Sequence record: LC680884.1
DNA: 64,000 nt
Direction: 5' to 3' (one strand)
In this document: positions 1-64,000 of the stretch, in pieces
How the letters are laid out: each line of letters opens with the position of its first letter
Position numbering within the stretch: the first letter of the stretch is position 1
The notes under the pieces: model-generated
What the model was told of the DNA's origin: nothing
The model's database searches: none
The model's input: only the letters and a program-made list of their open reading frames with translations
Position numbers and translations under genes: made by a program

Positions 1-30
1 TGAAATAATGGAGGAGGTCTTAGAACTATA

Positions 31-456
31 GTGGCTGATGATATATTTAAGAGTGAACTCCTTTTGGAAAAGAGTATATATAACACTAATGCTGAGAGGA
101 AAGATTTAGAAGCATTAGCACAGACTATTCAAAATTTAATGATAATTGAACAAGGTACATATCCTAATCAACCAGAATTAGGCGTAGGTATCGAAAATTA
201 TCAATTTGAATTTATTGATGATCAATTAAAACAAGAATTAAAAGAGAAAGTTGATAATCAAATAAGTAAATTTATACCAACCAATATAGGAATACAATTT
301 GATTTGGATACAGTAGATAATGATAGAGGATCTAAAATACTTGTTTTTACCTTTATTGTTTCAAGAGATATTCAGACTACTAATGATCCTGATCAAATTA
401 CTATTATATTTGGTAGGCAAAGTAATAAAAAAGTTATATCTAAAATTATTTTATAA
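31..456 (+). CDS. Baseplate wedge protein, T4 gp25/GPW-like
   Basis: GTG start after GGAGGAGG. NLMIIEQGTYPNQPELGVGIENYQFE resembles the gp25 motif (L..T..GERP..P.FG...LFE). Confidence 0.65.
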   Translation: MADDIFKSELLLEKSIYNTNAERKDLEALAQTIQNLMIIEQGTYPNQPELGVGIENYQFEFIDDQLKQELKEKVDNQISKFIPTNIGIQFDLDTVDNDRGSKILVFTFIVSRDIQTTNDPDQITIIFGRQSNKKVISKIIL

Positions 457-470
457 CGGAGGACAAAATA

Positions 471-1667
471 ATGAGTAAAAGACAAGAAGTTATGAAAAAA
501 CTTTCTGAAAAAGAGATTAAAGATTTTGGTTTAAAAAGTGAAGAGGAAATTGAAGATCTACATGAAGAACTAGGTATTGTCGAAGATGAGGAAGAAAATA
601 TTGAAGAAGAAATTGTAGAAGAAAAACCTAAAAAGAAAGCTGTTTCAAAAAAGAAAACATCAACACAAACCAAAAAGAAAAGTAATAAAAAGAAAACATC
701 AGATAATTCGGATATAAGAGATATCCTTAGTGGTATTACTATTGATGTATCAAATATTGAATTTTCTGAAAAGAGTCCATTAGAAAGTACATCTGATATT
801 GATTTTATTCTAAATGGAAAACCTACTTTCCAAGTTGTTGCCAATCAATCGGCATATATCGCACATATGGAATCAATTAGAATGGCTGATATTAATTCTA
901 TTGTAAATTCTACTATGTCTCCATCTGCTTCTAGACAAAAGCTTTATAAGATTGTATATAGTAAAATTAATGCAACATCTCTAGGAAAAATTAGTTATAA
1001 AGATTGGTTAAGAATTACTTCATTCTATGATTTTAATACTTTACTTTATGGCATCTATTGTCAAACTTACCCAACTGATAGTACATTTGAAATTAGTTGC
1101 GGTCATTGCCAAGGAACTAATACTGTTATCGTTAATAATGAAACATTAGTGGACGTAAAAGATGAAGAAACTTTTGCTAAGTTACATGAGATTATTGGGA
1201 ATGTTAGTAATGTAGATGAGTTGCTAGAAAAATCACTTGTTAATAAATTTAACCGTATTGTATTACCGCATGATAAGATTTTATTAGATATTCAAACACC
1301 TTCATTGTATGATCATTTAGAATTGATCGGCTCAGTAAATCCAGAGATGCTACAAGAAAATGAGCAAATCTTAACAACAATGATGTTTATTAAAAACCTT
1401 TATGTAATTGACATTCAACAACTTAAAGCTAATAATAAAGTAAAATATGTAAAAATTGATGATAAAGAGTCAATCTTCCAAATCATTAAGAATCTTGAAG
1501 TGGAAGATGTTAAAGCATTAGCGCAAGCAATTTCTGATCGTTCAGAAAAATATGCTATTGATTATAAAATTAAAACTCATAAATGTAGTAATTGCGGAGA
1601 ACAGTTAGGAGATATCGAGATCGATATGGAAGAAATGCTTTTTCATCGTCTTCTTCAGGAGGATTAA
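471..1667 (+). CDS. Baseplate hub/tail assembly chaperone (T4 gp26/gp51-like) with Zn ribbons
   Basis: Acidic/Lys-rich N-terminus, CGHC and CSNC Cys pairs, follows the gp25-like gene. Confidence 0.5.
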   Translation: MSKRQEVMKKLSEKEIKDFGLKSEEEIEDLHEELGIVEDEEENIEEEIVEEKPKKKAVSKKKTSTQTKKKSNKKKTSDNSDIRDILSGITIDVSNIEFSEKSPLESTSDIDFILNGKPTFQVVANQSAYIAHMESIRMADINSIVNSTMSPSASRQKLYKIVYSKINATSLGKISYKDWLRITSFYDFNTLLYGIYCQTYPTDSTFEISCGHCQGTNTVIVNNETLVDVKDEETFAKLHEIIGNVSNVDELLEKSLVNKFNRIVLPHDKILLDIQTPSLYDHLELIGSVNPEMLQENEQILTTMMFIKNLYVIDIQQLKANNKVKYVKIDDKESIFQIIKNLEVEDVKALAQAISDRSEKYAIDYKIKTHKCSNCGEQLGDIEIDMEEMLFHRLLQED

Positions 1668-1894
1668 AAGGTGGTCTTAAACGAAAGACTGAACTGGATG
1701 CTAAATACCAGTTATACCTTTTGGACTTATTTGATGGTAAAATAAGTATCAGCGAAATGATCAATATGGATCTATCAATGCTAATCAGTCTGGAGAAGGA
1801 AAAAGCAAAACAAGTTGAAAAAGAAGCTAAAAAAATAATGAAGGCTCAACAAGATTCAAAAGAAAAACCTAAAACTATTACTAACAAAAAATAG
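1592..1894 (+). CDS. Overlapping -1-frame ORF, probable C-terminal extension of the upstream chaperone
   Basis: Open in the -1 frame over the last 76 nt of 471-1667. No SD-linked in-frame start. YLLDLFDGKISISEMINMDLSML resembles the second module of tail chaperones. Confidence 0.5.
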   Translation: MRRTVRRYRDRYGRNAFSSSSSGGLKGGLKRKTELDAKYQLYLLDLFDGKISISEMINMDLSMLISLEKEKAKQVEKEAKKIMKAQQDSKEKPKTITNKK

Positions 1895-1946
1895 TATATA
1901 TGTTCTTCTTTTACTCTCATGAGGGGAAAGAAAGGTAGAGGGAAAG

Positions 1947-2279
1947 ATGAACAATGAAAATTATATCATCTATGGTGAATTAACTAAAACAGATAATGAA
2001 AAATATAAATCAGAGAATTTTTTTAAAGGTTTAGAATATAGAAAGAATGCTCTAAAGATTATTGAAATACTAGAAAGTATAGAGTATTATAAAATTGTAA
2101 GAGGTTTTCTATGTGAGAACCTCTCTGATGATAATTCAATTAATACCTTTAAAAATTGTCACATTAAACTATTGTCAGATAAAAATAAAGAAAAAGCCAT
2201 AGAAGTTATTAATAATCATAAATATGTAGATGAAGTAAAAGTACTATCAGAAAATGAAATTGTATTTTTAATAAAATAG
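1947..2279 (+). CDS. Hypothetical protein
   Basis: 110-aa ORF with purine-rich RBS. Confidence 0.7.
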   Translation: MNNENYIIYGELTKTDNEKYKSENFFKGLEYRKNALKIIEILESIEYYKIVRGFLCENLSDDNSINTFKNCHIKLLSDKNKEKAIEVINNHKYVDEVKVLSENEIVFLIK

Positions 2280-2320
2280 TTTTCTATGTTCCAAAAGAGA
2301 GAAATCAGGAGGAAATTAAT

Positions 2321-4009
2321 ATGTCAGTTAAATCAAATGTAGCAGATCAAAGTAAGACAAAAGAAGTAATAACAGAAACCTTAAATACGCTCACAACTAT
2401 TCTTTCTAATAGTCTTGGACCATATGGTTCAACTTCTATTATACAAGATAAATTAACTGTAAATCATGCTATTACAAAAGATGGTTATAGTATTTTAAAT
2501 AAAATTAAGTTTGATAATGAAATTGCTTCAACAATTTTAGATATTGTAAAGAAAATTAGTAGAAGCTTAGTACGTGAAGTTGGTGATGGTTCAACTTCTG
2601 CTATTGTAGTATCAAATTCTCTCTTTAAAGAGTTAGACTCATTGATCACTGAATTTAAAGTACCTCGTAAAGATATTATTGATACACTGGCTAAATTCGA
2701 AGAAGTATTAGTAGAATTTATTAAAAATGAAGCAACAGAAATTACAGAAGAAAATTTTAATATTATTAAAGAGATTGCTACAGTATCTAATAATAATGAT
2801 GAAAAAGCAGGTCAAATTATTTATGATATTTATAAAGAGATTGGTGCTAATGGATTTATTAATTTAGAATTATCTGATGATATAGTAGATAGTTATACTG
2901 TAACTAAAGGAATTGAATTAAATAGAGGCTACATTACCAATGATTTTGCCAATCAAGTGGATAAAGTAACTACTGAACTTAAAGATGCTTTAGTATTTAT
3001 GTCTAATCAAACATTAGATGAGAGTGACTCAGATTTAATTGGTAGCTTAATGGGTGATGTCATGCTTGGGAGAAAAAAACCATTAGTTATCATTTCTAAA
3101 GGTTATTCTTCAGAAATAGTCAACATGTTAAGAATTAATCACCGAAGAGATGAATTAAAAGATTTAGTGGCAATTGATTATGCACTTGCTACTGATCACC
3201 ATCGTGAATCATTTGAAGATCTTGCTATATATTTAGGTGCTACTATTTATGATAAATTTGAGATGGGACAATTAGATGCATTTGATATTGATAAACTAGG
3301 AAAATGTAATAAAGTAACAGTCAATGAAAATACATCAAAGCTTATTGAAGGTCAAGGGGATCCTGAAGCCATCAAAGAAAGAATTGAATATCTAAATACA
3401 AGATTAGAAGAAATTAATAAACGTGAAAAATATATCGACACTACAGAAGATGAATATAGAATTAAAAAGAGAATTGCAGATTTAAATTGTTCTATTGCTA
3501 ATCTTTTTATTGGAGGAAGTACAGAGTTAGAAAAAGAAACTCGTAAATTTCTCATGGAAGATGCAGTTTTTGCATGTCGTTCGGCTTTACGTAATGGTTA
3601 TATCTCTGGTGGAAATTTAATTATTCCTAGAATTATTGATAAGAATTTAGATGTTATTATTGAAAAAATTATTTCTGATAAATCCCTATTTAGATATTTT
3701 AATGATGATGAGAAATATAATTTTATCAAAGAATTTAGCATTAAGATCAAACAAGCATTCAGAAATTCTTTTGAGACTGTTTTAATGAATAAGTTTGAAG
3801 ATAATGAAAATCTAATTGATGATATTATTTCAGAGTGTATTGTTAATGATAAAATTTACAATCTCAAGACTGATGAATTTGAAGATATTAGTAATACTAA
3901 AATTATTAACTCAACACAAACTGATATTGAAATAATGAAAGCTACTTTTAGTATCATTGGACTTTTAGTTACTAGTAATCAATTCGTTTCTGTTCAGTAT
4001 CAGCAATAA
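2321..4009 (+). CDS. groEL: Phage GroEL-like chaperonin (AR9 gp228-like)
   Basis: LGPYG, ITKDGYSI, EVGDGSTSAIV and GGN chaperonin motifs; SD AGGAGG. Confidence 0.95.
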   Translation: MSVKSNVADQSKTKEVITETLNTLTTILSNSLGPYGSTSIIQDKLTVNHAITKDGYSILNKIKFDNEIASTILDIVKKISRSLVREVGDGSTSAIVVSNSLFKELDSLITEFKVPRKDIIDTLAKFEEVLVEFIKNEATEITEENFNIIKEIATVSNNNDEKAGQIIYDIYKEIGANGFINLELSDDIVDSYTVTKGIELNRGYITNDFANQVDKVTTELKDALVFMSNQTLDESDSDLIGSLMGDVMLGRKKPLVIISKGYSSEIVNMLRINHRRDELKDLVAIDYALATDHHRESFEDLAIYLGATIYDKFEMGQLDAFDIDKLGKCNKVTVNENTSKLIEGQGDPEAIKERIEYLNTRLEEINKREKYIDTTEDEYRIKKRIADLNCSIANLFIGGSTELEKETRKFLMEDAVFACRSALRNGYISGGNLIIPRIIDKNLDVIIEKIISDKSLFRYFNDDEKYNFIKEFSIKIKQAFRNSFETVLMNKFEDNENLIDDIISECIVNDKIYNLKTDEFEDISNTKIINSTQTDIEIMKATFSIIGLLVTSNQFVSVQYQQ

Positions 4010-4015
4010 TCTTAA

Positions 4016-4056
4016 ATTGATTAGACATTATAAAACATTTATAATGTCTAATCAAT
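4016..4056 (+). terminator. Stem-loop after the chaperonin gene
   Basis: 19-bp perfect inverted repeat with a 3-nt loop. Confidence 0.65.
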
Positions 4057-4080
4057 ATATTTTCTAAAGGAGGAAATATA

Positions 4081-4905
4081 GTGGCGATTGTAACGATGAA
4101 TCAATTATTACAAAATCCTTCTGGTAAATATTCAGCTTACTTTGCAAGAAGGGATATTACTATTCAAAACCTAAAAGATAGATTTTATGAAATGATGAAG
4201 CAACATAAAGATTTTAAATTAGAAATAATGAAAGATAAAGATATTTATTATTTTTATTTTAAAATACCATCAGAAACATATGAAAAATTATTTTATGATG
4301 TTGTATTACAATTTTCTCCAATAAACGATCAAGCTAACTCAGATTTTACATTCAATAACTATAGTGTAAGATTATTTAGCAATGCACCTAATTTTTTATT
4401 TACGTATGCCTATGTATATAATCAAGATGGAATTCTGATTGATTTCCTTAAGAAAAAAATATCTAATAAAGCTTTAAATGAACCTCCTAATACACGAAAT
4501 CCCATTCAATCTTATGGATTTGAAAAAAGTGTTTACTTTGCACTACTATATATTAAACACAGAAGATTTAATGTTAAATCTGTTATTAGTACTACTAGTA
4601 TTAAAAAATTCTCTAAGACTCTTTTATTAAAGGCAGTTGATTCAACTGACGAAAAATTAAAGCAATATAATAGGGTTAAGAACAATGAGATGACTAAGAA
4701 GAAATCTCAAAAAAGAGTTGCAAAGAAAGAGAAAAATAGTTATAATGGAGAAGTGAGAAAAACTTTGAAGGAAGACTCTCAGAAATCTAATAGTCGTCCT
4801 ACAACTAGAAAGTCTCTTAAGAAAAATCCTCAAGAAAGAAACAAACGTCCTAACATGAAAAGAGACATGAAGAAAAATATGAGTGTTAGAAAGAAGAAAA
4901 AGTAA
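4081..4905 (+). CDS. Hypothetical protein with long Lys/Arg-rich C-terminal tail
   Basis: GTG start after AAGGAGG; 274 aa; last ~75 aa highly basic. Confidence 0.8.
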   Translation: MAIVTMNQLLQNPSGKYSAYFARRDITIQNLKDRFYEMMKQHKDFKLEIMKDKDIYYFYFKIPSETYEKLFYDVVLQFSPINDQANSDFTFNNYSVRLFSNAPNFLFTYAYVYNQDGILIDFLKKKISNKALNEPPNTRNPIQSYGFEKSVYFALLYIKHRRFNVKSVISTTSIKKFSKTLLLKAVDSTDEKLKQYNRVKNNEMTKKKSQKRVAKKEKNSYNGEVRKTLKEDSQKSNSRPTTRKSLKKNPQERNKRPNMKRDMKKNMSVRKKKK

Positions 4906-4916
4906 TATAACACTTT

Positions 4917-4929
4917 AAATATATATTAT
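4917..4929 (+). promoter_or_regulatory. Putative early (virion RNAP) promoter AAATATATATTAT
   Basis: Exact 13-mer recurring in several intergenic regions; precedes the gp226-like gene. Confidence 0.7.
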
Positions 4930-4966
4930 AAAAAAGATTCTCACATCATGAAATAATATAGGAGGT

Positions 4967-6361
4967 ATGGACATTTTGGAGAATTATGTAAGCTTTGATG
5001 AACAAGCAAGAGACATTAATATTGCGTTTGATAAATTATTTGGGAGGGATGACATCTCTCACATGAATAATTTCTCAATTAATAAGAGATCATACTATAA
5101 CTGTTTAGACCAGATTAGTGATGATCTAAATTTAGTACTTAATAAATATAATGACTTAGCATATTCATTATTAGAAATTCGGTATAATATGGCTACAAAA
5201 GAAAATTATACTCATATGGAATTTTATAGTGACATTGAAAGATTATTTATTAAGAATGAGAAATTATTAAATGTCATCTCAGATATTGTAGAAGAAGAAT
5301 ATGATCTTGATCTCAACCAAGCAAGTAAAGGAAAGAAAATTAATATTGAACTTCAGGTAACAGATAACCTTAATAAGATTTATCTTAAGAGTTCAGTATT
5401 GATGAGAATTTTAATACCAATACTCTGTGACTTTAATTGTGATGATGATATTAACGAAGTTTTGGTTTATGATATTTTTAAAGAAGTCATTAAAAGTTTT
5501 GATGATGGTAAAAAGAATGCACTCAATAAATTATATAAGATTATCTACAGTCGAGTATTTGAAACTAAATATTCAGATGTAGTTATTTGGACTTACTTAA
5601 AGAATATGTCTACTGACTTAATGATCATTGTAAAAGATTATTTTAAAGTAATTATTAAGAAAATCTTCCCTAAATTAAAACATAATAGTTCTGTTATATC
5701 ATATCTTGATGTAGTTATTAAACAAAAACTAAAATACTTATTTACATTTAAATATCCAATTAGTTATAAACCTCTTAAAGCAGAAACAACTGATGATGAG
5801 GAGCTATCAGAACAAGAACGTATGGAAATTAACTTGCTTAGAAATGACCAAGGTAATTCCATAATTAACGAATGTAGTATTAAACAGGAAATTGCAAAAA
5901 TTAAAAAGAAATATAATGTAACTGATGAAGTAATGAAAGAATTTATTAATGGAAGAGAATTAAACTCCATTCAGATTTATTTAGTTAAGATTTATTATTC
6001 TAATAAGTTTAAAGTAAATTCTAATAAAAATGATATCTTTTATTTATTATATGGAATGACGAGAGAACTTGGGGAAATGAATTTTAGTATTATTCCAGAG
6101 ATTTTAAGTTGTGCTATTGCACCAAATGTTAGAAAAATGAATAATCGTAAAAAGCTTGTTGATAAAATTATTCATTCTGATAAATATTCTTATCTTCTTA
6201 AGAGTTATCTTCCTATTAAAAATATCTTGGACAAAAATAATGTTATCCTTCAGTTAATGACAATTAAAAATGCTAAGTTTATGAATAAAGAAAATAAAGA
6301 AGTAGATTTCTCTACGGATCATTTAGCAGAAGAAGTTCTTGATATGTTATTGTGTATCTAA
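4967..6361 (+). CDS. Promoter-specificity (sigma-like) subunit of non-virion RNA polymerase, AR9 gp226-like
   Basis: 464 aa, MDILENYVSFDEQARDINIAF...EEVLDMLLCI, recognised from memory as AR9 gp226. Gene order next to the chaperonin fits. Needs BLAST confirmation. Confidence 0.85.
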   Translation: MDILENYVSFDEQARDINIAFDKLFGRDDISHMNNFSINKRSYYNCLDQISDDLNLVLNKYNDLAYSLLEIRYNMATKENYTHMEFYSDIERLFIKNEKLLNVISDIVEEEYDLDLNQASKGKKINIELQVTDNLNKIYLKSSVLMRILIPILCDFNCDDDINEVLVYDIFKEVIKSFDDGKKNALNKLYKIIYSRVFETKYSDVVIWTYLKNMSTDLMIIVKDYFKVIIKKIFPKLKHNSSVISYLDVVIKQKLKYLFTFKYPISYKPLKAETTDDEELSEQERMEINLLRNDQGNSIINECSIKQEIAKIKKKYNVTDEVMKEFINGRELNSIQIYLVKIYYSNKFKVNSNKNDIFYLLYGMTRELGEMNFSIIPEILSCAIAPNVRKMNNRKKLVDKIIHSDKYSYLLKSYLPIKNILDKNNVILQLMTIKNAKFMNKENKEVDFSTDHLAEEVLDMLLCI

Positions 6362-6363
6362 TA

Positions 6364-6398
6364 AAAAGGACAATACCAACTAAAGGTATTGTCCTTTT
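6364..6398 (+). terminator. Intrinsic terminator
   Basis: AAAAGGACAATACC / GGTATTGTCCTTTT stem followed by T-rich sequence. Confidence 0.75.
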
Positions 6399-6436
6399 AA
6401 ATTTTTTATTTTGAAGATCTTTTAAAGAGATAATTT

Positions 6437-6448
6437 AACAGTTTTTTA
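6437..6448 (+). promoter_or_regulatory. AR9-type late promoter AACA-N6-TA
   Basis: AACA-GTTTTT-TA upstream of primase. Confidence 0.55.
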
Positions 6449-6471
6449 GTACTAAACTATGGGAGAAGGAT

Positions 6472-7512
6472 TTGATGAACAATAACCTCTTGTATTCACA
6501 TCTAAAATCTAAACTACGTGTTTGTGGCTTATCAGGAAAAAAAGATGAGATTTTTATTAGGTGTATTTTCTGTGGAGACAGTACTAAAGATCCAAATAGT
6601 GCTCACTTTTACATAATGAATAGAGCGCCATATAAATATTACTGTCAGAAGTGTCATTCTAGTGGAATTATAACATCAAATTTCCTAAGCAGACTTAAAA
6701 TTGCTGATTATAATTTAATAAGCCACATTAATGAGGCTAATATATCTTATAAAAAGAAATTATCATATAAATATGGTAGTGAAATTAATTATTTTAATAA
6801 TGATAAGATAATAAATTTCTATCCTAATCAGTATACAGAATTGGAGAATAAGAAAATAAGATACCTATCCGATAGATTAAAAATTGATTTTGTTGAGAGT
6901 GATCTAGAGAAGTATAAAATTGTCTTAAATCCAATTGATTTCTTCAAGAATAATAATATCGATATTACAAAGAGAATTAAAAATGATAAACAAAAGAATT
7001 TATTTAAAAAGGTACAAGAACATTCTATAGGTTTTCTAACGGCAGATAAGAATACTATCATCTGTAGAAGTCTTGATCCAAAAATTACTGGATTTCGTTA
7101 TCATAATTTTTCGTTGTTTCCTGATATGGTAGAATCAAAAAAGCTATATGCTTTAAAGAAAAAATTAGACTTGTCTGAATCAGAACATAAAATTATCATG
7201 ACTGAGGGAATCATAGATTTGATTGGGGTAAACAATCATATCTATAACAAAGACGACAAACCTTTATACGTATCTGGTAATGGAACATCCTTTTTACTTG
7301 TTTTAGATCACCTAGCATCATTATCACTCTTGAATGTGGATATTGAAATATATTCAGATAAAGATGTTACCTTAGATTTTTATAAGTATATTATTAAGAA
7401 TAATAGGCTTGCAAGATTTAATGGTCTTAATATCTTTTACAATAAGATAGTAAAAGATTATGGGGTAGAAAAATCTAAAATTGAATTAACAAAAGGAATA
7501 ACACTTCCTTAA
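6472..7512 (+). CDS. DNA primase (T4 gp61-like)
   Basis: Zn-binding CIFCGDS...HFYI...CQKC plus TOPRIM motifs IIMTEGIIDL and YSDKD. Confidence 0.8.
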   Translation: MMNNNLLYSHLKSKLRVCGLSGKKDEIFIRCIFCGDSTKDPNSAHFYIMNRAPYKYYCQKCHSSGIITSNFLSRLKIADYNLISHINEANISYKKKLSYKYGSEINYFNNDKIINFYPNQYTELENKKIRYLSDRLKIDFVESDLEKYKIVLNPIDFFKNNNIDITKRIKNDKQKNLFKKVQEHSIGFLTADKNTIICRSLDPKITGFRYHNFSLFPDMVESKKLYALKKKLDLSESEHKIIMTEGIIDLIGVNNHIYNKDDKPLYVSGNGTSFLLVLDHLASLSLLNVDIEIYSDKDVTLDFYKYIIKNNRLARFNGLNIFYNKIVKDYGVEKSKIELTKGITLP

Positions 7513-7525
7513 TAGGAGGAATTAT

Positions 7526-7945
7526 ATGTTAATCATATATGATACCAGAACTGGTAGTACCAGATCTTTTGTAAAGGATTGTGGTTTTACTAACGCTAAA
7601 CGTATAAGTAAGGATCTAATTGTAGAAGAGCCATTTGTATTAGTAACTTATACAACTACCTTAAGGATTGATGGAGTAAAACAAAACGGATTACCTCCAA
7701 CCTCAACTATGGAATTTCTAAAGCATAATGGTGAATACCTTGTAGGAGTTGCCGCAAGTGGTGATAGAAACTGGGGAAAAGAAAATTTTGCTAAAAGCGC
7801 TGATTATATATGTGAAAGGTATAATAACGCAAAGCTTATATGTAAATTCCAAAAACGAGGAACAGAGAGAGATAGAAGTGTATTTATAAAAGGAGTGGAA
7901 TTATTAGATGAAGGATTATCTCAAATACAACAACAGTATCACTAA
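7526..7945 (+). CDS. nrdI: Class Ib ribonucleotide reductase flavodoxin NrdI
   Basis: YDTRTGSTRSFV, GVAASGDRNWG, FAKSAD, KFQKRGT. Confidence 0.92.
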   Translation: MLIIYDTRTGSTRSFVKDCGFTNAKRISKDLIVEEPFVLVTYTTTLRIDGVKQNGLPPTSTMEFLKHNGEYLVGVAASGDRNWGKENFAKSADYICERYNNAKLICKFQKRGTERDRSVFIKGVELLDEGLSQIQQQYH

Positions 7946-10004
7946 AAAAGGTGACAATGGTTTTTGGCAGTTAGAAAATGACAAATTAGCTATTTCTTCT
8001 TTTGCAGAAGAAATTGATGAATATTCTATTAAGTTTCCAAATTTACTTGAACGTCTTAATTGGTTAATTGGAAATAACTATTACTATAATGTATTTCAAG
8101 ATTATAGTTTATCACAAATTGAAGAAGTTTATAAAGCGATCAATAAAGTACCATTCAGTTTCCAATCATTTATGGCTATCTCCAAATTTTATAGTACTTA
8201 TGCCTTGAAAACTACAGATAAAAAACATTACTTAGAAACTTACCAAGATAGGATTGCTATTGTTGCTCTATATCTATTTGATGGGGATCTAGAAAAAGCA
8301 ATTCAAGCCGCTGTTGCAATGATAGAACAAAGAGTTCAACCTGCTACTCCTACTTTCCTTAATGCTGGTAAAGCAAGAAGAGGAGAACTTGTATCTTGTT
8401 TCTTAGATGAAGTTGATGATACTCTAAACTCAATTAGTCATATTGAAGGACAATCAAAATATCTCTCTAAAATTGGTGGAGGGGTTTCAACAAATGTTTC
8501 TAAATTAAGAATGCTTGGAGATCCAGTAAACGGTGAAGAAAATGCCGCTAAAGGTGTTATTCCTGTAATGAAGTTATTGGAACAAAGTTTCTCTTATGCT
8601 GATCAGATGGGTCAGCGCAAAGGTTCAGGAGCCGTTTATCTTAATATTTTTCATGGAGATATTATTCATTTCCTAAATACTAAAAAAATCAATGCTGACG
8701 ATAGCATTCGTATGAAAACACTTTCAACTGGAATTATTGTTCCTGATAAATTTATTCAATTGCTAGAATCAGGAGAAGAAGAGTTCTATACATTCTCTCC
8801 TTATAGTGTCGAAAAAGAATATGGAATTCCTTTAGATGAGATGGATCTAGATGTAATGTATGATGAATTAGTTAATAATCCAAATATCAAAAAATTTGTA
8901 TGTGAATTATCACCAATGAAACTAATGAATCAAATTGCAATGACTCAATTAGAATCAGGATACCCTTATCTGTTCTTCAAAACAAATGCTAATAAAGAAC
9001 ATGCTTTAAAAGCAATTGGTGAAATTAAATTCTCTAACCTTTGCACTGAAATTATGCAGTTAAGTTCAGTATCAGTAATTAATGATTATGGAGAAGAAGA
9101 TGAATTAGGATTGGGAATCAGTTGTAACCTTGCATCATTAAATATCGTTAATGTAATGGAGACTAAAAAATTTAAAGATTCTGTTGATATTGCAATGGAT
9201 ATTTTAACATCTGTAACAGATAAGAGTGATATCAAAAACGCACCATCTATAAGAAAAGCAAATGCACTATTCCATTCAGTTGGTTTAGGTGCAATGAACT
9301 TACATGGCTTCCTTGCTAAAAATAGTATTTCATATGAAAGTGCTGTAGCAAGAGACTTTGCTAATGTATTCTTTGCAATTATGAATTTCCATAGTATTAG
9401 ACGTAGTATGGAAACTGCTATTGAGAAAAACAAGAAATTCCATCGTTTTGAAGATTCTGAATATGCTAATGGTAATTATTTCAAGCGTTATATTGAAAAT
9501 GATTATACACCTAGAAGTCAAAAAGTAAAAGAATTATTTGAGGGAATCTTTGTTCCAACAAAAGAAGATTGGGCTGAATTAGCAGAACAAGTAAAAGAAA
9601 ATGGTTTATACCATGCTTATAGACTTGCTATTGCACCTACACAATCAATTAGCTATGTACAGAACTCAACTCAATCCATTATGCCTGTTGTGAGTCGAAT
9701 TGAAAATAGAACTTACCATGATTCTACAACATACTATCCAATGCCATATTTAGATGGTAGAACTCAATGGTCTTACAAATCAGCATATGATATGGATCAA
9801 AATAAAATTATTGACATGGTTGCAGTAATCCAACAACATATTGATCAGGGTATTTCCACTACTTTATTTGTTAATAGCGATATCCCTACAGACCAATTAG
9901 TTGGTCATATGTATTATGCCAATAAACGTGGTTTAAAGAGTCTTTACTATGTACGTAATAGAAGTAAATCAGGAGATGACATCTGCGAATCTTGTGCAGT
10001 TTGA
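7908..10004 (+). CDS. nrdE: Ribonucleotide reductase class Ib alpha subunit
   Basis: QPATPTFLNAG, SCF, FSNLCTEI, AIAPTQSIS and KSLYYVR motifs; uninterrupted. Confidence 0.97.
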   Translation: MKDYLKYNNSITKKGDNGFWQLENDKLAISSFAEEIDEYSIKFPNLLERLNWLIGNNYYYNVFQDYSLSQIEEVYKAINKVPFSFQSFMAISKFYSTYALKTTDKKHYLETYQDRIAIVALYLFDGDLEKAIQAAVAMIEQRVQPATPTFLNAGKARRGELVSCFLDEVDDTLNSISHIEGQSKYLSKIGGGVSTNVSKLRMLGDPVNGEENAAKGVIPVMKLLEQSFSYADQMGQRKGSGAVYLNIFHGDIIHFLNTKKINADDSIRMKTLSTGIIVPDKFIQLLESGEEEFYTFSPYSVEKEYGIPLDEMDLDVMYDELVNNPNIKKFVCELSPMKLMNQIAMTQLESGYPYLFFKTNANKEHALKAIGEIKFSNLCTEIMQLSSVSVINDYGEEDELGLGISCNLASLNIVNVMETKKFKDSVDIAMDILTSVTDKSDIKNAPSIRKANALFHSVGLGAMNLHGFLAKNSISYESAVARDFANVFFAIMNFHSIRRSMETAIEKNKKFHRFEDSEYANGNYFKRYIENDYTPRSQKVKELFEGIFVPTKEDWAELAEQVKENGLYHAYRLAIAPTQSISYVQNSTQSIMPVVSRIENRTYHDSTTYYPMPYLDGRTQWSYKSAYDMDQNKIIDMVAVIQQHIDQGISTTLFVNSDIPTDQLVGHMYYANKRGLKSLYYVRNRSKSGDDICESCAV

Positions 10005-10030
10005 TTTAAAAGAGGAGAGGACTAGATAAA

Positions 10031-11080
10031 ATGACAACAGAGAGTAAAATTGTACCCATCGTTCATAAGGCGGTTAACTGGAACCGCCTTACTGATGAAT
10101 ATACTATTGATTTCTGGGATATTAATACTTCCCAATTTTGGTTAGAAAAAGAGATTGATTTAACTGGAGATATTGTTACTTGGAATAAAGTACTTAGTAA
10201 GGATGAACAAGAAGCATACTACAAAGTACTTGTTGGTTTAACAAAATTGGATACTGAACAAGGAAATGCAGGAATGCCATTAATTTCTCTTCATATTAAA
10301 GATGAACAAAAGAGTGCCGTTATTGCTTTTAGTGGTGCAATGGAACATGTACATGCTAAGTCGTATTCAGCTATTTTCTCAACACTTTGTTCTATGAGTC
10401 TAATTGATGAGATTTTTAAATGGGGAGAAGAACAAAAGAACCTTCAGTATAAAGCCGAAAAAATTGTTAAATATTATGACGCTATCTTTACTAAGGATAT
10501 TACTGATGAGATGTTATACAAAGCAATGGTAGCCAGTGTAATGTTAGAATCATTCTTATTCTATTCTGGATTCTTCTATCCTTTATACCTAGCTGGACAA
10601 GGCAAAATGGTAGCCAGTGGTGAAATTATTAACTTAATTATCCGTGATGAGTCAGTTCATGGTCAATATATGGGATTATTAGCTCAAGAGTTATTTGAAA
10701 AATTTGATATTAATAAACAGCAAGAATTAGTTCAATGGGCAAATGAACTATTAATGGATCTTTATGAAAATGAATTAGAATATACTGAAGAGATCTATTC
10801 TAAAATAGGATTAGTCGATGAAGTAAATGCATTCTTACGCTATAATGCTAATAATGCTTTTGATAACTTGGGTTTTAATCATTTATTTGATGATGAAGAT
10901 ATTAATCCAGTTGTAGAAAATGGACTTAATACAACTACTAAAAACCATGATTTCTTCTCAGTAAAAGGAAATGGTTATACTAAAGCACTAAATGTAACTC
11001 CTATTACAAAAGAAACATTTAAAATTGATCGCTTAGATGTAGACTTAATGTCTGAACTTAATGAACTCTCTGAAAGTTAA
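10031..11080 (+). CDS. nrdF: Ribonucleotide reductase class Ib beta subunit
   Basis: VNWN, EHVHAKSYS, LESFLFYSGF, IIRDESVHG, NHDFFSVKGNGY. Confidence 0.97.
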   Translation: MTTESKIVPIVHKAVNWNRLTDEYTIDFWDINTSQFWLEKEIDLTGDIVTWNKVLSKDEQEAYYKVLVGLTKLDTEQGNAGMPLISLHIKDEQKSAVIAFSGAMEHVHAKSYSAIFSTLCSMSLIDEIFKWGEEQKNLQYKAEKIVKYYDAIFTKDITDEMLYKAMVASVMLESFLFYSGFFYPLYLAGQGKMVASGEIINLIIRDESVHGQYMGLLAQELFEKFDINKQQELVQWANELLMDLYENELEYTEEIYSKIGLVDEVNAFLRYNANNAFDNLGFNHLFDDEDINPVVENGLNTTTKNHDFFSVKGNGYTKALNVTPITKETFKIDRLDVDLMSELNELSES

Positions 11081-11085
11081 TTAAA

Positions 11086-11117
11086 AAGGAAAACCAGAAT
11101 AATATCTGGTTTTCCTT
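11086..11117 (+). terminator. Intrinsic terminator after nrdF
   Basis: AAGGAAAACCAGA / TCTGGTTTTCCTT stem. Confidence 0.7.
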
Positions 11118-11137
11118 ATGTATTTTAAAGAATTAAG

Positions 11138-11149
11138 AACAAACAAGTA
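11138..11149 (+). promoter_or_regulatory. AR9-type late promoter AACA-N6-TA
   Basis: AACA-AACAAG-TA upstream of dCMP deaminase. Confidence 0.55.
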
Positions 11150-11172
11150 TATTTTATTATGGAGGAAATAAA

Positions 11173-11703
11173 ATGACAAACAAATGGGATTTAATGTATA
11201 TGGACATAGCAAAAAGAGTTGCAATTGAATCTAAATGTGCTGCTAAACAGGTTGGCTGTATTATTGAAAAAGATACTAATATTCTAGCAGTAGGTATAAA
11301 TGGAACTGCTTCTGGAAAAGAAAATTGTTGTGATAAATTTATGAAAAGAGATGGAAAATGGTATAAAAAACATTCCACTTTAGGTAAAGGGATGAAAAAT
11401 ATATTTGATCCTTGGGGATGGGAATTATGTGAAGATCAAGAAGAACATCATAAGTGGTCTTTGATTCATGAAATTCATGCTGAGATGAATGCCATTGCAA
11501 AAGCGCATAAGAATGGTGTTTCAATTGAAGGAGCAACAGCTTATATTACATATTCACCTTGTTTTAATTGTGCTAAACAATTAATAACACATGGAATTAA
11601 ACATATTGTATTTGATAAAGAATATGATGGCTTTAATGAAACACTGAAACTATTGAAGAATCATGATGTAGAAGTAATTAACATCAATAATAAAGGAGAA
11701 TAA
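11173..11703 (+). CDS. dCMP deaminase
   Basis: HAEMNAI and SPCFNCAK zinc deaminase motifs. Confidence 0.92.
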   Translation: MTNKWDLMYMDIAKRVAIESKCAAKQVGCIIEKDTNILAVGINGTASGKENCCDKFMKRDGKWYKKHSTLGKGMKNIFDPWGWELCEDQEEHHKWSLIHEIHAEMNAIAKAHKNGVSIEGATAYITYSPCFNCAKQLITHGIKHIVFDKEYDGFNETLKLLKNHDVEVININNKGE

Positions 11704-11705
11704 AA

Positions 11706-12839
11706 ATGTTATTATTAGAAAAAATTCTTCATTCCAAGAAATTAAGCTATGACACTTTAATGCCTTTAGTCAAACCATATATTAATAATAAAACAATTAT
11801 AACTGGTACTGATAGAGAATATAATACTGTTAATATTTTTATTGATTTTTGGGATATAGTTAAGTCATTATACAATCCACAAACTCTAGAAACAATGAAT
11901 TCATTAAAACAGAGAGAAAGATTTATGATTGCTTCAGAAGTTATTAATATTATTGGACATTATAGACATTTCTTTTATTCCAGATTAAAAATGTATACTA
12001 ACTTTGTCTTCTATTATTCTGATAAGAGGGATACAAGATTAACTAATATTGATAAAAACTATAGAAGTTCTTTTTATGAAAAAAGATTAGATGATAAAAA
12101 TCAGACTTTTGGTTTATTTAATAATATGGTTAAGAAAAATGTTCATATTATTAAATTATTTTGTGAATATGTACCACATGCCTACTTTATCAAAACAGAT
12201 GAAATGGATCCAAGATTAGTACCGCATTTATTCTTATCTGAAAACTCAAGACTTAAACAAAATATTATTAATAAGAATGATATGAATATAATTATTTCAA
12301 ATGAAAAAATTCATTATCAAGATTTAAACTTACAAGACAGAATTCTTCAATTAGAACTTAGAGGAAAAGAAAAATCAAGATTTGTGGCATCAGAAGATAT
12401 TATTGATATCCTCCTAGAAAAAAGTAAAAAGGATTATTATTTCTCTATTCTCCCAGATATGTATTCATTATTGGTTTCTCTTACAGGATATAAAGACTAT
12501 GATATCAGTAGTATTAAGAAAATGGGGAATATTAAGGCTCTTAATTTTATTCAAAAATGTATTGATAATAATATATTAAAGAATATTGAATATAATAATA
12601 CAGATCTATTGAATGGTTTAAGAGATGAATTAGGTGAGGAAAATTTAAAAGAGTTATATAAGAATATGCAACTATTAAATAACAATCTTTATAATTTTAG
12701 TAACAAAGATATAATCAATATTGAATCACAATTATTCGATCGTATTGATGCAGAATCAGTTAAATTTGTAAATAGTAAATATTTTGACAGATATCCAATC
12801 TTATTGGAGTATGTTTTTGAAGGGGAAAAGTATGAATAA
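11706..12839 (+). CDS. Divergent 5'-3' exonuclease/RNase H (FEN/PIN-like) protein
   Basis: N-terminal IFIDFWD strand and helix-turn-helix-like DYDISSIKKMGNIKAL; acidic catalytic pattern incomplete. Confidence 0.4.
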   Translation: MLLLEKILHSKKLSYDTLMPLVKPYINNKTIITGTDREYNTVNIFIDFWDIVKSLYNPQTLETMNSLKQRERFMIASEVINIIGHYRHFFYSRLKMYTNFVFYYSDKRDTRLTNIDKNYRSSFYEKRLDDKNQTFGLFNNMVKKNVHIIKLFCEYVPHAYFIKTDEMDPRLVPHLFLSENSRLKQNIINKNDMNIIISNEKIHYQDLNLQDRILQLELRGKEKSRFVASEDIIDILLEKSKKDYYFSILPDMYSLLVSLTGYKDYDISSIKKMGNIKALNFIQKCIDNNILKNIEYNNTDLLNGLRDELGEENLKELYKNMQLLNNNLYNFSNKDIINIESQLFDRIDAESVKFVNSKYFDRYPILLEYVFEGEKYE

Positions 12840-13014
12840 TAATAGTATTATGAAATATATTGTAATTCGTTTTATTACAATTCTGATTTTAATGTTAATA
12901 TTTCTTCATTTATTTCATTTTTCTAATATTAAAAAAGAGAGAGATAAATTAAGAGAAGAAAATCATAGTTTACATTCACTATGTGATAAAGATTGTAAAT
13001 GTTTAAAAAGATAG
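12832..13014 (+). CDS. Small membrane protein (60 aa)
   Basis: ATG 12832 after GAAGGGGA; one hydrophobic helix, then a coiled coil and a Cys-rich end. Confidence 0.6.
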   Translation: MNNNSIMKYIVIRFITILILMLIFLHLFHFSNIKKERDKLREENHSLHSLCDKDCKCLKR

Positions 13015-13030
13015 CGTTTGCTATCTTTTT
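13005..13030 (+). terminator. Intrinsic terminator
   Basis: AAAAAGATAGC-GTTT-GCTATCTTTTT with a long T tract. Confidence 0.8.
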
Positions 13031-13052
13031 TTTTTATAAGGAGGTAATTATA

Positions 13053-14243
13053 ATGGATGCTTCTTATTTAATAGAAGGATTTGTTGCCATTGACGGAATT
13101 GATAATCCAATAGTATTAGACAGTATGTTTAGGAGCATAGAAATAATTAATGATTATGATAATAATGTATTTCCTATTTTAAGATTAAATGTAGAATTAG
13201 ATTTTGAAAGTTATTATCTAATTCAGAAAAATGATTCATGTAAATTCTCAATAACTATTAAAAAATACAAACATGAAAATTTGGAGAGTAATGATACAAC
13301 TATCTTTACGTATTATATGAAAAATAAAATTTTTATACCAGTTGATAAGGATATTTCTCCAATTAATATGCCTGAAGGTTTAAATAGTGTTACTGATCAG
13401 ATTCCTAGTTTAAGAACTACTTTTTTATTAATGAGTGAAGAAGATTTATCGAATAATAAAAGACTAGTTAACACAGTTTTAAAAGACTCTGATATTGAGA
13501 GTACAATTTTATATCTTGCACAAAAATTTCCATCAAAACCAATTATATTTGAAAAACCAGATAATCAAATTATATATGATCAAATTATACTACCTCCTAA
13601 TAATATTATTAGATCAATGAAATATCTTGATACTGTTTATGGAATATATAATTATGGACTAAGAATATTCCTAGATTTTAATGCATATTATATTATTAAT
13701 AAACATGATAATTCTAATTTACCTGTATTAGAAGGTAAATATAAAAATACTCATATAAAGGTTGTTAGTGATACTGCTGAAGGAGATTCATTATTCTATA
13801 ATGATACAGTAACAGAATCTGGAGATTTCTACTCAGCTAAAGTTCATATCTCTAATATAAAATTTATAAACTATTCTGATTCTAGAAAAGAATTCCTTGG
13901 TACTCATAATATTATTATTTCTCAAAGTAACAGCGATATTGTGAGAAATGATTATGGTACTAATGAAATTAAAACAAGAGTTTATTATAATAGGTATAAT
14001 AATAAGCATAAAGAAAAGGAAATTGTAACAAATTCTAAAAAAGGAATTTTTTTGACATGCACTTTAGACGCTATTGATATAGATGCTATATCATGTAATA
14101 ACCAATTTTATTTTAATTTTGCCGCTAATAACTACAGTAACTATAGTGGGGAATATCATATTCTAAAATCTAGTTCTATATTTAATGTAGGAAGTAATGG
14201 ATATTCAGACTTACAGGCTAAATTATACTTTAAAAAGAAATAA
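13053..14243 (+). CDS. Putative baseplate hub-like virion protein
   Basis: Start moved to ATG 13053 after AAGGAGG; beta-rich; hub assignment is weak inference. Confidence 0.4.
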   Translation: MDASYLIEGFVAIDGIDNPIVLDSMFRSIEIINDYDNNVFPILRLNVELDFESYYLIQKNDSCKFSITIKKYKHENLESNDTTIFTYYMKNKIFIPVDKDISPINMPEGLNSVTDQIPSLRTTFLLMSEEDLSNNKRLVNTVLKDSDIESTILYLAQKFPSKPIIFEKPDNQIIYDQIILPPNNIIRSMKYLDTVYGIYNYGLRIFLDFNAYYIINKHDNSNLPVLEGKYKNTHIKVVSDTAEGDSLFYNDTVTESGDFYSAKVHISNIKFINYSDSRKEFLGTHNIIISQSNSDIVRNDYGTNEIKTRVYYNRYNNKHKEKEIVTNSKKGIFLTCTLDAIDIDAISCNNQFYFNFAANNYSNYSGEYHILKSSSIFNVGSNGYSDLQAKLYFKKK

Positions 14244-14248
14244 TGACA

Positions 14249-15139
14249 TTAGTCATTATTTCTTCTTTTTTTAACTTCAGCTACTGTCATCCTACATACT
14301 GTAAATGAATCAGTATATAATTGATTCAAGAGACTAAGCATTCTAGAATAACATTCAATAACAGTTGAAACACACATTCTTGAGATTTCAATATAACCAT
14401 TAACAGCTAATTTTCCATCTCTTGTAGAAGTATCAACATTAAATTTACTTATAAAATTATTTTTACTAGTTCTAATAATTGAATCTGTAGTCTTATACAT
14501 TTTACTAAATTCAGCTACTAAACTATCATAACCTTTAAGTAAGAATAATTTACTTTTTTCATATAAATCTTTATTTGGTGTTACTTCTTCTTTTTCAACA
14601 ATCATTTTATTGATTTCTTTTTTAGCATTACTTAATTTCATACTTAATTCTTTCTGAATGGTATCCTTACTAATATCCTCTGGTCTAATTTTTACCTTCA
14701 TAATATCATCAGAAACAATCTTAACTGATCTAACAGCATTCATTACGGTATCAAATCTTCGATGATCAAATAATAGTGGACTTACTTTAATCTTTTTATC
14801 TGAAAAATACATATTTGTCTTTTCAAATTCTTGAAGATATTTTCTATTTTGATCCATAAATTTATCTGCTAATTTCATATGGATAATAATTTTATTTACT
14901 ACATCTTTAATTCTAGATATAAAAGCAATCCAAATATCTATTATGGCTTGCAACAATTTATTTGCAACTTCTTTTATCCTCATTTTATAGTCAGTAGGAT
15001 TTGGATTGTGATCAATAGGGTCATCCTCATTTAGAAATAAACTAATTTCCTCAGATAAAAGTTCATGATAGATATTATTAAAATTCATTTCTGCTTCTAA
15101 TATATCAGTTGTCATTATTGAGTCATTTAAAAATTCCAT
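14249..15139 (-). CDS. Putative internal head protein, paralog of 15207-16325 and 62126-62935
   Basis: ILEAEMNFNN...LNE N-terminus followed by the amphipathic helix IIDIWIAFISRIKD. Confidence 0.55.
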   Translation of the reverse strand: MEFLNDSIMTTDILEAEMNFNNIYHELLSEEISLFLNEDDPIDHNPNPTDYKMRIKEVANKLLQAIIDIWIAFISRIKDVVNKIIIHMKLADKFMDQNRKYLQEFEKTNMYFSDKKIKVSPLLFDHRRFDTVMNAVRSVKIVSDDIMKVKIRPEDISKDTIQKELSMKLSNAKKEINKMIVEKEEVTPNKDLYEKSKLFLLKGYDSLVAEFSKMYKTTDSIIRTSKNNFISKFNVDTSTRDGKLAVNGYIEISRMCVSTVIECYSRMLSLLNQLYTDSFTVCRMTVAEVKKRRNND

Positions 15140-15168
15140 TAATAATTCCCCCTTATACTTTATTAAAA

Positions 15169-15198
15169 AGGATACGATTCATATTAGAATCGTATCCT
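15169..15198 (-). terminator. Intrinsic terminator
   Basis: 12-bp stem AGGATACGATTC / GAATCGTATCCT with a T tract on the minus strand. Confidence 0.75.
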
Positions 15199-15206
15199 CA
15201 TTTATA

Positions 15207-16325
15207 TTATTCAATTTCTTCTAGATCTTCTAAATTGAGATCCTCTAGATCTTCTAGTGCAATCTCTTCTTCTTTTGTTTCTTCATCTTCTTCAAAATCT
15301 TCAAGAGTAAGAATTGGTTGTTCTTCATCAAGTTCAACATCTTCACTTACTGCTAGTTCGTTTCCACGTTTTCCTTTAGCCGCATTTTTAGAAGCCTTTT
15401 TATCAGCTTTCATTCCTGCACTTCCACCAGAAGTAGCCGCAGAAACAATACGCATAGAATCTCCATAACACTCAACTTCAAGTTTAACAAATACATTTAG
15501 TACTTTGTTAAGAACTGATTGAGCTGCTTTTGCAGTTTGAACAGCCGCACTTTGTTTTTGTTGATCTTGAGGATCTTTTGCATTTAAGCCAGCGGTAGCC
15601 GCTTTACGTCCTTCTTGGATGATTCCTTGAGATTGTTTTCCAAGTTGATTAACAATACCTAGAATTTGTTTAGCAGATTTGACATCATTAGCCGCAGATG
15701 AAAGAACTTGTGGACTAACTTTAACTTCAACTTTTTCATTTCCACGAGCTTTAGCAACTACACCTTTATCAATAGCAGAGAAGGATTCAAAACCTAATCC
15801 TTTAGCAATTTCATCAGCTGAAACAGCTTTTCCACTCTTAGCGGCTTGATTAATAGCTCCTACAAGACTGCCACCTAAACGATTAGTTGGGAATTCTTTA
15901 GCAATTCCAAGCATTCCTTTAACTTTCCAATTGTAGATAGAAACAGTTTTATCACCTTGATAACGAGCTAATTTTTCCTTACGAGAAGCTAAGAATTTTT
16001 CCCCATTAGTAAACTGTACTTGAAGACGAGATACTAGATTCCGAATAACTTGTACAAATTTTTTCCATAATTCTTGGAAGAAAGCAATTGCTTTCTTGAA
16101 GAATTCTGAACGACTTTTAGTTGCCTGTTCTTCATCTTCTTTCATGATTGCTTGAAATTCTTCTTTGACGATTTCAGTATGAAGGTTATTCCAGCTCATT
16201 TCAGCCTCAAGAGTAAGAGCAATAAGACCAGTTTTATCTTCAATAACTGCTTCAGTTACAACTTCTTTTTCCTCTTCTTTTGTTTCATCCAACTCAACAT
16301 CTTCTAATAGAAACAGATTTTTCAT
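15207..16325 (-). CDS. Putative abundant internal head protein with acidic termini
   Basis: Own late promoter; acidic xLE-rich ends; LEAEMSWNN motif and FFQELWKKFVQVI helix. Confidence 0.6.
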   Translation of the reverse strand: MKNLFLLEDVELDETKEEEKEVVTEAVIEDKTGLIALTLEAEMSWNNLHTEIVKEEFQAIMKEDEEQATKSRSEFFKKAIAFFQELWKKFVQVIRNLVSRLQVQFTNGEKFLASRKEKLARYQGDKTVSIYNWKVKGMLGIAKEFPTNRLGGSLVGAINQAAKSGKAVSADEIAKGLGFESFSAIDKGVVAKARGNEKVEVKVSPQVLSSAANDVKSAKQILGIVNQLGKQSQGIIQEGRKAATAGLNAKDPQDQQKQSAAVQTAKAAQSVLNKVLNVFVKLEVECYGDSMRIVSAATSGGSAGMKADKKASKNAAKGKRGNELAVSEDVELDEEQPILTLEDFEEDEETKEEEIALEDLEDLNLEDLEEIE

Positions 16326-16369
16326 TATTTATTTTCTCCCTTCGGAATTAGGTTATTATTTAATTTTAC

Positions 16370-16381
16370 TAATTATATGTT
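16370..16381 (-). promoter_or_regulatory. AR9-type late promoter AACA-N6-TA
   Basis: AACA-TATAAT-TAG on the minus strand. Confidence 0.65.
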
Positions 16382-16398
16382 TATTTGTATTTATAATT

Positions 16399-17433
16399 TT
16401 AATATAAATCTAAACTAGTGCTATTATTAGATGGGCTGTTATCAATAGCAATAATTTTATTTGATTCTTCAATTTGACTATTTGCTCTGTCATTTGCTAC
16501 GTTTTGGTCAACTCGAATTCGATCAGATAATTTTCCAAGAGCTTGAGCAATTTTTTCTTGACGTTCTCTTACTTTTTTAGCATCATGTTCAAGAGTTGAT
16601 GAATTCATTTCAACAAAATCTTTTAAATGTGTAAGATACTGAGATAATTTAACTCTTGAATTGAAATACAAGAAAATAATACTTCTAATAAAGGTCAAAG
16701 AAAATCCAATTAAACCAAGAATTGCAATCCACTTAGTAACTCCACCAAGATCAGATAGGCGCTTCAATACATCTTTACCAATGTTGATTAAAGTATTTTC
16801 AGCCAAGTTATGTGATTCTTTAAATAACTTAACCAGCTGACCTTTTCGTTCCAATTGATTAAATACTGAGATTGATTTAATGTGATTGTTATTAAAGATT
16901 TCTTTGGAATCTCTATAAGTGACATTATACAAATTTAGATTATCTTTTGTTAGCTGGACAGTCTCTGAAACCAAATAGGAAGTTCCTTGAATAATAGCAA
17001 TAACGATAGAATTATACAGGTAACGAGTAATTGAATCATTTAACATAAATCCACGCTGAAAATCTTTTTTATATTTAATAAGAGTATTTAAAGTGAATTC
17101 AAGCTGACTCACAGCTTTGACAATTTGAGCGTCATCACTTTGTCCACTAACTCCTTTTTTAATAAAGGAAATAGCATTAGAAATAGTATTGTAATTAGCT
17201 AGGCGAGTGATATCACCCTTTGACTTATCAACTATAGCGAAATCAACACTAAGTGCTTTTGATTTAATGTCACTAAATAAGTTTGTGACAACACGGTCTG
17301 TAACATCAGATTTAATATCTTCAGCTAAACTTTGAATTTTGTACTTACTCCATTCGCTATCTTCACGAATAAGAATTCCACCTAAAAATTCATCATTTTG
17401 TTCTAATAGAGTGGTTTTCTTTTCAAAAAACAT
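16399..17433 (-). CDS. Putative virion structural protein
   Basis: 344 aa in a late operon; C-terminal hydrophobic helix and coiled coil. Confidence 0.6.
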   Translation of the reverse strand: MFFEKKTTLLEQNDEFLGGILIREDSEWSKYKIQSLAEDIKSDVTDRVVTNLFSDIKSKALSVDFAIVDKSKGDITRLANYNTISNAISFIKKGVSGQSDDAQIVKAVSQLEFTLNTLIKYKKDFQRGFMLNDSITRYLYNSIVIAIIQGTSYLVSETVQLTKDNLNLYNVTYRDSKEIFNNNHIKSISVFNQLERKGQLVKLFKESHNLAENTLINIGKDVLKRLSDLGGVTKWIAILGLIGFSLTFIRSIIFLYFNSRVKLSQYLTHLKDFVEMNSSTLEHDAKKVRERQEKIAQALGKLSDRIRVDQNVANDRANSQIEESNKIIAIDNSPSNNSTSLDLY

Positions 17434-17448
17434 ATATACTCACCTCTT

Positions 17449-18711
17449 TTATTTTAAAAGACTATAAATATCTTTTATATCAATATTTTTTTGTTTTGAG
17501 AAACCTTCTAATGATCTGAAAGAATAATGACTGAAATCGCTGGTATCTTCATTAAAGATATATACCGTTTCAATACTTTCATCAACAATGATAAAAGTCA
17601 TTAAGAAGAAATTCTTCATAATCTTTTTAACGAATGAAGGTTTTGCAAGAAGATCAATACCATGTTTATGACGAATATTGTCTACATTTTCTTTACTGAT
17701 TACCATTGTAGAGGTAGGAATAGGAGCTTTCCCTAGTTTTCTTCCTTTACTTAATGCAAATAAAGAAGGACGAGCATGAGCTACTTTTGAGATTGTTTGT
17801 AGTTTTCTCCACCAGAAGCTATTTTTATCATTTGATTTAACAGCAGTTCTTTTAATTTCATCAATAGAAAATAAGAAATCTTTAAAGAATTTAATCTCCC
17901 CTGATGTCCATTGAATCATACGCATGATTGGTGTTTTAGTAATTACAGCATTTGGGAGAAAATACTCGATATCTTGAGAATCAAGAAGGTGAGCAACACA
18001 TTTAACTCCAAATGAAATGGTCTTATGAACTGTTCCATTATTAGTTTCATAATCAATATCCACAGAAACATTAGTTGGAGTTAATTCATTTGCTTTTTTA
18101 ATTTCTGTATTATCAATTTTTGGTTTTGCAGATAATTCTTTTTCAACTTTTTTGTTATTTGAATCATCTTTTTTATCTTCTAATAAATTTTTATATTCTT
18201 TACTAACAGTAGAATCATTTAATACTTGAAGGTTTAAATCATCACTAAAACTTTCAAGTAATTTTTTATTAGCATCTCTTAAATCATTTTCAGTAATTAC
18301 AGACTCTGAAAATCTTCTTTCTAGTTCATCTGTACTTTTAGATAAATGAGAATCAAGATTTGCATCATGACTAATATTTTGATGGTATCCTTTTAAATAT
18401 GATGCAGTATTTTCAAAACCGTCTGCACCATCATTTTGAATAAGTAGCTTTAACATATTTACATATTCATGTTCTAATGCACGATTTACAAGCTGTACTG
18501 AATGAGAAGTAAGATTATCAGAAAATAAAACAGGATAGTGAGCAATTAAATCTTTTGCTCTATATTTAATACTACCTCTTCTTGCAGTAGCTGTAGCGCC
18601 AAGAATTTCAGCCGCAGTCTCCCAATCTTTAGTTCTCGGTGATTTATCTTTATTTAAATCTTTTCCGAAACCGAAAGCAGAGATAAAATTCATTAGTGTA
18701 TTAATATCCAT
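17449..18711 (-). CDS. Putative virion structural protein
   Basis: 420 aa, first gene after the late promoter at 18764-18775. Confidence 0.6.
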   Translation of the reverse strand: MDINTLMNFISAFGFGKDLNKDKSPRTKDWETAAEILGATATARRGSIKYRAKDLIAHYPVLFSDNLTSHSVQLVNRALEHEYVNMLKLLIQNDGADGFENTASYLKGYHQNISHDANLDSHLSKSTDELERRFSESVITENDLRDANKKLLESFSDDLNLQVLNDSTVSKEYKNLLEDKKDDSNNKKVEKELSAKPKIDNTEIKKANELTPTNVSVDIDYETNNGTVHKTISFGVKCVAHLLDSQDIEYFLPNAVITKTPIMRMIQWTSGEIKFFKDFLFSIDEIKRTAVKSNDKNSFWWRKLQTISKVAHARPSLFALSKGRKLGKAPIPTSTMVISKENVDNIRHKHGIDLLAKPSFVKKIMKNFFLMTFIIVDESIETVYIFNEDTSDFSHYSFRSLEGFSKQKNIDIKDIYSLLK

Positions 18712-18763
18712 TCGTTTCTCAACCTTTCCTTTCTATCATTATTAAATGATATTTATTTAGCAT

Positions 18764-18775
18764 TAATTATTTGTT
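18764..18775 (-). promoter_or_regulatory. AR9-type late promoter AACA-N6-TA
   Basis: AACA-AATAAT-TA on the minus strand. Confidence 0.6.
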
Positions 18776-18779
18776 AACA

Positions 18780-19055
18780 AAGGAGGAAAAGAAAAAAATA
18801 AAAAAATATAACCACCTATTTGCCATTAGCGAACTTAATCGCTAATGGCGTTATAGTATATAAACCTAGTTTTAGGGTTCCCAATTTATTGTAATCCAAT
18901 GATTGACAATACTGTTCTTAATGCCTTAAACATGAGTTTATCTTCCTCCATCTTTATATGTTGAAGAAGCGGAAGCGTCATCAAGGTGGTTGTATGCTTC
19001 CTATTTAGAGATTTATTAAGGTCTATATACTCTGATATTTACTTACTTCAACATT
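18780..19055 (-). ncRNA. Putative structured small transcript containing a 15-aa ORF
   Basis: Early 13-mer directly upstream; 9-bp closing stem 19046-19054/18958-18966; GGAAGC/GCUUCC stem; 11-bp hairpin 18822-18849; U-rich tail. Confidence 0.5.
18886..18933 (-). CDS. 15-aa amphipathic peptide MFKALRTVLSIIGLQ
   Basis: GGAGGA SD 10 nt upstream of ATG; below the ORF-track cutoff. Confidence 0.55.
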   Translation of the reverse strand: MFKALRTVLSIIGLQ

Positions 19056-19058
19056 CTT

Positions 19059-19071
19059 ATAATATATATTT
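19059..19071 (-). promoter_or_regulatory. Putative early promoter AAATATATATTAT
   Basis: Exact 13-mer on the minus strand. Confidence 0.65.
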
Positions 19072-19096
19072 GAAAAATGAGTTTTCTTTTACTTAG

Positions 19097-19108
19097 AACA
19101 ATTAAATA
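19097..19108 (+). promoter_or_regulatory. AR9-type late promoter AACA-N6-TA
   Basis: AACA-ATTAAA-TA before the baseplate operon. Confidence 0.65.
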
Positions 19109-19134
19109 AAGATTCGCTTTTAGGAGGTTTATAA

Positions 19135-20067
19135 ATGTCTGAGTTCAACTTATATCCTCATATTGATATAATCAAAGAATATGATGTATATAGAAGAGGA
19201 GATCCAAAAGATCATGATGTATTAGTAAAAGGTATACCATACATTTTTATTACTACACCAAAATTAAATCTAGATAAACTTAACACTCGAAGAGATAGTT
19301 TTCTAATGTATTTAGAAACATTAGAACCTGATCTTTTTAATGCACTAACTACTAATGGAAAAACAGTTAGTCCATTTATTAAAATTTTAACAAATGCATT
19401 TAGAGGAATGGATGGTAAGGATTTAGCGGCAAGGACAATTGATGTTGGAGAAACATTCTATGGATATAAACAAACTTTACCAATTTCACTTGTAGATAGT
19501 CTAGTTGGTGATACTACTACTGTTAAATTTGAGGAATATAAAAGTCTACCCATTATTAAGTTACATAAGGCATGGGTAGAATATACTGAAAATGTAAGAC
19601 GTGGTACATTTTCACCTTCAAAAGATGCTATAAAAAAGAGATATTTAGACTATGTGAGTTCAATTTACTACTTTCTTTTAGATTTTGATGGTGAGACTAT
19701 TTTATATTTCTCTAAATATACTGGTGCAGTTCCTATTTCAGTTCCCTATGCTAACCTAGCAACTGATGGCAAGGATCATGATATTCCAGAAATATCAGTA
19801 GAATATAGTTACTCGTTCAAAGAAGATCTAGATCCAGCAATCCTTATGGACTTTAATAAAGTAGCAACATTAGATTCTGAAGCGTTAAGATATTCAACTG
19901 AAGGTTCTAATAAAGGTGTTATTCCCTATACAACGAATGATTTATTACCTTATAACTTTACTGAATCTAATGTGAAAGCAACTAAAGTTCTTGTTGTTAA
20001 AACTGATCCTTATGAAAATGATTCTCTACATCCAAAGACATCATTTAAACTTAAATTCTTTAAATAG
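19135..20067 (+). CDS. Putative tail-tube-fold/baseplate structural protein
   Basis: Late operon, directly upstream of the wedge gene; beta-rich C-terminal half. Confidence 0.45.
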   Translation: MSEFNLYPHIDIIKEYDVYRRGDPKDHDVLVKGIPYIFITTPKLNLDKLNTRRDSFLMYLETLEPDLFNALTTNGKTVSPFIKILTNAFRGMDGKDLAARTIDVGETFYGYKQTLPISLVDSLVGDTTTVKFEEYKSLPIIKLHKAWVEYTENVRRGTFSPSKDAIKKRYLDYVSSIYYFLLDFDGETILYFSKYTGAVPISVPYANLATDGKDHDIPEISVEYSYSFKEDLDPAILMDFNKVATLDSEALRYSTEGSNKGVIPYTTNDLLPYNFTESNVKATKVLVVKTDPYENDSLHPKTSFKLKFFK

Positions 20068-20078
20068 GAGGAGACACA

Positions 20079-22793
20079 ATGGCAGAAGAGAATAGTATTA
20101 TAACAGTCAATAATACATCTTATAGTATTGAGGATAAATGGCTAGAAATCGCTAAAAAATATTTTGGAATTGATGATAATGATGAAGTGAGTATTAGTTT
20201 ACTTAAAGCAGGTTTATTTGGATATAATAATGAAGTTATGTCCAATGAGATAAAGAATAATATTTATCATAGAAATATCCTGTATGATGAACATTTCCTA
20301 AACACAGCATCTATTCCAAAATCTATTTATAATTTTGCTAAAGTACAAAATTCACAGATCTCTATGGCAACACCATCACATATGAAGATTAACTTTAGTG
20401 TAAAGAAAAGTGATGTTATAAATAGTACAAAATTTAGAAAAATTGATTCAGATGAGAATCTATCAGATTCTGATAGTGCTTATGAGTTTATCATAAATAA
20501 TGATTATTTGCTTAGTGTTGGGGATTATAATTTCATGATTCCATTTCCAATTCAATTAATCTTTAAGGCAAATAATGTTAATAATGATTATAGTGTAATC
20601 GCTAGATACATGTACGATGAATCTACTTTTCCATTTTTTACAGTTAAGAATCCCTATCTAAAACTATGGGAAGCCAACTATAATGGTGAGAAATATATTT
20701 TCATGGGTGTAGATATTTATCAAATGGAAAAAGATACCAGTTCAATCACTGTCTCATCAGAAGATATATCGGAAAATTTATTTTATGATATTAACTATCA
20801 AGGACAACTTGCCTATTTTAATGTATACTACACATATAATGGAGAACGTGAATTATTAAAAACTTACTTTAATAACACTTATACACCTCCTGAAGATGAA
20901 AAGTATTGTTATTACACTTTTATAGATGACAATAAAATTGAAATATCATTTTCTGCCTTACCAAATAATTTCAGACCACGTTTTAATTCAACTTTAGAAG
21001 TAGAAATATTTACTACTGACGGATCAACCGCTAATTTCTCATTTAGTGGAGAAATTCTTATCAACTATCTAAATGATACTGAAATGGGTAGAATACCTAT
21101 TTATATTCAACCTATTACTGATGCTTCTGGAGGTGCTGATAAACCTTCTTATGCTGATATTAAAAATAAATTAATTGAAGATTATTTAGTGAGAGATAAT
21201 CTTATTACAGATTATGATCTAGACTTATACTTCAATAAGATTAATTCTTCTGATAAGATAAATAACAGTAAGATTAAGTTCATTAAAAAGAGAAATGATG
21301 CAATTAAGAGACTATGGAATTCATATATTCTTTTGAGAAACAATGAGAATATGGTGATGCCAACAACAACTATTCCTTCATTATTTATTAGTAATAATGA
21401 AATGTCAAATAATAATTATATTATTCCAGAAAATAGTGCAGTAATTTATGATATTGAAAATGATATCTATTTTATGGTTTGGCACAAATTAGAGGTAGAA
21501 GAGTATCTTAATAATCCAAAATATTTAGTATATGCAATTCCTTATCTTATTAAAGTAGAAAAGGATCCTGTTTTATCATCCATTTACTATAAAACTCATG
21601 CAAATAAAGATGTTAGCTTATCCTATAATTATATTAATCCAAGTATTCCTTATCAATTTATGGTATCATCTTTTGATTTAACTAGAGATAATATGTCAGA
21701 AGATGTATATAAATTTAATCTATCACTTGTAACAAACTTAATTGATGACAATTTTGATGATAATGTTAAGATACGAGGGATACTTAAATCAACTACTGGG
21801 GAAATATATGGCTATTTTGATTTCAATAGAACTAGTGATACAGAGTTATTATATGAAGGGTATCTAGCAACAGAAAAGTGGAATTCAATTAGCAATAACA
21901 AATTGAATATTTATAATAGTCTTTATACTCTTGATTCAAGTCCTATTTTGGATAATGAAGGGATGACTACTGTTAAAAATGCATTTATTGATAGTGATGT
22001 TAATCTTGATGTTGTAATTCTCTATAAAAATGATTTTAGTACTGAAAAGACTACAGATGTATTAAAAATGCCAGATATGACTGATTTTGGTGTAGTATGT
22101 CTACTAAGAAATGATGATCCTATAAATCTATTCTCAAATATGTCTAATGTAATTGAGAGTAATATATTTCCAACTGAAAGTGGTTTTAAATTAAAATCGA
22201 TTCCATTAATTGAATATACTTATTTTCAATATAATTATCCGTTAGTCTATGATTTAATGGATAAATTTATTTTATCTCTAACGGACAATATGGATAAACT
22301 TGAGAATAATACAAGTATTGATGTTAAATTTTATAACACTTATGGTAAATCATCTTGGTATGATACAGGAAAAGTTTGGGATAGTACTCAGAATAAGTAT
22401 ATATTAAAGGGTCTGGATAGAATTGATCTTGACCTTAATCTCACTATATACGCTAATAATGCCGTTACAAGTGAAACAGATATTGCAATTAAAAGCTATA
22501 TTTCAGATTTTGTAGAAAGCTGTAATGATGAAGAAATTTTCCCTATTTCTAATTTAATCAGACGATTAGAAGAGAATTTTGATATCATAAGATATATTGA
22601 GTTTAATTCAATTAATGATAAAGTTGTACAAAAGATTGAATCTAGTCATTCATCATTCTTAGATATGACTAAACAAGAAATTATTGATTATGTACCTGAA
22701 TATTTAAACCTAAGAAAGCAATTATCTTCAAATAATACTGATTTGGGTGTTGAACAGTATTATACACATACGATAACAATTAATTATATCTAA
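20079..22793 (+). CDS. Baseplate wedge protein (T4 gp6/baseplate J-like)
   Basis: ASGGADKPSYADIKNKL...RDNLITDYD resembles the gp6/J motif GG.D.ES...R.VT..DY; 904 aa. Confidence 0.65.
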   Translation: MAEENSIITVNNTSYSIEDKWLEIAKKYFGIDDNDEVSISLLKAGLFGYNNEVMSNEIKNNIYHRNILYDEHFLNTASIPKSIYNFAKVQNSQISMATPSHMKINFSVKKSDVINSTKFRKIDSDENLSDSDSAYEFIINNDYLLSVGDYNFMIPFPIQLIFKANNVNNDYSVIARYMYDESTFPFFTVKNPYLKLWEANYNGEKYIFMGVDIYQMEKDTSSITVSSEDISENLFYDINYQGQLAYFNVYYTYNGERELLKTYFNNTYTPPEDEKYCYYTFIDDNKIEISFSALPNNFRPRFNSTLEVEIFTTDGSTANFSFSGEILINYLNDTEMGRIPIYIQPITDASGGADKPSYADIKNKLIEDYLVRDNLITDYDLDLYFNKINSSDKINNSKIKFIKKRNDAIKRLWNSYILLRNNENMVMPTTTIPSLFISNNEMSNNNYIIPENSAVIYDIENDIYFMVWHKLEVEEYLNNPKYLVYAIPYLIKVEKDPVLSSIYYKTHANKDVSLSYNYINPSIPYQFMVSSFDLTRDNMSEDVYKFNLSLVTNLIDDNFDDNVKIRGILKSTTGEIYGYFDFNRTSDTELLYEGYLATEKWNSISNNKLNIYNSLYTLDSSPILDNEGMTTVKNAFIDSDVNLDVVILYKNDFSTEKTTDVLKMPDMTDFGVVCLLRNDDPINLFSNMSNVIESNIFPTESGFKLKSIPLIEYTYFQYNYPLVYDLMDKFILSLTDNMDKLENNTSIDVKFYNTYGKSSWYDTGKVWDSTQNKYILKGLDRIDLDLNLTIYANNAVTSETDIAIKSYISDFVESCNDEEIFPISNLIRRLEENFDIIRYIEFNSINDKVVQKIESSHSSFLDMTKQEIIDYVPEYLNLRKQLSSNNTDLGVEQYYTHTITINYI

Positions 22794-22800
22794 AAAGAGG

Positions 22801-23640
22801 GTGAACTTAATGGAAACATTTTCCAGTAAAAATACAAAGTTTAGAAAGAGACGGTTTAATCAATCACTTGGATTTTCTGAAGTTTTATCTGAAGGTAAAA
22901 AACAGGAAGAAGTATTTAATGAGAGCGTTATAAATAATATTGAAGAGACAAATAATGAAGTTGCCTTCCTAGCTGGTAATAAACGTGCTAGACAAAAGAG
23001 AGCTAGACTTATTGAAAAGAAACAATTTGAAAGTCAACAGTCTAAAGAATTACTTGAACATTTTTTATCTAGTGTAGTATATAACGCTCTACCTCTTGAT
23101 GAAGATGTTAAAAAATTAAACAAAGAATATATGACTAAACAAGTTAAAGGAATTACTGATAATCTTATTTCAAATGGAACTTTTGAAATGGTTAAAAGTA
23201 CTACAATGCAAAGTGTTATGGAGTCAATTGAATATCATATTGAAAAAATGTTCCCAGTTAAAGATAATGAAGAGGATGTAAAAATCGTTAGTGAATCATT
23301 TAATAAGGATATTAAAACGTATGTTGAGTATGTATCCGAGGTAATTACCAATAAAGTAGTTAATGTTGTTAAAACTGAAAGAGATATTGCTGTAGCTATT
23401 AGTGAATCTGAAAGCCCAATTAAACCAAAAGATACTCTATTTAAAAATCTTCAGGTTCAAAATGTTAAAATGGCTTTAAAAGAGAATGAAAAGACTGAAG
23501 TAGATCAGGAAATTCTTGAACAAGCAATGGCTGAAAGCCTATTTGATTACACTCTATTGGAAACACTAAATACTCTAAGATTAGTAGAGTTTGATGGAGA
23601 ACAATTAAGAAAAGCCCTTCCTAGATTCTTTAATAAATAG
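22801..23640 (+). CDS. Putative virion/head protein
   Basis: 279 aa, Glu-rich, many xxE motifs, end of late operon. Confidence 0.55.
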   Translation: MNLMETFSSKNTKFRKRRFNQSLGFSEVLSEGKKQEEVFNESVINNIEETNNEVAFLAGNKRARQKRARLIEKKQFESQQSKELLEHFLSSVVYNALPLDEDVKKLNKEYMTKQVKGITDNLISNGTFEMVKSTTMQSVMESIEYHIEKMFPVKDNEEDVKIVSESFNKDIKTYVEYVSEVITNKVVNVVKTERDIAVAISESESPIKPKDTLFKNLQVQNVKMALKENEKTEVDQEILEQAMAESLFDYTLLETLNTLRLVEFDGEQLRKALPRFFNK

Positions 23641-23643
23641 AGT

Positions 23644-23683
23644 AAAACGATAAATCATATTATATAATATGATTTATCGTTTT
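23644..23683. terminator. Bidirectional terminator between convergent genes
   Basis: 19-bp perfect inverted repeat with A/T flanks. Confidence 0.75.
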
Positions 23684-23685
23684 TA

Positions 23686-24105
23686 TTAATTACATATAAC
23701 ACCTGAAATTACATTAAGACCATTATTTCTTAATGCATTAATTACTCCCTCAGTATTTCTTCCGCAGTCTACAATAAATTTATGATTTTTATAATCATCT
23801 AAATTTCCAGTTATCATCTGTAAAGAATAAATTCTACCATAATTAAACTTTTCTGATAATTCTTCTACTTCAGAATGAAGAGTAACTACACTCAGATCAT
23901 ACTTCTTAGCTAATTTAATAACAGCAGTTGTCTTTCCTACTCCTTTTAAATTAGTAGTAACTAATTCATTGCGTGCAATTGCTTTTTCAATAGTATTCTT
24001 TACTTTATTGTAAACAGGTTTTGTTAGAATTACATCATCTAAGTTAATAATTTCTTCATCAATTAAATCTTTTGTACCTTTTAATTTTAATGCTTGTTTC
24101 CACAT
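23686..24105 (-). CDS. Hypothetical protein with Walker A-like motif
   Basis: NLKGVGKTT. Confidence 0.6.
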   Translation of the reverse strand: MWKQALKLKGTKDLIDEEIINLDDVILTKPVYNKVKNTIEKAIARNELVTTNLKGVGKTTAVIKLAKKYDLSVVTLHSEVEELSEKFNYGRIYSLQMITGNLDDYKNHKFIVDCGRNTEGVINALRNNGLNVISGVICN

Positions 24106-24132
24106 TATGAAAACCCCCTGTAATCTTTTTTA

Positions 24133-24639
24133 TTAAATAAAATAAAGTACTTGAATGTTATTTCCCTTGATATCAGGTCTAATTGTATAAATATTTGAAA
24201 TTAGAATATCTTTGATATCATCTGGAATATCTGAAAATAAATCATTTAATTTTTCTGTGTCTTTAATACAATCAGTAACAAAAGTAGAAAATTTAGAGAT
24301 AACATCATTAAAGATGTATTCAGTAATAATATCAATTTGAATTGACTCAGTTTCTTCTGGATCAGAACCTTGTACAGAATTAATTTTATTTGTTAGTTCA
24401 TCTGATACATATTTTAAAATAAAATTTGGTCTTTCTTTTTCAATATATAATCGTGAAGTTTTACTTCTAAAGTCAAAATGTTCAGATTCATCAATAATAT
24501 CTCTCATCTTATTGATGAATAAATCCATATCAAAAAAACTAGTAATATCCTTTTTAATTTTATTTACTTTCACAATATTTTCAATGTCACTTTGGTTGAG
24601 ATACTTTGATGTATCCGCTAAAGATTTAGCGTTTTCCAT
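24133..24639 (-). CDS. Hypothetical protein
   Basis: 168-aa ORF with GGAGGA RBS. Confidence 0.7.
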   Translation of the reverse strand: MENAKSLADTSKYLNQSDIENIVKVNKIKKDITSFFDMDLFINKMRDIIDESEHFDFRSKTSRLYIEKERPNFILKYVSDELTNKINSVQGSDPEETESIQIDIITEYIFNDVISKFSTFVTDCIKDTEKLNDLFSDIPDDIKDILISNIYTIRPDIKGNNIQVLYFI

Positions 24640-25232
24640 AGTTCATTTTCCTCCTCATTTGCTCTTCCCCGAATTTCATCTGGCTTTAAATCCATGTAAA
24701 ATTTAATATAAGTTGCTTGGTTTTCCCCATAAAATTTTCTCACTTTAAGTTCTACTACTTGATTATCATCTTTCCAAAATAATTTAGAACAAACATCCAT
24801 TGCAGTTTTAGCAACATTATCTAAGTCTGGTTTAACAATAGGTCTTATAATTCTCTTAAATATAGCATATACTAGTTGTCTTTTTGTAAATGACTTAGGT
24901 GGAACAGTATATACATCAATAATGAAAGTAATTTTACCTTCTCCCATTTTAAAGTTTTCATAATTTTCTAGTTGTTCTTTTAATTTTCGTCTTATCTGTT
25001 TCTTATAAGTATTTAATGGATCATATAGATGTGATGAATTACCTGCCAATCTATTTCTTACATATGGTTCTATTATGCTATTCATGTTAATATTAACAAC
25101 TACTTGATTATCATCTAATTCATTAATTATTAACTCAATTTCAGTATTTTTAATTTTTTCTAATTTCTTTTTTTGCGATTTGGTAGTTTGTGAAATACTA
25201 CCTTTTTTAAATGCCAAGAATTCTACCTCCAA
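24618..25232 (-). CDS. rusA: RusA-like Holliday junction resolvase
   Basis: KPDLDNVAKTAMD...WKDDNQVVELKVRKFY. True start may be the TTG a few codons downstream of the GGAGG. Confidence 0.85.
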   Translation of the reverse strand: MEVEFLAFKKGSISQTTKSQKKKLEKIKNTEIELIINELDDNQVVVNINMNSIIEPYVRNRLAGNSSHLYDPLNTYKKQIRRKLKEQLENYENFKMGEGKITFIIDVYTVPPKSFTKRQLVYAIFKRIIRPIVKPDLDNVAKTAMDVCSKLFWKDDNQVVELKVRKFYGENQATYIKFYMDLKPDEIRGRANEEENELWKTLNL

Positions 25233-25246
25233 TCAGATTTAATTTC

Positions 25247-25258
25247 TATTAATCTGTT
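25247..25258 (-). promoter_or_regulatory. AR9-type late promoter AACA-N6-TA
   Basis: AACA-GATTAA-TAG. Confidence 0.6.
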
Positions 25259-25299
25259 AGGCATATTCTTTAAAAGTTAGGAATTTAGAATTGTATTAA

Positions 25300-25333
25300 T
25301 TAAGAAAGAACCTAAATAAAGGTTCTTTCTTAA
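25300..25333 (-). terminator. Intrinsic terminator
   Basis: 14-bp stem TTAAGAAAGAACCT / AGGTTCTTTCTTAA. Confidence 0.7.
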
Positions 25334-25334
25334 T

Positions 25335-27670
25335 TTATCTTAATATATTATTAAACTTACCTTGTAGTTCATAGAAGAAGTCAGCAAATTTATTACCAAC
25401 TCTATCTTTAATTCCTGAACCTCCATCAAGGAAAGTAGTAAACAATAATGAATTTGATAGTTTTCTATTAATTAATGATTTAAATTTAAGAAAACTTAAT
25501 TGGTCTGGTCTTATTCCTGCCATATTTTCTAAGAATGATGCAATTCCCAAATTATAAGCAAGTAAACCAATATCTTTAATTTGAATCATTTGCGGATATA
25601 AATCTACTACGTTCATATTAACTTCAATCATTTGCGGATGACCGTCAACTGTCCAAAGACTATCAGCTCCGCCTTTAGTAATAGTCAAGCTTGTTACTAC
25701 TCCCATATCTATGTCAAAATACATTATCTTCCATTAGATTCGCTACATCTAATGCGTTCTCTTATGAACTGCTCTATGTTTCCATAGAGATGAGACTATA
25801 TCTTCACCCTCTCTAAAGAGGGGATTCCCGTTTCCATTTAAGGGATTTTCACCCACTCCAAACACTTGAGCCGTACTCCTATTGCCTATTTTTAGGCTAC
25901 TCATAATCTAACGATTACTTTCGGATAGTCGTTGAACGTTATTATTAGTAAAGAAGTCTTCTAGAATTATATCAACAGTATCCCTATATTTATATGGTAT
26001 TCTTAAAAGTGGAATATTATTAATCTTACAATAATTATTTTTATATTATTTTGTTTATTTTACTATTGATATAATTTTTTATTACACAATCTAAAACTAA
26101 TAATCTTCGCTGCTGATTATCTTCATCACAACATGTTAAGACTTTCCAGCAATTAGAGAATGATTGTTTCTTATGATTACTCATAAGCCGAGCTATTTAG
26201 TTAACCCGGACGAGACATTCTTACAAAGAATGGTTGCTGATATCCTAATAAACCGTCTTGACGCATAACCTTCCACTGAGTCGCTACTTCAGTGCGTTCT
26301 CTTATGAACTGCTCTATGTTTCCATAGAAGTTGAGACTATATCTTCACTCCAGCTTTTTGCCTTCATCATGCTCTTTGTTTCCCATATAGTATTAGTTTA
26401 CTATACTTACATTTATGCCTAAATGTAACCACGCTTGTGGGGTACTCTACTTCCTTCCATCAAATGATGTGGTTTCGATAGTCGTTGAGCTAGTAACTTC
26501 CATGTGGAAGTTTTAACTAGTTGCTGATTGTCCAATCTTATTAGTTTTTAAACATTCACGCTCACTGTCACCAGTCACGTTGTAGTCTAATAAGCTCTAA
26601 GGATGTTCCAGCAGTTAAAAGAGTTTTAATTGCCCCGTCATTTAAGGCAATGCTAATGCTAATAGTGCTATAAAAGGTACATACACGTATCTAAATATAC
26701 TTTCTCTATCACCATAAGGACTATAAAATTTGAAACTAATATTATAAGATTTATCAAATCTAGAATCTTGCCAAAAGTCAGGGAACATTAATTGTGATCC
26801 ATTTACAACACGAAATAATGCATTTGATGTACGAGTGATAATTCCATCAAATGAACCTAATGATTCTAGTACACCAATTGGATTAGCCGCTTTAATTGAG
26901 TCAACAATACGAGATGTTGTACTTCCTGTAGGATATAATAAATCTGCTTCCCTTAAAGTAGCCGCTTTCTCACTTACCATTTCTGCTGTTCTAGAAGCCG
27001 CATAAGTATTATCAGCTGACTCAGAAATAGTTGTAGATTTATCTGCATAAAAACATAATCCATAATTTTTAAAACTATTATTAAAGTCATCTGAGAATCT
27101 ATATAAATCAAATATGCCATCCATTGCCATATATGAATGTATAGTACTTAACATAGTTTGTACATATTTAAAGTATTCAGAATAATCTGCTTTAAACCCT
27201 ATGAAACGAAGGTCATTACCACTTTTTACTCCTCTAACTCCAAAATTAAAAATACTATTTGGATTATTTTGAAAATCCATTAATGCACGAGAAAGAGTAG
27301 CAGGAATAATACGTTTTCCTGCTACGTCAATCATATTTCTATTAATAGATGGAATTCCGGGAACCATGTATATATTAGGAATATCTTGAATAATGGTTTG
27401 ATTGTATACTCTTCCCGAAGGATCCGCTAAATCATTGTAGTATAAAGGTAAGCCTAATACACTATCTGATTTATATGGATTCCATGTAGGTGTAGCATAA
27501 GAACCAGAACCACCCTTAGAAGATCCAATTAACGCTTCAAAACCATCAGTATATTCTACACTTGTTCCAAATCCACCTTTTGAATCTGAATTAGAGTTAC
27601 CTTCTTGGAAAAACTCATCTCCAATTATCTGTGACTGTTGTTCATCAACGTTTTGCTGTTCATCTGCCAT
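25335..27670 (-). CDS. Spliced tail-tube initiator/baseplate junction protein (T4 gp48/gp54-like), 490 aa; exons 27670-26645, 26263-26204, 25721-25335
   Basis: Removing two introns gives ...ALLALALP|RQDGLLGYQQPFFVRMSRPG|YFDIDMGVVTSLTITKGG...DGHPQMIEV in one frame; directly downstream of the tape measure gene. Confidence 0.8.
25722..26203 (-). mobile_element. Group I intron B (482 nt) with endonuclease relic
   Basis: P1 CCGGGU/GCUCGG with U-G; core elements AAUUGCUGGAA, AAUCAGCAGC, GUUCAACGACUA, GAUAUAGUC; terminal G at 25722. Confidence 0.9.
26264..26644 (-). mobile_element. Group I intron A (381 nt, ORF-less)
   Basis: P1 UUGCCU/GGGCAA; AACUGCUGGAA, AAUCAGCA, CUCAACGACUA, GAUAUAGUC; terminal G at 26264. 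Confidence 0.9.
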
Positions 27671-27687
27671 AATAAATCACCTCTCTA

Positions 27688-30600
27688 TTAATAACCCTTT
27701 AACATACTATCTGTCTCTGGAGAAATACTTGAAGAACTGTAATTTGAACCTGAAGAAGTATTATTGACTACTGTTGTTCCACCAAAACTTTTATTATCTC
27801 TAATATCAATAATGGCTTCAAGCATCTTAGCCAGAATACTATTTCCTTGTTTGCTGTTCTCATTAATTTGTTTAAGAATACTTTGCATTTGAGCAATTTC
27901 ATCAGAGTTCTTAAGCATTTCAGTAAAATCATTTCCAGTTATAGTACTTCCAGTGTTACTTTCTGAAGAAGAACTTGAAAGTTTTGGAATAGAGCTTAAT
28001 GGACTTACTAATGAACTTGATGCAGTCGATTTAATATTTGATGTTGTTCCAGTGCCAATTCCTAATGCAGAAAATGGATTACTTGAAGAATTGGAATTTA
28101 GATAGTTATTCTTAATACTATTCGCTTTAGAAATAGTATTATTTCCAATTGACCATCTTAAGTCTCCCATTGCTTTATCAGATGTTGAAAGTAAATTTGC
28201 CACATATGCAGAACCAGAAGTTAATGCTTTTCCAGCAGATGAACCAAGACTAAATCCACCAATACTCTTATATGATGAAGAAGGAGCTGAGTCATAACCT
28301 GCTGTACTATTTGTATAGCCTCCACCTGAAGAAGCTGAGTCAAATGGATTATCGTAAAATTGACTGCGATCATTCATAACCTTAGACGCTGTTGAACCTG
28401 TTGATGAAGAATCTTTTGTATCTTTATCACTATCAGATGAAGTATTTGCTTTTTCTCCACCATCTTTAGCTAACATTGCTAATGCATCTTTTTTCTCTCT
28501 TGAGAATCGGTTCACAACACCTTTACGAATAGCGGCAGAAGAACTAGGGAAATATTTCATACCATTATTAGCCGCACGCTCTTTATAAACTGCATTAATA
28601 ATTTCAGAATCAGACATATCATTTGCTTTACTACCAAGTGCATTCTTCCAAACATTAACAGCACCAGCAGTTCCATGTTGAACAGCAGTAGATAATAATA
28701 CCGCTTGAACAGCTGTAGAACGTTTACCAACATCTAAACCAATTGCAGATTTGATTTTACCTGCCGCTGGTCTAAAATATTGATCTGCAAAATATTGATC
28801 TTGAACTTTTTCAAATTCTTTTGGATTTTCCTTATATATCTTCTTCCACACTGCCGCACTTTGAGAGGTACTATTATAAGCTGATTTTAATTGTTTTTCC
28901 CAATCTTCATGACCATAATCACTAAGCTTATTAATAAAAGATTTATAAGACCCAGTATTTCTTGCAAGTTGATATTTACCAAATGATTGCCCACCAATAT
29001 CACCAGAACTATTTGCTACCGTTCCAGCATTACCACTAGACTCATATTTAGCGGCTAGTGCTCCAATACCAGAACCAATTTTACCAGTATAAGAATCGCC
29101 ACCTGAATTACTATCATCTTTTCCTCCACCAAATAAGCCTTTAAACCAGTTACCAATCTTATCAAAGATACCACCTGTTTTACCAGTAATCATTCCCCAG
29201 ATACCACTAAAGAATGTACCACCAGCACCAATTGAGAAGAATTTACCTAGTTTTTCGACCCAAGCAGAGATTTTATTAATAGGTTGCTTACTGTTTTCTC
29301 CCTTTTCAGCATCTCTTTTTTGATCTTCATCCTCTTTTTTTCCAAACATCTTAGAAAGTCCTAAAGCACCTAATCCTAATCCTCCACCAATACCTCCGGC
29401 GAGTAATAAAGGATTTTTCTTAACTGTACTTAATGCTTTTGAACCAAAATCTTTAATCTTGTTACCAAATCCATAAATCCCTTTTGAAACTTTTTCTTTA
29501 TCAGCTAAACCAAATGTAAGTCCACTTATAACACTACCTGCTCCTGCAGATACTTTTTGTCCTAAAGTAGCTTTTTCAGTTCCAAATATTTGGTTAGCGT
29601 TCTGAACGCCATTAATAGCATCCATAACACCCATTCCTGCTGTAGCAACTAATCCTACTCCCGGAATGAATTTTGCTAATCTACCTGCCCCTCTAAGTGC
29701 TGTTCCGGCTCCTCTAAGAAGTCCTTTAGCGCCTCCAGAAGCCGATCCTGCTACTCCACTAGCACCTGCCGCCGTAGTAGCCGCCTGTGTAGCTGATGCG
29801 CCTGTAGTTGCGGCTTGAGCAACTCCAGCACCCCCAGATGCCAATCCTGCACCAGCACCTAAAGCACCAATTCCTGCCATTCCTCGTCCACCTAGACGAG
29901 ATAATCCTCCACCAATTCGACTGAACATACCTCTAATTCCTCGTCCAGTTGATTGATTTCTTCCCATTCTAGTAGAGTTTTGTGCTAAATCAGTTGCTCC
30001 TTCAATAGCTTCAGATGCACCACCTCTATTGCGATTAAAGAGACCGCCAATTCTACCAAAGATTCCTCTCCGTCCAGCTCTTCTTCCAGCTCTAGTACCA
30101 GTATCTCTTCCTCCACGTCCAGCAATTTTATTTCCAATTACCTCACCAATAATATCACCTGCAATATTACTCAGTGTTCCGCTTAAAAAACCTCCACCAG
30201 AAGACTGTTCACCTGTAAGGTTATTTCTATTTCTTTTCTTTCTACCACCTTTTAAGTTTTGAAGAAGGCTATTTTCATTATTTTGACGTCTTTTTTTAAA
30301 CTCTGCAATTTGTTCTACTGCAGAGTTTCCATCACTAATATGTGTCTGAACCTTAACTACTTCTCGGATTTTATCTAGAGAACCGCCATCTACAAAGACA
30401 TGCAGTGAATCACTTTTACGATTAAATACTCTATCTATAATATCTGGCATTGAAAAAGATCTTCTATTAGAAGAAGATTTACTTTTTTTATGCCCTTTAC
30501 GACCAGATAGTTTATTACCAATACCTGAAGCGATATCTCCTACTTTTGAAATGCCTCTCATACCAAGGCTTAAGCTTCCACCAATAAGGCTACCTGCTCC

Positions 30601-33465
30601 TCCTATAACACTCCCAGTAGTACTTGTTAAAAGACCAAGTAAGCCTCTCATTCCTTTAATATTTCTATTTCCGCTTCTTCCTGCTCTACTTGCAGATCTA
30701 TTTGATCGAAGTTCTTTAGCTTTATCTAATCCTTTTTTACCTGCTCCAAGTATTAGTGAAAAAGCACTTTTACCAAAATTTAAAAATCCTTTTGTTACCT
30801 CTCCTGCAAATTTAGTTGCTTTTGGAATTGTTTTAGACGCAACATCCAAAACAGTTGTTAATGTACCAGAAACAAACTTGGTGATAATGCCATCTCTTCC
30901 TAGAAGTCTTGATGTAATAGATTGTCTTCCATTAGCACCTCTAATAGAATCCATTGCACCACCAAATAATTTAGATAAAAGTGAAGTTCTGGAACCTGAA
31001 TTACCAAATACCATTCCAATAAAGCCTTTAACTTTTTCTGCTGTTCTAGAGAAGAAACCTCCTGAATTAGATCTTCCTCTTCCAAATAACTTTTCAAAGA
31101 AATTAAGAGTTTTATCCTTATAACTACCAATAATATTTTTGAATTTTCCAATCCTACCTACTGGTAAGCCATCTCCACTAAATTTAGCTTCTAGTAATGC
31201 TATAATATGAAGAATATTATCATTAATCTTAGGGAGAATGGAAAGATCTGGGTTTTGTACATTCGTAGTTCTAATGGCAGTTGAATTAGTAGAAGAGGAT
31301 GTTTTCTCATCATTTCTACCTTCCATAATCCTATTATTACGTTCAATATTTCTATTTAACAGGAAGATACTTCTGGTGATACCTCTATCTCCACTAATTT
31401 CATTATTTACTTCTTCGATATTTTGATTTAAATTACTTAATTCTCTTGTTGTATTGTTACTACTAGTATCCTCAGTATTTGAAATAACAGGAATTGAAGG
31501 TGAAGTTCTTCTCTCAGGCATTAAACCATTTCTTGTATTTAATTTAGAAATAGCATTACTTCCTGTATTTACTACTCTACTAGCAAAATCTCTTATCTTA
31601 GATCCTCTATTTACTGTATTTTGCTGATTAGAAGAAGGTTGTTGAGGTCTAGTATATGCATATTCATTATTATCCTGACCATAAAAAAATTCAGAAGTTT
31701 TTCCATTAACTCTCTTGATACCTTCAGTTAACCAATAAAGAGGATTCTTTTTACTCATATTATTTTCTACTGGACCTTGACCAACGCCAAAGAATCTATC
31801 AATATTTGTTTTTACCCTTCTAGCCATTTCTTTATTAGTTTCAGGTTCAAATATTCTTTCTTCTTTTGTCATATCAAAGGCATTATTGAATGATTCATTT
31901 TGCTCAATTCTTCTATAAATATCAGAATAAGCTTTTGAAGCACTTAGCAGGTCATATTGATATTTAGACTTATTAGCATTTGTTTGACCCTTGAAGTTAT
32001 TTAAGATAGCATTAGCAACATCTTCGTCCTCCGAAATATCAGATGCCTTGCTATTACCATGAATCATTTTGCTATTTTTAACCATGGATAAAAGAGCTTT
32101 ATCAACTCTTTCCATAAAAGCAGATAATTCTTCACTGCTTGAAAATTTAGATTGATTCTCTCTTGCAATCTGTTCTTTATAATTAGTAAGATCGTAGTTA
32201 TCAATAGTGAAGTTTTTAATATCACTATTCATTTCTTTTATTACACGTTTTCTAGTAGTAAATTTTCCTTTATCATAATCATAAATAAGTTCTTCTTTAT
32301 GAGTTGAATTATTGCTAACACTAGCCAAAATTTTAGATAACAATGATGGAATTACATTAACAATAGAACGTCTAGTTACACCGTCAAATGCTACCTTTCC
32401 TTTTTCATAATTAGAAAAGTTAAATCCCTTATCTTCTTTTAGATCAATGCCAAATATTTTTGCGGCATTTCTCTTAAAGACATTATCGCTACCTTCCCAA
32501 TCTTTAGCTTTTCCTTGGATCATAGTAGGAAGAAATTTAAACATTTGATCCATATCACCAACAGCCGATTTTAAAGCTCTTGGTAAAGCTAACTTAATTG
32601 CATTTTTAGTTAAAGCTCCAATTGGATTTGCAACAACTTCATCAATATAAGGTTTAATAACAAGATTAAATGTATCTTTCATTCCACCAGTAGAATTAGA
32701 ATATTTTTTCCTATACATATCCTTCATTCCACTAACACTAAATCCTTCTAACCCTAATAATGTTGCAAGCATGGACTCGCCTTGTGTTCTTCTAGTTCCA
32801 CCTACTGAAACCTCAGCCATTACACCAAGGAATCCGGTCATCTGACTAACATCTCTTGTAATATCAGCCATTTTACTTGACATCTCTGTATAGAATCTGT
32901 TAGTGTTATTATGCTGGAATTCAATTAATGTAGAAATTTGTTTACTCAAAGCACTAGAATTATAATGACTCATCTTCATAGCTGAAGATGAAATAGTTGT
33001 TAATTGCTGAATGCTTTTAGAAGTAGATGGATCACTATTATTCACAAAAACATTTTGTTGAGTGTTATTGCTGGTATTGTGAATAGTTTTTCCATCTTTT
33101 TCTTTTGTTGTTTCTTTATTTTGATCTTCAAAATTAGTAAGATTATCTAAATCAATACCAAACATCTCTTTGAAAGAATCATTAGATGCTTGTTGTTGTC
33201 TTTCTTTATTATAGAAATTACCTGATTTAAGATCTCTAATTGCATTATTAATTAATTGCTGTCCAGATTTATAAATGTAGGTCTGTTTAACTTCATTAGG
33301 AGTTACTTTTTCTCTGGAAGAATTATATACTTCAGCAATATAATTTTTACTATCAATGCCTGAATTCTTCATACTAGGCATCATATCACCAAATGCTGAA
33401 GCTGTTGATCTTCCAAGTGATCTACCTACATTCTTAACGAATTTTGGTAATACTCTCATTGGCAT
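27688..33465 (-). CDS. Tape measure protein with lysozyme-like (VgrG3-type) muramidase domain
   Basis: 1925 aa, helical and Gly/Ala-rich; AAKYESSGNAG...GDIGGQSFGKYQL...STAVQHG motif near the C-terminus. Confidence 0.8.
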   Translation of the reverse strand: MPMRVLPKFVKNVGRSLGRSTASAFGDMMPSMKNSGIDSKNYIAEVYNSSREKVTPNEVKQTYIYKSGQQLINNAIRDLKSGNFYNKERQQQASNDSFKEMFGIDLDNLTNFEDQNKETTKEKDGKTIHNTSNNTQQNVFVNNSDPSTSKSIQQLTTISSSAMKMSHYNSSALSKQISTLIEFQHNNTNRFYTEMSSKMADITRDVSQMTGFLGVMAEVSVGGTRRTQGESMLATLLGLEGFSVSGMKDMYRKKYSNSTGGMKDTFNLVIKPYIDEVVANPIGALTKNAIKLALPRALKSAVGDMDQMFKFLPTMIQGKAKDWEGSDNVFKRNAAKIFGIDLKEDKGFNFSNYEKGKVAFDGVTRRSIVNVIPSLLSKILASVSNNSTHKEELIYDYDKGKFTTRKRVIKEMNSDIKNFTIDNYDLTNYKEQIARENQSKFSSSEELSAFMERVDKALLSMVKNSKMIHGNSKASDISEDEDVANAILNNFKGQTNANKSKYQYDLLSASKAYSDIYRRIEQNESFNNAFDMTKEERIFEPETNKEMARRVKTNIDRFFGVGQGPVENNMSKKNPLYWLTEGIKRVNGKTSEFFYGQDNNEYAYTRPQQPSSNQQNTVNRGSKIRDFASRVVNTGSNAISKLNTRNGLMPERRTSPSIPVISNTEDTSSNNTTRELSNLNQNIEEVNNEISGDRGITRSIFLLNRNIERNNRIMEGRNDEKTSSSTNSTAIRTTNVQNPDLSILPKINDNILHIIALLEAKFSGDGLPVGRIGKFKNIIGSYKDKTLNFFEKLFGRGRSNSGGFFSRTAEKVKGFIGMVFGNSGSRTSLLSKLFGGAMDSIRGANGRQSITSRLLGRDGIITKFVSGTLTTVLDVASKTIPKATKFAGEVTKGFLNFGKSAFSLILGAGKKGLDKAKELRSNRSASRAGRSGNRNIKGMRGLLGLLTSTTGSVIGGAGSLIGGSLSLGMRGISKVGDIASGIGNKLSGRKGHKKSKSSSNRRSFSMPDIIDRVFNRKSDSLHVFVDGGSLDKIREVVKVQTHISDGNSAVEQIAEFKKRRQNNENSLLQNLKGGRKKRNRNNLTGEQSSGGGFLSGTLSNIAGDIIGEVIGNKIAGRGGRDTGTRAGRRAGRRGIFGRIGGLFNRNRGGASEAIEGATDLAQNSTRMGRNQSTGRGIRGMFSRIGGGLSRLGGRGMAGIGALGAGAGLASGGAGVAQAATTGASATQAATTAAGASGVAGSASGGAKGLLRGAGTALRGAGRLAKFIPGVGLVATAGMGVMDAINGVQNANQIFGTEKATLGQKVSAGAGSVISGLTFGLADKEKVSKGIYGFGNKIKDFGSKALSTVKKNPLLLAGGIGGGLGLGALGLSKMFGKKEDEDQKRDAEKGENSKQPINKISAWVEKLGKFFSIGAGGTFFSGIWGMITGKTGGIFDKIGNWFKGLFGGGKDDSNSGGDSYTGKIGSGIGALAAKYESSGNAGTVANSSGDIGGQSFGKYQLARNTGSYKSFINKLSDYGHEDWEKQLKSAYNSTSQSAAVWKKIYKENPKEFEKVQDQYFADQYFRPAAGKIKSAIGLDVGKRSTAVQAVLLSTAVQHGTAGAVNVWKNALGSKANDMSDSEIINAVYKERAANNGMKYFPSSSAAIRKGVVNRFSREKKDALAMLAKDGGEKANTSSDSDKDTKDSSSTGSTASKVMNDRSQFYDNPFDSASSGGGYTNSTAGYDSAPSSSYKSIGGFSLGSSAGKALTSGSAYVANLLSTSDKAMGDLRWSIGNNTISKANSIKNNYLNSNSSSNPFSALGIGTGTTSNIKSTASSSLVSPLSSIPKLSSSSSESNTGSTITGNDFTEMLKNSDEIAQMQSILKQINENSKQGNSILAKMLEAIIDIRDNKSFGGTTVVNNTSSGSNYSSSSISPETDSMLKGY

Positions 33466-33525
33466 ACTATTTCACCTTCTTTACTTATAAAATAAAAAAA
33501 AAATAATTATTTATAAATTATATTA

Positions 33526-33537
33526 TATAATATTGTT
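33526..33537 (-). promoter_or_regulatory. AR9-type late promoter AACA-N6-TA
   Basis: AACA-ATATTA-TA upstream of the tape measure gene. Confidence 0.6.
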
Positions 33538-33647
33538 TATATAATAAAAAAATTAATATTTTAATATTAATAATAGAATAATAAGAGTTATATTATTATA
33601 ACCCTTATTACCCATTATTATTTTCTTGTTAATTATTTTCATTAAAA

Positions 33648-34055
33648 TTAATGATTATTAACTTCCATTTCAAGATTATCCATAAGTTTCAATGTAGATT
33701 CTAGATAAGGAATTAATTCTGGATCATTGTGTTCATAATTTTCTTTTAATTTAAGCTTTAAATAAAATTTTAACATAGACCATCTCCGTTCTTCTGAAAT
33801 TCTATTTTCAAAACAATCTTTAATTGAGAAGATAAGCTTATAGTCATCTTGTAAAGATTCAAAACCAGAGTTATTATATTCATTTAATAATTTTAAAGCC
33901 CTGTCAAATGGATTTAATGCTAAAGCATTTAATCTTTCTATTTCTTTTAAGACATTATGAACATGTTGAATTTCTTTCTTACAGGCAACTTCTCCAATAT
34001 AAATCTCAACTAAGCGCTGTCTTAAAGTTGACCAATTATCCATCTTCATTTTCAT
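33648..34055 (-). CDS. Hypothetical protein
   Basis: 135-aa ORF with GGGGGA RBS. Confidence 0.7.
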   Translation of the reverse strand: MKMKMDNWSTLRQRLVEIYIGEVACKKEIQHVHNVLKEIERLNALALNPFDRALKLLNEYNNSGFESLQDDYKLIFSIKDCFENRISEERRWSMLKFYLKLKLKENYEHNDPELIPYLESTLKLMDNLEMEVNNH

Positions 34056-34076
34056 TAATCCCCCTATTAATTATTA

Positions 34077-34433
34077 TTAAAAATCATGTCCATCTTCAGT
34101 TTTTTCAGTGGGAGTACCACTATCTAGATCTGGTACAGGGATATCATCTACTTCAAGAAGCTTATTTAATTTATCAATTAGATTTTTAGTCTCATTTAAT
34201 TCGTCAATATATTTTTGTAATTCATCAATATTAATATTTTCATAATTTCTTCCTCTTATAGTCACGAGAAATCTATTAATATTAAAATTAAATCTAACGT
34301 CAATGGACGATCCAGCGCAGTCTCTAATGTAAAATCCATGTGTAGTACTCCAAGTAATATCTTTATATTCATGTTTATTCAATAATTCTATAATTTCATT
34401 AAATTTACTAGGTATTTTCAAATATTCAGCCAT
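34077..34433 (-). CDS. Hypothetical protein
   Basis: 118-aa ORF with GGGAGA RBS. Confidence 0.7.
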   Translation of the reverse strand: MAEYLKIPSKFNEIIELLNKHEYKDITWSTTHGFYIRDCAGSSIDVRFNFNINRFLVTIRGRNYENINIDELQKYIDELNETKNLIDKLNKLLEVDDIPVPDLDSGTPTEKTEDGHDF

Positions 34434-34459
34434 CTTAGTCTCTCCCTTTATAACAACTT

Positions 34460-35428
34460 TTATTTTAGATTTTTTAGTTGCTTAGTAATCATCATAGAAT
34501 CAATAACACCATTAAATCCATTTAGATTAATGAATAATACATATTCTAATAATTCCCAAATTAATTCTCTAATTGTATCCATAGCAATTTTATCTCTGTT
34601 TTCAATAGTATTACTATTCTTTCTATGCCATTTTCTTTCTGGATACAAACGTCTTACAACCATTAAACTAGAAGATACTCTATCCATTAAAGTGTGAATA
34701 TCTCTTTTAGTAAAACCATATTCATAGCCTTTCTTGACAAAAACTTTTTTACCATGATCAATTAGGTTTTTATCAAATGTACAATATGTACTTCCGAGGT
34801 ACATAACAATATCTAATATTTCTTCTATTACCTTCATATCATTTTCTTCTCTTTTTACTTCATGAATCTCTTCAAAGATTTGCATAAAATATCTATCAGT
34901 TAAGTGAATTCCTTCATCTTTAGTATTTAATTCATATTTTAAATAAATCTCTCTTTGTACTTTCATAAATAAATCGAAATTAAATTCAAGAATATCTTCT
35001 GAAATTCTTGAAGTATAATTGGTATTGTCATTGATTATTTTATCATTAATAATTCTAGGATTATCTAAAATCGTTATTCTAACAGGTTTTCCACATAATA
35101 ATTCATCAGGCTTAAAATTCCATAATAACTCTTTAGTAATACTATTATAGTAACAAGTAAATTTTTCATTTTTTCTTAAAGTAAAAGAAGATTTTTCTCT
35201 AAAATCACTATAATAGTCTATGTCATGCACTAACACTGGAAATTCGTATATATTCCATGTATCAAAAGCTACTGGATCATCTGAAATTAGTTTAATCAAT
35301 TTTTCTTTATCTTCAACAAACATTGGACCATCATTATTGGCATTAGGTATAAAACTAAATTTACCAGTTTCTCCTAATGGTGTTCCTATTGCATATAAAA
35401 CCTTTTTCATTGTTATATTTCCTCCCAA
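34460..35428 (-). CDS. Protein with C-terminal all-alpha NTP pyrophosphatase (MazG/dimeric dUTPase-like) motif
   Basis: IFEEIHEV...VIEEILDIVMYL acidic pattern and a later ERKWHRK segment. Confidence 0.5.
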   Translation of the reverse strand: MGGNITMKKVLYAIGTPLGETGKFSFIPNANNDGPMFVEDKEKLIKLISDDPVAFDTWNIYEFPVLVHDIDYYSDFREKSSFTLRKNEKFTCYYNSITKELLWNFKPDELLCGKPVRITILDNPRIINDKIINDNTNYTSRISEDILEFNFDLFMKVQREIYLKYELNTKDEGIHLTDRYFMQIFEEIHEVKREENDMKVIEEILDIVMYLGSTYCTFDKNLIDHGKKVFVKKGYEYGFTKRDIHTLMDRVSSSLMVVRRLYPERKWHRKNSNTIENRDKIAMDTIRELIWELLEYVLFINLNGFNGVIDSMMITKQLKNLK

Positions 35429-35465
35429 AAATAAATCTTATATATCTATTAAATCATTTTAAGAA

Positions 35466-35963
35466 TTAGTTTAAAATAGTTATATCATAACTACAATTAT
35501 TTAAGGTAATATAATGGTCATTGGTTCTCTCAACTAGTGTAGGCATTTCAGTAATTTCAAATTTAACAAATTTCTGGTTGTCAAGATTTTTACTTAATGA
35601 GTCAAGTGTCCAATAAACTCCTTCTCCATTAAAAATAGCAAAATAGATTCTATTAATGACTGGAAAACAAATTTCTTTAGACATACTAACCATTAAATTT
35701 TCTAGGTCTGTTGGTGATCCCGAAATATTTGAAATATCCTCCAGAGTTACTTTCATTTGATAAATTTCCCAACCATTGTCTAATTTAGATTGTTCATCTC
35801 TTGAAATTAGTCTAATCAGATCTCTCAATGAAAAAGTAAATAACGGAAGATTACTTACAGATTCATCTAACCATTCATATCTCTTTCTCTTTTTATTATA
35901 ATATCCTATTCCGTAAATGTTTTTATTATAGATAATATTTCTATCAGTAAAATCTGGTCTCAT
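35466..35963 (-). CDS. Hypothetical protein
   Basis: 165-aa ORF with RBS. Confidence 0.7.
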   Translation of the reverse strand: MRPDFTDRNIIYNKNIYGIGYYNKKRKRYEWLDESVSNLPLFTFSLRDLIRLISRDEQSKLDNGWEIYQMKVTLEDISNISGSPTDLENLMVSMSKEICFPVINRIYFAIFNGEGVYWTLDSLSKNLDNQKFVKFEITEMPTLVERTNDHYITLNNCSYDITILN

Positions 35964-36021
35964 ATATAGATCCCCTTAATCTTTATTTTCTTCATCCAAA
36001 AAATAATTCCCCTTACAATAT

Positions 36022-36060
36022 TAATGAAGGTAAATGAGATTATCTCATTTACCTTCATTA
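36022..36060 (-). terminator. Stem-loop downstream of the HU-like gene
   Basis: 19-bp perfect inverted repeat. Confidence 0.7.
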
Positions 36061-36067
36061 TCTTATA

Positions 36068-36835
36068 TTATTTTTTCTTACCAACTTCAATTTCAAGTTC
36101 TACTGGATCAAATTCACCAGTGTCATAGTTGAACTTACCATCAGCAATAAATTTACCTTCATCTTTCAGATATTGCCCACGGAACTTGTCTACATTAGTT
36201 GTATCTTTTGTAAATGTTTTTACTACACGATCAGCTTTATAGGAATCATATCCAGCCTTTGGAGATTTATAAACTTGTCCAGAACGCTCTTGACGTTTAA
36301 TCATTGAGTTCATGAATTTGAAATCTTTATGATTTGTTACTTCATCTAGAACTTCTTCAAAAGCACCTACAACAGTTGTAACTGCGTCTAGGGTGATAGA
36401 AATTCCTTGATCTTCCAAATGTTTTTGAACTTGTTTCATTACAGATTTTCTAGTAGCACGACGACCACCAGAGTTATCACTTTCTTCTTCTGAGTCATTA
36501 ACTGATTTAAGAGCAATAGTTTTATTAGCTTCTTTTTTACTTGCTGGTTTTTTCTTAGGAGATGTTTTAGTTTCTTTTTTCTCTTCTTTAGGTTCCTCAA
36601 CTACTTCTTCTACTGGCTCTTCTTGTTTTTCTTCGGTATATGTAGCTTCAGCTTTTTCTTCTTTAGTAGCTTTAGCAACATTTTTCTTAGGTGTAGCTTT
36701 CTTTTCTTCTTTAGCTTCTACTTTAGGTTCCTCAGTTGTTTCTACTACTGGCTGTTGTACTTCTTCCTCTTTTGCTTTTTCTGCCGCTACTTCTCCAGAT
36801 GTTTTAGGGCGAACTACTTTCTTTTTCAATGCCAT
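36068..36835 (-). CDS. HU/IHF/TF1-like DNA-binding protein with long Glu/Lys-rich N-terminal tail
   Basis: TRKSVMKQV...VTTVVGAFEEVLDEV...DFKFMNSMIKRQERSGQVYKSP follows the HU helix-helix-beta-arm pattern. Confidence 0.55.
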   Translation of the reverse strand: MALKKKVVRPKTSGEVAAEKAKEEEVQQPVVETTEEPKVEAKEEKKATPKKNVAKATKEEKAEATYTEEKQEEPVEEVVEEPKEEKKETKTSPKKKPASKKEANKTIALKSVNDSEEESDNSGGRRATRKSVMKQVQKHLEDQGISITLDAVTTVVGAFEEVLDEVTNHKDFKFMNSMIKRQERSGQVYKSPKAGYDSYKADRVVKTFTKDTTNVDKFRGQYLKDEGKFIADGKFNYDTGEFDPVELEIEVGKKK

Positions 36836-36880
36836 GATAAATTCCTCCTGTAATATAAATAATTTTTATTTAATCTAAAG

Positions 36881-36892
36881 TAATAGCTTGTT
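36881..36892 (-). promoter_or_regulatory. AR9-type late promoter AACA-N6-TA
   Basis: AACA-AGCTAT-TA upstream of the HU-like gene. Confidence 0.6.
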
Positions 36893-36919
36893 ACCTATTA
36901 TCTTAGATTTTTCAATAAA

Positions 36920-36932
36920 ATAATATATATTT
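36920..36932 (-). promoter_or_regulatory. Putative early promoter AAATATATATTAT
   Basis: Exact 13-mer upstream of the HU-like gene. Confidence 0.65.
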
Positions 36933-37022
36933 ATTTTTTAGTTTGAAATTTCTCCAAACTATATAACTGTTATCTATTCTTTTAAATTTTAAAAAGAATT
37001 AATAATAGTTAGAACAAACGAG

Positions 37023-37034
37023 AACAACTTATTA
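37023..37034 (+). promoter_or_regulatory. AR9-type late promoter AACA-N6-TA
   Basis: AACA-ACTTAT-TA. Confidence 0.6.
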
Positions 37035-37055
37035 AAATCTAAATAATATAGGGAT

Positions 37056-37418
37056 GTGATTATAGTGCCTAGATTTTACCAAAATAAAGTAAGCGGTATT
37101 GTTATAGATGATAATACTACTGGAACCGATCATGCATGGTCTCCTGATAGAATTATTCAAGAGATCGAAAGTAAGTTAAACCTTTCTTCTCTATATGATG
37201 TTAGTATTAACCCAACTATTGAGAATGGATTCGTTCTAACTTACAATTCTGTTAGTAATAAATGGGAAGCAAAGAAAATTATTTCCAAATTATCTGAAAT
37301 GTCAGATGTAGATATGACAAACATAAAAGATAAGTCGATTCTATCATACTCTTTAGCAGAAGAAAAATTTATTGCAAGTGATAGTGTATCTCTTGAATGG
37401 GAAGAATTTAATTTATAA
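37056..37418 (+). CDS. Fibre-type virion protein
   Basis: IDDNTTGTDHAWSPDRI and two L.DV.I...L.Y......W/F repeats typical of fibre proteins. Confidence 0.5.
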   Translation: MIIVPRFYQNKVSGIVIDDNTTGTDHAWSPDRIIQEIESKLNLSSLYDVSINPTIENGFVLTYNSVSNKWEAKKIISKLSEMSDVDMTNIKDKSILSYSLAEEKFIASDSVSLEWEEFNL

Positions 37419-37463
37419 ATTTTTTAAAAAATTATTAACTAAAAGAATAAGGAGGTAAAATAA

Positions 37464-37943
37464 TTGAAATTATCATTTAGAGCTATTAAAGAATCATTAT
37501 TAAATTCAATTAATACTATAGGAACTATTATTTTTACTAATGAAAGAAATTTATATATAGTAGGAAGCAATGGACAAAAATTAAAAATATCAGATCTTAT
37601 AGTTGTAGAAAGTGAAGATGAATTAAATTCCTTAACTGAAAAAATACAAAATAAATTATATCTTACAAAAGATAATTATAAAATTTATATTTGGAATGGT
37701 TCAATATTTAAACCTATAACTGATGGATCTAATAGTAAGAAAAGAGAAACAATAACTCCATTAAAAGGTCAATCATCTTTTACAGTACCTTTTAGCTTTA
37801 ATACTGGTGGTTCATTAAAAATATATAGGAATGGTGTATTTCAAGACTTAAATATTGACTATACTGAAGACCAGAGTACTAATTCTATTTTATTAAAAAC
37901 TCCAACAGACGATGATGAAATATTCACTTTGATAATCGATTGA
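37464..37943 (+). CDS. Putative virion structural protein
   Basis: TTG start after AGGAGG; KIYRNGVFQ...DYTE Ig-like C-terminus. Confidence 0.5.
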   Translation: MKLSFRAIKESLLNSINTIGTIIFTNERNLYIVGSNGQKLKISDLIVVESEDELNSLTEKIQNKLYLTKDNYKIYIWNGSIFKPITDGSNSKKRETITPLKGQSSFTVPFSFNTGGSLKIYRNGVFQDLNIDYTEDQSTNSILLKTPTDDDEIFTLIID

Positions 37944-37946
37944 TAG

Positions 37947-37958
37947 AACAAAAAATTA
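37947..37958 (+). promoter_or_regulatory. AR9-type late promoter AACA-N6-TA
   Basis: AACA-AAAAAT-TA. Confidence 0.55.
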
Positions 37959-37983
37959 TTCTGGTATAAAGGATGGTGTTGTC

Positions 37984-38862
37984 ATGAAAGTTCTTAGTAA
38001 TATTGATTTGGGTGGAGTGGCTAAAATTGTCAATTTACCTAGTCCGACTGAAGGATCTGATTTAGTAAGTAAATCCTTTGTAGAAAATAAGATTGATAAA
38101 GCAATTACTGATTTTGATTTTCAAAATGATGTAAAAGCAATCCAATCTGATGCTACATTGGTAATTGATTCTCCTGTTGTTGGAGATCGTTATGTAATTA
38201 AAGATCCAACTACACTTGATCCATCATTTGGAACAATTGAAGGTCTAGAAGCTGGAGATATCGTTCAATATGATGGATCTAAATTTGTTGTTACCTATGA
38301 TGTTTCATCTAAAGGTGATGGTGTATTATTATTTAGCAAAAGCGATAAACAATTTTTCAAGTATACTAATAGTACTTGGTCAATCGCCGATCTAACTACA
38401 ATTAATGCTGGTAGAGGTTTAGAAAATATTGATGATACATTTAATGTAAAAATTGATAATGTCTCTATCGGTCTTAATGTTGGGAATCAATTAGAGGTAA
38501 TTGATAAGTCAATTACTAAGACTAAATTAGGTACAGACTTAGCTGGTCTTGGTTTAGAGCAAAATACTGATGGTAGCTTAAAAGTTAAATTAAATGATTC
38601 ACGTTTAGCAACAGACGCTGATGGTCTAAAAATTGTAGGTAGTTTAAATCCTAAATTTGTATCAACAATTGGGGATGGAACTGCTACATCTTTTACAGTT
38701 AATCATAATTTTAATACTCGTGATGTTATTGTACAAGTATTCGATAATGAAACATTTGCTAATATTAGTACAGATATTGTAAGAGTAGATGAAAATAATA
38801 TCACTGTTAGCTTCTCTCAAGCACCTACATTGAATCAATACCGTGTAGTAGTAATGTCTTAG
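37984..38862 (+). CDS. Putative fibre/decoration virion protein
   Basis: NLPSPTEGSDLVSKSFV start, AGxGL repeats, C-terminal VNHNFNTRDVIVQVFD module. Confidence 0.55.
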   Translation: MKVLSNIDLGGVAKIVNLPSPTEGSDLVSKSFVENKIDKAITDFDFQNDVKAIQSDATLVIDSPVVGDRYVIKDPTTLDPSFGTIEGLEAGDIVQYDGSKFVVTYDVSSKGDGVLLFSKSDKQFFKYTNSTWSIADLTTINAGRGLENIDDTFNVKIDNVSIGLNVGNQLEVIDKSITKTKLGTDLAGLGLEQNTDGSLKVKLNDSRLATDADGLKIVGSLNPKFVSTIGDGTATSFTVNHNFNTRDVIVQVFDNETFANISTDIVRVDENNITVSFSQAPTLNQYRVVVMS

Positions 38863-38870
38863 TAAATCCA

Positions 38871-38899
38871 TAGTGGTGTTGATATTTTTAACACCACTA
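38871..38899 (+). terminator. Stem-loop
   Basis: TAGTGGTGTT / AACACCACTA. Confidence 0.6.
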
Positions 38900-38966
38900 A
38901 GTATATTTAATCTATTAATCTTCTATTTATCACATTAATTTTTAAATAAATATTGGGGGAATAAGA

Positions 38967-40739
38967 TTGAATAGTTATGTAATCGATCCAACACAATGGG
39001 GAATTGTTGAAGGTACAGATCCTGTTAATGCTACTGTTAACAAAGATGGTTTTATTAAAGCTATTGAGTATGCAAAATCAGAGGGTTACTATAAAGTAAC
39101 ATTACCTAAAGGAACCTATATGATTAATGGAGTAAGTAATACAACAACAAGTCCTGAAATTGGTGCTGGAATTCGTGTTCCGGGAAATATAGAAATTGAA
39201 ATCACCCCTGATACTACATTAAAAGTAGCACCTAATGATTCTTATGGCTATACTTTATTCTATGTAGCCCCTAGTGAGAAAAATGTTTCATTTTCAGGAG
39301 GAGGTTACTTAGTCGGAGAACGTTATGATCATGATTATAGTTTTCAAGGAAAAGATGGAAACAAGAAAACTCATGAATGGGGTTATGGTATTTACTTTCA
39401 TGGTTCTCATGATGGCTATGTTGAAAAACTAAAAATCATGGATTTTACAGGTGATGGAATTTTTCTTGGTGCTAAAGGATTACTTAACTATACAGGATCA
39501 GAATACCATTATTGTTATAATATTCATATTGAGAAATGTTTTATTTCCAATAATAGACGTAATAATATTTCAGTTACAGCGGCAGAAGTAGTTAGAATTA
39601 AGGATTGTATAATTACTAAAGCTGGTGCTGATGATGGTTGTGCCCCTCGTTTTGGTATTGATATTGAAGGTTATGGAGAAGGTTCTATTGACTATGAGGA
39701 AATTAGAGATGTACTTATTGAAGGATGTACATTTATAGGGAATATAAATGCTTCAGTAAGTAACTTCAATGGTTATGGTGTACGTATTGTAAACAATCAG
39801 TCTGACCATGTAATTAATTATGGAAGTGGTACTGATACACTTATTTCTAATAATACAATGGTTCGTACTGATGGTAAAAATACTGCCATTCAAGGAGATG
39901 GTGTATCATCCTCTCAAAAATGTAATAATTCCTTGATTATTGGAAATACAATCAAAGGATTTAATAAAGGTATTGATGCACGAGGAAAAGGTGTTAATAT
40001 TATTGGTAATATAATTGATGAGATGCATGAATCTGCAGTTGGCATAGTTGCATATTATGCTGACAATGTAACCATTTCAGGTAATAAAGTAATGAATGAA
40101 AATGGAATTGCTTTCTCAATTGATACCTCTTCAAATATTTCTTTAATAGGAAATGAGGCTTATAACTCATCAACAAGAGGTTTAGATATTTTTAGATCAA
40201 CAAGTATTCGAATTAAAGATTTCCATGCAATAGGATGCTATTCAGGAATTCGAATTAGATCATCAGAAGTGAACTTTTTGAATATTCTTGTAGATTTTAA
40301 TGACATTGAAAACCAATCTTATGGTATAGATTTCGATGCAGAAAGTCAAGTTCTATTTGATAATATTACTGTCAAAAAATCTAAGAATTTAAGTATACTT
40401 GGAGTGGCAACAAAATATCGTTTATTTATGAAGGATATTAAAGTATTAGAATCTAAATATATTGTACCGATCCAAATAACAGGTGGTATGGGTCATCGAT
40501 TTGAACGTATTTATATTACAACCAACATTTCAGGTGGACGTGGATTAAATTTAGTAAACACTGAAAAAGTATTAATAAATGATCTACAGGCATATGCGGC
40601 AACAGAAAGTGCATCTATGTCAGCACCATTAGTCTCAACATCATCTAAGAGTACTACTTTAGCTAATAGTCTATATGAAGGTAAGCCTTGGATGCTTGAA
40701 GACGATAGACAGATTAATAATATACCTATAGATGTCTAA
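38967..40739 (+). CDS. Right-handed beta-helix (pectate-lyase fold) protein, possible depolymerase/adhesin
   Basis: PKGTYMI, DFTGDGIFLG, NNRRNNISV and repeated IxGNxI parallel beta-helix repeats. Confidence 0.75.
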   Translation: MNSYVIDPTQWGIVEGTDPVNATVNKDGFIKAIEYAKSEGYYKVTLPKGTYMINGVSNTTTSPEIGAGIRVPGNIEIEITPDTTLKVAPNDSYGYTLFYVAPSEKNVSFSGGGYLVGERYDHDYSFQGKDGNKKTHEWGYGIYFHGSHDGYVEKLKIMDFTGDGIFLGAKGLLNYTGSEYHYCYNIHIEKCFISNNRRNNISVTAAEVVRIKDCIITKAGADDGCAPRFGIDIEGYGEGSIDYEEIRDVLIEGCTFIGNINASVSNFNGYGVRIVNNQSDHVINYGSGTDTLISNNTMVRTDGKNTAIQGDGVSSSQKCNNSLIIGNTIKGFNKGIDARGKGVNIIGNIIDEMHESAVGIVAYYADNVTISGNKVMNENGIAFSIDTSSNISLIGNEAYNSSTRGLDIFRSTSIRIKDFHAIGCYSGIRIRSSEVNFLNILVDFNDIENQSYGIDFDAESQVLFDNITVKKSKNLSILGVATKYRLFMKDIKVLESKYIVPIQITGGMGHRFERIYITTNISGGRGLNLVNTEKVLINDLQAYAATESASMSAPLVSTSSKSTTLANSLYEGKPWMLEDDRQINNIPIDV

Positions 40740-40764
40740 TATTATTTTATCGCATTATTAAAGT

Positions 40765-40776
40765 AACATTTTATTA
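40765..40776 (+). promoter_or_regulatory. AR9-type late promoter AACA-N6-TA
   Basis: AACA-TTTTAT-TA before the endolysin. Confidence 0.65.
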
Positions 40777-40804
40777 ATCTTAATTAAAGGAGGAACTTTT
40801 ATAT

Positions 40805-41977
40805 ATGGGTTACATTATTGATATTTCTCACCACCAACCTTCAAGTGCAATTGATTGGGCAAGAGCGGCTAAAGAAGTAGATCTTATGATTATTCGTGTT
40901 CAATATGGTTCAAAGACTATTGACCGAGAATACAAAAATCATGTGGCTAATTGTAAGAAATATGGCATTCCTTTTGGTCATTATGCTTATGGACACTATG
41001 TATCAGTTAAAGATGCTATTATTGAAGCAAATGATTTCTTAAGCCGTATTGATAAAGATGCTAAATTTCTAGCTCTTGATGTTGAGGATGATACAGTTGC
41101 ATCTTGCGGAACTGCTAATCTTAGAGAAGCTTCACAAGCATTTATTGATACTTGTAGAAAAGCTGGTTATAAGACTGGTTATTATGTATCTCACAATCTT
41201 TATATGTCTTATGGACTGAATAAAGTTGATGCTGATTTCTTATGGATTCCTCGTTATGGTCGTAATGATGGTACAGCTAATAAAAAACCAGATTTCCCTT
41301 GTTGCATCTGGCAATATACCGAATATGGGAAAGTATCATGGTATAACGGTACTCTTGACATGAATTTACTAAATGGTGATAAATCACTTACTTGGTTTAC
41401 TGGTGGAGTTAAAAAAGTTGTTAAAACAGAATCTGCTGTAAAACCAGTTACAGTGTCAGCACCTAAAAAAGAAAGTAAACCTTCTGGTACGTACACAGTG
41501 CAAAAAGGTGATGTTCTTTCCAAAATTGCTAGTAAATTTGGAGTTTCTGTTTCTACTCTTCAAAGTATTAATAGAATTAAAGATCCAAATAAAATCTATG
41601 TAGGTCAAGTTCTTAAACTTAGCGGTAATTCTAAATCAGTAAGTTCTACTAAGACATCTAGTTCTTCTACAACTTATAAAGTAAAAGCAGGAGATAATTT
41701 AACTGCTATTGCTAAGAAATTTGGCTCTACAGTTAATGCTATCGCATCAGCTAACGGAATTAAAGATCCAAATAAAATTTCTGTAGGACAAACACTTAAA
41801 ATTCCTACTAGTGGTAGTTCCACTAAATCATCTGTACAGTATTATACTGTAAAAGCAGGAGATAATGTATCAGCTATTGCTAAGAAATTTGGCTCTTCAA
41901 TTGATCAAATTAAATCATGGAATAAATTAGTTGATGTTAATAAAATCTATGTAGGGCAAAAATTAAGAGTCAAATAA
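40805..41977 (+). CDS. Endolysin: GH25 muramidase with three LysM domains
   Basis: [27 protein letters not shown], then three Y.V..GD....IA.KFG...NKI.VGQ.L LysM repeats. Confidence 0.92.
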
Positions 41978-41989
41978 TTGGGAAACAAG

Positions 41990-42027
41990 ATAAGCATACC
42001 TCTAAAAAAGGGTATGCTTATTTTTTA
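41990..42027 (+). terminator. Intrinsic terminator
   Basis: ATAAGCATACC / GGTATGCTTAT followed by T6. Confidence 0.8.
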
Positions 42028-42045
42028 TATTTTTACTAAATTAAA

Positions 42046-42057
42046 AACAATTATTTA
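42046..42057 (+). promoter_or_regulatory. AR9-type late promoter AACA-N6-TA
   Basis: AACA-ATTATT-TAG. Confidence 0.6.
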
Positions 42058-42059
42058 GA

Positions 42060-42452
42060 GTGGAGGTGAACTTATTGATTAATCAGAATCAAATAAAGGG
42101 TATCATTGGTAACACTATTAAGGAAGATATTCTTAGCTTACAAAAGAATTCCCTATCAGTAAACTCAAAAAGTGAGACTAAAGATTTTACTAATATAACA
42201 AATTTAACTGAAATATTTAATATGTCTAATATATTAAATACGATTGGGGGAACATCTGTAATAAGCTGTAGTATTAATATTAAAAACAAAAATTCTATAG
42301 CTATTCCTTTTAAGATTACATCATTAGGTTCGGTATTACATGAAGGAAATATAGATGCAGGAAAAGTAATGGCATTTTCTTCACAAAGAAGTGATCTTGT
42401 CATTTCTATAGGAGGAAACTGTACATTAACTTATTCTATTAAAAGTATCTAA
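42060..42452 (+). CDS. Putative tail/fibre-associated protein
   Basis: First gene of a late operon; start probably the GTG after GGAGG. Confidence 0.55.
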   Translation: MEVNLLINQNQIKGIIGNTIKEDILSLQKNSLSVNSKSETKDFTNITNLTEIFNMSNILNTIGGTSVISCSINIKNKNSIAIPFKITSLGSVLHEGNIDAGKVMAFSSQRSDLVISIGGNCTLTYSIKSI

Positions 42453-42463
42453 GGAGGATATTT

Positions 42464-44425
42464 ATGAGTGTAATTTATTCAATTGGTCAAGGAAATTTCT
42501 CAATTACAAGAGATAATTTTACTTCTTTTCCTTTGTTTCAGGAAGAGAGTAATACAATTTTAATTAATGGAAAGACGTATAATAAAAATTCTTTACAAGA
42601 AGAGAAAGTTGCAAGATCACCATACTTTAGTTATTCTGCCCCATATAATGCAAATAATATTAATACTAGAACAAGAACTCATAGTATAAATTATGATGGT
42701 AGAACAGCTTTTGTAGGAGGACGTATACCATATCGCAAAGATGAAACCATTTTTCAAAATTCAATTTCGTTTAATGATGGTACGGAAATTAGAGTATCAG
42801 AAAGTTCTGGAAATACAGCAACTGCTATCTATCAATATAAGTATGGAAAAATTTTAAATACTTATAGATTTTCGAATGGATTAGGAAAAACATCATTAGT
42901 TAAACTAGATGAAAGCTCATTCATTGTTGTTAGAAATATGATAAATTATGGAGGATTTGGGATAAATAATATTGGAAGTACTAGTTCTCCTCCAGCTAAT
43001 GGTGAAAATGCTAAAATTGATTTATACGGAAAAGAGTATTTTGAACTAAATAGAAGTTCTTCTAATGTAATAGTGAATGGAAACTACTATTCCAATTGCA
43101 CTTATTCTGCCGCTGCTCTTAATCAATACAGTTTAGCTTCAACATCAACAGCATATAATACCGTTAATTTAAATGATAGTATTCTACTTTTTGATAAAAA
43201 CTTAAACTTAACTAAAAGTTACACTTTAAATGGAGAAGAAATTTTAAATATTCTAGGTAAAACTTCTAATGGCAGTTTAATTATTTTAACACAAGGTTAT
43301 ATTTTTAATAATGAAACTATAACAAAAGAAGATGGTACAACATATACAATGTCTGGTCCAAAAACAAGATTGCTAGTAAAGAAGATTTCACCAACATTAG
43401 TTGAAACGGTTTTATTCAGTAAAAATATTCATGCTGGATCAACAACAGGATATTCCACATTTGCTAGACAAATACCATATTTTGATTCTAAAGAAAGCTG
43501 TTTATATTATTTACAAATGGAATATATAACTGGTTCAAGCAGTTCTTTATGTAAGTTACCTATAGATATTCCTAATGGAAAAGTAGGTACGGTGACAAAT
43601 CTTAGTATTAACGGATTAGATTTAAAAACACTTTACAATTATCAAGATTATGGTTTAAATCTTTACTCAATTCAAATTGGTTCAATCACTGTTAATAATA
43701 CTAAATACCTATATATTGGAAATGTATTCTCGCATTTAAATGAAATCTTTTATACCGATTGGATTAACTATTATAAAAGAGCATCAGTTTCAAACCCAAG
43801 ATCTGGTTCATTAAATGCATCATATCTTGCAGATACCTATAAAACAAAAGAGTTCCCAATTCATCTTTTAGAATTTGATGATACTGAATTAAATTTAACT
43901 TTAAAAGATTCTCTACCATTCAAAGATATTCATTTGGATGGCGTTAAGGCAATTTTCCCTCTAGGTGATCAATTTATTGTTATTGTTAAAAATAATGGTT
44001 TTTGGGTATATACTACTGATTCCACTACAAAGAGATTTTCATTGATTGAGAATATTACTGATCCAATTAGATCTATAGGCATTGATGATTTAGAAAGAGT
44101 TTGGTTTATAAGAAATAAAGAAGGTGCTAATTTAGAAATGATTAGTCCTTTCTTGTCAGTTGATGTCTCAGTTAGTTTCGAAGATACAGATATTACCTAT
44201 GTGGATCAAAATATTGAAAGTGCAATATTAGTCGAGGCAAGAGATATGACAGGACAATTAAAAGAAACAGAGATTAAATTAATGCTTGAAGGAAATGCAA
44301 TATTTAGAGATAGTCAAGATAAATCATATAATGTTTCTACAAGCTCAACATCACCTACGAGAGTACCAATTATAATAACTGGTTCAGGAGCCATTTCTAC
44401 TTATACTTCTTATGAAGGGAGTTAA
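42464..44425 (+). CDS. Putative receptor-binding/tail fibre protein (beta-rich)
   Basis: 653 aa, Ser/Thr/Asn/Tyr-rich, Ig-like C-terminus. Confidence 0.5.
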   Translation: MSVIYSIGQGNFSITRDNFTSFPLFQEESNTILINGKTYNKNSLQEEKVARSPYFSYSAPYNANNINTRTRTHSINYDGRTAFVGGRIPYRKDETIFQNSISFNDGTEIRVSESSGNTATAIYQYKYGKILNTYRFSNGLGKTSLVKLDESSFIVVRNMINYGGFGINNIGSTSSPPANGENAKIDLYGKEYFELNRSSSNVIVNGNYYSNCTYSAAALNQYSLASTSTAYNTVNLNDSILLFDKNLNLTKSYTLNGEEILNILGKTSNGSLIILTQGYIFNNETITKEDGTTYTMSGPKTRLLVKKISPTLVETVLFSKNIHAGSTTGYSTFARQIPYFDSKESCLYYLQMEYITGSSSSLCKLPIDIPNGKVGTVTNLSINGLDLKTLYNYQDYGLNLYSIQIGSITVNNTKYLYIGNVFSHLNEIFYTDWINYYKRASVSNPRSGSLNASYLADTYKTKEFPIHLLEFDDTELNLTLKDSLPFKDIHLDGVKAIFPLGDQFIVIVKNNGFWVYTTDSTTKRFSLIENITDPIRSIGIDDLERVWFIRNKEGANLEMISPFLSVDVSVSFEDTDITYVDQNIESAILVEARDMTGQLKETEIKLMLEGNAIFRDSQDKSYNVSTSSTSPTRVPIIITGSGAISTYTSYEGS

Positions 44426-44430
44426 GTAAA

Positions 44431-45012
44431 GTGATTGTTAAAACTAGATTAACTTATTTAAATGGTTTTAAAATAAAAAATGAACTTAATGTTAAAGATG
44501 GAAAAATTACGGATTTAAATAATCCTGATAACCATATAATAACAAATACCTTTTATGTTAGAAATATTACTGACTCTATAGGAAAAACGCAAGCAACTTT
44601 ATGTAATTTTAATTCTAATAAACCTGTATTAAGTGGTTTTTCCAATCTGATTGTTAAAGAAAATAAAAAAGATAAAGTATTTTTGACTAATGTAACTTCA
44701 CTTAAATCAACAATTGATGTTAAAATGGACTATACTATTTACCTAAAACCTTCTGTAAATGGTCTACAAGACTTTTCAATTAATGCAGTTTCAGGACATT
44801 CACTAACCGTAAAATTAAATACAAGTGAAGTATCTCTTATTAAACAGGTTAAAGGATTGCCTTCAAGTTTGTATTATGATGCTGATAGTGAAATGATCAA
44901 AGGAACTCCATTAGTTCTTGGTGATTTTGTTATTACAGTAGTTCTTAAAAATAAGAGCGAAGTATTGATTAACTTGAAGGTTTCTAGTGAATATGAAACG
45001 AAAACTGTATAG
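44431..45012 (+). CDS. Ig-like (He_PIG-type) domain protein
   Basis: GLPSSLYYDADSEMIKGTPLVLGDFVITV. Confidence 0.55.
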   Translation: MIVKTRLTYLNGFKIKNELNVKDGKITDLNNPDNHIITNTFYVRNITDSIGKTQATLCNFNSNKPVLSGFSNLIVKENKKDKVFLTNVTSLKSTIDVKMDYTIYLKPSVNGLQDFSINAVSGHSLTVKLNTSEVSLIKQVKGLPSSLYYDADSEMIKGTPLVLGDFVITVVLKNKSEVLINLKVSSEYETKTV

Positions 45013-45014
45013 GG

Positions 45015-45284
45015 GTGTCAACTATGGAAAGTCATGATAAGCAATTTATACTCAGACAAGAAAAAGATGGAAGATGGGTTACAGATGGTTACTTTATTCC
45101 TAGTGGACAACAGTTCTATTACCAACCATTTGATCCTTATACTCAAGAAAATTTTAAAGATAAAGATGATTTAATTAGATATATAAAAAGTGAATTTTCA
45201 TTTTCAGATGAATCTGATACTATAGATAATAATATTATTACTATTTATAATAAAGATAAATTGAATGAAACTATAACAGAGTAA
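45015..45284 (+). CDS. Hypothetical protein (possible fibre assembly factor)
   Basis: 89-aa ORF ending the operon. Confidence 0.55.
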   Translation: MSTMESHDKQFILRQEKDGRWVTDGYFIPSGQQFYYQPFDPYTQENFKDKDDLIRYIKSEFSFSDESDTIDNNIITIYNKDKLNETITE

Positions 45285-45290
45285 ATAATA

Positions 45291-45318
45291 AAAAGATAAG
45301 GATAATACCTTATCTTTT
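45291..45318 (+). terminator. Intrinsic terminator
   Basis: AAAAGATAAGG / CCTTATCTTTT plus T tract. Confidence 0.8.
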
Positions 45319-45338
45319 TATTTTTAATTTCTTATGTA

Positions 45339-45350
45339 AACAAATAGATA
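45339..45350 (+). promoter_or_regulatory. AR9-type late promoter AACA-N6-TA
   Basis: AACA-AATAGA-TA upstream of the RNAP gene. Confidence 0.65.
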
Positions 45351-45375
45351 TTGTTAAGAAAGGAAGTGGGTATAA

Positions 45376-48300
45376 TTGTTTTATCTTGATAATCTCAAGG
45401 AATTGAGAGTGTACTCTAATATAAAACTTTCATCCATTAAAAAAAGGAAAAATGACCGTAATTCAAATTTGATTTTCTTTTCAGGAAATAATCAAAGTGA
45501 AATATTTGATTTTATTAATTCTAATATATTCAGTCCTTCTTTTTTTAGAGGAGTATATATTCCAAGAGCATTCAATACTGTTCAAAAGAATAAAAGAATT
45601 ATTGTAGATCAAAAGAAATATTATGATGAGGTAAAAGCAAAATGCTCCAGTATTATTTATACTAAACGTGCTTTAACTAATTATAATGATCTTAACTTGA
45701 TCTATGATATTACAAATGAGCATCTTGAGAATGAAGTAGAGATTAAAGTTCGTGGAAGAAAACGAGTTGAAATGTATTTTGAGTTTCTTATATCTAAAAT
45801 TAAAGAGGGCGCATCATATGAGAATAAAGCAGTAGCAATTCCTGTTCCTGACAATGTTCTTGATCCATCATTCTTTGACTTAAATAATGCAAGAACACCT
45901 TTTGCTTATATCTATATGGCAATTAAAAGAAAGTTGTTAACAGAGGAACAGAAGAAAGAGCTTAAGAATGTAGACTTTATTTTTTATACTACAGTTAATA
46001 ATACATTTATTAAATTCAATATTAATGATGAACTTTCTAATCTTCTTGCAAATAGATTCCTTAATGCATTAAATATTCTTATTAAAACAGCAAATCATCA
46101 GAGGACTAATAATGATGAAAAACCTTTAGGTAAAGAAGATGCAACTCAAGAAACAGAAAACAAGAGAGATGCATTAGTAAAAGAAAAATCTGAAAAAGTT
46201 AAAGAAAAATTATTAAGTAATTTCCAAATTGATGGAAATACAAAATTATCCAGTAGTGCAATTGAAGTTACTGATAAGATTGGTGATGATATTGAAAAAG
46301 CTATTGATTCAAGTGATGAAGATATTCTTGATAAAAGTGAAGATGAAATCATTGATATCTTAAATAACAGTAAGGAATTAAAAGCTGATGTTTCAACTCT
46401 TAAAGAGCTTCAGTCTACTGGTGGAGATGAAATTAAACAGAGAAAGACTCTTGAACGCCTAAAAGAAAAACAAAAACAAGTTACTCTTGATGATATTAAT
46501 ATTCAAGATATTATTGATGATTTTAAATCAACAAGTATTGACCGAAAGCCAATTACCAATACAAATGTTATTCAAGAAGAAACTAGATATTCAAATCTTA
46601 AAGATTTTGATATGAGCTACTTTGAGAAACAGATGAAAAAAGACTTAGTTGCAGTTCTTTCATCATTTAATGGAGATAGCGATGTTAAATTATTTGTAAG
46701 TGATATTAAAACAGAAGACACATCTACTGATTTATCAAAGAAATTAACTTACACTGTTACTTTCCAAGATGATCGTAATGTAAAGCATACTGTTAAATTT
46801 GATTATCCTATTATCAGAGATGGTAGGTTTATGAATATTAATGGTGGTAAAAAATTAATTCTTAAGCAAATTCTATCTTTACCCATTGTAAAAACAAAAC
46901 CTGATGAAGTTCAGATTACTACTAACTACAATAAGTTTTTTGTCATGCGCTTTGGTTCTAAGCTATCTCATAAAACTGAGAAACTTAAGAAGCTTTTTGG
47001 TATGGATCTAAATGAATTTAAAGTATCAGGTAAGAAGTTTAATTATCGTCTAGGTAACGCTCTAACAATTAATGAGGGATATGAAACAACTCTTGAATAT
47101 AATGAAATCTCTTCCTTCCTTCTAAGCTTAGAGAATGATGAATATAAACTTATGTTCAGTCAAAAAGAAGTAGAAGATTTATTGAAAAGTGATCTTGATA
47201 ATATGGCTAAGCTTGCTAAGATTAATATTGATGATAAACAATTCTTACCAATCGGTCATACAAAAGATAATGAAAATGTTATTGCTCTTAAGCGTTCAAG
47301 TAAAAGAGTTTATCTGATTAATAATAAGAAACAAGAAAATACTGATATGAGTCTTTCAGAACTCATTATTAAAGTTGTTGTTACTTCACTTAGTGAGGAA
47401 GCTTATAAAAAATTATCTTCTTTAAGTAATTCTAAGTCTCTAGCATATAACCGAGTTCGTATTAATAATAGAATGATTCCTTTAGTGGTTCTTCTTGGAT
47501 ATGAATTAGGATTAGAAGATTTATTAGAAAGATATAATATTGAATATAGCTTTGATACTAAGAATAAGAGAATTACAATTGATGATGACTATGATAAGAT
47601 CCGTTTTAAAGATGGATACCTATATTATAATAATTCTTTATTGAGAAATTCCTTATTATTAAGTGGTCTAAGTACTATGGCTACTGAAGAGTATACATTT
47701 GAAGAAATGAACTCTAAAGATCCTTATATTGAAACTTTCTATGAGATGTTTGGTAGCAGAAATATGGGTAAAGGTCTCCATAATACTCTATCTCTAATGG
47801 TTGATCCTATCACATTAGATGTACTGAAACAGTTAGAATTACCTGAGAATATCTATGACATATTGTTGTATGCGAATACCTTATTGGAAGATATGAGCTA
47901 TAGTCCACTGAATGATATGAATTCATATCGAATCCGTGGTACTGAGCAAGTAAACGCCTACTTGTATAAAATCTTGGCAGATTCATTTAAAACGTATAAG
48001 GATACACTGAAAGCTGGTAATCCTATTAAGATGTCTGTTCCACAGGATATTCTATTAAAGACATTAATGAATTCACCTACTGTCGATGAATATAGTGTCC
48101 TTAACCCTTCTTTGGAAATTGAAAAGGGTGGTGCGGCTACTTACAAGGGGCTTTCAGGAAGGAACTTGGATTAAAGTGTTTTAGTCCAATTAAAACCTCT
48201 TTAACTGCTGGAAAACCCTTAGAGCCTTTAATACCAAATCTATATGGAAACATAATAGATGGCTGAATATAACAATTCAGGTATGGTAAAAATTTAAAGG

Positions 48301-51300
48301 ATTGGGTAATCATAAGCAACCAAGTACCTAAGTTACAAATTATTTGTAATAAGGTAAAGGTTCAACGACTATCGAAACCACTCTAACAGATCATTACAAT
48401 AATGCTAGTTAGTGGAAGGGAGTAGAGTACAGTCTAAGCGATTGAGGCTGGAAATGGGAGGCACTTTTAAGTGATGATATAGTCTCGTCTCTAGGGAAAC
48501 TTAGAGCAGTTCTAAGGAACGGTATAGGTGTAGCGAACCTATATGAAGGAAAACGGATGCTTATACAACTGATATTCGGGCTTATGACCCTAGTATGCGT
48601 GGAATCATGGCAATGTCAACACCCGACTCGGATTGAATTATTATAATTCTTGAATTCCCAGACAAGATTTATAATAGTCCCTTATAATAGAAATATTATA
48701 AGTAAACCTCTTTAACTGCTGGAAAATCCTTTAAGGACAATCAGCATCCAAGACTCATTAGAGTAAGGTTCAACGACTATCGAAACCACTCTAACAGATC
48801 GTTGTGATAACGCTAGTTAGAAGGAAGGGAGTAGAGTACAACTCAAGCGATTGGAGTTGGAAATGGGAGGCATCCTAATAGGATGATGATATAGTCTCAT
48901 CTTCATGGTAACATGAAGCAGTTCATAAGAGAACGCATTAGATGTAGCGAATCTAGTGGAAGATAATGAAAGTTGGGGTGAATTAAACTGCCCCCTTATA
49001 TAGTGATATATAATGATAAAATCTCTCTAACTACGGGAAACTCCTAATAATAGGACAATCCGTATCGAAGACTCTCGTTAAATATATATTATAATAGTAG
49101 TAAGTTAAAAAGGAGAGCTACTATTATGGAAAAAAATAAAATAATATATCTAAAAGAACAAAAATTATGGAGAGTAAGTTTCTATAATAAAGAAAAGAAA
49201 TCAAATTCCCTTGCACATTATTCAGAAGTTTTATATGGAGATTATAGTGAGCGTATAGCTATGAAAACATTAAAAGAAGGAAAAAGAGCATATAATTTTA
49301 TTGAAGTATTAGATGATCATGCATTATTAGTTACTTTTTCAAAAACATATGGTATCGTAAAATCTCAAATTGATATTGAAGATATTGATAAAATAAATAA
49401 GCATGTTTGGAGAGCTATCTGGTCTAAAAGAAATAATTCATTTTATATTTCAAGTAATTCAGGTGGAAAGCTTCATAGATACCTAATGGATATTAAAGAT
49501 AATAATAATGTAATTGATCATATAGATAGAAATAGTTTAAATAATAGAAAAAGTAATTTGCGTGAGGTTTCTCAAATGATGAATAATAGAAATACATCAC
49601 TAAGAAACGATAATACTTCTGGAATTAAAGGAATAAGATATTCTAAAAAGAAAAATAGATGGGAATCTGAAATCCGTGTTAATCATAAAAAATTTATTAA
49701 AACATTTGCAGTTAATAAATATGGTTTTGAAAAAGCTAAAGAACTAGCAATTACTTTTAGAAAAGAAATTGCTGAGAAAAACGGTTTTATAAATTATTTT
49801 TAATTATAACGAGAGTAACGTTCAACGACTATCCTTTAGTGGTTAACACACAATAGGAGTACGGCTCAAGCGATTGGAGTGGGTGAGAATCCCTTAAATG
49901 GAAATGGGAGATATCTAGTCATCTCCTTTCTTTTTTTTTGACTAGATAAAGATATAGTCTCATCTCTATGGTAACATAGAGCAGTTCATAAGAGAACGGT
50001 ATAGGTGTAGCGAACCTATATGAAGGTAATGGGTTAGACAGTTAACTTTTGATCCAGCATTCAAAAACACACGAGGATTCTTAGACACCAATCCTAATAC
50101 AAAAAATAATACGACAAATATCTATGGTCCGGCAGAGTTATTAAACTCCTTTACTGCTCGTCATGCCGACCCACCGCGCGTTGGAATGCAAACAACGCAG
50201 CAAAAGCATGATTCGTGCCTAGTAGTAGTAATATTGCTAGCAAAACCCTTTAACTGCTGGAAAATCCTAAAGCCTTTAGTACCAAAGTGTAACAATCTAA
50301 AGGATATATGGACAATCAGCATCCAAGCATTGTTATAAATAACAATGAAGGTTCAACGACTATCCGAAAGCAATCTTAGGATTGTGAGTAGCGGTGAAAT
50401 TCCGCAATAGGAGTACGGCTCAAGCGATTGGAGTGGGTGAGAATCCCTTAAATGGAAATGGGGGTTATCCTTAATAGATAAGGATAGTGATATAGTCTCG
50501 TCTCTATAGAAATATAGAGCAGTTCATAAGAGAACGCATTAGACGTAGCGAATCTAATGGAAGTTAACGATCATTCCTACCACAAAGCAATCTAAACCTC
50601 TATTTGGTAGTGGTGTAGAGAAGACTGTCGCTTACATTCTAAGTGACGACTTTGTGTTTAGAGCAAAAAAAGATGGAGTTCTAGAGTCCATAGATGAAGA
50701 ACATGAGTTAGCTGTCGTTCGTTATAATGATGGTAAGAAAGACGTCATTGATCTCTCCGAGCATATGAGTAAGAACAGTAATGGTGGTTTCTATATTTCC
50801 AATCGTAAAGAACTCATTATCAAAGTAGGAGAGAAATTCAAAAAAGATGATATCCTAGCGAAGAATCCAAGTTATTTCCTTGGCGATAAGAAAGATGATA
50901 TCACGTATACTACAGGGAAGCTTTGTAAAGTAGCACTAGCAAGCGCAGATTACACATATGAAGATAGTAGTATTATCACAGAAAGCTTATCTCAAGACCT
51001 ATCTACTAAGATTACTATGAAGAAAGAACTTGCTCTTGGAGTTAACTCAAACATTGACTTTATTGTTAAGAAAGGCGATATGGTTAAAACTGGTGATCCA
51101 CTGATTATCTTTGAAAACTCTTTTGAAGATAAATCACTCAACCAACTCTTAGATAAACTAGGAGATGACTTTAATGAGACTATTAATGAGTTATCTAAGA
51201 ACAAAGTAAGTTCTAAATATACTGGTAAGATTGTAGATGTTGTAATGTACTACAATAAAGATATCAGTGAGTTTTCTCCTTCAGTACAAAAGATTCTGAA

Positions 51301-51700
51301 GAACTATATTAAAGATAGTAAGAAGAAAGAAGATAAGATTAAGTCTGTTACTAATGATCTGACTTCTGTTAATCTTAAACCTATTCAAAAGCAATCAGGT
51401 GAGAAAATTAAAGGTACTGAGGTAGATGGACTACTCATTGAGATTTATATTGAGTATGATGATGAACTTGGTATTGGAGATAAGATTACGTATTATACAG
51501 CACTTAAAACAATTGTATCTGATGTTATTCCTAAAGATCAAGAGCCTTTTAGTGAGAATGATCCAGATGAGAATATTGAAGCCATTATGAGTCCATTAAG
51601 TATCGTTTCACGCATGACCGTTGATATTTACAATGCATTGTATTTAAATAAAGCTTTAGTTCATCTTAAGAGAGAAATTGGTAAAATATATTCAGAATAA
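45376..51700 (+). CDS. Spliced RNA polymerase beta-like subunit, probably virion RNAP, 1397 aa; exons 45376-48171, 48556-48633, 48969-48979, 50032-50209, 50570-51700
   Basis: Beta motifs FMNINGGKKLILKQ, STPDSD|KVGV|VRQL (bacterial TPEGPNIGL), HADPPRVGMQTTQQKH|IIP...GSGVE, GDKITY...SPLSIVSRM. Exons total 4194 nt in one frame. The late promoter suggests the packaged RNAP. Confidence 0.9.
48172..48555 (+). mobile_element. Group I intron 1 (384 nt)
   Basis: P1 UUGGAU/GUCCAA; AACUGCUGGAA, GUUCAACGACUA, GAUAUAGUC; terminal G. Confidence 0.9.
48634..48968 (+). mobile_element. Group I intron 2 (335 nt)
   Basis: P1 GGAU/GUCC; core elements present; terminal G; frame restored. Confidence 0.88.
49080..49092 (+). 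promoter_or_regulatory. Intron-internal putative early promoter AAATATATATTAT
   Basis: Exact 13-mer 33 nt upstream of the endonuclease ATG. Confidence 0.7.
49126..49803 (+). CDS. Intron-encoded HNH endonuclease with AP2 DNA-binding domain
   Basis: LHRYLM...VIDHIDRNSLNNRKSNLREV...NNRN (HNH) then NTSGIKGI...RWESEI...F...KYG.E.A..LA (AP2). Confidence 0.9.
   Translation: MEKNKIIYLKEQKLWRVSFYNKEKKSNSLAHYSEVLYGDYSERIAMKTLKEGKRAYNFIEVLDDHALLVTFSKTYGIVKSQIDIEDIDKINKHVWRAIWSKRNNSFYISSNSGGKLHRYLMDIKDNNNVIDHIDRNSLNNRKSNLREVSQMMNNRNTSLRNDNTSGIKGIRYSKKKNRWESEIRVNHKKFIKTFAVNKYGFEKAKELAITFRKEIAEKNGFINYF
50210..50569 (+). mobile_element. Group I intron 4 (360 nt)
   Basis: P1 GCAU/GUGC; core elements; terminal G; frame restored into exon 5. 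Confidence 0.9.
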
Positions 51701-51715
51701 TTTTCTTTGATAAAC

Positions 51716-51759
51716 AAATTGGATTTCAACTAAACAAAATAATAGTTGAAATCCAATTT
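51716..51759 (+). promoter_or_regulatory. 16-bp palindrome with late promoter AACA-AAATAA-TA (51733-51744) in its loop
   Basis: AAATTGGATTTCAACT / AGTTGAAATCCAATTT flanking the motif. Confidence 0.6.
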
Positions 51760-51769
51760 TATATAAAGG

Positions 51770-53533
51770 ATGATTGTTTTGCCTAAAAAGACTACTGAAA
51801 TGTTTATTAAAGAAGTGTATGATTTAGTAGGAGATGAATATACTGTATTAGGAGAATATACTGGAACTAATAATAAAATAAAAATGAAACATGAAAAGTG
51901 CAGTCATGAATACTATGTCTCACCAAATGGCTTTTTAAATGCAGGTAATAGATGTCCTTTACATAAATCAGAGAGAATATCTAAAAGAAAAAATAAGACT
52001 ACTGAAATGTTTATTAAAGAAGTGTATGATTTAGTAGGAGATGAATATACTGTATTAGGAGAATATATTAATAGTTCTAAACTAGTATTACTTAGACATA
52101 ACATCTGTAATAAGGAGTTTAAAAAAAGACCTAATGACTTTCTCAGTAAGGGTTCAAGATGTCCTGATTGTACTAAGAAACTAATAAAAAGGAAAAAGAC
52201 AAAGACTACTGAAATGTTTATTAAAGAAGTGTATGATTTAGTAGGAGATGAATATACTGTATTAGGAGAATATATTAGCTCTCAAGATAAAATTGAGATG
52301 AGACACAATACTAGTGATTCTCATAATTTCTTTATTACACCAACTAATTTCCTAAAAAGAAAAAGGTGTAATATATGTAATAAAAATCCAAAAAATAAAG
52401 GATCTAATGGTTTTAAAGAAGATTTTTATAGAATATTTAATAGTAATGATTATACAATTAAGAGTAGATATATTAATAATAAAACTCCAATAGTTATTGA
52501 GCATTCATGTGGCTATTCTTGGGAGGTTAGACCGGTCGATATTTTACATGGTAATTCAAGAGGTAAAAAAGTTAAAAGAGATTGTCCTAGATGTCAACTA
52601 AAGAAACATAATTCAAAAGATGAGATTGAATTATATGATTATATTAAACAAATTCTCCCCAATAGCACTAATGTAATTCTATCAGACAGAAAAATACTTG
52701 AAGGTTTAGAACTGGATATTTATATACCTTCAAAGAAAATAGCAATTGAATATAACGGTTTATATTGGCATGGTGAATCTCAAGGAAAAGATAGAAACTA
52801 CCATTTAAATAAATTGAAAAAATGTAATGAAAAGGGTATAAGATTAATTCATTTATTTGAGAATGAGTGGATTGATAATAAAGAACTTATAAAGGGAAAG
52901 ATAAAACATATTTTAGGTTTAAATAATGGAGAAAAAATATATGCTAGAAAATGTTATATAGAAGAAATTCAGAATAATGTGAAAAGAGATTTTTTAGATA
53001 AAAATCATATTCAAGGATCTGATAACTCTACTATTAAACTGGGACTATGGTATCCAAGGAATGAGGGTGATGAGTTAGTAGCAGTAATGACATTCTGTAA
53101 ACCTAGAGTTAGCTTAGGGCAAAAAGGGAATAAATATGACTATGAATTAAGTAGATTTGCTACAGAAAGAGACTATAATGTAATAGGTAGTTTTGGAAAA
53201 TTATTCAGTTATTTTAAAAAGAATTATGATTGGAATAAAATCATAACATATGCTGATTTAAGATGGTCAGAAGGAAATGTATATCATAAAAATAGCTTTC
53301 ACTTTATGCATAACTCTCAGCCAAATTATTGGTATTTTAATAAAAATAAATTGAGTCTTTCACATAGATACAACTATAGAAAACAAAGATTAAAAGAATT
53401 ATTTCCAGAAATTTATAGTAATGATAAAACAGAAATTCAAATTATGAGAGAAGCTGGTTATGATAGAATTTGGGATTGTGGAAATTTAGTCTTTGAGTAT
53501 ACAAAAAAAAAAATAAAGGATAGAGATATTTAG
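51770..53533 (+). CDS. Free-standing putative homing endonuclease: Zn-finger repeats, Vsr/PD-(D/E)xK-like domain and Hef-like C-terminal region
   Basis: Repeated KTTEMFIKEVYDLVGDEYTVLGEY...H..C units; LELDIYIPSKKIAIEYNGLYWH; KIYARKC...NHIQG...TYADLRWS...RIWDCG. Confidence 0.7.
   Translation: MIVLPKKTTEMFIKEVYDLVGDEYTVLGEYTGTNNKIKMKHEKCSHEYYVSPNGFLNAGNRCPLHKSERISKRKNKTTEMFIKEVYDLVGDEYTVLGEYINSSKLVLLRHNICNKEFKKRPNDFLSKGSRCPDCTKKLIKRKKTKTTEMFIKEVYDLVGDEYTVLGEYISSQDKIEMRHNTSDSHNFFITPTNFLKRKRCNICNKNPKNKGSNGFKEDFYRIFNSNDYTIKSRYINNKTPIVIEHSCGYSWEVRPVDILHGNSRGKKVKRDCPRCQLKKHNSKDEIELYDYIKQILPNSTNVILSDRKILEGLELDIYIPSKKIAIEYNGLYWHGESQGKDRNYHLNKLKKCNEKGIRLIHLFENEWIDNKELIKGKIKHILGLNNGEKIYARKCYIEEIQNNVKRDFLDKNHIQGSDNSTIKLGLWYPRNEGDELVAVMTFCKPRVSLGQKGNKYDYELSRFATERDYNVIGSFGKLFSYFKKNYDWNKIITYADLRWSEGNVYHKNSFHFMHNSQPNYWYFNKNKLSLSHRYNYRKQRLKELFPEIYSNDKTEIQIMREAGYDRIWDCGNLVFEYTKKKIKDRDI
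51788..52274 (+). repeat. Three identical 73-bp intragenic repeats at exact 207-bp spacing (51788, 51995, 52202)
   Basis: AAGACTACTGAAATG...GGAGAATATA compared base by base; 69-aa period. Confidence 0.9.
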
Positions 53534-53544
53534 TCTCTATCCTT
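53516..53544. terminator. Bidirectional terminator
   Basis: AAGGATAGAGA / TCTCTATCCTT between convergent genes. Confidence 0.7.
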
Positions 53545-53550
53545 TATTTA

Positions 53551-53694
53551 TTATTCCCCAATTACTTTTAGTCCTCTAAGGTTTTTACCTATTGTACTTA
53601 AATAATTCCTAAAATAATTAGTAGCCTCAGTTTTACTATTTGCATGATAAGTCATGATTTTATTTCCTTGTAAGTCAGTTAATTTAAATTTCAT
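53551..53694 (-). CDS. Small hypothetical protein (47 aa)
   Basis: GGAGGA SD; MKFKLTDLQGNKIMTYHANSKTEATNYFRNYLSTIGKNLRGLKVIGE; not in the ORF track. Confidence 0.65.
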   Translation of the reverse strand: MKFKLTDLQGNKIMTYHANSKTEATNYFRNYLSTIGKNLRGLKVIGE

Positions 53695-53706
53695 GATAAT
53701 CCTCCT

Positions 53707-54222
53707 TTAATTAATAGAAAAATGCTTTATTCTATCTCTACTTACTCCATAATCTTTCATTAATTGCTTAACATGCTTTTCAACATTCTCTTCTCCACCA
53801 GTGATTGTTTCAAGACTAATAATAGTTAAGAATGTTTTTAAAACAGCTAGATTTTCATTTTTCTCAATTTGTTCATCTGAATATCCAATACCAGATTCAT
53901 CAAAATCTCTTTCGTAGGTTCCATTGTTCATTAATAGTAAAAATACATAGTTTTTAGTATCTGGTGTATAATATGGTTTTATTGTCCCATATAGATACTT
54001 TTTTATTGCTTCTAGAACAATATCATCAATAATATGAGGATTTACATTATTTCTTAAATAATGATCAAAATCATGTTTAGTTAATATTGTTTTATCAATA
54101 TTATCAAGAATTTCATTAGTAATTTTTTCGATATCATCTTCATTTATTTTGCTAAATTCATTATCTAATGAGATTTTACTAATTCTTAATTTCAATAAAT
54201 CTTTTACAGATTTCTTTTCCAT
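53707..54222 (-). CDS. Hypothetical protein
   Basis: 171 aa, coupled to neighbouring genes. Confidence 0.7.
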   Translation of the reverse strand: MEKKSVKDLLKLRISKISLDNEFSKINEDDIEKITNEILDNIDKTILTKHDFDHYLRNNVNPHIIDDIVLEAIKKYLYGTIKPYYTPDTKNYVFLLLMNNGTYERDFDESGIGYSDEQIEKNENLAVLKTFLTIISLETITGGEENVEKHVKQLMKDYGVSRDRIKHFSIN

Positions 54223-54416
54223 TATTCTTGTCCTCCATTATCCCTTAATTTTTTTAAAATCTTTCTAAGGACATAAATACGTTTATCTATTTCTCTATTA
54301 TTTCTTTTAACTACTCTTAATTTCATCAAATTAGAAATTCTATTCTTTAATTCTACTTCATAAATATCACGTTCAGATGGTGTTAACTCAATACTAAATA
54401 GAATCATATCTTCCAT
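54222..54416 (-). CDS. Hypothetical protein
   Basis: 64 aa, SD GGAG. Confidence 0.65.
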   Translation of the reverse strand: MEDMILFSIELTPSERDIYEVELKNRISNLMKLRVVKRNNREIDKRIYVLRKILKKLRDNGGQE

Positions 54417-54418
54417 GA

Positions 54419-54787
54419 TTAAACTCCCTGACTTAGATCATTGATTGAAAATTCTTCTTTAACTATATTTGCACATTTATAGCCTTCATTCCATTCTTTA
54501 GTATCCATTTTTCCACTCATAATACAATCAAAACCATCCATGAAGGCATCAATATTATAACTTGGATCAAGACCAATTTTATCTCTAAAGATTTTCTCCA
54601 ATTCCTCAGTATCTCTAATAGCATTAATTTTACTTAATGACAAATTACCATTACTATTATTAATGGATAGAACTGATAAAGCACACCCACAGTTAATCAC
54701 TGGATTTACATATACTTTATTTATTGGTTTAATACCGGTCTTCTTATACGCTTGTACTAATTCCTCAGCAGTAATTGTTGTTTTCAT
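54419..54787 (-). CDS. Hypothetical protein
   Basis: 122 aa, CGCAL motif. Confidence 0.7.
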   Translation of the reverse strand: MKTTITAEELVQAYKKTGIKPINKVYVNPVINCGCALSVLSINNSNGNLSLSKINAIRDTEELEKIFRDKIGLDPSYNIDAFMDGFDCIMSGKMDTKEWNEGYKCANIVKEEFSINDLSQGV

Positions 54788-54789
54788 AA

Positions 54790-55098
54790 TTAATTCCTCC
54801 CTTTACTTTTAAGACCACCAGTTTCTTTTTTTAAGACAATTTTGACAGACTGCCCAATGTTCACTAATAAATTCCTTACCACATTCTTTACAGAATTTAG
54901 GTTTATTTTTCTTTGAGAATAATTTAAACATAAGTTTTCTTCTCCTTGTTCATTAGTTCTTATATTCATAGTACCTTTAATATTATTGTAATTTATATGA
55001 CATAGATGATAATTATGATTAATCATTTTATCATTACAATAAGGACATTTAGACATAGGTGTAAAGACGATTCTTACTGGTAATATTTTTTGATTCAT
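54790..55098 (-). CDS. Hypothetical Zn-ribbon protein
   Basis: CPYC plus further Cys/His residues. Confidence 0.6.
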   Translation of the reverse strand: MNQKILPVRIVFTPMSKCPYCNDKMINHNYHLCHINYNNIKGTMNIRTNEQGEENLCLNYSQRKINLNSVKNVVRNLLVNIGQSVKIVLKKETGGLKSKGRN

Positions 55099-55109
55099 AT
55101 TATTTTCCT

Positions 55110-55376
55110 TTACTTATTTAGATATTCTGAATCAATTTCATTTTCTTGAAAATTATCCAATAACCATTGAACAGCTTCTTCTTCATTGTAAAACAGTAGG
55201 TCATCCCCATCTTCATCTTTTAGATACTTATCATTATCGTCAAGTTCATCAAACCACTGTAATGTTGCTACTGTTACTTTTGGTTTACCATTCTCGCTAA
55301 TATAATATAACAGCTTATAGTAAATATCAGTCATTAAAATCCTCCTATGTAAATTAATAATAGGAATTAGAGTCAA
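55110..55376 (-). CDS. Hypothetical acidic protein
   Basis: Likely start at MTDIYY after AGGAGG. Confidence 0.65.
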   Translation of the reverse strand: MTLIPIINLHRRILMTDIYYKLLYYISENGKPKVTVATLQWFDELDDNDKYLKDEDGDDLLFYNEEEAVQWLLDNFQENEIDSEYLNK

Positions 55377-55394
55377 CTAGACTCTAATTCCTAT
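55360..55394 (-). terminator. Stem-loop after the SPFH gene
   Basis: 15-bp perfect stem. Confidence 0.65.
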
Positions 55395-55401
55395 TTTAAA
55401 G

Positions 55402-56217
55402 TTATTTGTCTTCTAAAGGAAGTTGAAGAAGTGAGTTAGTACCAGTTGCTTTTGGCATTTTACCATCCCACTTTTCAATCCATTTATTCATAATAATTTC
55501 TTTAGACATAGACTTCTTAATGATCTCATTGGCATCTGCAACACCTTGAGCTTCAATTTTCTTCCTCTCAGCATCTGCTTTAGCAATCTTGATTTCAGTT
55601 TGAGAACGTTCTAATTCCTGAGAAGATTTAACTCTAGCATCAATTGCATCTTGAGTAGCTTTATCTGGCTTTGGCACACCTAAAGTAAGATCATCAATAA
55701 TAAAACCATATTTCTTCATATCTTCAGCAAATGTTTTTTGAATTTCACTAGCCGCTTCTGAAGATTTTTGACCATAAGTATCAATTACTGAATATTTAGA
55801 GATCACTTTACGAGAGGCATCCCATAAACGTGATTTAAGATATGAATTCTCAATTTGTTCAACTTTAACTGAACCAAACTTATTAAATACATCTACTACT
55901 TTATCTGGTTGTACAACATAGTTATAAGCAATATCCATTTCAATGTTTTTACCATCAGATGTTGCTACTTTGATGTCTTTATTATTTACTGTTTGCATGC
56001 GAACTGGATATTCTGTAACTTTATCAAAAGGCTTGATCCAATGCCAACCTTGATCAAGTGTAGTCTCTTTTACTCCACCATTAGGGGAATAAACTACACC
56101 AACATATCCATTTGGAATTTTCTCAACCATAAAGATAGAGATAATTAAACCAGCAATTAATACTACTCCTGCAACGATACCACCAATAATCTTATTTCTC
56201 ACTGTCATTCTCATCAC
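55402..56217 (-). CDS. SPFH/band 7/prohibitin-family membrane protein
   Basis: N-terminal TM, KIPNGYVGVVY, GWHWIKPFDKV, coiled coil EAERKKIEAQGVADAN, KWDGKMP. Confidence 0.9.
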   Translation of the reverse strand: MMRMTVRNKIIGGIVAGVVLIAGLIISIFMVEKIPNGYVGVVYSPNGGVKETTLDQGWHWIKPFDKVTEYPVRMQTVNNKDIKVATSDGKNIEMDIAYNYVVQPDKVVDVFNKFGSVKVEQIENSYLKSRLWDASRKVISKYSVIDTYGQKSSEAASEIQKTFAEDMKKYGFIIDDLTLGVPKPDKATQDAIDARVKSSQELERSQTEIKIAKADAERKKIEAQGVADANEIIKKSMSKEIIMNKWIEKWDGKMPKATGTNSLLQLPLEDK

Positions 56218-56344
56218 CCTTAAAAATATTATTTTTTACTTTTCTGGTACTTCTACCTATTTTCTCAAATAATGGACTGATTGCTAACCACAAGAGAAAT
56301 AAGATTGCAAGTACTATCATTGTTGAACCAATCATTACTTTCAA
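56192..56344 (-). CDS. Small single-TM protein (50 aa) overlapping the SPFH start
   Basis: TTG after GAGGAGG; MKVMIGSTMIVLAILFLLWLAISPLFEKIG... Confidence 0.6.
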   Translation of the reverse strand: MKVMIGSTMIVLAILFLLWLAISPLFEKIGRSTRKVKNNIFKGDENDSEK

Positions 56345-56421
56345 TTACACATTCCTCCTCTGATAAATTGTTACTAAATCTCTATTTTAGTTATAGAAAA
56401 ATCAATTTTTAAACAATAAAT

Positions 56422-56631
56422 TTACATTTCAAATATTAACTTAGCAAGAATACAAAACATTAATCCTCCAGAAATAATTTGTATAGCAGTTAGAAAATCA
56501 CTCATTGCGTATCCTGTATTTGCAAATTCTTGATAGACGAAAGTTGCAATAAATATTAAAAATAAAACAATTAGTAGTACTATGATATTAACCATTTTAA
56601 CACTCCTATTTGATAGCTCTATTAATAGCAC
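56422..56631 (-). CDS. Small two-TM membrane protein
   Basis: Likely start MVNIIVLL after AGGAG; two hydrophobic helices. Confidence 0.65.
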   Translation of the reverse strand: MLLIELSNRSVKMVNIIVLLIVLFLIFIATFVYQEFANTGYAMSDFLTAIQIISGGLMFCILAKLIFEM

Positions 56632-56914
56632 TATATAATGATTCTTTTATAAACAAAGTACAAACTATATTATATTTTTTTAAAAATTTTTCTTTTTCCA
56701 ATAGTATAAAAATATCTTCAAACATTCCTAGAAAGAATGAAGGAGATACCATAAATATAGTATCTGGAAAAATAATATCTATGGTATCAGTAGTTTTATC
56801 TAATCTATTTAAGTCCATTAATTTACGTGTGATTTTTCCATATTTCCTTCCCACTACTAATGAATTTGTACTTGTGTTTAGATAATCAATCAAATTGTAT
56901 ATTTTTCCATTCAT
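56606..56914 (-). CDS. STAS-like (DUF4325-type) protein
   Basis: LVVGRKYG...IDIIFPDTIFMVSPSFFLGMF pattern. Confidence 0.55.
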   Translation of the reverse strand: MNGKIYNLIDYLNTSTNSLVVGRKYGKITRKLMDLNRLDKTTDTIDIIFPDTIFMVSPSFFLGMFEDIFILLEKEKFLKKYNIVCTLFIKESLYSAINRAIK

Positions 56915-57380
56915 TAGATGTCATCCTTATTTGCTCTGAGTTTTTATCAATTTCTATAAAATTATCTTTAGTTATACTTAATTCTCTCGTTATTTGACCT
57001 TTATTTTTAATAACAATATTATAGTAATCTTTTCCTTCAGAACCTAAAAGTATGGAATCAATTATTATTAGTGAATTACTAAAGACTCGTTCCCCACAAA
57101 TTGTCATACCACTAATTAATTTGAAAACTTGTCCCGGTTTATAATCTATTTTATTATATGCGCTCATTTCAATAATTCTTACACTACCACCTAATATATC
57201 ACCAATGCTAACAAAAACATCATGATTCAGAGTTGTAAAATCTAATTGATCATCAGTAACTTTTTTCAATAAACCAGTATAAGTGGAATTATCTGCAAAA
57301 ATTTTATAAGCATTACCAATATTAAATTTTTGTCCATTAAATACATCTATTTCTACTTTTTTAGTCCACTGAACGCTCAT
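56886..57380 (-). CDS. Hypothetical protein, paralog of 57505-58038
   Basis: WTKKV..DVFN...F..G..YKI and KNKG.I...I.M...EW shared. Confidence 0.7.
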   Translation of the reverse strand: MSVQWTKKVEIDVFNGQKFNIGNAYKIFADNSTYTGLLKKVTDDQLDFTTLNHDVFVSIGDILGGSVRIIEMSAYNKIDYKPGQVFKLISGMTICGERVFSNSLIIIDSILLGSEGKDYYNIVIKNKGQITRELSITKDNFIEIDKNSEQIRMTSNEWKNIQFD

Positions 57381-57505
57381 TTATTATCCTCCTTAATTTT
57401 ACCATATCCATTACAATTAATACATGGGGTATTATGATCTTGTATCTTTTTATCTCCAACAAACCAAGTATCATATCCTGTACCTTCACAATCAGGACAT
57501 TTCAT
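57377..57505 (-). CDS. 42-aa DnaJ-type zinc finger protein
   Basis: MKCPDCEGTG...PCINCNGYG (two CxxCxGxG motifs); not in the ORF track. Confidence 0.65.
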   Translation of the reverse strand: MKCPDCEGTGYDTWFVGDKKIQDHNTPCINCNGYGKIKEDNK

Positions 57506-58038
57506 TATTCTACAACTCCCTCATCTTTATTAGTTGAATAATCAATTAAATTATCCCATTCATCTTCACTCATTTCAATTTTCATTGAATTTGTATTAAT
57601 TTTTTGAAGGTGATTTTTAGCAAGTTTAAATTCTTTTATATAACCTTTATTCTTAATAGTAATATTATATATTTTACGATTGGGATATTCTGTAATTGAA
57701 TCAATTTTAATAAATGCACCACTTGATACCATATAACCAGCAATTTCTGTATCATAAATCATCTGATAAATTTGCCCTGAATATAATTCCAATTCATTAT
57801 CGTCATCTAACTCAACAATCATAAAATCATTATTTAAAAACTCATGAATATTAAATGAGATTCTCTTATGTCCTGTATCACTATCATAAATAATAAATTG
57901 CAATGAATAGTCACTTATATCAGACAATAATCCATAGACAATCTCTTTATCATCATTACTTAAAATAATTTTATAAGGTTTTCCCAAAATAAATTCTGCA
58001 TCATTAAATACATCTACTTTTTTTGTCCATTTACTCAT
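57505..58038 (-). CDS. Hypothetical protein, paralog of 56886-57380
   Basis: See paralog. Confidence 0.7.
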   Translation of the reverse strand: MSKWTKKVDVFNDAEFILGKPYKIILSNDDKEIVYGLLSDISDYSLQFIIYDSDTGHKRISFNIHEFLNNDFMIVELDDDNELELYSGQIYQMIYDTEIAGYMVSSGAFIKIDSITEYPNRKIYNITIKNKGYIKEFKLAKNHLQKINTNSMKIEMSEDEWDNLIDYSTNKDEGVVE

Positions 58039-58057
58039 AGAATTTTACTACCTCACT

Positions 58058-58471
58058 TTAATTCTCAAGTGCTCCTCTATTTTTAAAGGAATAATTCTCT
58101 AATTTTTCATTTTTAAACTCATCATCTGATAAATATTTGTGTTCGTAATTATTTAAATTACTGTTCATGAATTCTCCATCAATATCGTATATCTTGTTAT
58201 CAATATCAGCAACTATATGATACATTGGAAATTTTTCTTTAGTCTTAGGATCTATAAAATTTGTAATTAATATTGGTTTAGTTTCAGGATATACATGTTT
58301 AAGCAATTTTACTAATTGACCGCAATTACCATTAGTATATATTTCCTTAATTATATAAGAAGCAGAGTGTTGATCATCTCTAACTCCCCTATATTTAGAA
58401 CCGAGTATTTCTTTAGCATCACTTCCTCTAATCAATCCAATAAATTCTATAATATTCTGATGTTTATCCAT
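58058..58471 (-). CDS. Hypothetical protein
   Basis: 137 aa, YTNGNCGQL...HIV...YDIDG. Confidence 0.7.
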   Translation of the reverse strand: MDKHQNIIEFIGLIRGSDAKEILGSKYRGVRDDQHSASYIIKEIYTNGNCGQLVKLLKHVYPETKPILITNFIDPKTKEKFPMYHIVADIDNKIYDIDGEFMNSNLNNYEHKYLSDDEFKNEKLENYSFKNRGALEN

Positions 58472-58697
58472 TTATTTTTAACCTCTTTTATTTATTTTTA
58501 TTATTGAATACTTCAGCCATATTTGAATAACCACCATCTCTGCCATAAATAAATTATCAATCTTCTGGTAATATCTTCATTTCTAGTTCTAGAATATAGA
58601 CTTTATTTCATTTATCTTTTTATCAGAAAATTTAATATTTGATATACTACTAATAGTATATGAATAACTACTTTTATGTCTTTAGTCTCTTTTCATT

Positions 58698-59162
58698 TCA
58701 CAACCCCATCCCTTCAATATTTTTAAATAATTTAATAATATCAGATAAGTATTCATTAGAATGCAATTTAATCAATGTTGCGTTATTTTCATCTTCAATT
58801 GCATTAATAAAGGATTCCCAATTTTTCTCTATGAAAGATAAAAACTTATCATCATTTCCTCTTTCTTTATAACGTTTAAGATATTCATCTTTTAATTTAA
58901 TATCAGGATATACAATATAATAATCAATATTATTATCATTAAGCGCTTCTCTTACGACATCATGTGAAGATACAAGAATAATATCCACTTTACCCATATT
59001 TTCTTTAATATGATCGATATAATTTTGTGGAAAATCCTTATTGCGTACTCCCGGACGTGACCATGAAAAATTACTACTATCAGAGTCTAAAACTTTTAAA
59101 TCAGTATTATTATAGAGAGTACTCTTACCAATTCCTGGAAAACCTGAGATAATTTTAGTCAT
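58698..59162 (-). CDS. P-loop NTPase/kinase-like protein
   Basis: IISGFPGIGKST Walker A; LDSDSS. Confidence 0.75.
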   Translation of the reverse strand: MTKIISGFPGIGKSTLYNNTDLKVLDSDSSNFSWSRPGVRNKDFPQNYIDHIKENMGKVDIILVSSHDVVREALNDNNIDYYIVYPDIKLKDEYLKRYKERGNDDKFLSFIEKNWESFINAIEDENNATLIKLHSNEYLSDIIKLFKNIEGMGL

Positions 59163-59307
59163 TTATTTTATCCTCCAACTTTTCAATTTGTCTTTTAATA
59201 AGAATATTGGTATTTAATACTAAGATAACACTTAATGTTACACATACAACTGCAATCGCTAAACCAAATCCTAATAGTGAAAAACAAAATGATTCATAGA
59301 TATCCAT
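59155..59307 (-). CDS. Small membrane protein (50 aa)
   Basis: AAGGAG SD; MDIYESFCFSLLGFGLAIAVVCVTLSVILVLN...; overlaps the next start. Confidence 0.6.
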   Translation of the reverse strand: MDIYESFCFSLLGFGLAIAVVCVTLSVILVLNTNILIKRQIEKLEDKIND

Positions 59308-59366
59308 TTTTATTACTCCTTTTATGTATATTCATGATGATATTAAGAGAATAATTAATTATTCTC

Positions 59367-59690
59367 TTACAATCTAAAACTATTAAAATAATCCTCAAAA
59401 TAACTTAATTCGCCATTATTAAAATCTTTATCTCTAACTGCTAATTGATTATTAAAGTAGAGATCCATTAATTCTATATAATTATTTTTATTTTTTCTAC
59501 TTTTCATAATATTATTATCACAATATAAGCCACATTTATTACATTTAAAATAATGTATTGGATCAGCAATACGTCCTTTTGATCCCATTTCAATTCCATG
59601 ATGATCACATTTAATCTTTTTAGTTTTATTTAAAATTTTCTTAAGACACTTAAACATATGTTCTCCTGTTTTAATCTCCTTTTTCCACAT
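59367..59690 (-). CDS. Hypothetical Zn-binding protein
   Basis: CDHH...CNKC; likely start MFKCL. Confidence 0.6.
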   Translation of the reverse strand: MWKKEIKTGEHMFKCLKKILNKTKKIKCDHHGIEMGSKGRIADPIHYFKCNKCGLYCDNNIMKSRKNKNNYIELMDLYFNNQLAVRDKDFNNGELSYFEDYFNSFRL

Positions 59691-60039
59691 GAAATTTAAT
59701 ATCTTTTAGATAATCATTATCTTTAATTCTAGCAATCAGATAATCATCTTCATTATATAATACTTCAATATGATATAATTCATCTTTAAATCTATCTACT
59801 AAATTAAATTCTTTACTAATCCACATTAATTCTTCAAATGCCTCTTCAGACAATTCATTTTTTAATTCTTCAATTATATCTCCTTCAATATTACCTTTAG
59901 CTACTAAACATAAGTCATCTTGATAATTAGACGCAAGAATATGAGTATAACCATTCTTAAAATGTTCATATAGAGTTTCCAATTCTGTTACTTCAGCTAC
60001 AGCAGTTAATGCTTTTACAATGATTTCCATTTTATTCAC
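59671..60039 (-). CDS. Hypothetical protein, tandem paralog of 60032-60382
   Basis: MEI.VKAL...EV.E.E.L....NGY...NYQ.D.CL..K...LKDIKF.VEKG shared. Confidence 0.75.
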   Translation of the reverse strand: MNKMEIIVKALTAVAEVTELETLYEHFKNGYTHILASNYQDDLCLVAKGNIEGDIIEELKNELSEEAFEELMWISKEFNLVDRFKDELYHIEVLYNEDDYLIARIKDNDYLKDIKFHVEKGD

Positions 60040-60382
60040 CTTTTTCTACATAAAATTTAATATCTTTTAAACTATCATTGTTAGCTTTTACGATTAAATT
60101 GCCATCATCATCATAACTTAAAACTTCTGTATATTTAAGTTTATTAATTATAAAAACAGGAGATTTACTCAACCAAAGTAATTCCAAATAAATTTCTTCT
60201 AGTATATTATCATTAATATTTTTAATTATATCCTTTGGAATAACATCTTTAGATAGCAAACACACATCATTTTGATAATTACCATAAAGAACATTTTTAT
60301 ACCCATTATCGTAGAGTCTAAATAATTTTTCCACTTCATGTACTTCTGAAGAAACATTTAATGCTTTTACAACAATTTCCAT
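60032..60382 (-). CDS. Hypothetical protein, tandem paralog of 59671-60039
   Basis: See paralog; first gene after the early promoter. Confidence 0.75.
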   Translation of the reverse strand: MEIVVKALNVSSEVHEVEKLFRLYDNGYKNVLYGNYQNDVCLLSKDVIPKDIIKNINDNILEEIYLELLWLSKSPVFIINKLKYTEVLSYDDDGNLIVKANNDSLKDIKFYVEKGE

Positions 60383-60415
60383 TATACTTCCCCCTTAATA
60401 ATTTTATTCTTTTTT

Positions 60416-60428
60416 ATAATATATATTT
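60416..60428 (-). promoter_or_regulatory. Putative early promoter AAATATATATTAT
   Basis: Exact 13-mer heading the small-gene operon. Confidence 0.7.
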
Positions 60429-60456
60429 AATTTTTTCAATAAAAAAAAGAAAGGCA

Positions 60457-61380
60457 TTAATAAATGCCTTCCTCCTCGTCTACTACCTTAATAGTAGGGA
60501 AATATTTTCTAAATACTTTCTTATTACTTTTATAATTAATACTTCTATATCTTTTCTGTTCTTCATGATAATATCTACATATAAAATCATCACAATCTTT
60601 TATTACATAATTTTTATCCTGATTATAAAGTACTGTAATAATTGTGAATTCAATTTCTTTATCTTCATTCTTAGTAACACCTACTAGGATAATAGGACTA
60701 ATTTCAGTATCACCTAAGTTTAGTTGTGATGCTATCACTGTCCCTTTCTTAAATTTATTATAGTTTTCAAACTGAACGATTGGCGTTAATGCCATTTCTA
60801 GATTATGATAGGGAATACCACGATGTATCATTCTATCAAATTGAAAATGATCAGAGAAATAAAAATTAAATTTTGTTTCTGCTTGTCCAATAAATTCAAT
60901 TTTTCTTTCATTCTTAATCTTATTTATTACTTTAAGTACGCTATTACTGAAGTTTTGGAGATAGTTAGTATTTGGATTAGTCATTGCTGATGTGGAAATA
61001 AATATGGTGAGAAGTTTCATCTGAAGACTATAGAAGTCCTTACTATCTATATAATTCAAAAATTGTTGTTCAGCGACAGTTCTTTCTTCTTCTTTAATAT
61101 TTGATATAATATGATACATCTGAAAATGTTGTTTCTTAATAGTCTCTTTAAGACCAACATAACGATTTTTAGGATATCTGTCTTTTCGATATATAATACA
61201 TTTTGGTAAAGCTTCAGTATATAATGGAACCATAAATGTATTCTTTAGAATTAAATCTACAGGAACTTTTCTATAGTGTCTCTTTACCATCTCTTCCAAT
61301 ACTTCTCTACTAACATTTAATTTTCTTACATTCCTAATTCTCTCTTCTACTGTGATCTCTCTTTCTTTCTCACAAATCAT
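60457..61380 (-). CDS. Hypothetical early protein
   Basis: 307 aa, AAAGGAGAGG RBS, own early motif. Confidence 0.75.
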   Translation of the reverse strand: MICEKEREITVEERIRNVRKLNVSREVLEEMVKRHYRKVPVDLILKNTFMVPLYTEALPKCIIYRKDRYPKNRYVGLKETIKKQHFQMYHIISNIKEEERTVAEQQFLNYIDSKDFYSLQMKLLTIFISTSAMTNPNTNYLQNFSNSVLKVINKIKNERKIEFIGQAETKFNFYFSDHFQFDRMIHRGIPYHNLEMALTPIVQFENYNKFKKGTVIASQLNLGDTEISPIILVGVTKNEDKEIEFTIITVLYNQDKNYVIKDCDDFICRYYHEEQKRYRSINYKSNKKVFRKYFPTIKVVDEEEGIY

Positions 61381-61423
61381 AATTTACCTCTCCTTTAATA
61401 AATATAACATCCTCTTCACTTTA

Positions 61424-61436
61424 ATAATATATATTT
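61424..61436 (-). promoter_or_regulatory. Putative early promoter AAATATATATTAT
   Basis: Exact 13-mer. Confidence 0.7.
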
Positions 61437-61480
61437 CATCTAAAATTTTAATACGTCTCTGAAATTTTTAATTTTTTTAT

Positions 61481-61864
61481 GTGAATAATCAACATTTAGT
61501 TAGATTAATCCAATATCTAGAGGGGTGCATAAAAATGGAAATTATTAAATTAGTTGAAGGTTCATTCATGGATAATAATGAAATTATGGAAGATTACATT
61601 TATCTAGAGATGTTAAAAGTATTAAGAGAAAAATATAAAGAATTTAGAGATAAACCATCTTGTCGTTTTATTGTAAGAATGAAGGATAAAAACTATAAAA
61701 AGTTAATCATTAATGCAATTTCAAATCTGGATATTTGTAATACTAGTGATATTGTATGTGAAGATAAAGATGAGGATAAGGTCTTTGTTATCTCTCAAAA
61801 TCCAGAAACAAATGATTATGTAAATACACTATTTCATTTTAAAGTAGAACAGAAAGTTTCTTGA
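61481..61864 (+). CDS. Hypothetical protein
   Basis: Likely start MEIIKLVEG after GAGGGG. Confidence 0.6.
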   Translation: MNNQHLVRLIQYLEGCIKMEIIKLVEGSFMDNNEIMEDYIYLEMLKVLREKYKEFRDKPSCRFIVRMKDKNYKKLIINAISNLDICNTSDIVCEDKDEDKVFVISQNPETNDYVNTLFHFKVEQKVS

Positions 61865-61891
61865 CAAAATAATAAAATAATCTAATGTCTC

Positions 61892-62107
61892 TTATGACAT
61901 TAGATTATTTATTTTAATTCCTCTTTCTTTTAACTCAACTATATTACCTTTATCAATAAGTTTCTGAATATTCTGATAAATCTTACCTTCTAAAGTAATA
62001 TATTTTTGTGGAATAATTAATTCCATATCTTTATTTCTGATAGTTAACTCTCCGAATGTCGCATTGGACATGATTGAATGTTTATAATATCTACTTCTAC
62101 CACGCAT
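61892..62107 (-). CDS. Small hypothetical protein
   Basis: ATG after AGAGGT; 71 aa. Confidence 0.55.
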   Translation of the reverse strand: MRGRSRYYKHSIMSNATFGELTIRNKDMELIIPQKYITLEGKIYQNIQKLIDKGNIVELKERGIKINNLMS

Positions 62108-62125
62108 TATAAATCTACCTCTCTA

Positions 62126-62935
62126 TTATTCTGTAAATTGTTCTAACACTTTTGTACTTTCAGAGAGAATAGAAATACCTGCTGTAAGCAGTTGAGAGTA
62201 TGAACTTATTGAAATGCTAATAAATTCTGCAAGAGAATTTATAGTTATATATAATTTACCTTGATCAATTCCAGAATTATTCATCCTAGTCAAAGTATGA
62301 TAATATTCTTTCATAACTATAATTTGATTTTGAATCTGTTTATTACATTTTTTATTTAAATAATTTACTAAAATATTTTTATTTTTTATAATAGCATTAA
62401 TATCGCTAGCTATATATGTTAAATTTGTTCTTTTAACTACAATATTTTCACAAGAATCTTTAATTGATTTTTTCTTATTATTAATTGTCTTTTTCATATT
62501 TGGTATATTAACATTATTTAGCTTTGTATTATTAATACTAGCCGACAATAAAAGGTTGATTGAACTCAAATCAACACTTACATCCTCATAAGATCTAAGT
62601 AAATTATTAATACTTAGTATAATATCAATTTCTGATATTACTCTTTTTTTACTATTTAAATTATAGTTGGGAGTATCATTCTTAATTTTTGTTATTACCT
62701 TGCTAAATATATCTTTAAACCAAATAATAATTTTATTAATGAGTAATTTTATTTTTTGTAAAACTCTTAATATACTATCAGTTAAATTTTCATTTAATAT
62801 AGCTGTATTATTAGAAATATCATTATATTCAGATAAAATTAAACTTCTTTCAATATAATATATTTCATTGATTAAATTTTGTATTTCTATAGACTCATAT
62901 AAAAGATTATTTAGTTCATTCTCAATTTTTTGCAT
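62126..62935 (-). CDS. Putative internal head protein, paralog of 14249-15139 and 15207-16325
   Basis: LLYESIEIQN...LSE...ILNE then the ILRVLQKIKLLINKIIIWFKDIF helix; late promoter. Confidence 0.55.
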   Translation of the reverse strand: MQKIENELNNLLYESIEIQNLINEIYYIERSLILSEYNDISNNTAILNENLTDSILRVLQKIKLLINKIIIWFKDIFSKVITKIKNDTPNYNLNSKKRVISEIDIILSINNLLRSYEDVSVDLSSINLLLSASINNTKLNNVNIPNMKKTINNKKKSIKDSCENIVVKRTNLTYIASDINAIIKNKNILVNYLNKKCNKQIQNQIIVMKEYYHTLTRMNNSGIDQGKLYITINSLAEFISISISSYSQLLTAGISILSESTKVLEQFTE

Positions 62936-62974
62936 TTCTTATTCTCCCTCCTTCTTATTTTATTTTTAAATCAC

Positions 62975-62986
62975 TAATAGTATGTT
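62975..62986 (-). promoter_or_regulatory. AR9-type late promoter AACA-N6-TA
   Basis: AACA-TACTAT-TAG. Confidence 0.6.
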
Positions 62987-63026
62987 TCAACAAATGAATC
63001 AAAGTTTATCATGTAAATAATAACTG

Positions 63027-63038
63027 AACAAATGAATA
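63027..63038 (+). promoter_or_regulatory. AR9-type late promoter AACA-N6-TA
   Basis: AACA-AATGAA-TA. Confidence 0.6.
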
Positions 63039-63072
63039 TTGGCTTTATATTAATTTAAAGGAGGTTAAAATA

Positions 63073-64000
63073 ATGGGTCGATTTATTGAAGAAAAAGATG
63101 TAATCGAAAAATATATAAACAATTTTACGAGTACCACTAAAGATTTCTCTCGGTTCATAGAAGGTTCTCCAAACTTTGTCACTTATTATTCTAAAGATAT
63201 AATGAATTCTATGGAAGATCAAACACTACAAGGTGTTATGGAAGTTATTGGTGTAGAGTCTCCTATAAAATTTAATAAAATTGAAAATTTCCCTATTTAT
63301 AATATGGAGCAAATTGATCCTAATTTAGAATATGATACTGAAAATGGTCTAGATACATCAGTAGAAAGTACTGCAATCGTTCTACCTAATACTCTTAAAC
63401 CACTCCCAAATGACTATTTCCTAGTTAATTATCTAAATAAAGATTATCTATTTAGAATTAGTAATGTTGAGACTAGCAGTATTGATAATAAAGTATTCTA
63501 TAGAATTACTTATATACTATCAGGTGATAATCTTGGAATACTGGAAGAGAGACAATTAACTGAAGAATATAAAGTTGTTTATGAGAATATTGGTAAAGAA
63601 GCTAAGAGTATTCTTAAGACCACAGATTTTCTCCTGTTAGGTAAAATAGATGATGCATTTAATATCTTATCAAAACAGTATACAAAGTTATTTTATAATA
63701 AGTTCTATAATACTTTTCTTTTCAAGAATCAATTATACGATAATATGCTTATGAAATTTATCCAAAGTAATAATCTATTTATCAATTCTAAAACATTCTT
63801 GAAAAATATTAAAATAGAACCGCTACTAAATGAAAGCATGGATGAATTTTTCGCCTATGATAATAGTATCTACTCAGCCATTGAAGAAAAAAGTACAGAT
63901 AATTTAGAGAATTTAAACTATACTCTTGAAGAAATTAATGATAGTAAGAGCATATTTAATCTCTATAAAAACAAGTATAACATTCTTCATATTAGTTATT
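63073..64000 (+). CDS. Putative virion structural protein (runs off the window end)
   Basis: ATG after AAAGGAGG; MGRFIEEKDVIEKYINN...VLPNTLKPLPNDYF...; appears open to the window end. Confidence 0.7.
   Translation, partial: MGRFIEEKDVIEKYINNFTSTTKDFSRFIEGSPNFVTYYSKDIMNSMEDQTLQGVMEVIGVESPIKFNKIENFPIYNMEQIDPNLEYDTENGLDTSVESTAIVLPNTLKPLPNDYFLVNYLNKDYLFRISNVETSSIDNKVFYRITYILSGDNLGILEERQLTEEYKVVYENIGKEAKSILKTTDFLLLGKIDDAFNILSKQYTKLFYNKFYNTFLFKNQLYDNMLMKFIQSNNLFINSKTFLKNIKIEPLLNESMDEFFAYDNSIYSAIEEKSTDNLENLNYTLEEINDSKSIFNLYKNKYNILHISY

Follow-up and report, generated by a model that had tools for sequence, protein, structure and literature searches.

We identified an unannotated gene in the genome of jumbo phage PBS1, which encodes a structured, peptide-coding early RNA about 250 nt long; the gene is both real and new. 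The window analysed here is the whole stretch of 64,000 nt taken from PBS1 record LC680884, and its coordinates are those of the record. PBS1 and AR9 serve as models for the uracil-DNA jumbo phages that infect Bacillus subtilis; a multisubunit RNA polymerase that is injected into the cell drives their early programme. To this PBS1/AR9 early programme the present analysis adds an early gene that has escaped annotation. Its architecture is rare, three mutually crossing long-range helices placed around a 15-codon frame and derived from natural covariation alone, and should the peptide prove active, it would rank with the smallest functional proteins of phages. The strings and coordinates quoted in an earlier sequence-only reading of this DNA were all found on the minus strand, where that reading had put them.

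The gene lies in a gap of 423 nt (18712-19134) between g214 and g213, in which no gene is annotated in any of the four records examined (PBS1, AR9, Goe21 and Internexus); among these four, AR9 record KU878088 alone marks a promoter in the gap. Both genes that flank the early RNA are late virion genes, and each has its own late promoter:

17449-18711, minus strand: g214, minor virion protein.
18764-18775, minus strand: late promoter of g214 with its late transcription start (18764), a neighbour outside the RNA (Table S3, TSS AR9 182012).
19096-19107, plus strand: late promoter of g213 with its transcription start (19106/19107), a neighbour outside the RNA (Table S3, TSS AR9 181669/181670).
19135-20067, plus strand, divergent from g214: g213, whose homologues match PF23971, a tail-tube family.

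A 1.1-kb query around the element showed 100% identity to Bacillus phages AR9 and PBS1, 99.5-99.9% to Goe21 and Internexus, and 66% to the B. pumilus phage BpSp, and the element itself is identical base for base in five isolates (AR9, both PBS1 records, Internexus and Goe21). Searching with the g214 protein returned about 19 homologues with 50-79% identity; AR9/PBS1, BpSp and 14 further syntenic loci on the contigs of these homologues make up the 16 distinct copies used throughout this study, which come from PBS1-like jumbo phages and metagenome contigs and are always sited between a g213-like and a g214-like gene. The AACA-N6-TA late motif of g214 is kept in 16/16 copies, as is the motif of the g213 late promoter, which is located upstream of the early promoter and diverges from it. 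All sampled relatives with a g214 homologue above about 54% identity carry the element; it is absent from more distant ones (g214 at most 50% identical), such as L006, in which a 50-codon ORF occupies the site instead. A g213-based search of IMG/VR recovered only distant relatives (45% identity), all without the element, and a covariance-model search of about 40 distant g214 loci found no homologue, while the same kind of search found a single copy, and no second one, in the whole PBS1 genome. No g214 relatives were recovered by scanning 185,579 bacterial species genomes with a g214 profile, and in two DNA-pattern scans of IMG/VR based on the AR9/BpSp alignment, the matches inspected beyond AR9 were chance matches in coding sequence. 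Scanning against Rfam 15 gave no family at its gathering threshold and only chance matches below it, the best being CyaR_RyeE on the opposite strand with 27.5 bits versus a gathering score of 47. No description of the element was found in a literature search.

Transcription of the gene is defined by the following features:

19059-19071, minus strand: early (virion RNA polymerase) promoter 13-mer, annotated as "early promoter" at the equivalent position in AR9 KU878088.
19052, minus strand: transcription start G, +1 (Lavysh 2017, Table S2, TSS AR9 181724, PMC5312081).
18800-19052, minus strand: whole RNA, about 250 nt, with its probable 3' end placed from the covariance model and the length of the 16 copies.

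The published AR9 early consensus consists of a 13-mer followed by 6 nt and a G (PMC5312081). The element fits this consensus with an exact 13-mer at 19071-19059 and the G at 19052, and the promoter is exact or one base off in 16/16 relatives, each of which has a G start. In the dRNA-seq data, TSS AR9 181724 was classed as primary, and its TEX enrichment of 3.87 was the top value among early TSSs (PMC5312081). The element is an early transcription unit of AR9, transcribed by the virion RNA polymerase, and the 13-mer that the sequence-only reading had taken for an early promoter is the annotated AR9 early promoter, with G19052 as its published primary start. The authors of the AR9 study assigned this TSS to g214 with a "340-nt UTR" (Table S2), which is the longest among the listed early promoters, the next one being 214 nt (PMC5312081). 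According to their Table S4, g214 reached 0.69, 20.7 and 1427 FPKM at 5, 20 and 40 min, and genes behind early promoters had roughly 10 to several thousand FPKM at 5 min (PMC5312081). Because g214 is silent at 5 min, the early RNA most likely stops short of it, and what was published as the "340-nt 5' UTR of g214" is better regarded as a transcription unit of its own. A discrete transcript at the start of infection had been expected from the DNA, and the published TSS together with the g214 value at 5 min agrees with it.

The fold of the RNA was described by five helices, whose strands and loops, together with the end of the unit, are listed here:

19046-19052, minus strand: 5' strand of P1, GUUGAAG, which includes the first transcribed base and pairs with 18966-18960.
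19020-19031, minus strand: 5' arm of the LR helix, 12 nt, inside the loop closed by P1, pairing with 18866-18855.
18971-19001, minus strand: P2 hairpin with a purine-rich 5' arm (19001-18996), a 19-nt loop and a pyrimidine-rich 3' arm (18976-18971).
18984-18991, minus strand: P2 loop motif AACCACCU, partner of the 3' tail at 18817-18810.
18960-18966, minus strand: 3' strand of P1, CUUCAAC, which pairs with 19052-19046.
18855-18866, minus strand: 3' arm of the LR helix, downstream of the ORF, placed by covariation and duplex energy.
18822-18849, minus strand: T hairpin, an 11-bp stem (18849-39 with 18832-22) and a conserved 6-nt loop.
18810-18817, minus strand: 3' tail motif AGGUGGUU, which follows the T hairpin and precedes the U tract, covarying with the P2 loop.
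18792-18806, minus strand: U-rich tract, likely the 3' end region, with a run of at least 6 U in 16/16 copies.

The AR9 RNA folds with -62.3 kcal/mol (z = -4.23 versus dinucleotide shuffles). When the five-helix structure with its pseudoknot brackets was tested on a model-guided alignment of the 16 sequences, standard pairs were found in 93% of structure cells versus 36-42% with the partners slid by 1-3 columns, and compensatory changes on both sides were found at 31/44 pairs; the observed value was reached by 0/500 shuffles on four of five measures and by 9/500 on the fifth. An unbiased scan of all column pairs ranked T, LR, loop-tail and P1 as its top four, and RNAalifold on a plain MAFFT alignment independently picked the loop-tail helix and T.

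P1 has compensatory change at 6/7 pairs, is paired in 94% of cells and is predicted in 16/16 single-sequence folds of the 5' domain; in AR9 it is extended by 4 bp (19044-19041 with 18970-18967). The sequence-only reading had drawn this closing stem as 19054-19046 with 18966-18958, of which 19054-19053 lie upstream of the TSS; since transcription starts at 19052, the closing stem of the RNA has 7 bp, not 9. Its GGAAGC/GCUUCC stem capped by a CCACC loop is present as P2 and carries compensatory changes across the 16 relatives (6/6 pairs). P2 is predicted in 15/16 single-sequence folds with arm sequences that differ widely among genomes, and only 67% of its cells are paired because bulged variants are misaligned. 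The pairing of the leader loop with the 3' tail, likewise proposed from the DNA, covaries among the 16 relatives (97% of cells paired, compensatory change at 5/8 pairs), and the proposed 11-bp hairpin is borne out by T, with 99% of cells paired and compensatory change at 8/11 pairs. The LR helix (19031-20 with 18866-55) and the pseudoknot topology had not been noticed in that reading; LR is the strongest long-range helix, with 97% of cells paired and compensatory change at 6/12 pairs, and one of its pairs is G-U in 10 sequences, which fits an RNA of the minus strand. Duplex energies in 16/16 genomes ranged from -8.7 to -18.9 kcal/mol for P1, from -13.5 to -21.9 for LR and from -12.0 to -15.1 for loop-tail.

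Along the sequence, the helices P1, LR and loop-tail are mutually crossing, and the fold is therefore pseudoknotted. From the alignment, LR and loop-tail would form an H-type pseudoknot that carries the Shine-Dalgarno (SD) sequence and the ORF in its connecting loop, with P1 as a further crossing; the three crossing long-range helices may coexist, form in sequence or form between molecules. Two extra pairings were examined, one of 19020-19015 with the T loop (18839-18834) and one of the P2 3' arm with the SD, which gave 88-94% of cells pairable; neither was adopted, as base composition alone gives 87%.

Covariance model R1 matches 18798-19052 with 216 bits, and the unit is 245-260 nt long and ends in a U run in 16/16 copies, the run beginning 0-8 nt past the tail motif. 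The RNA probably ends at the U tract, just past the tail motif. A terminator scan of 18300-19600 gave 0 terminator-like sites, and it misses the U tract because the tract is at least 15 nt from the T stem; in AR9 the U run starts 15 nt after this stem, and the covarying tail motif lies in between. In the 12 canonical terminators found elsewhere in 1-20000, the U run comes directly after the stem. A canonical intrinsic terminator was rejected here, the GC-rich hairpin not being directly followed by the U tract. It is possible that the loop-tail helix plays a role in 3'-end formation, with a spacing that misfits some members.

Within the RNA lies a very short reading frame:

18944-18949, minus strand: SD sequence GGAGGA; 16/16 copies have a GGAGG or GGGGG core, located 7-12 nt upstream of the start codon.
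18886-18933, minus strand: micro-ORF of 15 codons and a stop, open in 16/16 copies.

The micro-ORF has 14-16 codons and starts with ATG, TTG or GTG in 16/16 copies, and stops occur in the +1 frame in 16/16 copies and in the +2 frame in 9/16. Entropy at the three codon positions is 1.36, 0.77 and 1.42, so the second position is the constrained one, as expected for a hydrophobic product, and the summed pN/pS is 0.60. Comparison of the 16 copies shows, on the evidence of substitution patterns, that the micro-ORF evolves as coding sequence and is conserved as a reading frame; the micro-peptide that had been read from the DNA is borne out by the frame, open throughout, and by these coding-type substitutions. 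Residue 3 is K or R in 16/16 copies, residue 4 is L in 14/16, residue 5 is aliphatic in 16/16, and residues 2 and 6 are basic in 10/16 and 9/16; no copy has a charged residue at positions 7-14, and residue 13 is S, G, N or C in 16/16. The peptide consists of a basic N-terminus followed by an uncharged hydrophobic run of 8-12 residues, with a net charge of +1 to +4. It had been described as amphipathic: its hydrophobic and basic character stands, while amphipathicity is no family trait, the helical hydrophobic moment exceeding that of shuffles in some members only and not in most. A second ORF, from an AUG 2-12 nt past the stop in 14/16 copies, was rejected; it is absent in AR9 and in phage L053, its frame varies relative to the LR 3' arm, its length ranges over 10-38 codons, and it has no SD.

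According to our preferred explanation, which we hold to have about an even chance of being right, the element is a long-lived mRNA with locked ends, and its fold controls how stable it is and how it is translated into a membrane-acting peptide. It would be an independent early gene of PBS1/AR9-like jumbo phages, with a tightly folded RNA as product that at the same time serves as mRNA for a peptide of 14-16 residues. The virion RNA polymerase, which is injected, starts the RNA at G19052; both RNA ends would be locked, the first nucleotide in P1 and the last structured nucleotides on the P2 loop, leaving the SD-ORF segment as a loop of about 115 nt that is presumably tethered on both sides by the LR/loop-tail pseudoknot. 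The fold most likely prolongs the life of the RNA in a setting where the mRNA of the cell is being destroyed, and probably also sets the amount and the timing of ORF translation. The P2 3' arm and the P1 3' strand could each pair with the SD when the 5' domain is unformed; the SD would become free as the 5' domain folds, and could be closed again by refolding after synthesis of the 3' tail. The hydrophobic run appears too short to span a bilayer, and the peptide would most likely act at the membrane surface or on a membrane protein early in infection. The explanation draws on the promoter, TSS and g214 expression data, the sixteen syntenic copies with their covariation, the folding energy, the ORF statistics and the identity of the element in five isolates; moreover, AR9 and phage L053 share 94% identity in the RNA outside the ORF, with only 79% in g214. 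Several observations count against it. The SD partners differ between genomes and the predicted SD accessibility is similar to that of ordinary PBS1 genes (both detailed below), the three long-range helices cross each other, the scaffold is more conserved than the peptide, which also fits a mainly RNA-level function, and 14-16 residues are very short for a membrane-active product, the amphipathicity of which is not conserved.

A possible but rather unlikely reading is that of a self-gated toxin mRNA of the hok/AapA kind, with a predicted membrane-damaging peptide that would serve host takeover or superinfection exclusion. The full-length RNA would be inert, the loop-tail helix would strain or open P2 and so free its anti-SD arm, and the nascent or 3'-trimmed RNA would be translated. 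This is consistent with the covariation in the 5'-3' long-range pairing and with the hydrophobic, basic peptide. The P2 3' arm is pyrimidine-rich and SD-complementary in 16/16 copies, and the pairing has 9 cells changed on both sides versus 3.8 expected; its cells are pairable at 90-94%, versus 87% in shuffles, so that the P2-3'-arm/SD pairing is suggestive only and largely explained by base composition. The minimum-energy folds of AR9 and L053 place the SD on CUUCUUC, the partner that the sequence-only reading had given it, but only in these two; the folds of the remaining genomes use the P2 3' arm or the spacer downstream of the stop codon instead, and there is no consistent partner. A second proposed partner, UUCCUCC (18788-18782), does not occur in relatives and is located past the first U tract. 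Unconstrained SD accessibility was 0.09-0.78, within the range of a control set of 83 ordinary PBS1 genes of the same SD type (median 0.40), for 14% of which the value does not exceed that of AR9. When the supported helices, or LR alone, were imposed in three constrained states, the accessibility of the SD or the start codon did not change consistently. Conserved SD sequestration is thus not supported, with no convincing covariation, no fixed partner and no stronger effect than in the 83 ordinary genes. An antisense RNA, which the sequence-only reading proposed to look for, also found no support: no conserved early or late motif is present on the opposite strand inside the element in the 16 copies, and the published tables list no antisense TSS inside it (PMC5312081). 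A toxin mRNA of this kind is further disfavoured by the lack of an antitoxin RNA and by the size of the peptide (14-16 aa, with an uncharged run of 8-12 residues).

We also consider it unlikely, and a little more so, that the element is mainly a non-coding structured RNA, e.g., one that serves a host or phage protein or RNA as decoy or scaffold, in which the short ORF would merely load ribosomes or remodel the fold and the peptide itself would be functionless. The most conserved segments are LR (76-80% mean pairwise identity), T (77%) and the tail (72%), compared with 51% for the micro-ORF; the neighbouring virion genes, too, are less tightly conserved than the RNA scaffold. Conservation extends to the T loop and to the unpaired stretch that follows the LR 5' arm, and the pseudoknot is far more elaborate than mRNA stabilisation requires. 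Between AR9 and phage L053, nucleotide identity is 99.6% in g213, 98.8% in the region upstream of the TSS, 94% in the 5' part of the RNA, 58% in the ORF, 94% in the 3' part of the RNA, 64% in the spacer to g214 and 79% in g214, and a mosaic junction marks the 3' border of the element; within its conserved scaffold, the ORF forms a divergent island. However, the second codon position of the ORF is strongly constrained (entropy 0.77, compared with 1.36 and 1.42), 16/16 copies have a basic residue at position 3, positions 7-14 are uncharged and the length is fixed at 14-16 codons. Also against this reading, the element belongs to no Rfam family and no trans target is known.

The same island fits another proposal, which we think improbable, that the micro-ORF is a swappable specificity cassette in an invariant scaffold. 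It would encode a short basic-hydrophobic peptide, produced as soon as infection begins, for kin or self-recognition between PBS1-like phages, the synthesis of which is timed by the double-pseudoknot RNA; as an example within the same improbable proposal, it could be a communication or exclusion peptide that bears on the carrier-state decision. The 48-nt ORF with 58% identity between AR9 and L053 lies within flanks of 94-99%, in genome segments that are nearly identical apart from it, and the ORF differences are both synonymous and non-synonymous. Precursors of short hydrophobic signalling peptides resemble the peptide in general shape.

It is very improbable that the element is a 5' leader or attenuator of g214, in which a leader peptide and a terminator tune early read-through into the virion-gene operon. 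The order of promoter, short ORF, hairpin, U tract and gene would suit such a role, and Table S2 gives the TSS to g214 (PMC5312081). Against this, g214 is at background at 5 min (0.69 FPKM), and its own late promoter lies between the U tract and the start codon in 16/16 copies; on these two grounds the attenuator reading was rejected. In addition, about 20 nt or more separate the stop codon from the helix that follows, and the scan of all column pairs revealed no antiterminator alternative to T with covariation. An element acting at the DNA level, such as a replication origin or protein-binding inverted repeats, could be imagined from inverted repeats in an intergenic region between divergent genes, but is scarcely credible, since G-U is tolerated on the minus strand only (e.g., the LR pair), the helices fall exactly within the mapped transcript and a coding frame is embedded among them.

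The element was also compared with known systems. Like the type I toxin mRNAs (hok of R1, aapA1 of Helicobacter pylori, and bsrG/txpA of Bacillus subtilis prophages), it is a short RNA that codes for a tiny hydrophobic peptide, shows conserved interaction of its 3' tail with an element near the 5' end, carries a strong SD near pyrimidine-rich anti-SD-like tracts, and is located on a mobile element. Unlike them, it has no antisense or overlapping antitoxin RNA, occurs in a lytic/pseudolysogenic jumbo phage where it is transcribed by a virion RNA polymerase, and shows no sequence or Rfam relationship. Known type I toxins have about 18-60 aa, and we know of none as short as 14-16 aa. Since it has no antitoxin and its peptide is too short, the element falls outside the type I toxin-antitoxin family as it is defined, although it may work in a similar way; of the features of such systems, the 5'-3' long-range pairing is strongly supported here, and an antitoxin RNA, a peptide of toxin size and SD sequestration are not.

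The element resembles leader-peptide attenuators in having a promoter, a 14-16-codon ORF with an SD, a hairpin and a U tract upstream of a gene, and differs from them in that the downstream gene has its own promoter and is silent early, no covarying antiterminator is present, and the ORF is not adjacent to the hairpin. With the dual-function RNAs of Firmicutes, such as RNAIII/hld of Staphylococcus and SR1/SR1P and SR7/SR7P of Bacillus, it shares a length of a few hundred nt, a C-rich loop and an embedded small ORF; unlike in these RNAs, the C-rich loop has its covarying partner in the 3' tail of the same RNA, and the ORF is far shorter. The pRNA of phi29 is, like the element, a phage-encoded early structured RNA, and its loop-loop complementarity covaries among related phages. 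The two share no sequence similarity, and the element has no Rfam match; the pRNA is non-coding and its covarying loops pair between molecules into a ring, whereas the element described here carries an ORF.

The P2 helix of the early minus-strand RNA, which lies in the gap between the divergent genes g213 and g214, is asymmetric between its two strands. In AR9 (19001-18996) and at the equivalent positions of 15 relatives, the 5' arm consists of purines only, except for its last base, while the 3' arm consists of pyrimidines only in every genome. The arm sequences covary freely despite this asymmetry, which exceeds what a simple stem needs; it may reflect an SD mimic with its anti-SD, or pairing with the U tract. 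Two conserved segments outside P2, and the region that follows the 15-codon micro-ORF, are listed below.

19020-19015, minus strand: conserved single-stranded CUUAAU, directly after the 5' arm of the LR helix
18839-18834, minus strand: conserved AUUAAG in the loop of hairpin T, complementary to CUUAAU
18885-18867, minus strand: region of the AUGA motif (A5 columns about 183-187)

Judged from complementarity, CUUAAU and the T-loop AUUAAG could be a candidate tertiary contact; among the relatives, the pairing carries a compensatory change in one and a mismatch in four. The AUGA motif is found 2-12 nt past the micro-ORF stop in 14 of the 16 relatives and is missing from AR9 and L053; it does not open a conserved second ORF. 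In the folds of L057, L058, and L061, AUGA contributes to the pairing of the start-codon region with the post-stop spacer.

The L053 phage is represented by a 187,680-bp ENA metagenome contig, of which positions 2094-3778 were compared with window positions 17449-19134. Its identity to AR9 is 99.6% across g213 and drops to 79% across g214. The drop coincides with the RNA element's 3' edge and has the look of a recombination junction. The 48-nt micro-ORF forms a distinct island with 58% identity. A more distant relative, L006 (a 216 kb IMG/VR contig; site 3493-3708, minus strand), shares 36% identity with g214 and 45% with g213, and the gap between its two divergent genes contains, in place of the structured RNA, an ORF of 50 codons preceded by an SD of its own.

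Upstream of the RNA, the early 13-mer has G as its third base in three metagenomic loci (L055, L056, and L060) and C as its sixth base in the B. pumilus phage BpSp, and all four retain the spacer of 6 nt and the start at G; they represent natural variation in the promoter of the virion RNAP. In 11 of the 16 genomes, the plus strand carries a late-promoter-like AACA-N6-TA motif (19053-19064) that overlaps the early promoter. Since there is no published TSS at this motif, it probably arises incidentally from the early consensus together with the P1 helix sequence.

Finally, g213 (19135-20067, plus strand) is annotated only as "virion protein" or "hypothetical protein". Its homologues match PF23971 (Phage_TTP_15), and the g213 product is therefore likely a tail-tube-type protein.

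Follow-up and report, generated by a model that had tools for sequence, protein, structure and literature searches.

The group I introns of the Bacillus jumbo phage PBS1 very probably constitute a 13-copy family that has been repeatedly overwritten by ectopic gene conversion among its copies; because family members would keep copying each other's pieces, each intron has become a patchwork. The window, i.e., the whole stretch of 64,000 nucleotides analyzed here, matches positions 1-64000 of LC680884.1 identically and contains six group I introns: the virion RNA polymerase beta gene holds four (i1 to i4) and a virion structural gene two (A and B). The first-pass annotation of this DNA had read the introns as one spreading family, the ribozyme domains of which are shuffled by intragenomic recombination or gene conversion, and this reading is supported by tree conflict, the PHI test, triplet tests and replaced blocks in orthologous introns. 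Exchange of ribozyme parts does occur, but its units are continuous stretches of DNA flanked by conserved core and not RNA domains as such. The introns and the micro-exon in the window are as follows:

25722..26203, minus strand: intron B, 482 nt, with a type Y domain, a type b P9.1 hairpin and an AT-rich P6 insert; RF00028 47.7 bits.
26264..26644, minus strand: intron A, 381 nt, with a P5 extension like that of paralog N251, a short type X domain, a P8 like that of paralog T3 and its own P9.1 type; RF00028 56.1 bits.
48172..48555, plus strand: intron i1, 384 nt, with a P5 extension, a type X P7.1-P7.2 domain and a type a P9.1 hairpin; RF00028 65.3 bits.
48634..48968, plus strand: intron i2, 335 nt, with a short P5, a type X domain and a type b P9.1; RF00028 102.4 bits.
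48969..48979, plus strand: micro-exon of 11 nt separating i2 and i3, from the reading frame compared with Goe21 and from RNA.
48980..50031, plus strand: intron i3, 1052 nt, with a type Y domain, a type a P9.1 and an endonuclease ORF in the P6 loop; RF00028 51.7 bits (3' half), with an RNA joint.
50210..50569, plus strand: intron i4, 360 nt, with a P5 extension, a type Y domain and a type b P9.1; RF00028 81.5 bits.

All six belong to a single family of subgroup-IA-type self-splicing group I introns, with about 13 copies in PBS1 and about 5 to 20 in sister phages. The PBS1 RefSeq record and the genomes of AR9, Internexus, Goe21 and BpSp have been used for comparison, and the number of RF00028 matches is about 13 in PBS1, 13-15 in AR9, about 20 in Internexus, about 5 in Goe21 and about 10 in BpSp. 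Five introns in the window score 51.7-102.4 bits against the cut-off of 50 bits, and intron B lies slightly under it (47.7 bits, E = 1.9e-10). Compared with the Rfam model, the five better-scoring introns have about 35-95 additional nt between P7 and P3', and this insert folds as a single branched hairpin or as two or three hairpins. Extra P7.1/P7.2 helices at this place assign the introns to subgroup IA (IA2-like).

Boundaries were read in all six introns from a U at the 5' exon end that pairs with a G in P1 and from the terminal G; positions 25722 and 50569, which the first-pass annotation gave as outer ends, are the terminal G of B and i4. Intron-less Goe21 alleles, in which i1 and B are cleanly absent, fix the boundaries of two of the six, and those of intron A come from the reading frame, P1 pairing and the terminal G. 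The structural gene hosting A and B is annotated in AR9 as a 3-piece join. The P1 guide sequences (IGS) are site-specific, as had been proposed, and each forms a U.G pair at the splice site. For the polymerase gene, which is the gene covered by splice evidence from RNA contigs, i1 to i4 splice in vivo exactly at the boundaries derived here. The joints 48171>48556 (i1 removed) and 50209>50570 (i4 removed) were each found in four runs, and the joint 48633>50032 (i2 and i3 removed) has the micro-exon inside, its exact 11 letters lying between the joint sides in RNA runs X1, X3 and X4. Other joints in the RNA contigs (e.g., 48807>50489) were rejected as splicing and are assembly jumps via shared modules. 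This is a practical warning that intron repeats lead to short-read cross-joining of copies.

The introns differ in which modules they combine. Typing of the middle module (X in i1, i2 and A; Y in i3, i4 and B) and of the 3' hairpin (a in i1 and i3; b in i2, i4 and B) agrees with the first-pass annotation, so that every X/Y by a/b combination is represented among i1 to i4; in intron A the hairpin is of a third type, absent from that annotation. Both reported identities are exact, one of 58 nt for type Y and the other of 33 nt for type a, and intron B differs from the type Y block at 4 of 59 positions.

49851..49908, plus strand: type Y block of i3, identical to 50405-50462 of i4; it stops at the first intron-specific base of P3'.
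48517..48549, plus strand: type a P9.1 hairpin of i1, identical to 49994-50026 of i3; the helix is backed by covariation.

The middle module is a real unit, but it is better named the P7.1-P7.2 peripheral domain, with the true P3' at its 3' edge. Similarly, the 5' extension said to group i1, i4 and A is present in those three, but it is a P5 extension with three different sequences, of which the i4 version matches that of paralog T3 and the A version that of paralog N251. Compensatory stem changes were found in P9 and P9.1, with double changes in 9 of the 18 consensus pairs among 13 copies. P3 (6-7 bp) shows intron-specific covariation in 12 of 12 copies, and identity blocks between introns end at P3'. 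An element formed by AGTAGAGTAC / ATAGGAGTAC was considered as P3' and rejected, since better-scoring Rfam alignments and covariation put P3' after a GGAAAN motif; Rfam's weaker alignment, that of intron A, also takes this element as P3'. The type Y block shares 91% identity with the lysK intron region of K-like Staphylococcus phages and 78% with the SPbeta bnrdF intron. Since it is kept as far as Staphylococcus phage K, the 58-bp identity alone is little proof of exchange, and constraint could account for part of the perfect match between i3 and i4.

Domain trees, whose congruence the first-pass annotation had named as the outcome speaking against shuffling, are incongruent: for 12 PBS1 copies, the 5', middle and 3' partitions each reject the ML trees of the other partitions (delta lnL 69-93, p-AU <= 4e-5). 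The recombination tests assume independent sites, and unlike module types align poorly; read in this light, the PHI test gave p <= 0.0005 and 37 of 1320 triplets were significant after Bonferroni correction in an exact 3SEQ-type test. Corrected triplet p values are 1.9e-5 for i4, 2.1e-5 for A, 2.9e-4 for i2, 8e-4 for i3 and 1.8e-3 for i1, and this test gave zero significant triplets for intron B. When one strand of the consensus stems was dropped, the triplet signal stayed for i1, i2, i4 and A, and the in-window i3 triplet became weaker (p = 0.07). Within the i1-i4 quartet, 11 sites support i1 with i2, all in the middle region, 10 support i1 with i3, seven of them in P9.1, and four support i1 with i4. 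Pairwise compatibility of whole-module types revealed a single strict conflict, between the P7.2/P3' region and P9.1; because most module types are singletons, this test is too permissive to be informative.

Orthologous introns of AR9, Internexus and Goe21 differ from those of PBS1 by whole hairpins, and in four events the differing hairpins fall in runs of 64-81 nt that recur, letter for letter, in another intron of the genome concerned. The event that marks PBS1 itself lies in the window:

50294..50364, plus strand: 71-nt run in i4 identical to paralog T3, spanning the P5 3' strand, P4', P6 and P7, with the PBS1-specific converted P6 hairpin.

AR9 and Goe21 have at this place the other P6 hairpin, which is found in no other intron; outside P6, i4 of AR9 is identical to that of PBS1 and that of Goe21 has two further differences. 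The other events concern intron N28 of AR9, in which an 80-nt run made up of P9 and P9.1 is identical to T3 and all six differences from PBS1 and Internexus turn into T3 bases, the tail of Internexus i2, which matches Internexus B exactly over 81 nt, and AR9 T4, which has a P6 loop matching T3 inside a 64-nt run. The donor intron of the converted blocks is kept in all three phages, and most donors are located outside the window. By our tally, more than half of about 40 differences between PBS1 and AR9 in orthologous introns lie within converted blocks. Judged from the sequences, these block differences are direct evidence of non-allelic conversion, a claim that spans donors in the same genome and in a co-infecting genome, since the two look alike in sequence; we infer the direction of each event. 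BpSp paralogs have common identical runs of 53-75 nt, and the BpSp ortholog at the i4 site has in common with PBS1 i4 only core runs of 14-21 nt. In PBS1, its sister phages and BpSp alike, the copies behave as a repeat family evolving in concert through ectopic gene conversion.

Another explanation is that the mosaics were made elsewhere, either being a patchwork already on entry or arising by allelic swaps between co-infecting relatives, with no exchange between sites in one genome. Related domains are indeed found in Staphylococcus, SPbeta-like and Vibrio phages, metatranscriptome contigs contain additional intron alleles, and very close relatives differ sharply in intron and endonuclease content, which indicates frequent exchange between phages. 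We nevertheless regard this origin as unlikely, because the block brought in by each of the four events matches a different-site intron of the same genome without a difference over 64-81 nt, and a donor at a different site that is kept in three phages requires non-allelic sequence movement at some point; later allelic spread fits ectopic conversion too. Much less probable still, and already largely refuted, is that structural constraint and convergence suffice, the shared blocks being immutable ribozyme parts and the conflicts parallel compensatory substitutions. It would explain why distant phages have kept both the type Y block and the 3' core, and why many hairpin-type differences are paired changes. 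The identity, however, runs on through loops and linkers, alternative types are separated by indels and by as many as 10 positions, and a whole hairpin of other length distinguishes orthologs whose remaining sequence is identical or almost so. The six of six T3 bases among the AR9-specific N28 changes and the size of the partition-tree conflict tell against it as well.

False chimeras made by short-read assemblers that cross-joined near-identical copies deserve mention, since Logan RNA contigs do jump between paralogous introns (joints 48225>48362 and 48807>50489) and their loose ends carry intron A sequence. We give this the least credence of all, because independent PBS1 records agree with each other (100% in the polymerase region and 99.9-100% at the other locus), the main X/Y by a/b pattern is also present in AR9 and Internexus, and the exon junctions are confirmed by spliced RNA contigs.

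Under ectopic gene conversion, every copy would retain its own P1 guide sequence, which sets the splice site, and its own P3 helix, while the parts between core segments, namely P2, the P5 extension, P6, the P7.1-P7.2 domain, P8, P9 and P9.1, would be exchangeable. Overwriting would be short non-reciprocal copying from another intron copy, leaving identical runs of up to 64-81 nt. The DNA homology that seeds exchange may come from core stretches of 11-18 nt that hardly vary (the P4 strand, the J6/7-P7 stretch, P7'-P9.0 and the linker before P9.1); exchange presumably takes place during phage recombination or break repair, and selection on P3 pairing may limit tract ends. A further idea, which we offer tentatively and think somewhat more apt to fail than to hold, is that core sequences double as recombination anchors, so that the 13-20 copies form a self-homogenizing network in which conversion outpaces point mutation and only P1 (the address) and P3 (the lock) escape. 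If true, such a network could keep endonuclease-less copies splicing-competent, and the escape of P1 and P3, the latter kept intron-specific by its long-range pairing, would decide which natural chimeras are viable.

The AR9 group I introns (Lavysh et al., 2016, Virology 495:185) are the orthologous elements, and the AR9 polymerase gene is annotated as a 6-piece join. PBS1 differs from AR9 by missing its fifth polymerase intron and by the other i4 P6 hairpin. Later papers on AR9 describe mature mRNAs as experimentally determined and intron regions as highly plastic. Within the searchable literature, in which the AR9 genome paper is represented by citations, we found no description of mosaicism or conversion among AR9 or PBS1 intron copies; the introns are already known from AR9, and the patchwork pattern appears to be undescribed.

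Domain shuffling in phage T4 was reportedly described by Bryk and Belfort in 1990, recombination between different group I introns at shared conserved elements yielding chimeric introns; these are said to have been laboratory crossovers deleting the DNA between introns. In contrast, the PBS1 exchanges are natural, non-reciprocal and short, leave essential host genes intact and involve 13 or more copies. The introns of Staphylococcus phage Twort and K-like phages and of SPbeta bnrdE/bnrdF, which we take to be subgroup IA2, are likewise Firmicutes phage introns, often several per gene, but those genomes have few copies as against about 13 in PBS1, and module exchange among them has, to our knowledge, not been reported. 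Mosaic group I sequences in the yeast chimeric mitochondrial omega intron have been attributed to gene conversion (Wu and Hao, 2014; PMC4059233), but there the two copies involved, one native and one acquired horizontally, share a site, whereas PBS1 copies occupy different sites. Natural evidence for swapping of peripheral parts of group I ribozymes is scarce, and here several recent swaps are directly readable from phages differing by 1-3%. The PBS1 family provides ready-made chimeric ribozymes validated in vivo and a testable rule, that P1 and P3 are private and all else between conserved core segments is exchangeable, and conversion is a possible reason why introns lacking an endonuclease of their own are maintained in a phage genome.

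Within PBS1, only i3 contains an endonuclease ORF, which a Pfam scan, run exon by exon, types as HNH plus AP2:

49126..49803, plus strand: predicted HNH-AP2 homing endonuclease ORF in i3; Pfam AP2 7e-14, and HNH_3 7.5e-5, slightly below cut-off.

The ORF is annotated in AR9 as an HNH homing endonuclease, and Internexus has the same intron i3 without it. Orthologs of i4, A and B in Internexus or Goe21 carry CapR/treble-clef/DUF2726-type ORFs.

The window is identical to LC680884.1 of Bacillus phage PBS1 (100% identity, identical coordinates) and has a GC content of ~28%. Among its relatives, AR9, Internexus and Goe21 are at 96-99% identity to PBS1, and BpSp is further away. Within the window, Rfam RF00028 found five group I introns over the cut-off, and the sixth, B, scored 47.7 bits. 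Intron boundaries were placed by means of alleles that lack the intron, the reading frame, pairing in P1 and the terminal G, and those of i1 and B are exactly fixed because Goe21 cleanly lacks both introns.

Introns and short exons of the two split genes
48172-48555, + strand, intron i1 (boundary derivation; intron-less allele in Goe21)
48634-48968, + strand, intron i2
48969-48979, + strand, 11-nt exon between i2 and i3
48980-50031, + strand, intron i3 (P6 loop holds an HNH_3 plus AP2 ORF)
50210-50569, + strand, intron i4
26644-26264, minus strand, intron A
minus strand, 60-nt exon between introns A and B
26203-25722, minus strand, intron B (RF00028 47.7 bits; intron-less allele in Goe21)

Each exon was scanned singly for domains. 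The host gene of i1-i4 encodes the virion RNA polymerase beta subunit, with Rpb2 domain 6 in the last exon, and that of A and B encodes a virion structural protein; the AR9 annotation gives the two genes as six-piece and three-piece joins, respectively. The introns and their splicing are already known from AR9, and experimental mapping of mature mRNAs has been published for AR9. In RNA-library contigs from a 2017 pure-culture study and 2024 food-fermentation metatranscriptomes, we found the joints 48171>48556 and 50209>50570, a joint 48633>50032 enclosing exactly the 11 letters of the micro-exon, and one fully spliced contig of 1488 nt. Therefore, all four mosaic polymerase introns are active in vivo at the derived boundaries. 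Other joints, between paralogous introns, are read as assembly artefacts through shared sequence. Public short-read RNA contigs hop between paralogous introns (window 48187, 48381, 48807 and others), e.g., with intron A sequence fused to i1, and metagenome assemblies of such phages may therefore hold false intron chimeras.

The first-pass annotation proposed that the introns are mosaics of shared modules, produced by intragenomic recombination or gene conversion. Its 58-nt (i3/i4) and 33-nt identities were found again, as were the four mismatches of intron B to the type Y block, and all four combinations of the two middle-module versions (X, Y) with the two P9.1 hairpin versions (a, b) occur among i1-i4. 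Its compensatory stem changes were borne out in P9, the 4-bp linker helix and P9.1, where 9 of 18 pairs have double changes across 13 copies. The middle module exists as a shared block, and its identity had to be revised: the better-scoring Rfam alignments place P3' immediately after the GGAAAN motif, upstream of P8, so that the module is the peripheral P7.1-P7.2 domain, a usual feature of subgroup IA. Paired in this way, P3 has 6-7 bp in each of the 12 copies, with intron-specific covariation, and P7.1-P7.2 identity blocks end at the first intron-specific P3' base (58 nt in i3/i4, 42 nt in i2 and the paralog T2, and 75 nt in BpSp c/d). Since P1 guide sequences also differ from site to site, as had been claimed, P1 and P3 are private to each intron and the remainder is exchangeable.

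The intron family extends beyond the window (~13, 13-15, ~20, ~5 and ~10 RF00028 copies in PBS1, AR9, Internexus, Goe21 and BpSp, respectively), ranging from ~5 in Goe21 to ~20 in Internexus despite 96-99% identity elsewhere in the genomes. The outside PBS1 copies were fetched and named T1-T4 (a cluster of four), N28, N225 and N251, and all copies were cut into modules at conserved anchors. Module sharing among them is reticulate: i4 has its P5 extension, P6 and P9.1 in common with T3 and its P7.1-7.2 domain in common with N225, i3 and B; intron A has a P5 extension as in N251 and P8 as in T3; and i2 has runs in common with T4 (78 nt) and N28 (76 nt), plus a separate block in common with T2. 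In the i1-i4 quartet, informative sites joined i1 to i2 (11, all in the middle region), to i3 (10, of which 7 in P9.1) and to i4 (4).

Site-wise tests count paired changes more than once and modules of unlike type align poorly, and the following values should be read accordingly: PHI with permutation gave p <= 0.0005 for the six introns and <= 0.001 for both the four polymerase introns and twelve copies, and in an exact 3SEQ-type maximum-descent test 37 of 1320 triplets passed Bonferroni correction (best corrected p: i4 1.9e-5, A 2.1e-5, i2 2.9e-4, i3 8e-4, i1 1.8e-3), with no significant triplet for intron B. The triplet signal survived for i1, i2, i4 and A after one strand of each consensus stem was dropped. 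Maximum-likelihood trees of the 5', middle and 3' partitions rejected one another (delta lnL 69-93, p-AU <= 4e-5, p-SH <= 4e-4), and the domain trees are therefore incongruent. The perfect type Y identity of i3 and i4 is less telling than it appears, because this block, with 91% identity to the intron in lysK of K-like Staphylococcus phages and 78-83% to SPbeta and Vibrio phage introns, is a slowly evolving domain. A Goe21 intron (L022 7965-8165) is a natural X/Y hybrid, in which an X-type linker motif (GAGTAGAGTAC) is joined directly to Y-type hairpins, with the breakpoint within the shared GAGTAC motif.

Differences between orthologous introns of near-identical phages are mostly clustered, and in four cases one allele is embedded in an extended stretch that an intron elsewhere in the same genome matches exactly. 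PBS1 i4 shares with T3 a 71-nt run containing the P6 hairpin, while AR9 and Goe21 have in common a shorter i4 P6 found nowhere else, and downstream of this cluster differ from PBS1 at 0 and 2 further positions, respectively. AR9 N28 departs from both PBS1 and Internexus at six positions of P9 and P9.1 and has the T3 base at each of them, which makes an 80-nt identical run; the Internexus i2 tail matches Internexus B over 81 nt; and AR9 T4 has the P6 loop of T3 inside a 64-nt run. Of the ~40 differences between orthologous introns of PBS1 and AR9, by our own tally over half lie inside blocks of this kind. Three polymerase-gene introns of BpSp are identical to one another over runs of 53-75 nt, yet the BpSp intron at the i4 site has only 14-21-nt core runs in common with PBS1 i4, although the two agree in splice site and guide sequence, which is a pattern of concerted evolution. 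Donor and recipient may have resided on a single molecule or on two genomes that co-infected a cell, either of which would fit the sequences.

Reciprocal crossovers between intron repeats would cause loss or inversion of essential DNA, and therefore only non-reciprocal copying would be expected to survive. The near-invariant core stretches of 11-18 nt bordering each variable hairpin would be obvious candidates for the homology that strand invasion or template switching needs, and recombination-dependent phage replication or repair of endonuclease breaks could provide the occasion. Recombination between T4 introns has reportedly been demonstrated in the laboratory, and in the literature searched we found no description of mosaicism or ectopic conversion in the PBS1/AR9 intron family. 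Chimeric introns of yeast mitochondria have been attributed to same-site conversion (PMC4059233).

The polymerase gene has three distinct insertion sites inside 11 nt (window 48634-50031; L022 6868-8230; L040, the latter two from relatives): i2 and i3 flank the 11-nt exon in PBS1, and the Goe21 and BpSp intron sits between those sites (GT^T GGx). Upstream of the GMQ motif, BpSp carries one more intron. At window 50790-50792, the polymerase gene of AR9 and Internexus holds a fifth group I intron, of 302 nt (L016 6909-7210), which PBS1 and Goe21 lack. Endonuclease ORFs have been gained or lost within otherwise orthologous introns (L021 8400-9506; L019 1409-2314, 2577-3602; L020 1469-2413; L022 7046-8080). 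Internexus i3 lacks the HNH-AP2 ORF, and in Internexus and/or Goe21 the P5-P6 region of introns i4, A and B houses CapR/treble-clef/DUF2726-type ORFs, which are absent there in PBS1. Just downstream of the polymerase gene, a free-standing 587-aa ORF (51770-53533, +) with weak CapR and treble-clef zinc-finger matches resembles the endonuclease family of a 2025 phage group II intron paper (PMC12350094). Three tandem imperfect repeats of ~170-180 nt each (41569-41971, +) within ORF 40805-41977 look like a repeated protein domain.

Follow-up and report, generated by a model that had tools for sequence, protein, structure and literature searches.

Four group I introns, two of them just 11 bases apart, interrupt a virion RNA polymerase subunit gene of Bacillus phage PBS1

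Several described systems resemble parts of the arrangement reported here. In the jumbo phage PhiPA3, gp210 is an HNH endonuclease encoded in a group I intron within a virion RNA polymerase (vRNAP) subunit gene (Birkholz et al. 2024, PMC11620839). For phage AR9, an early-promoter consensus has been described, and the late gene g189 has an intron that contains the early gene g190 together with its promoter (Lavysh et al. 2017 mBio, PMC5312081). In phage Twort, orf142 contains three related group I introns and undergoes exon skipping, as relayed in later articles (Landthaler and Shub 1999, via PMC3073962 and PMC11878797). Very short exons are described in organelles: those of Agaricus bisporus cox1 are as short as 3 nt (PMC2987802), and in Ophiostoma rnl two group II introns flank a mini-exon of 1 nt (PMC12308204).

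The window analyzed here is a 64,000-nt stretch of record LC680884.1, which is Bacillus phage PBS1, and all positions refer to it. It includes the gene for the vRNAP beta-like subunit, the orthologue of AR9 g189, and we confirm that this gene is interrupted by four group I introns, two of which are separated by only 11 bases:

45376-48171, plus strand: exon 1, an open reading frame of 932 codons with 3' end AAC TTG GAT, matching AR9 AMS01273.1
48172-48555, plus strand: group I intron 1, 384 nt, without an ORF, in-frame TAA at its start; RF00028 65.3 bits
48556-48633, plus strand: exon 2, 78 nt (DAYTTDIRAYDPSMRGIMAMSTPDSD)
48634-48968, plus strand: group I intron 2, 335 nt, without an ORF, in-frame TGA at its start; RF00028 102.4 bits
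48969-48979, plus strand: micro-exon AAAGTTGGGGT, 11 nt, encoding K, V, G and the first two bases of V
48980-50031, plus strand: group I intron 3, 1052 nt, ORF located in its P6 loop; RF00028 51.7 bits
50032-50209, plus strand: exon 4, 178 nt, with 3' end CAA AAG CAT (QQKH)
50210-50569, plus strand: group I intron 4, 360 nt, without an ORF in PBS1; RF00028 81.5 bits
50570-51700, plus strand: exon 5, 376 codons and the stop

A first-pass annotation had placed four group I introns within 48172-50569; all coordinates hold, and the intervening exons of 78, 11 and 178 nt, including the micro-exon, prove correct to the base. Joining the five exons gives a coding sequence of 4194 nt that specifies 1397 amino acids with no internal stops, which bears out the accompanying claim that the frame is restored only by complete splicing. 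The junction between the micro-exon and exon 4 does fall within a codon, splitting Val as GT/G, and with 11 + 178 = 189 nt the frame is kept only when introns 2 and 3 are both removed. The spliced ORF aligns without gaps to three uninterrupted homologues (P0003, P0004 and P0008), with STPDSDKVGVVRQL identical in all three, and its exons are collinear at all four junctions with the DNA of two intron-free contigs (L007 and L006), where the micro-exon is contiguous with its flanking exons. The micro-exon junction string is identical in PBS1, AR9 and phage Internexus, and the annotated AR9 protein equals the PBS1 spliced product except for eight substitutions and one extra residue.

The four-intron layout is already known, as it is annotated in AR9, a phage of the same species with 98.7% identity; there g189 is a six-piece join whose protein already contains TPDSDKVGVVRQLTFDP. 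The first-pass statement that AR9 introns had been reported is correct. The abstract of the AR9 genome paper, published by Lavysh and colleagues in Virology in 2016, is said to state that splicing was demonstrated. Both PBS1 GenBank records instead annotate separate coding sequences, a 'hypothetical protein' and an 'RNA polymerase beta subunit', with no join. An essential gene is thus mis-annotated in these records, and the AR9-style join should be carried over to both.

Group I membership was assessed with Rfam RF00028 (gathering cut-off, 50 bits), the criterion being the conserved catalytic core P3-P8, including the P7 G-binding helix. All four introns score above the cut-off (E values 3e-10 to 2e-25); the ORF of intron 3 divides the match there into a 5' half of 28.6 bits and a 3' half of 39-52 bits, and the ORF-less copy of this intron in Internexus gives a single match of 74.4 bits. 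Each intron has a terminal G (48555, 48968, 50031 and 50569) within a common 3' motif, GAAGnTAAyG, and the 3' modules are 63-80% identical (79% for intron 1 versus intron 2), placing the introns in one family. In intron 4, the first in-frame stop is reached only after 42 codons (ORF 50186-50338). The feature sought for subgroup IA (phage-type, IA2-like) was the pair of extra helices P7.1/P7.2, which follow the 5' strand of P7 and precede the P3 3' strand; an insertion of ~80-90 nt containing hairpin-capable segments is present there in all four Rfam alignments, and the introns appear IA-like, with extra helices predicted between P7 and P3. The RF00028 core occurs together with a U·G pair in P1, a terminal omega-G, and a frame restored on ligation, and the PBS1 introns are likely to be self-splicing. 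Introns 2 and 3 do not form a twintron, a candidate that we rejected; they lie side by side, and the 11 coding nucleotides between them are kept in the product. In a PDB sequence search, which returned bacterial beta subunits only and no phage RNAP structure, the intron sites align with the beta motifs TPEGPNIGLI and NMQRQAVP, upholding the suggestion of insertion in conserved beta segments. Their sites lie where the gene is most conserved, at its counterparts of the bacterial beta motifs around TPEGPNIG and NMQRQ.

The last base of each 5' exon is U; in MFE folds it faces a G within the predicted P1, which lies directly upstream of the P2 hairpin, and the guide segments and P2 hairpin are at a homologous position (the same alignment columns) across the introns. 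With hyphens marking the splice sites, P1 of intron 1 is UUGGAU-UAAA with UUUAGUCCAA (present in the MFE fold, z -3.2); that of intron 2 is GGAU with GUCC, short at four exon base pairs and with an extended P1 loop; that of intron 3 is GGGGU-G with UGCCCC, the 5' strand being bases 7-11 of the micro-exon; and that of intron 4 is GCAU-G with CGUGC. The GGGGU/GCCCC pairing that the micro-exon had been proposed to supply to intron 3 is the MFE P1, in a fold that improves only marginally on shuffled sequences (z -1.9); the intron of the relative Goe21 behaves likewise (z -1.6), with a short P1 of three exon base pairs. Introns 1 and 2 both have GUCC as their guide core and both follow a 5' exon ending in GGAU, and a GCAU/GUGCC guide is used at different sites by PBS1 intron 4, an intron of contig L005, and intron D of phage vB_BpuM-BpSp (BpSp).

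P10 pairings between the 3' exon and the guide region were sought by eye, with nothing convincing for introns 1 or 2, and neither this inspection nor the predicted P1 folds revealed any base-pairing dependency of one intron on removal of another. Since no P10 tying intron 2 to the micro-exon was found by eye, no base-pairing requirement appears to set the order of splicing; the constrained order proposed in the first-pass annotation is not borne out, each intron having its own guide and P1. We note that the micro-exon could pair with the P1 loop of intron 2 (UUGGGG/UCCCAG); this potential pairing is invariant in all copies and so carries no covariation signal. From the predicted pairings, the micro-exon seems to be required only for P1 of intron 3. 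It would be the remainder between two adjoining insertion sites, and a length of 11 nt would be tolerated, with 5-6 nt sufficing for intron 3 P1 and intron 2 apparently not needing a P10.

Intron occupancy varies among relatives. Intron 1 is missing from Goe21, L007 and L006; in Goe21, exon 1 joins exon 2 exactly at 48171/48556, and a single intron replaces introns 2 and 3. An intron-free ENA contig lacks all four at >90% protein identity, and AR9 carries a fifth intron of ~301 nt at F1095, where PBS1 has none (site ~50789/50790). Across relatives there are at least 10 insertion sites between amino acids 913 and 1096 (~180 codons), three of them inside the 11-nt stretch. A scan of viral contigs yielded nothing beyond AR9 and a single distant relative and did not extend this census, and a scan of metagenome contigs by four-protein alignment returned two short contigs, both ending before the intron region. 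Introns that are individually present or absent fit the pattern of selfish mobile elements. The exons form a mosaic: PBS1 and L007 are 98% identical before the intron 1 site, 80-91% identical from the intron 1 to the intron 5 sites, and 97.7% identical after. This drop in identity, bounded by the outermost intron sites, resembles a signature of homing co-conversion; ordinary recombination could also produce such a mosaic.

Candidate homing functions are encoded within and next to the cluster:

49080-49092, plus strand: early-promoter match AAATATATATTAT, the exact AR9 consensus, 33 nt upstream of the intron 3 ORF
49126-49803, plus strand: intron 3 ORF, predicted HNH-AP2 homing endonuclease, 225 aa, orthologue of AR9 g190, Pfam AP2
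51770-53533, plus strand: free-standing homing-endonuclease-like gene, AR9 g188 'Hef-like', with CapR/DUF4379-type repeats, directly downstream

Intron-encoded enzymes of the I-HmuI-like type combine an HNH catalytic motif with a DNA-binding module and are encoded in a peripheral intron loop. Annotation and domain matches predict that the intron 3 product is an HNH-AP2 homing endonuclease (Pfam AP2, clear at 52.2 bits; HNH_3, 22.7 bits, slightly below the cut-off of 24.8), and alignment with intron 2 places its ORF in the P6 loop. The g188-type gene downstream is absent from Goe21.

The best explanation, which we hold with considerable confidence, is that the locus is a hotspot at which mobile selfish introns and homing endonucleases have accumulated, in the best-conserved stretch of the gene, with the micro-exon as a by-product. 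Each intron would recognize its own 5' exon by a short guide sequence, through a P1 with a U·G pair, and end in G, and removal of all four would yield a single 1397-aa protein. One intron would carry the HNH-AP2 homing endonuclease under its own early promoter, and we infer that co-conversion probably lets the others hitch-hike, unless they have moved to nearby guide-matching sites.

A benefit to the phage could be added to this selfish-element model without replacing it. Intron-borne and adjacent endonucleases may cut the RNAP gene of co-infecting intron-less relatives, while the dense introns destroy several target sites and so protect the carrier. The intron 3 endonuclease ORF with its own early promoter, the second endonuclease-like gene immediately downstream, and the concentration of exon divergence at the intron cluster all accord with such a role, as does the presence of different endonuclease-type ORFs in the same introns of Goe21, Internexus and L007; there is also the PhiPA3 precedent in a jumbo-phage vRNAP gene, where gp210 acts in this way on PhiKZ (PMC11620839). 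However, three of the four PBS1 introns have no endonuclease, and neutral homing explains the pattern equally, and we therefore consider the added role unlikely, if conceivable.

A further proposal, which we regard as improbable, is that the shared guide sequences are functional and that introns hop within the gene by a guide-directed, reverse-splicing-like route and cross-react in the transcript, giving a defined fraction of mRNA that either lacks exon 2 (in-frame, 26 aa shorter) or is frame-shifted, with the fidelity of splicing gating the packaged virion RNAP, or else that the cluster is a multi-endonuclease weapon or immunity locus among PBS1-like phages. Exon skipping in itself is a legitimate possibility in PBS1, and because introns 1 and 2 have the same guide sequence, the exon most at risk would be the 78-nt exon 2 and not the 11-nt exon.

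Very improbable, in our view, is the idea that the tandem introns and micro-exon enforce a splicing order, with incomplete splicing or exon skipping controlling production of the virion RNAP. The reading frame would shift if the 11-nt exon were skipped, g189 belongs to the late genes, and cross-use of splice sites is chemically plausible for introns as closely related as these, particularly introns 1 and 2 with their common GUCC and GGAU; skipping is also documented for Twort orf142 and a Bastillevirinae polymerase gene (PMC3073962, PMC11878797). Nonetheless, no pairing in the predicted folds ties one intron to the earlier removal of another, and both the exon mosaic and the presence or absence of homing endonuclease genes indicate selfish mobility. 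Near-identical phages manage without some or all of the introns, which therefore appear not to be needed for the infection program. A role of splicing as a control point, as in the first-pass annotation, accordingly finds no footing in introns that are dispensable and individually polymorphic (Goe21, the intron-free contig, and the fifth intron of AR9). Finally, the reading in which nothing is spliced and the gene is truly split into 932-aa and 348-aa polypeptides is rejected as scarcely credible: although the PBS1 records annotate separate coding sequences and jumbo phages have RNAP subunits that are split elsewhere (PMC7598289), the product would lack 89 codons bearing universally conserved motifs, the breaks coincide exactly with four ribozymes that are significant in Rfam, uninterrupted homologues exist, and AR9 annotates a join.

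In this locus nature provides a compact system for asking how many self-splicing introns one essential phage gene can tolerate, and it bears on the minimum exon length between two ribozymes and on the turnover of introns and homing endonucleases. With at least 10 sites in ~180 codons, three of them within 11 nt, and intron-bounded exon divergence, it may serve research on intron mobility and phage-phage competition. The comparative picture in PBS1 leaves the known principle unchanged.

Among known systems, AR9 (KU878088) is the closest; like PBS1 it is a Takahashivirus PBS1, with 98.7% identical DNA, the same four introns, the 11-nt exon, and the HNH-AP2 ORF with its early promoter, and it differs in its fifth intron and in having the join annotated. 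In the RNAP beta orthologue of BpSp (KT895374), intron-sized segments break the same 180 codons five times, and three of these interruptions are Rfam group I matches; one lies at the Goe21 site (AAG GT/T), and a 33-nt mini-exon separates two introns, but protein identity is ~54%, the sites are partly different, and there is no 11-nt exon. PhiPA3 is likewise a jumbo phage in which an HNH-encoding group I intron breaks a vRNAP gene at a highly conserved motif (PMC11620839); it has a single intron, located at conserved Asp residues of what is apparently another subunit, and interference competition has been shown experimentally there, whereas PBS1 has a tandem cluster seen in sequence. Twort orf142 resembles the PBS1 gene in being a phage structural or late gene that holds several group I introns closely related to one another, and related ribozymes can cross-use sites; skipping is documented in Twort, whereas the PBS1 introns are known from their DNA. 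In organellar genes packed with self-splicing introns, as in PBS1, micro-exons are remnants between adjoining mobile-intron sites in conserved gene cores, although those genes belong to eukaryotic organelles, where many introns are maturase-dependent, and that of PBS1 is a protein-coding gene of a bacteriophage.

A megablast search with positions 47400-51400 returned Bacillus phage PBS1 at 100% identity, and the window coordinates are identical to those of LC680884.1. AR9, which belongs with PBS1 to one species (Takahashivirus PBS1), matches this query at 98.7%; Internexus and Goe21 cover 48% and 41% of it because their intron content differs. Reading the sequence of the virion-RNAP beta-like subunit gene (45376-51700, +; the AR9 g189 orthologue) reproduced every exon and intron coordinate proposed in the first-pass annotation.

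Exon-intron layout of the PBS1 beta-like subunit gene (+ strand)
48171: end of exon 1 (...TTGGAT)
48172-48555: intron 1
48556-48633: exon 2, 78 nt
48634-48968: intron 2
48969-48979: micro-exon AAAGTTGGGGT, 11 nt
48980-50031: intron 3
50032-50209: exon 4, 178 nt
50210-50569: intron 4

Three independent lines of sequence evidence agree that the predicted junctions are correct. When joined, the exons give a 4194-nt frame with zero internal stops, whose translation can be aligned gap-free, through each of the four junctions, to metagenomic homologues that are uninterrupted (1379-1397 aa) and in which STPDSDKVGVVRQL is identical. Goe21 provides a natural intron-less allele for intron 1, with exons 1 and 2 joined exactly at 48171/48556, and a closely related ENA contig (L007; protein >90% identical) is uninterrupted at all four sites, its micro-exon region reading GAT/AAGGTTGGGGT/GGTAAG. 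The jumbo-phage contig L006, which is more distant, likewise lacks introns and gives zero Rfam matches. In AR9, the g189 annotation joins six pieces and Rfam detects five introns; the deposited protein (AMS01273.1) includes TPDSDKVGVVRQLTFDP and, set against the PBS1 spliced product, shows eight substitutions plus one additional residue. By these lines the 11-nt exon is real, and the public AR9 annotation already has it; the string of intron 2, micro-exon, and intron 3 is the same in AR9, Internexus, and both PBS1 records. The proposed placement of the introns in conserved beta segments agrees with a PDB sequence search using an uninterrupted homologue as query, in which STPDSDKVGVV aligns with bacterial beta ETPEGPNIGLI, a weak domain, and RIGMQTTQQKHIIPT aligns with bacterial beta RALMGANMQRQAVPT.

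We note that both PBS1 GenBank records (MF360957 and LC680884) present 45376-51700 as separate ORFs without a join, labeled 'hypothetical protein' and 'RNA polymerase beta subunit', and the Internexus and Goe21 records likewise have separate ORFs and no join. Deposited AR9 gp189 carries an additional Val (GGF-V-YIAN) at the junction of intron 5 (AR9, L001, 6383-6686; unoccupied in PBS1 at ~50789/50790). The U/omega-G rule places this junction at GGT GGG T/TT TAC, and PBS1 (intron-less here), L006, and other homologues have GGFY; the annotated junction is probably 3 nt off.

All four introns score above gathering with the Rfam group I model RF00028 (E 3e-10 to 2e-25), intron 3 being detected as two halves flanking its ORF; its ORF-less Internexus copy gives a single match of 74.4 bits. 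Each intron is preceded by U, ends in G, and shares the 3' end GAAGnTAAyG, and the guide segments align immediately 5' of the P2 hairpin. In the MFE folds of the 5' regions, every intron has a predicted P1 hairpin in which the splice-site U faces G, with P2 next in line; the intron 3 fold is GGGGUG/UGCCCC, bearing out the earlier proposal that the micro-exon supplies its P1. The four introns form one family: identity among their 3' modules is 63-80%, with 79% for introns 1 and 2 and likewise 79% for introns 3 and 4. In the Rfam alignments of all four, an insertion of ~80-90 nt separates the 5' strand of P7 from the 3' strand of P3, the position at which phage-typical subgroup IA introns have P7.1/P7.2; the four are candidate members of this subgroup. 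Intron 1 opens with an in-frame TAA at the splice site (48172), intron 2 with TGA (48634), and intron 3 reaches TAA after two codons (48983-48985), and ribosomes would therefore halt at these unspliced sites; in intron 4 the frame runs on for 42 codons (50210-50338), reaching the P3-P6 core. This stop placement may bear on how translation and splicing interfere with each other. Elsewhere in the window (26312-26665, -), a fifth group I intron (RF00028, 56.1 bits) separates ORFs 26642-27670 and 25335-25724, in a region annotated as 'virion protein' in AR9 and as separate hypothetical proteins in both PBS1 records.

Intron occupancy differs intron by intron across relatives.

Introns and insertion sites in PBS1 and relatives
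PBS1: introns 1-4
AR9, Internexus: fifth intron added, at F1095
Internexus: intron 3 ORF lost; different ORF in intron 4
Goe21: intron 1 absent; single ORF-bearing intron at AAG GT/T GGC replaces introns 2 and 3
BpSp (~54% identity): five interruptions here, one at the Goe21 site; 33-nt mini-exon (RIGMQSTQQKH) between two introns
L013: site near aa 1008/1009
L015: site at 1011/1012
L005: site inside M1015 (AT/G)

The Goe21 site falls inside the PBS1 micro-exon, 5 nt downstream of where intron 2 inserts and 6 nt upstream of where intron 3 does. Across relatives there are at least 10 insertion sites between aa 913 and 1096, three of them within the 11 nt, some positions being tblastn block ends with a possible one-codon error. 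In the BpSp orthologue (KT895374, 8773-12570), which has the AAG GT/T site in common with Goe21 and its mini-exon at 10394-10426, three of the five intron-sized interruptions are Rfam matches; in its GenBank record the annotation is limited to a 933-aa fragment.

GGAU precedes both intron 1 and intron 2, each with the guide GUCC. GCAU precedes PBS1 intron 4, BpSp intron D, and the L005 intron, which share the guide GUGCC although the L005 site is 20 nt away from the other two. These common guides at different sites suggest guide-compatible relocation of related introns. Compared with intron-free L007 (4001-9550 versus window 45376-51700), PBS1 keeps ~98% identity along exon 1 as far as the site of intron 1. 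The values are then 88% (exon 2), 91% (micro-exon), 81% (exon 4), and 80% (initial 222 nt of exon 5), and beyond the intron 5 site identity is back at 97.7%; between Goe21 and PBS1 a shallower dip spans the stretch from exon 2 to exon 4, micro-exon included. A divergent patch of this kind, with intron sites at its borders, is what would remain after homing that co-converts the adjoining exons, or after recombination at the cluster.

Intron 3 carries in its P6 loop a 225-aa ORF with a clear AP2 domain and an HNH_3 match near threshold, and an exact AR9 early-promoter consensus lies upstream of it (49080-49092); other exact copies of the core AAATATATATTAT are at 4917, 19059(-), 36920(-), 60416(-), and 61424(-). 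Internexus (L002 5745-5747) has a clean 638-nt deletion of this ORF relative to window 49147-49784, retaining its first 21 nt and last ~20 nt, as if the intron had lost its endonuclease but stayed intact in other respects. A second endonuclease-like gene with CapR/DUF4379 repeats, absent from Goe21, is immediately downstream of the RNAP gene (51770-53533), and its product has three tandem N-terminal repeats of ~70 aa. Proteins with these treble-clef repeats are found inside introns or beside the gene, varying by strain, and are probably the 'Hef-like'/EDxHD-Vsr-like homing endonuclease group of PMC12350094.

CapR/DUF4379 family members
Window 51770-53533
L003 2967-4001
L002 (Internexus) 6376-7482
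L007 7438-8466

The comparisons show four ribozyme-like elements at exact frame-restoring positions, together with mobility signatures, and each intron would self-splice independently. Micro-exon bases 7-11 suffice for P1 of intron 3, and no convincing P10 for intron 2 was found by eye between the 3' exon and the guide region, so that omega-G docking would have to support its exon ligation; no order is thus imposed by the pairing scheme. Steric exclusion between two ribozyme cores docked only 6 nt from each other may make splicing sequential, not ordered. Cross-used splice sites are described for Twort orf142 and the SIOphi polymerase gene (PMC3073962, PMC11878797). Were this to happen here, the likeliest event would be action of the intron 2 ribozyme at the intron 1 5' site, dropping the 78-nt exon 2 in frame; for micro-exon skipping, the core of intron 2 would have to act on a 3' site >1 kb off.

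The first-pass observation holds and goes well beyond chance. Its regulatory interpretation, with ordered splicing or exon skipping as a control point, is unsupported, and intron dispensability and turnover count against it. The layout is already known, the gene structure being that of the existing AR9 annotation; added here are nucleotide-level junction proof from intron-less alleles, a multi-site insertion hotspot including three sites in 11 nt, the exon-divergence patch, common guide sequences at different sites, and the gap in PBS1 annotation. Organelles are already known to have micro-exons flanked by self-splicing introns, such as one of 3 nt in Agaricus cox1 (PMC2987802).

Follow-up and report, generated by a model that had tools for sequence, protein, structure and literature searches.

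A start-codon hairpin on an early intron endonuclease gene of Bacillus phage PBS1: a predicted T4-type translational gate with reversed timing

Ribosome-site hairpins with a promoter inside them have been described for td/I-TevI, I-TevII, I-TevIII, and segB of phage T4 and for Aeh1 mobE (PMC2988022). For T4 I-TevI, both the hairpin mechanism and the protection of splicing are known. I-TevI also represses its own promoter through an overlapping operator that resembles the homing site, which is an accessory feature of the system (PMC2988022). Hairpins further gate the T4 late genes soc, e, 25, 26, and 39, for which only a shorter transcript exposes the ribosome site (PMC2988022).

A second precedent is PhiPA3 gp210, for which cleavage and competition have been demonstrated (Birkholz et al. 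2024, Science, PMC11620839). Like the gene studied here, gp210 encodes an HNH endonuclease and resides in a jumbo-phage gene for virion RNA polymerase beta, within a group I intron. It comes from another phage lineage and host, and its insertion site appears different when the exon translations are read without alignment. The portion of the text of PMC11620839 that was searched mentions no promoter or expression control for gp210. The original prediction invoked both I-TevI and gp210, and described them correctly (PMC2988022, PMC11620839).

The closest described case is AR9 g190/P190, which is the same element as the one analyzed here (PMC5312081). Its promoter and transcription start site (TSS) have been published, together with the statement that g190 is an early gene within an intron of a late gene (Lavysh et al. 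2017, mBio, PMC5312081). That paper contains no hairpin, secondary structure, splicing, or translational control; the AR9 genome paper (Virology 2016) could already describe the hairpin. With promoter and timing already published, the hairpin looks like a new example of a translation switch known from T4. What is new here is a concrete, testable model of how an early nuclease gene could coexist with a late ribozyme.

The window is the whole analyzed stretch of record LC680884.1 (64,000 nt, 28% GC), and it belongs to the jumbo phage PBS1 of Bacillus. AR9 and PBS1 are identical from 49060 to 49140, and they differ at one base across the 831 nt of the element (position 49713, inside the ORF). The host gene encodes the N-terminal part of virion RNA polymerase beta. 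It is a homolog of the late AR9 gene g189, and carries four group I introns in PBS1:

45376-48171, + strand: exon 1, virion RNA polymerase beta (AR9 annotation and ORF; end set by the intron-less Goe21 allele and the uninterrupted homolog L011)
48172-48555, + strand: group I intron 1 (Rfam RF00028, 65.3 bits; Goe21 lacks intron 1)
48556-48633, + strand: exon 2 (reading frame; uninterrupted homolog L011)
48634-48968, + strand: group I intron 2, without an ORF (Rfam, 102.4 bits; missing from L012 and L014)
48969-48979, + strand: exon 3, an 11-nt micro-exon (frame; comparison with Goe21, L011, L012, and L014)
48980-50031, + strand: group I intron 3, with the endonuclease cassette in loop L6a (homology to introns 2 and 4; Rfam on the 3' half)
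50032-50209, + strand: exon 4 (frame; L011)
50210-50569, + strand: group I intron 4 (Rfam, 81.5 bits)
50570-51700, + strand: exon 5 (frame; comparison with Goe21 and L011)

The translations of the exons, compared one by one, match the uninterrupted homolog L011. An extra intron of ~300 nt at 50790/50792 is present in AR9 and Internexus and missing from PBS1. Intron 3 was recognized from its two halves. The 3' half scores 51.7 bits against RF00028 in a whole-window scan (threshold 50) and gives no entry in a narrower scan, while the 5' half aligns with the sibling introns and shows compensated changes in P4 and P6. Its boundaries have a U before the 5' splice site and a G as the last intron base. 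Alleles without an intron at this site exist in nature, as in L011; Goe21 instead has a neighbouring intron.

Within intron 3, the ORF is looped out of the peripheral helix P6a, a helix named from the Rfam alignment of sibling intron 2. The cassette and its surroundings contain the following features:

49060-49069, + strand: upstream element CCGTATCGAA (CGTAT core starting 19 nt before the promoter 13-mer; overlaps the P4 3' strand and the P6 5' side)
49071-49079, + strand: P6a 5' strand, closing the cassette loop with 49808-49816 (pair probability 0.92-0.998, 1091-nt fold)
49080-49092, + strand: early (virion RNA polymerase) promoter 13-mer AAATATATATTAT (exact consensus match; consensus and g190 promoter in PMC5312081)
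49090-49128, + strand: start-codon hairpin (arms 49090-49101/49117-49128; perfect core 49091-49100/49118-49127; Shine-Dalgarno 49109-49115 in the loop)
49099, + strand: transcription start (A) with a 27-nt leader (AR9 Table S2: TSS 152042, UTR 27, Primary)
49126-49803, + strand: HNH-AP2 homing endonuclease ORF, 225 aa (protein 100% identical to AR9 g190)
49808-49816, + strand: P6a 3' strand, beginning 4 nt past the ORF stop codon (1091-nt fold)
49906-49938, + strand: terminator-like hairpin (49906-49912/49921-49927) followed by a U-run (consensus scan and fold; putative function)

The endonuclease contains an AP2 domain (Pfam PF00847, 52.2 bits; cut-off 33.3), and its match to HNH_3 falls just under the cut-off (22.7 vs 24.8 bits). 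Relatives with 63% and 51% identity show no change in the HNH core residues (HR, DHIDR, NN, N, and LR). A search of solved structures returned weak AP2 matches only. The relatives of the nuclease turned up in a word-based protein search; pattern scans of viral_contigs and metagenome_contigs did not find close ones.

The 13-mer AAATATATATTAT lies at 49080-49092, as originally proposed, and it is the published AR9 early-promoter consensus. It occurs in six exact copies within the window. Across the PBS1 genome, reassembled from the window and four stretches of LC680884.1, the motif matches 42 sites when one mismatch is allowed and 25 when none is. At g190, the 13-mer is followed by 6 nt and then a purine start, here an A where G is usual.

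Promoter, start site, and early/late timing were all established by published experiment. The primary 5' end of AR9 g190 was mapped by dRNA-seq to a position equivalent to 49099, in sequence identical in PBS1 (Lavysh et al. 2017, PMC5312081). In AR9, the FPKM values at 5, 20, and 40 min are 291, 406, and 427 for g190 and 0, 24, and 390 for g189 (PMC5312081). The original prediction of an early promoter inside the intron, with timing opposite to that of the host gene, is therefore borne out by these AR9 data, and is not new. The same FPKM pattern implies that at 40 min most g190-containing RNA could be precursor or excised intron.

The hairpin was originally described as a perfect 10-bp stem that buries the start of the ORF, and these details hold. 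The 5' arm ATAATAGTAG (49091-49100) is the exact reverse complement of the 3' arm CTACTATTAT (49118-49127), the stem takes in the A and U of the ATG at 49126-49128, and the 17-nt loop contains the Shine-Dalgarno sequence AAAGGAG (49109-49115). The stem has 10 perfect pairs, or 12 if two G-U ends are counted (ViennaRNA). It folds at -11 kcal/mol (z -4.75), a stability that none of 200 shuffled sequences matches (ViennaRNA). In the whole-intron context (1091-nt fold), the pair probability of the stem is 0.80-0.985, and the AUG is unpaired with a probability of 0.09. The stem is A-U rich and of moderate stability.

Eight of the 10 core bases of the 5' arm are upstream of the TSS. RNA that begins there keeps 2 nt of the arm and is unstructured (-1.8 kcal/mol, z +0.6). 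Opening the ribosome site costs 14.4 kcal/mol on read-through RNA vs 2.6 kcal/mol on RNA from the TSS, the second-largest such gap among 241 predicted PBS1 genes. The hairpin, and its absence from RNA initiated at the TSS, are established by computation. Folding thus predicts that the hairpin over the AUG forms only on the long late transcript. The proposal that it is confined to read-through RNA and hides the start codon there is borne out, the support being computational and comparative.

Relatives keep the stem. The metagenomic relative L012 (nuclease 62% identical) has the exact 13-mer in the same place, with ~5 edits between the TSS and the AUG. It nevertheless retains 10 perfect base pairs, with the stem again ending at the AU of the AUG after a 3-nt register shift. 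When the same number of edits was made at random, such a stem survived in 2.9% of trials. In L014 the stem is also kept, with one change, in the loop. Because AR9, Internexus, and L014 are nearly identical here, the covariation support comes from one diverged sequence (p ~0.03).

The inverted repeat might be a chance product of A-T-rich sequence next to an A-T-rich promoter, with no effect on expression. Such repeats are common in the window, which holds 31 perfect hairpins of at least 10 bp vs ~8 estimated by chance, and by a less strict measure of accessibility, chance placement gives a comparable switch in 13 of the 241 genes. The L012 hairpin is also weaker (-8.5 kcal/mol), with a z of -1.4. 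However, a perfect stem of at least 10 bp sits on the start codon in only 4 of the 241 genes, including the endonuclease gene, and in at least two of these four, the endonuclease gene and the g108 homolog, an early promoter falls within the 5' arm. The stem outlasts the L012 edits through its register shift, and the layout fits a known mechanism of intron endonucleases. We therefore consider a chance origin unlikely.

Alternatively, the hairpin might serve RNA processing or stability, for example as an RNase III-type cut that parts the ORF from the ribozyme, or might aid folding by insulating the 700-nt insert from the intron core. Its position is compatible with such roles: it begins 10 nt after the P6a 5' strand, and the two structures form side by side in the full-length fold. 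In a shorter context, an alternative fold of -16.6 kcal/mol is predicted in which the P6a 5' strand captures the Shine-Dalgarno and the P4 3' strand the AUG, and a local hairpin could block this misfold. Yet the PBS1 and L012 stems, different in register, both stop precisely at the start codon. This identifies the AUG as the probable target of the stem and makes a processing or folding role quite improbable.

The repeat could also be a DNA operator for a regulator, possibly the endonuclease itself, in the way that I-TevI represses its own promoter from an overlapping operator. Its arms do bracket the start site and leader. But other early promoters lack the arm sequence, and in L012 the changes are confined to the 3' arm while RNA pairing is preserved. 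Comparison of 49060-49135 with the exon flanks of the insertion site gave a best match of 9/16 vs null means of 9.6-10.4. An operator resembling the homing site was thus rejected, the region being no more similar to the flanks than shuffled controls. We regard a DNA operator as highly improbable.

Our preferred reading is a translational gate of the T4 I-TevI type with reversed timing, to which we assign a probability of roughly 0.6. Within loop L6a of the group I intron, the cassette (49080-49808) would function as an early transcription unit complete in itself. Once injected, the virion RNA polymerase would initiate at 49099 early in infection and produce a 27-nt unstructured leader with a good Shine-Dalgarno, and this open leader would allow the HNH-AP2 endonuclease to be translated within minutes. 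Later, the ORF would also be part of the primary virion RNA polymerase beta transcript, made from a late promoter ~3.7 kb upstream. That RNA would include the 5' arm, which consists of the last promoter bases and the spacer before the start site, so the hairpin would fold there. Its 10-12 bp would bury the AUG and the 8 bases before it and make the ribosome site ~12 kcal/mol more costly to open, and translation should then be silenced. Repression may be partial, since the Shine-Dalgarno is exposed in the loop.

Silencing on the late RNA, and any benefit from it, are what we infer from this layout. Ribosomes kept off the ORF would neither reach its stop codon, 4 nt short of P6a, nor unfold the ribozyme, and splicing of the late mRNA could proceed. 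By analogy with T4 I-TevI, for which it has been demonstrated, such protection of splicing is the most likely benefit. A second may be confinement of the nuclease to the opening minutes of infection. The original prediction linked the timing to a speculative purpose, cutting the intron-less RNA polymerase gene of a competitor before replication; on the T4 analogy, the splicing rationale would explain the hairpin at least as well.

The PBS1 locus resembles T4 td/I-TevI in several respects. In both, the group I intron holds the ORF in a peripheral loop (P6a), and the ORF end adjoins ribozyme structure. In both, the internal promoter starts transcription in or after the 5' arm, which leaves the inhibitory stem on read-through RNA only. 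In contrast to T4, the internal promoter of PBS1 is early and the host gene late, and both polymerases are phage-encoded multisubunit enzymes. Furthermore, the PBS1 stem covers the AUG and spacer and not the Shine-Dalgarno, and the nuclease is HNH-AP2 where I-TevI is GIY-YIG. Unlike I-TevI, the PBS1 promoter and hairpin showed no operator that resembles a homing site, and repression in PBS1 is predicted. If the model is true, promoter-in-hairpin gating of the T4 kind would extend to a jumbo phage of Bacillus that transcribes with two polymerases of its own, and such a gate could work in the opposite temporal direction.

The same layout is found elsewhere in the PBS1 genome. The g108 homolog has a 17-bp ribosome-site hairpin (-20.8 kcal/mol) whose 5' arm is its own early promoter, and the g047 homolog has one of 22 bp with the same arrangement. 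Three PBS1 early genes thus have a ribosome-site hairpin whose 5' arm is made up, wholly or in part, of their own promoter region. The g047 and g108 homologs share the design of T4 soc, e, 25, 26, and 39. Unlike those late genes, the gated PBS1 genes are early or "pre-early," and the gate would oppose later or upstream read-through.

Early-promoter genes as a whole are not enriched for such switches (Mann-Whitney p 0.44, 241 genes); the gating signal is limited to the early-promoter subclass with the upstream element. Among 16 genome matches to CGTATYRAA, 10 sit 18-19 nt upstream of an early 13-mer, and presence of the fixed-distance element predicts a peak at 5 min among AR9 early genes (p = 3e-5). 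No significant Pfam match was obtained for the proteins behind the other element-bearing promoters. At g190, the overlap of CCGTATCGAA with P4 and P6 is assigned from the Rfam alignment of intron 2. L012 reads CAGTAT where PBS1 has CCGTAT, which makes selection of the P4 sequence for promoter function doubtful.

Downstream of the ORF, the early transcript may end at the terminator-like hairpin. L012 has kept this hairpin, and the absence of g189 signal at 5 min (FPKM 0), when g190 is at 291, counts in its favour. Its 5' arm probably corresponds to the 3' strand of ribozyme helix P3. The idea of a switch between P3 and the terminator draws on this strand homology, on conservation, and on the published zero for g189. 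Plain secondary-structure calculation gave it no support: the terminator pairs have a probability of 0.72 in the truncated precursor vs 0.51 in the early RNA, and P3 is absent from the prediction.

A broader scheme would make intron 3 a complete immediate-early unit whose signals are shared with the ribozyme. Here CCGTATCGAA would be written into P4/P6 with compensating changes in the partner strands, and the promoter would double as the 5' arm of the gate. The terminator 5' arm, as the P3 3' strand, would form the terminator only on RNA without the 5' half of the ribozyme, the late precursor folding P3 and P8 and reading through. CCGTAT would define a "pre-early" group among the virion-polymerase promoters, and several members would be promoter-in-hairpin gates. 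We offer this scheme tentatively, and expect that it may well be wrong. Two leads extend past this gene, the upstream element and the three promoter-in-hairpin genes. They are relevant to promoter choice and timing by the virion RNA polymerase, an enzyme that is poorly understood, and to the deployment of intron endonucleases of polymerase genes in phage-phage competition.

Finally, in the more distant phage L013, a late-promoter-like AACA-6N-TA lies inside the 5' arm of an 8-bp hairpin that adjoins the Shine-Dalgarno of the homologous ORF.

The endonuclease gene g190 carries its own early promoter inside the intron, as the original prediction held: the 13-mer lies at 49080-49092. Both this promoter and its start are published for phage AR9, which is identical to PBS1 from 49060 to 49140 and 98.9% identical over a 3-kb stretch compared. 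Over that stretch, the window matches Bacillus phage PBS1 (LC680884.1) base for base, at unchanged coordinates. The AR9 early consensus is the 13-mer, then 6 nt, then the start (Lavysh et al. 2017, PMC5312081). The AR9 primary 5′ end maps to window position 49099 and gives a 27-nt leader (Table S2, PMC5312081), which supplies the expected intron-internal start. Timing is opposite to that of the host gene, as had also been proposed: at 5, 20, and 40 min, AR9 g190 stands at 291, 406, and 427 FPKM and g189 at 0, 24, and 390 (Table S4, PMC5312081). The early promoter and the reversed timing are already known facts. Lavysh et al. mention neither hairpin, secondary structure, nor splicing. The word “hairpin” is also absent from later papers on jumbo-phage RNA polymerases (a 2020 review) and phage group II introns (2025).

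The 13-mer, stem arms, ATG, and loop motif are all where they were first read. Arms 49091-49100 and 49118-49127 are fully complementary, the ATG is at 49126, and the 17-nt loop contains AAAGGAG; folding extends the stem by two terminal G-U pairs. The hairpin is predicted at −11 kcal/mol (z −4.75), matched by 0 of 200 shuffles. A 1091-nt partition-function fold gives its pairs a probability of 0.80-0.985, and the unpaired probability is 0.09 for the AUG and 0.81 for the Shine-Dalgarno. RNA starting at 49099 retains two 5′-arm bases, and its predicted fold reaches only −1.8 kcal/mol, so that by computation the stem is restricted to read-through RNA, as predicted. Opening the region from the Shine-Dalgarno to +5 costs 14.4 kcal/mol with 40 upstream bases versus 2.6 from the transcription start; only one of the 241 predicted PBS1 genes, all treated alike, shows a wider gap. 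A perfect stem of at least 10 bp on the start codon occurs in 4 of these 241 genes, g190 included; a looser accessibility measure is less selective, with 13 of 241 passing.

The AR9 annotation assembles g189, the virion RNA polymerase N-terminal beta subunit, from six pieces; nested in it is g190, whose product is an HNH homing endonuclease carrying an AP2 domain. We read the PBS1 exons singly and made no joined sequence. The region contains:

48172-48555, group I intron 1
48634-48968, group I intron 2
48969-48979, micro-exon of 11 nt
48980-50031, group I intron 3, with the g190 cassette
50210-50569, group I intron 4

The exon joints are supported by the absence of intron 1 from Goe21, by the absence of intron 2 from a metagenomic relative (L012) and a PBS1-like contig (L014), and by a 63% identical homolog (L011) that is continuous through all four intron sites. 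Guided by the Rfam alignment of the sibling intron 2, we place the cassette (49080-49808) in the terminal loop of the ribozyme helix P6a, which has a pair probability of 0.92-0.998 in the 1091-nt fold. The first base 3′ of the P6a 5′ strand begins the 13-mer, and the g190 stop codon lies 4 nt upstream of the P6a 3′ strand.

Three group I insertion sites, those of PBS1 intron 2, the Goe21 intron, and PBS1 intron 3, fall within an 11-nt stretch of this gene, so that PBS1 retains only the 11-nt exon between its two introns (window 48633-48980; L004:2270-2300). The Goe21 site is 5 nt beyond the first, and the PBS1 intron 3 site a further 6 nt. Around the latter, Goe21 and PBS1 show 10 differences, all synonymous, in 9 codons (window 48969-50058 versus L004:2283-2290 and 3656-3690), within flanks that are ~95% identical. 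This patch may mark either a tract of co-conversion or divergence of the target site. The last exon of AR9 and Internexus has an extra insertion of ~300 nt (L001:6785-7086; L003:5823-6124), presumably a fifth group I intron, which PBS1 lacks (window 50790-50792).

With the PBS1 genome reassembled from its stretches, we inspected all of its early promoters, and two besides that of g190 showed the same arrangement with much stronger stems. The homolog of AR9 g108 carries a 17-bp perfect stem over the Shine-Dalgarno and AUG, with the promoter as 5′ arm (L006:1020-1100, minus strand; PBS1 115020-115100), with folds of −20.8 versus −2.5 kcal/mol. The g047 homolog has a 22-bp perfect stem with the promoter as 5′ arm and the Shine-Dalgarno and AUG as 3′ arm (L006:49340-49480, minus strand; PBS1 163340-163480), and opening energies of 24.3 versus 2.0 kcal/mol. 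Its one difference from Goe21 and Internexus keeps pairing (G-U versus A-U). For both genes, RNA from the mapped start is unstructured. Thus, PBS1 demonstrably makes promoter-in-hairpin leaders, which renders a functional reading of the weaker g190 stem more likely. Early promoters as a group show no enrichment for hairpin gating across all those of PBS1.

AR9, L014, and Internexus are too similar to PBS1 to inform on hairpin conservation. The L012 contig, whose nuclease is 62% identical, is informative: it has an intron at the same site, the exact 13-mer in the same place, and a perfect 10-bp stem again ending on the AU of the AUG. Its 3′ arm is altered and the pairing register shifted by 3 nt; a stem of at least 10 bp survives an equal number of random edits in 2.9% of trials. 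A more distant phage (L013; polymerase exon only 41% identical) has an intron at the same site without the 13-mer. There, an 8-bp hairpin adjoins the Shine-Dalgarno and contains a late-consensus match in its 5′ arm; as the motif is short, this resemblance is only suggestive.

The predicted g190 start-codon gate would be a well-supported addition to the T4 type of gate. For T4 I-TevI, later work showed that the hairpin protects splicing by excluding ribosomes from the intron core (PMC2988022). Although the temporal order is reversed in g190, the conflict is the same, because the ORF on the late precursor could be translated and ends at P6a. Protection of splicing by exclusion of ribosomes is the most likely purpose of the hairpin. 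The purpose first proposed, that the nuclease would attack a competitor's intron-less gene early on, has a precedent in PhiPA3 gp210 (PMC11620839) and is compatible with the strong 5-min expression of g190. We looked for an I-TevI-like operator at g190 and found none.

Upstream of the 13-mer, g190 (49060-49069) and nine other early promoters share the element CCGTATYRAA, whose CGTAT core precedes the 13-mer by 19 nt (18 nt at one of the nine). The other PBS1 genome sites are:

61455(−), 84009(−), 105911(+), 115114(−), 145779(−), 163198(−), 163450(−), 202590(+), 251233(−)

Of the 16 CGTATYRAA matches in the genome, 10 lie at these promoters. The median 5-min/20-min FPKM ratio is 1.16 with the element (n = 10) and 0.21 for others (n = 28; P = 3e-5); element-bearing genes peak at 5 min, and most of the published “pre-early” group is among them. 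The AR9 transcriptome paper (PMC5312081) does not mention the element. At g190 it overlaps P4 and P6, with compensating changes in the partner strands, but its L012 counterpart is CAGTAT.

Intron 3 also holds a terminator-like hairpin followed by a U-run (49906-49938), which may end the early g190 transcript; the g189 value of 0 FPKM at 5 min suggests that early transcription ends ahead of exon 4. The feature overlaps an unusually long P8 (49906-49947), and the inferred P3 3′ strand doubles as the hairpin's 5′ arm. Hairpin and long P8 are conserved in L012, with two compensatory P8 pairs, whereas introns 1, 2, and 4, which have no ORF, lack them. Because simple folding gives no support to a switch between P3 and terminator, we keep that switch as a hypothesis.

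In Internexus the cassette has decayed (L003:3560-3680): the endonuclease ORF is deleted to ~5 codons and the 13-mer lacks 2 nt, while hairpin and intron are intact, which fits the loss phase of a homing cycle. L014 (1438-2115; bacterial assembly GCA_003052465.1) carries the same cassette and is missing intron 2; its ORF is split (134 and 75 aa), and its one hairpin change is in the loop.

Downstream, the mapped late start (51744) of a Hef-like homing endonuclease gene, the AR9 g188 homolog, lies inside a 17-bp hairpin (51716-51770; −23 kcal/mol with its extension, then a U-run) that looks like the polymerase gene's terminator. The AAAGGA before its ATG is paired in the extended stem. Other intron ORFs of the polymerase gene, of 345 aa (Goe21, L004:2420-2470) and 369 aa (Internexus, L003:4240-4280), are preceded by late-consensus AACA-6N-TA matches, not the early 13-mer. 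In the AR9 FPKM table, no homing endonuclease gene other than g190 shows strong expression at 5 min.
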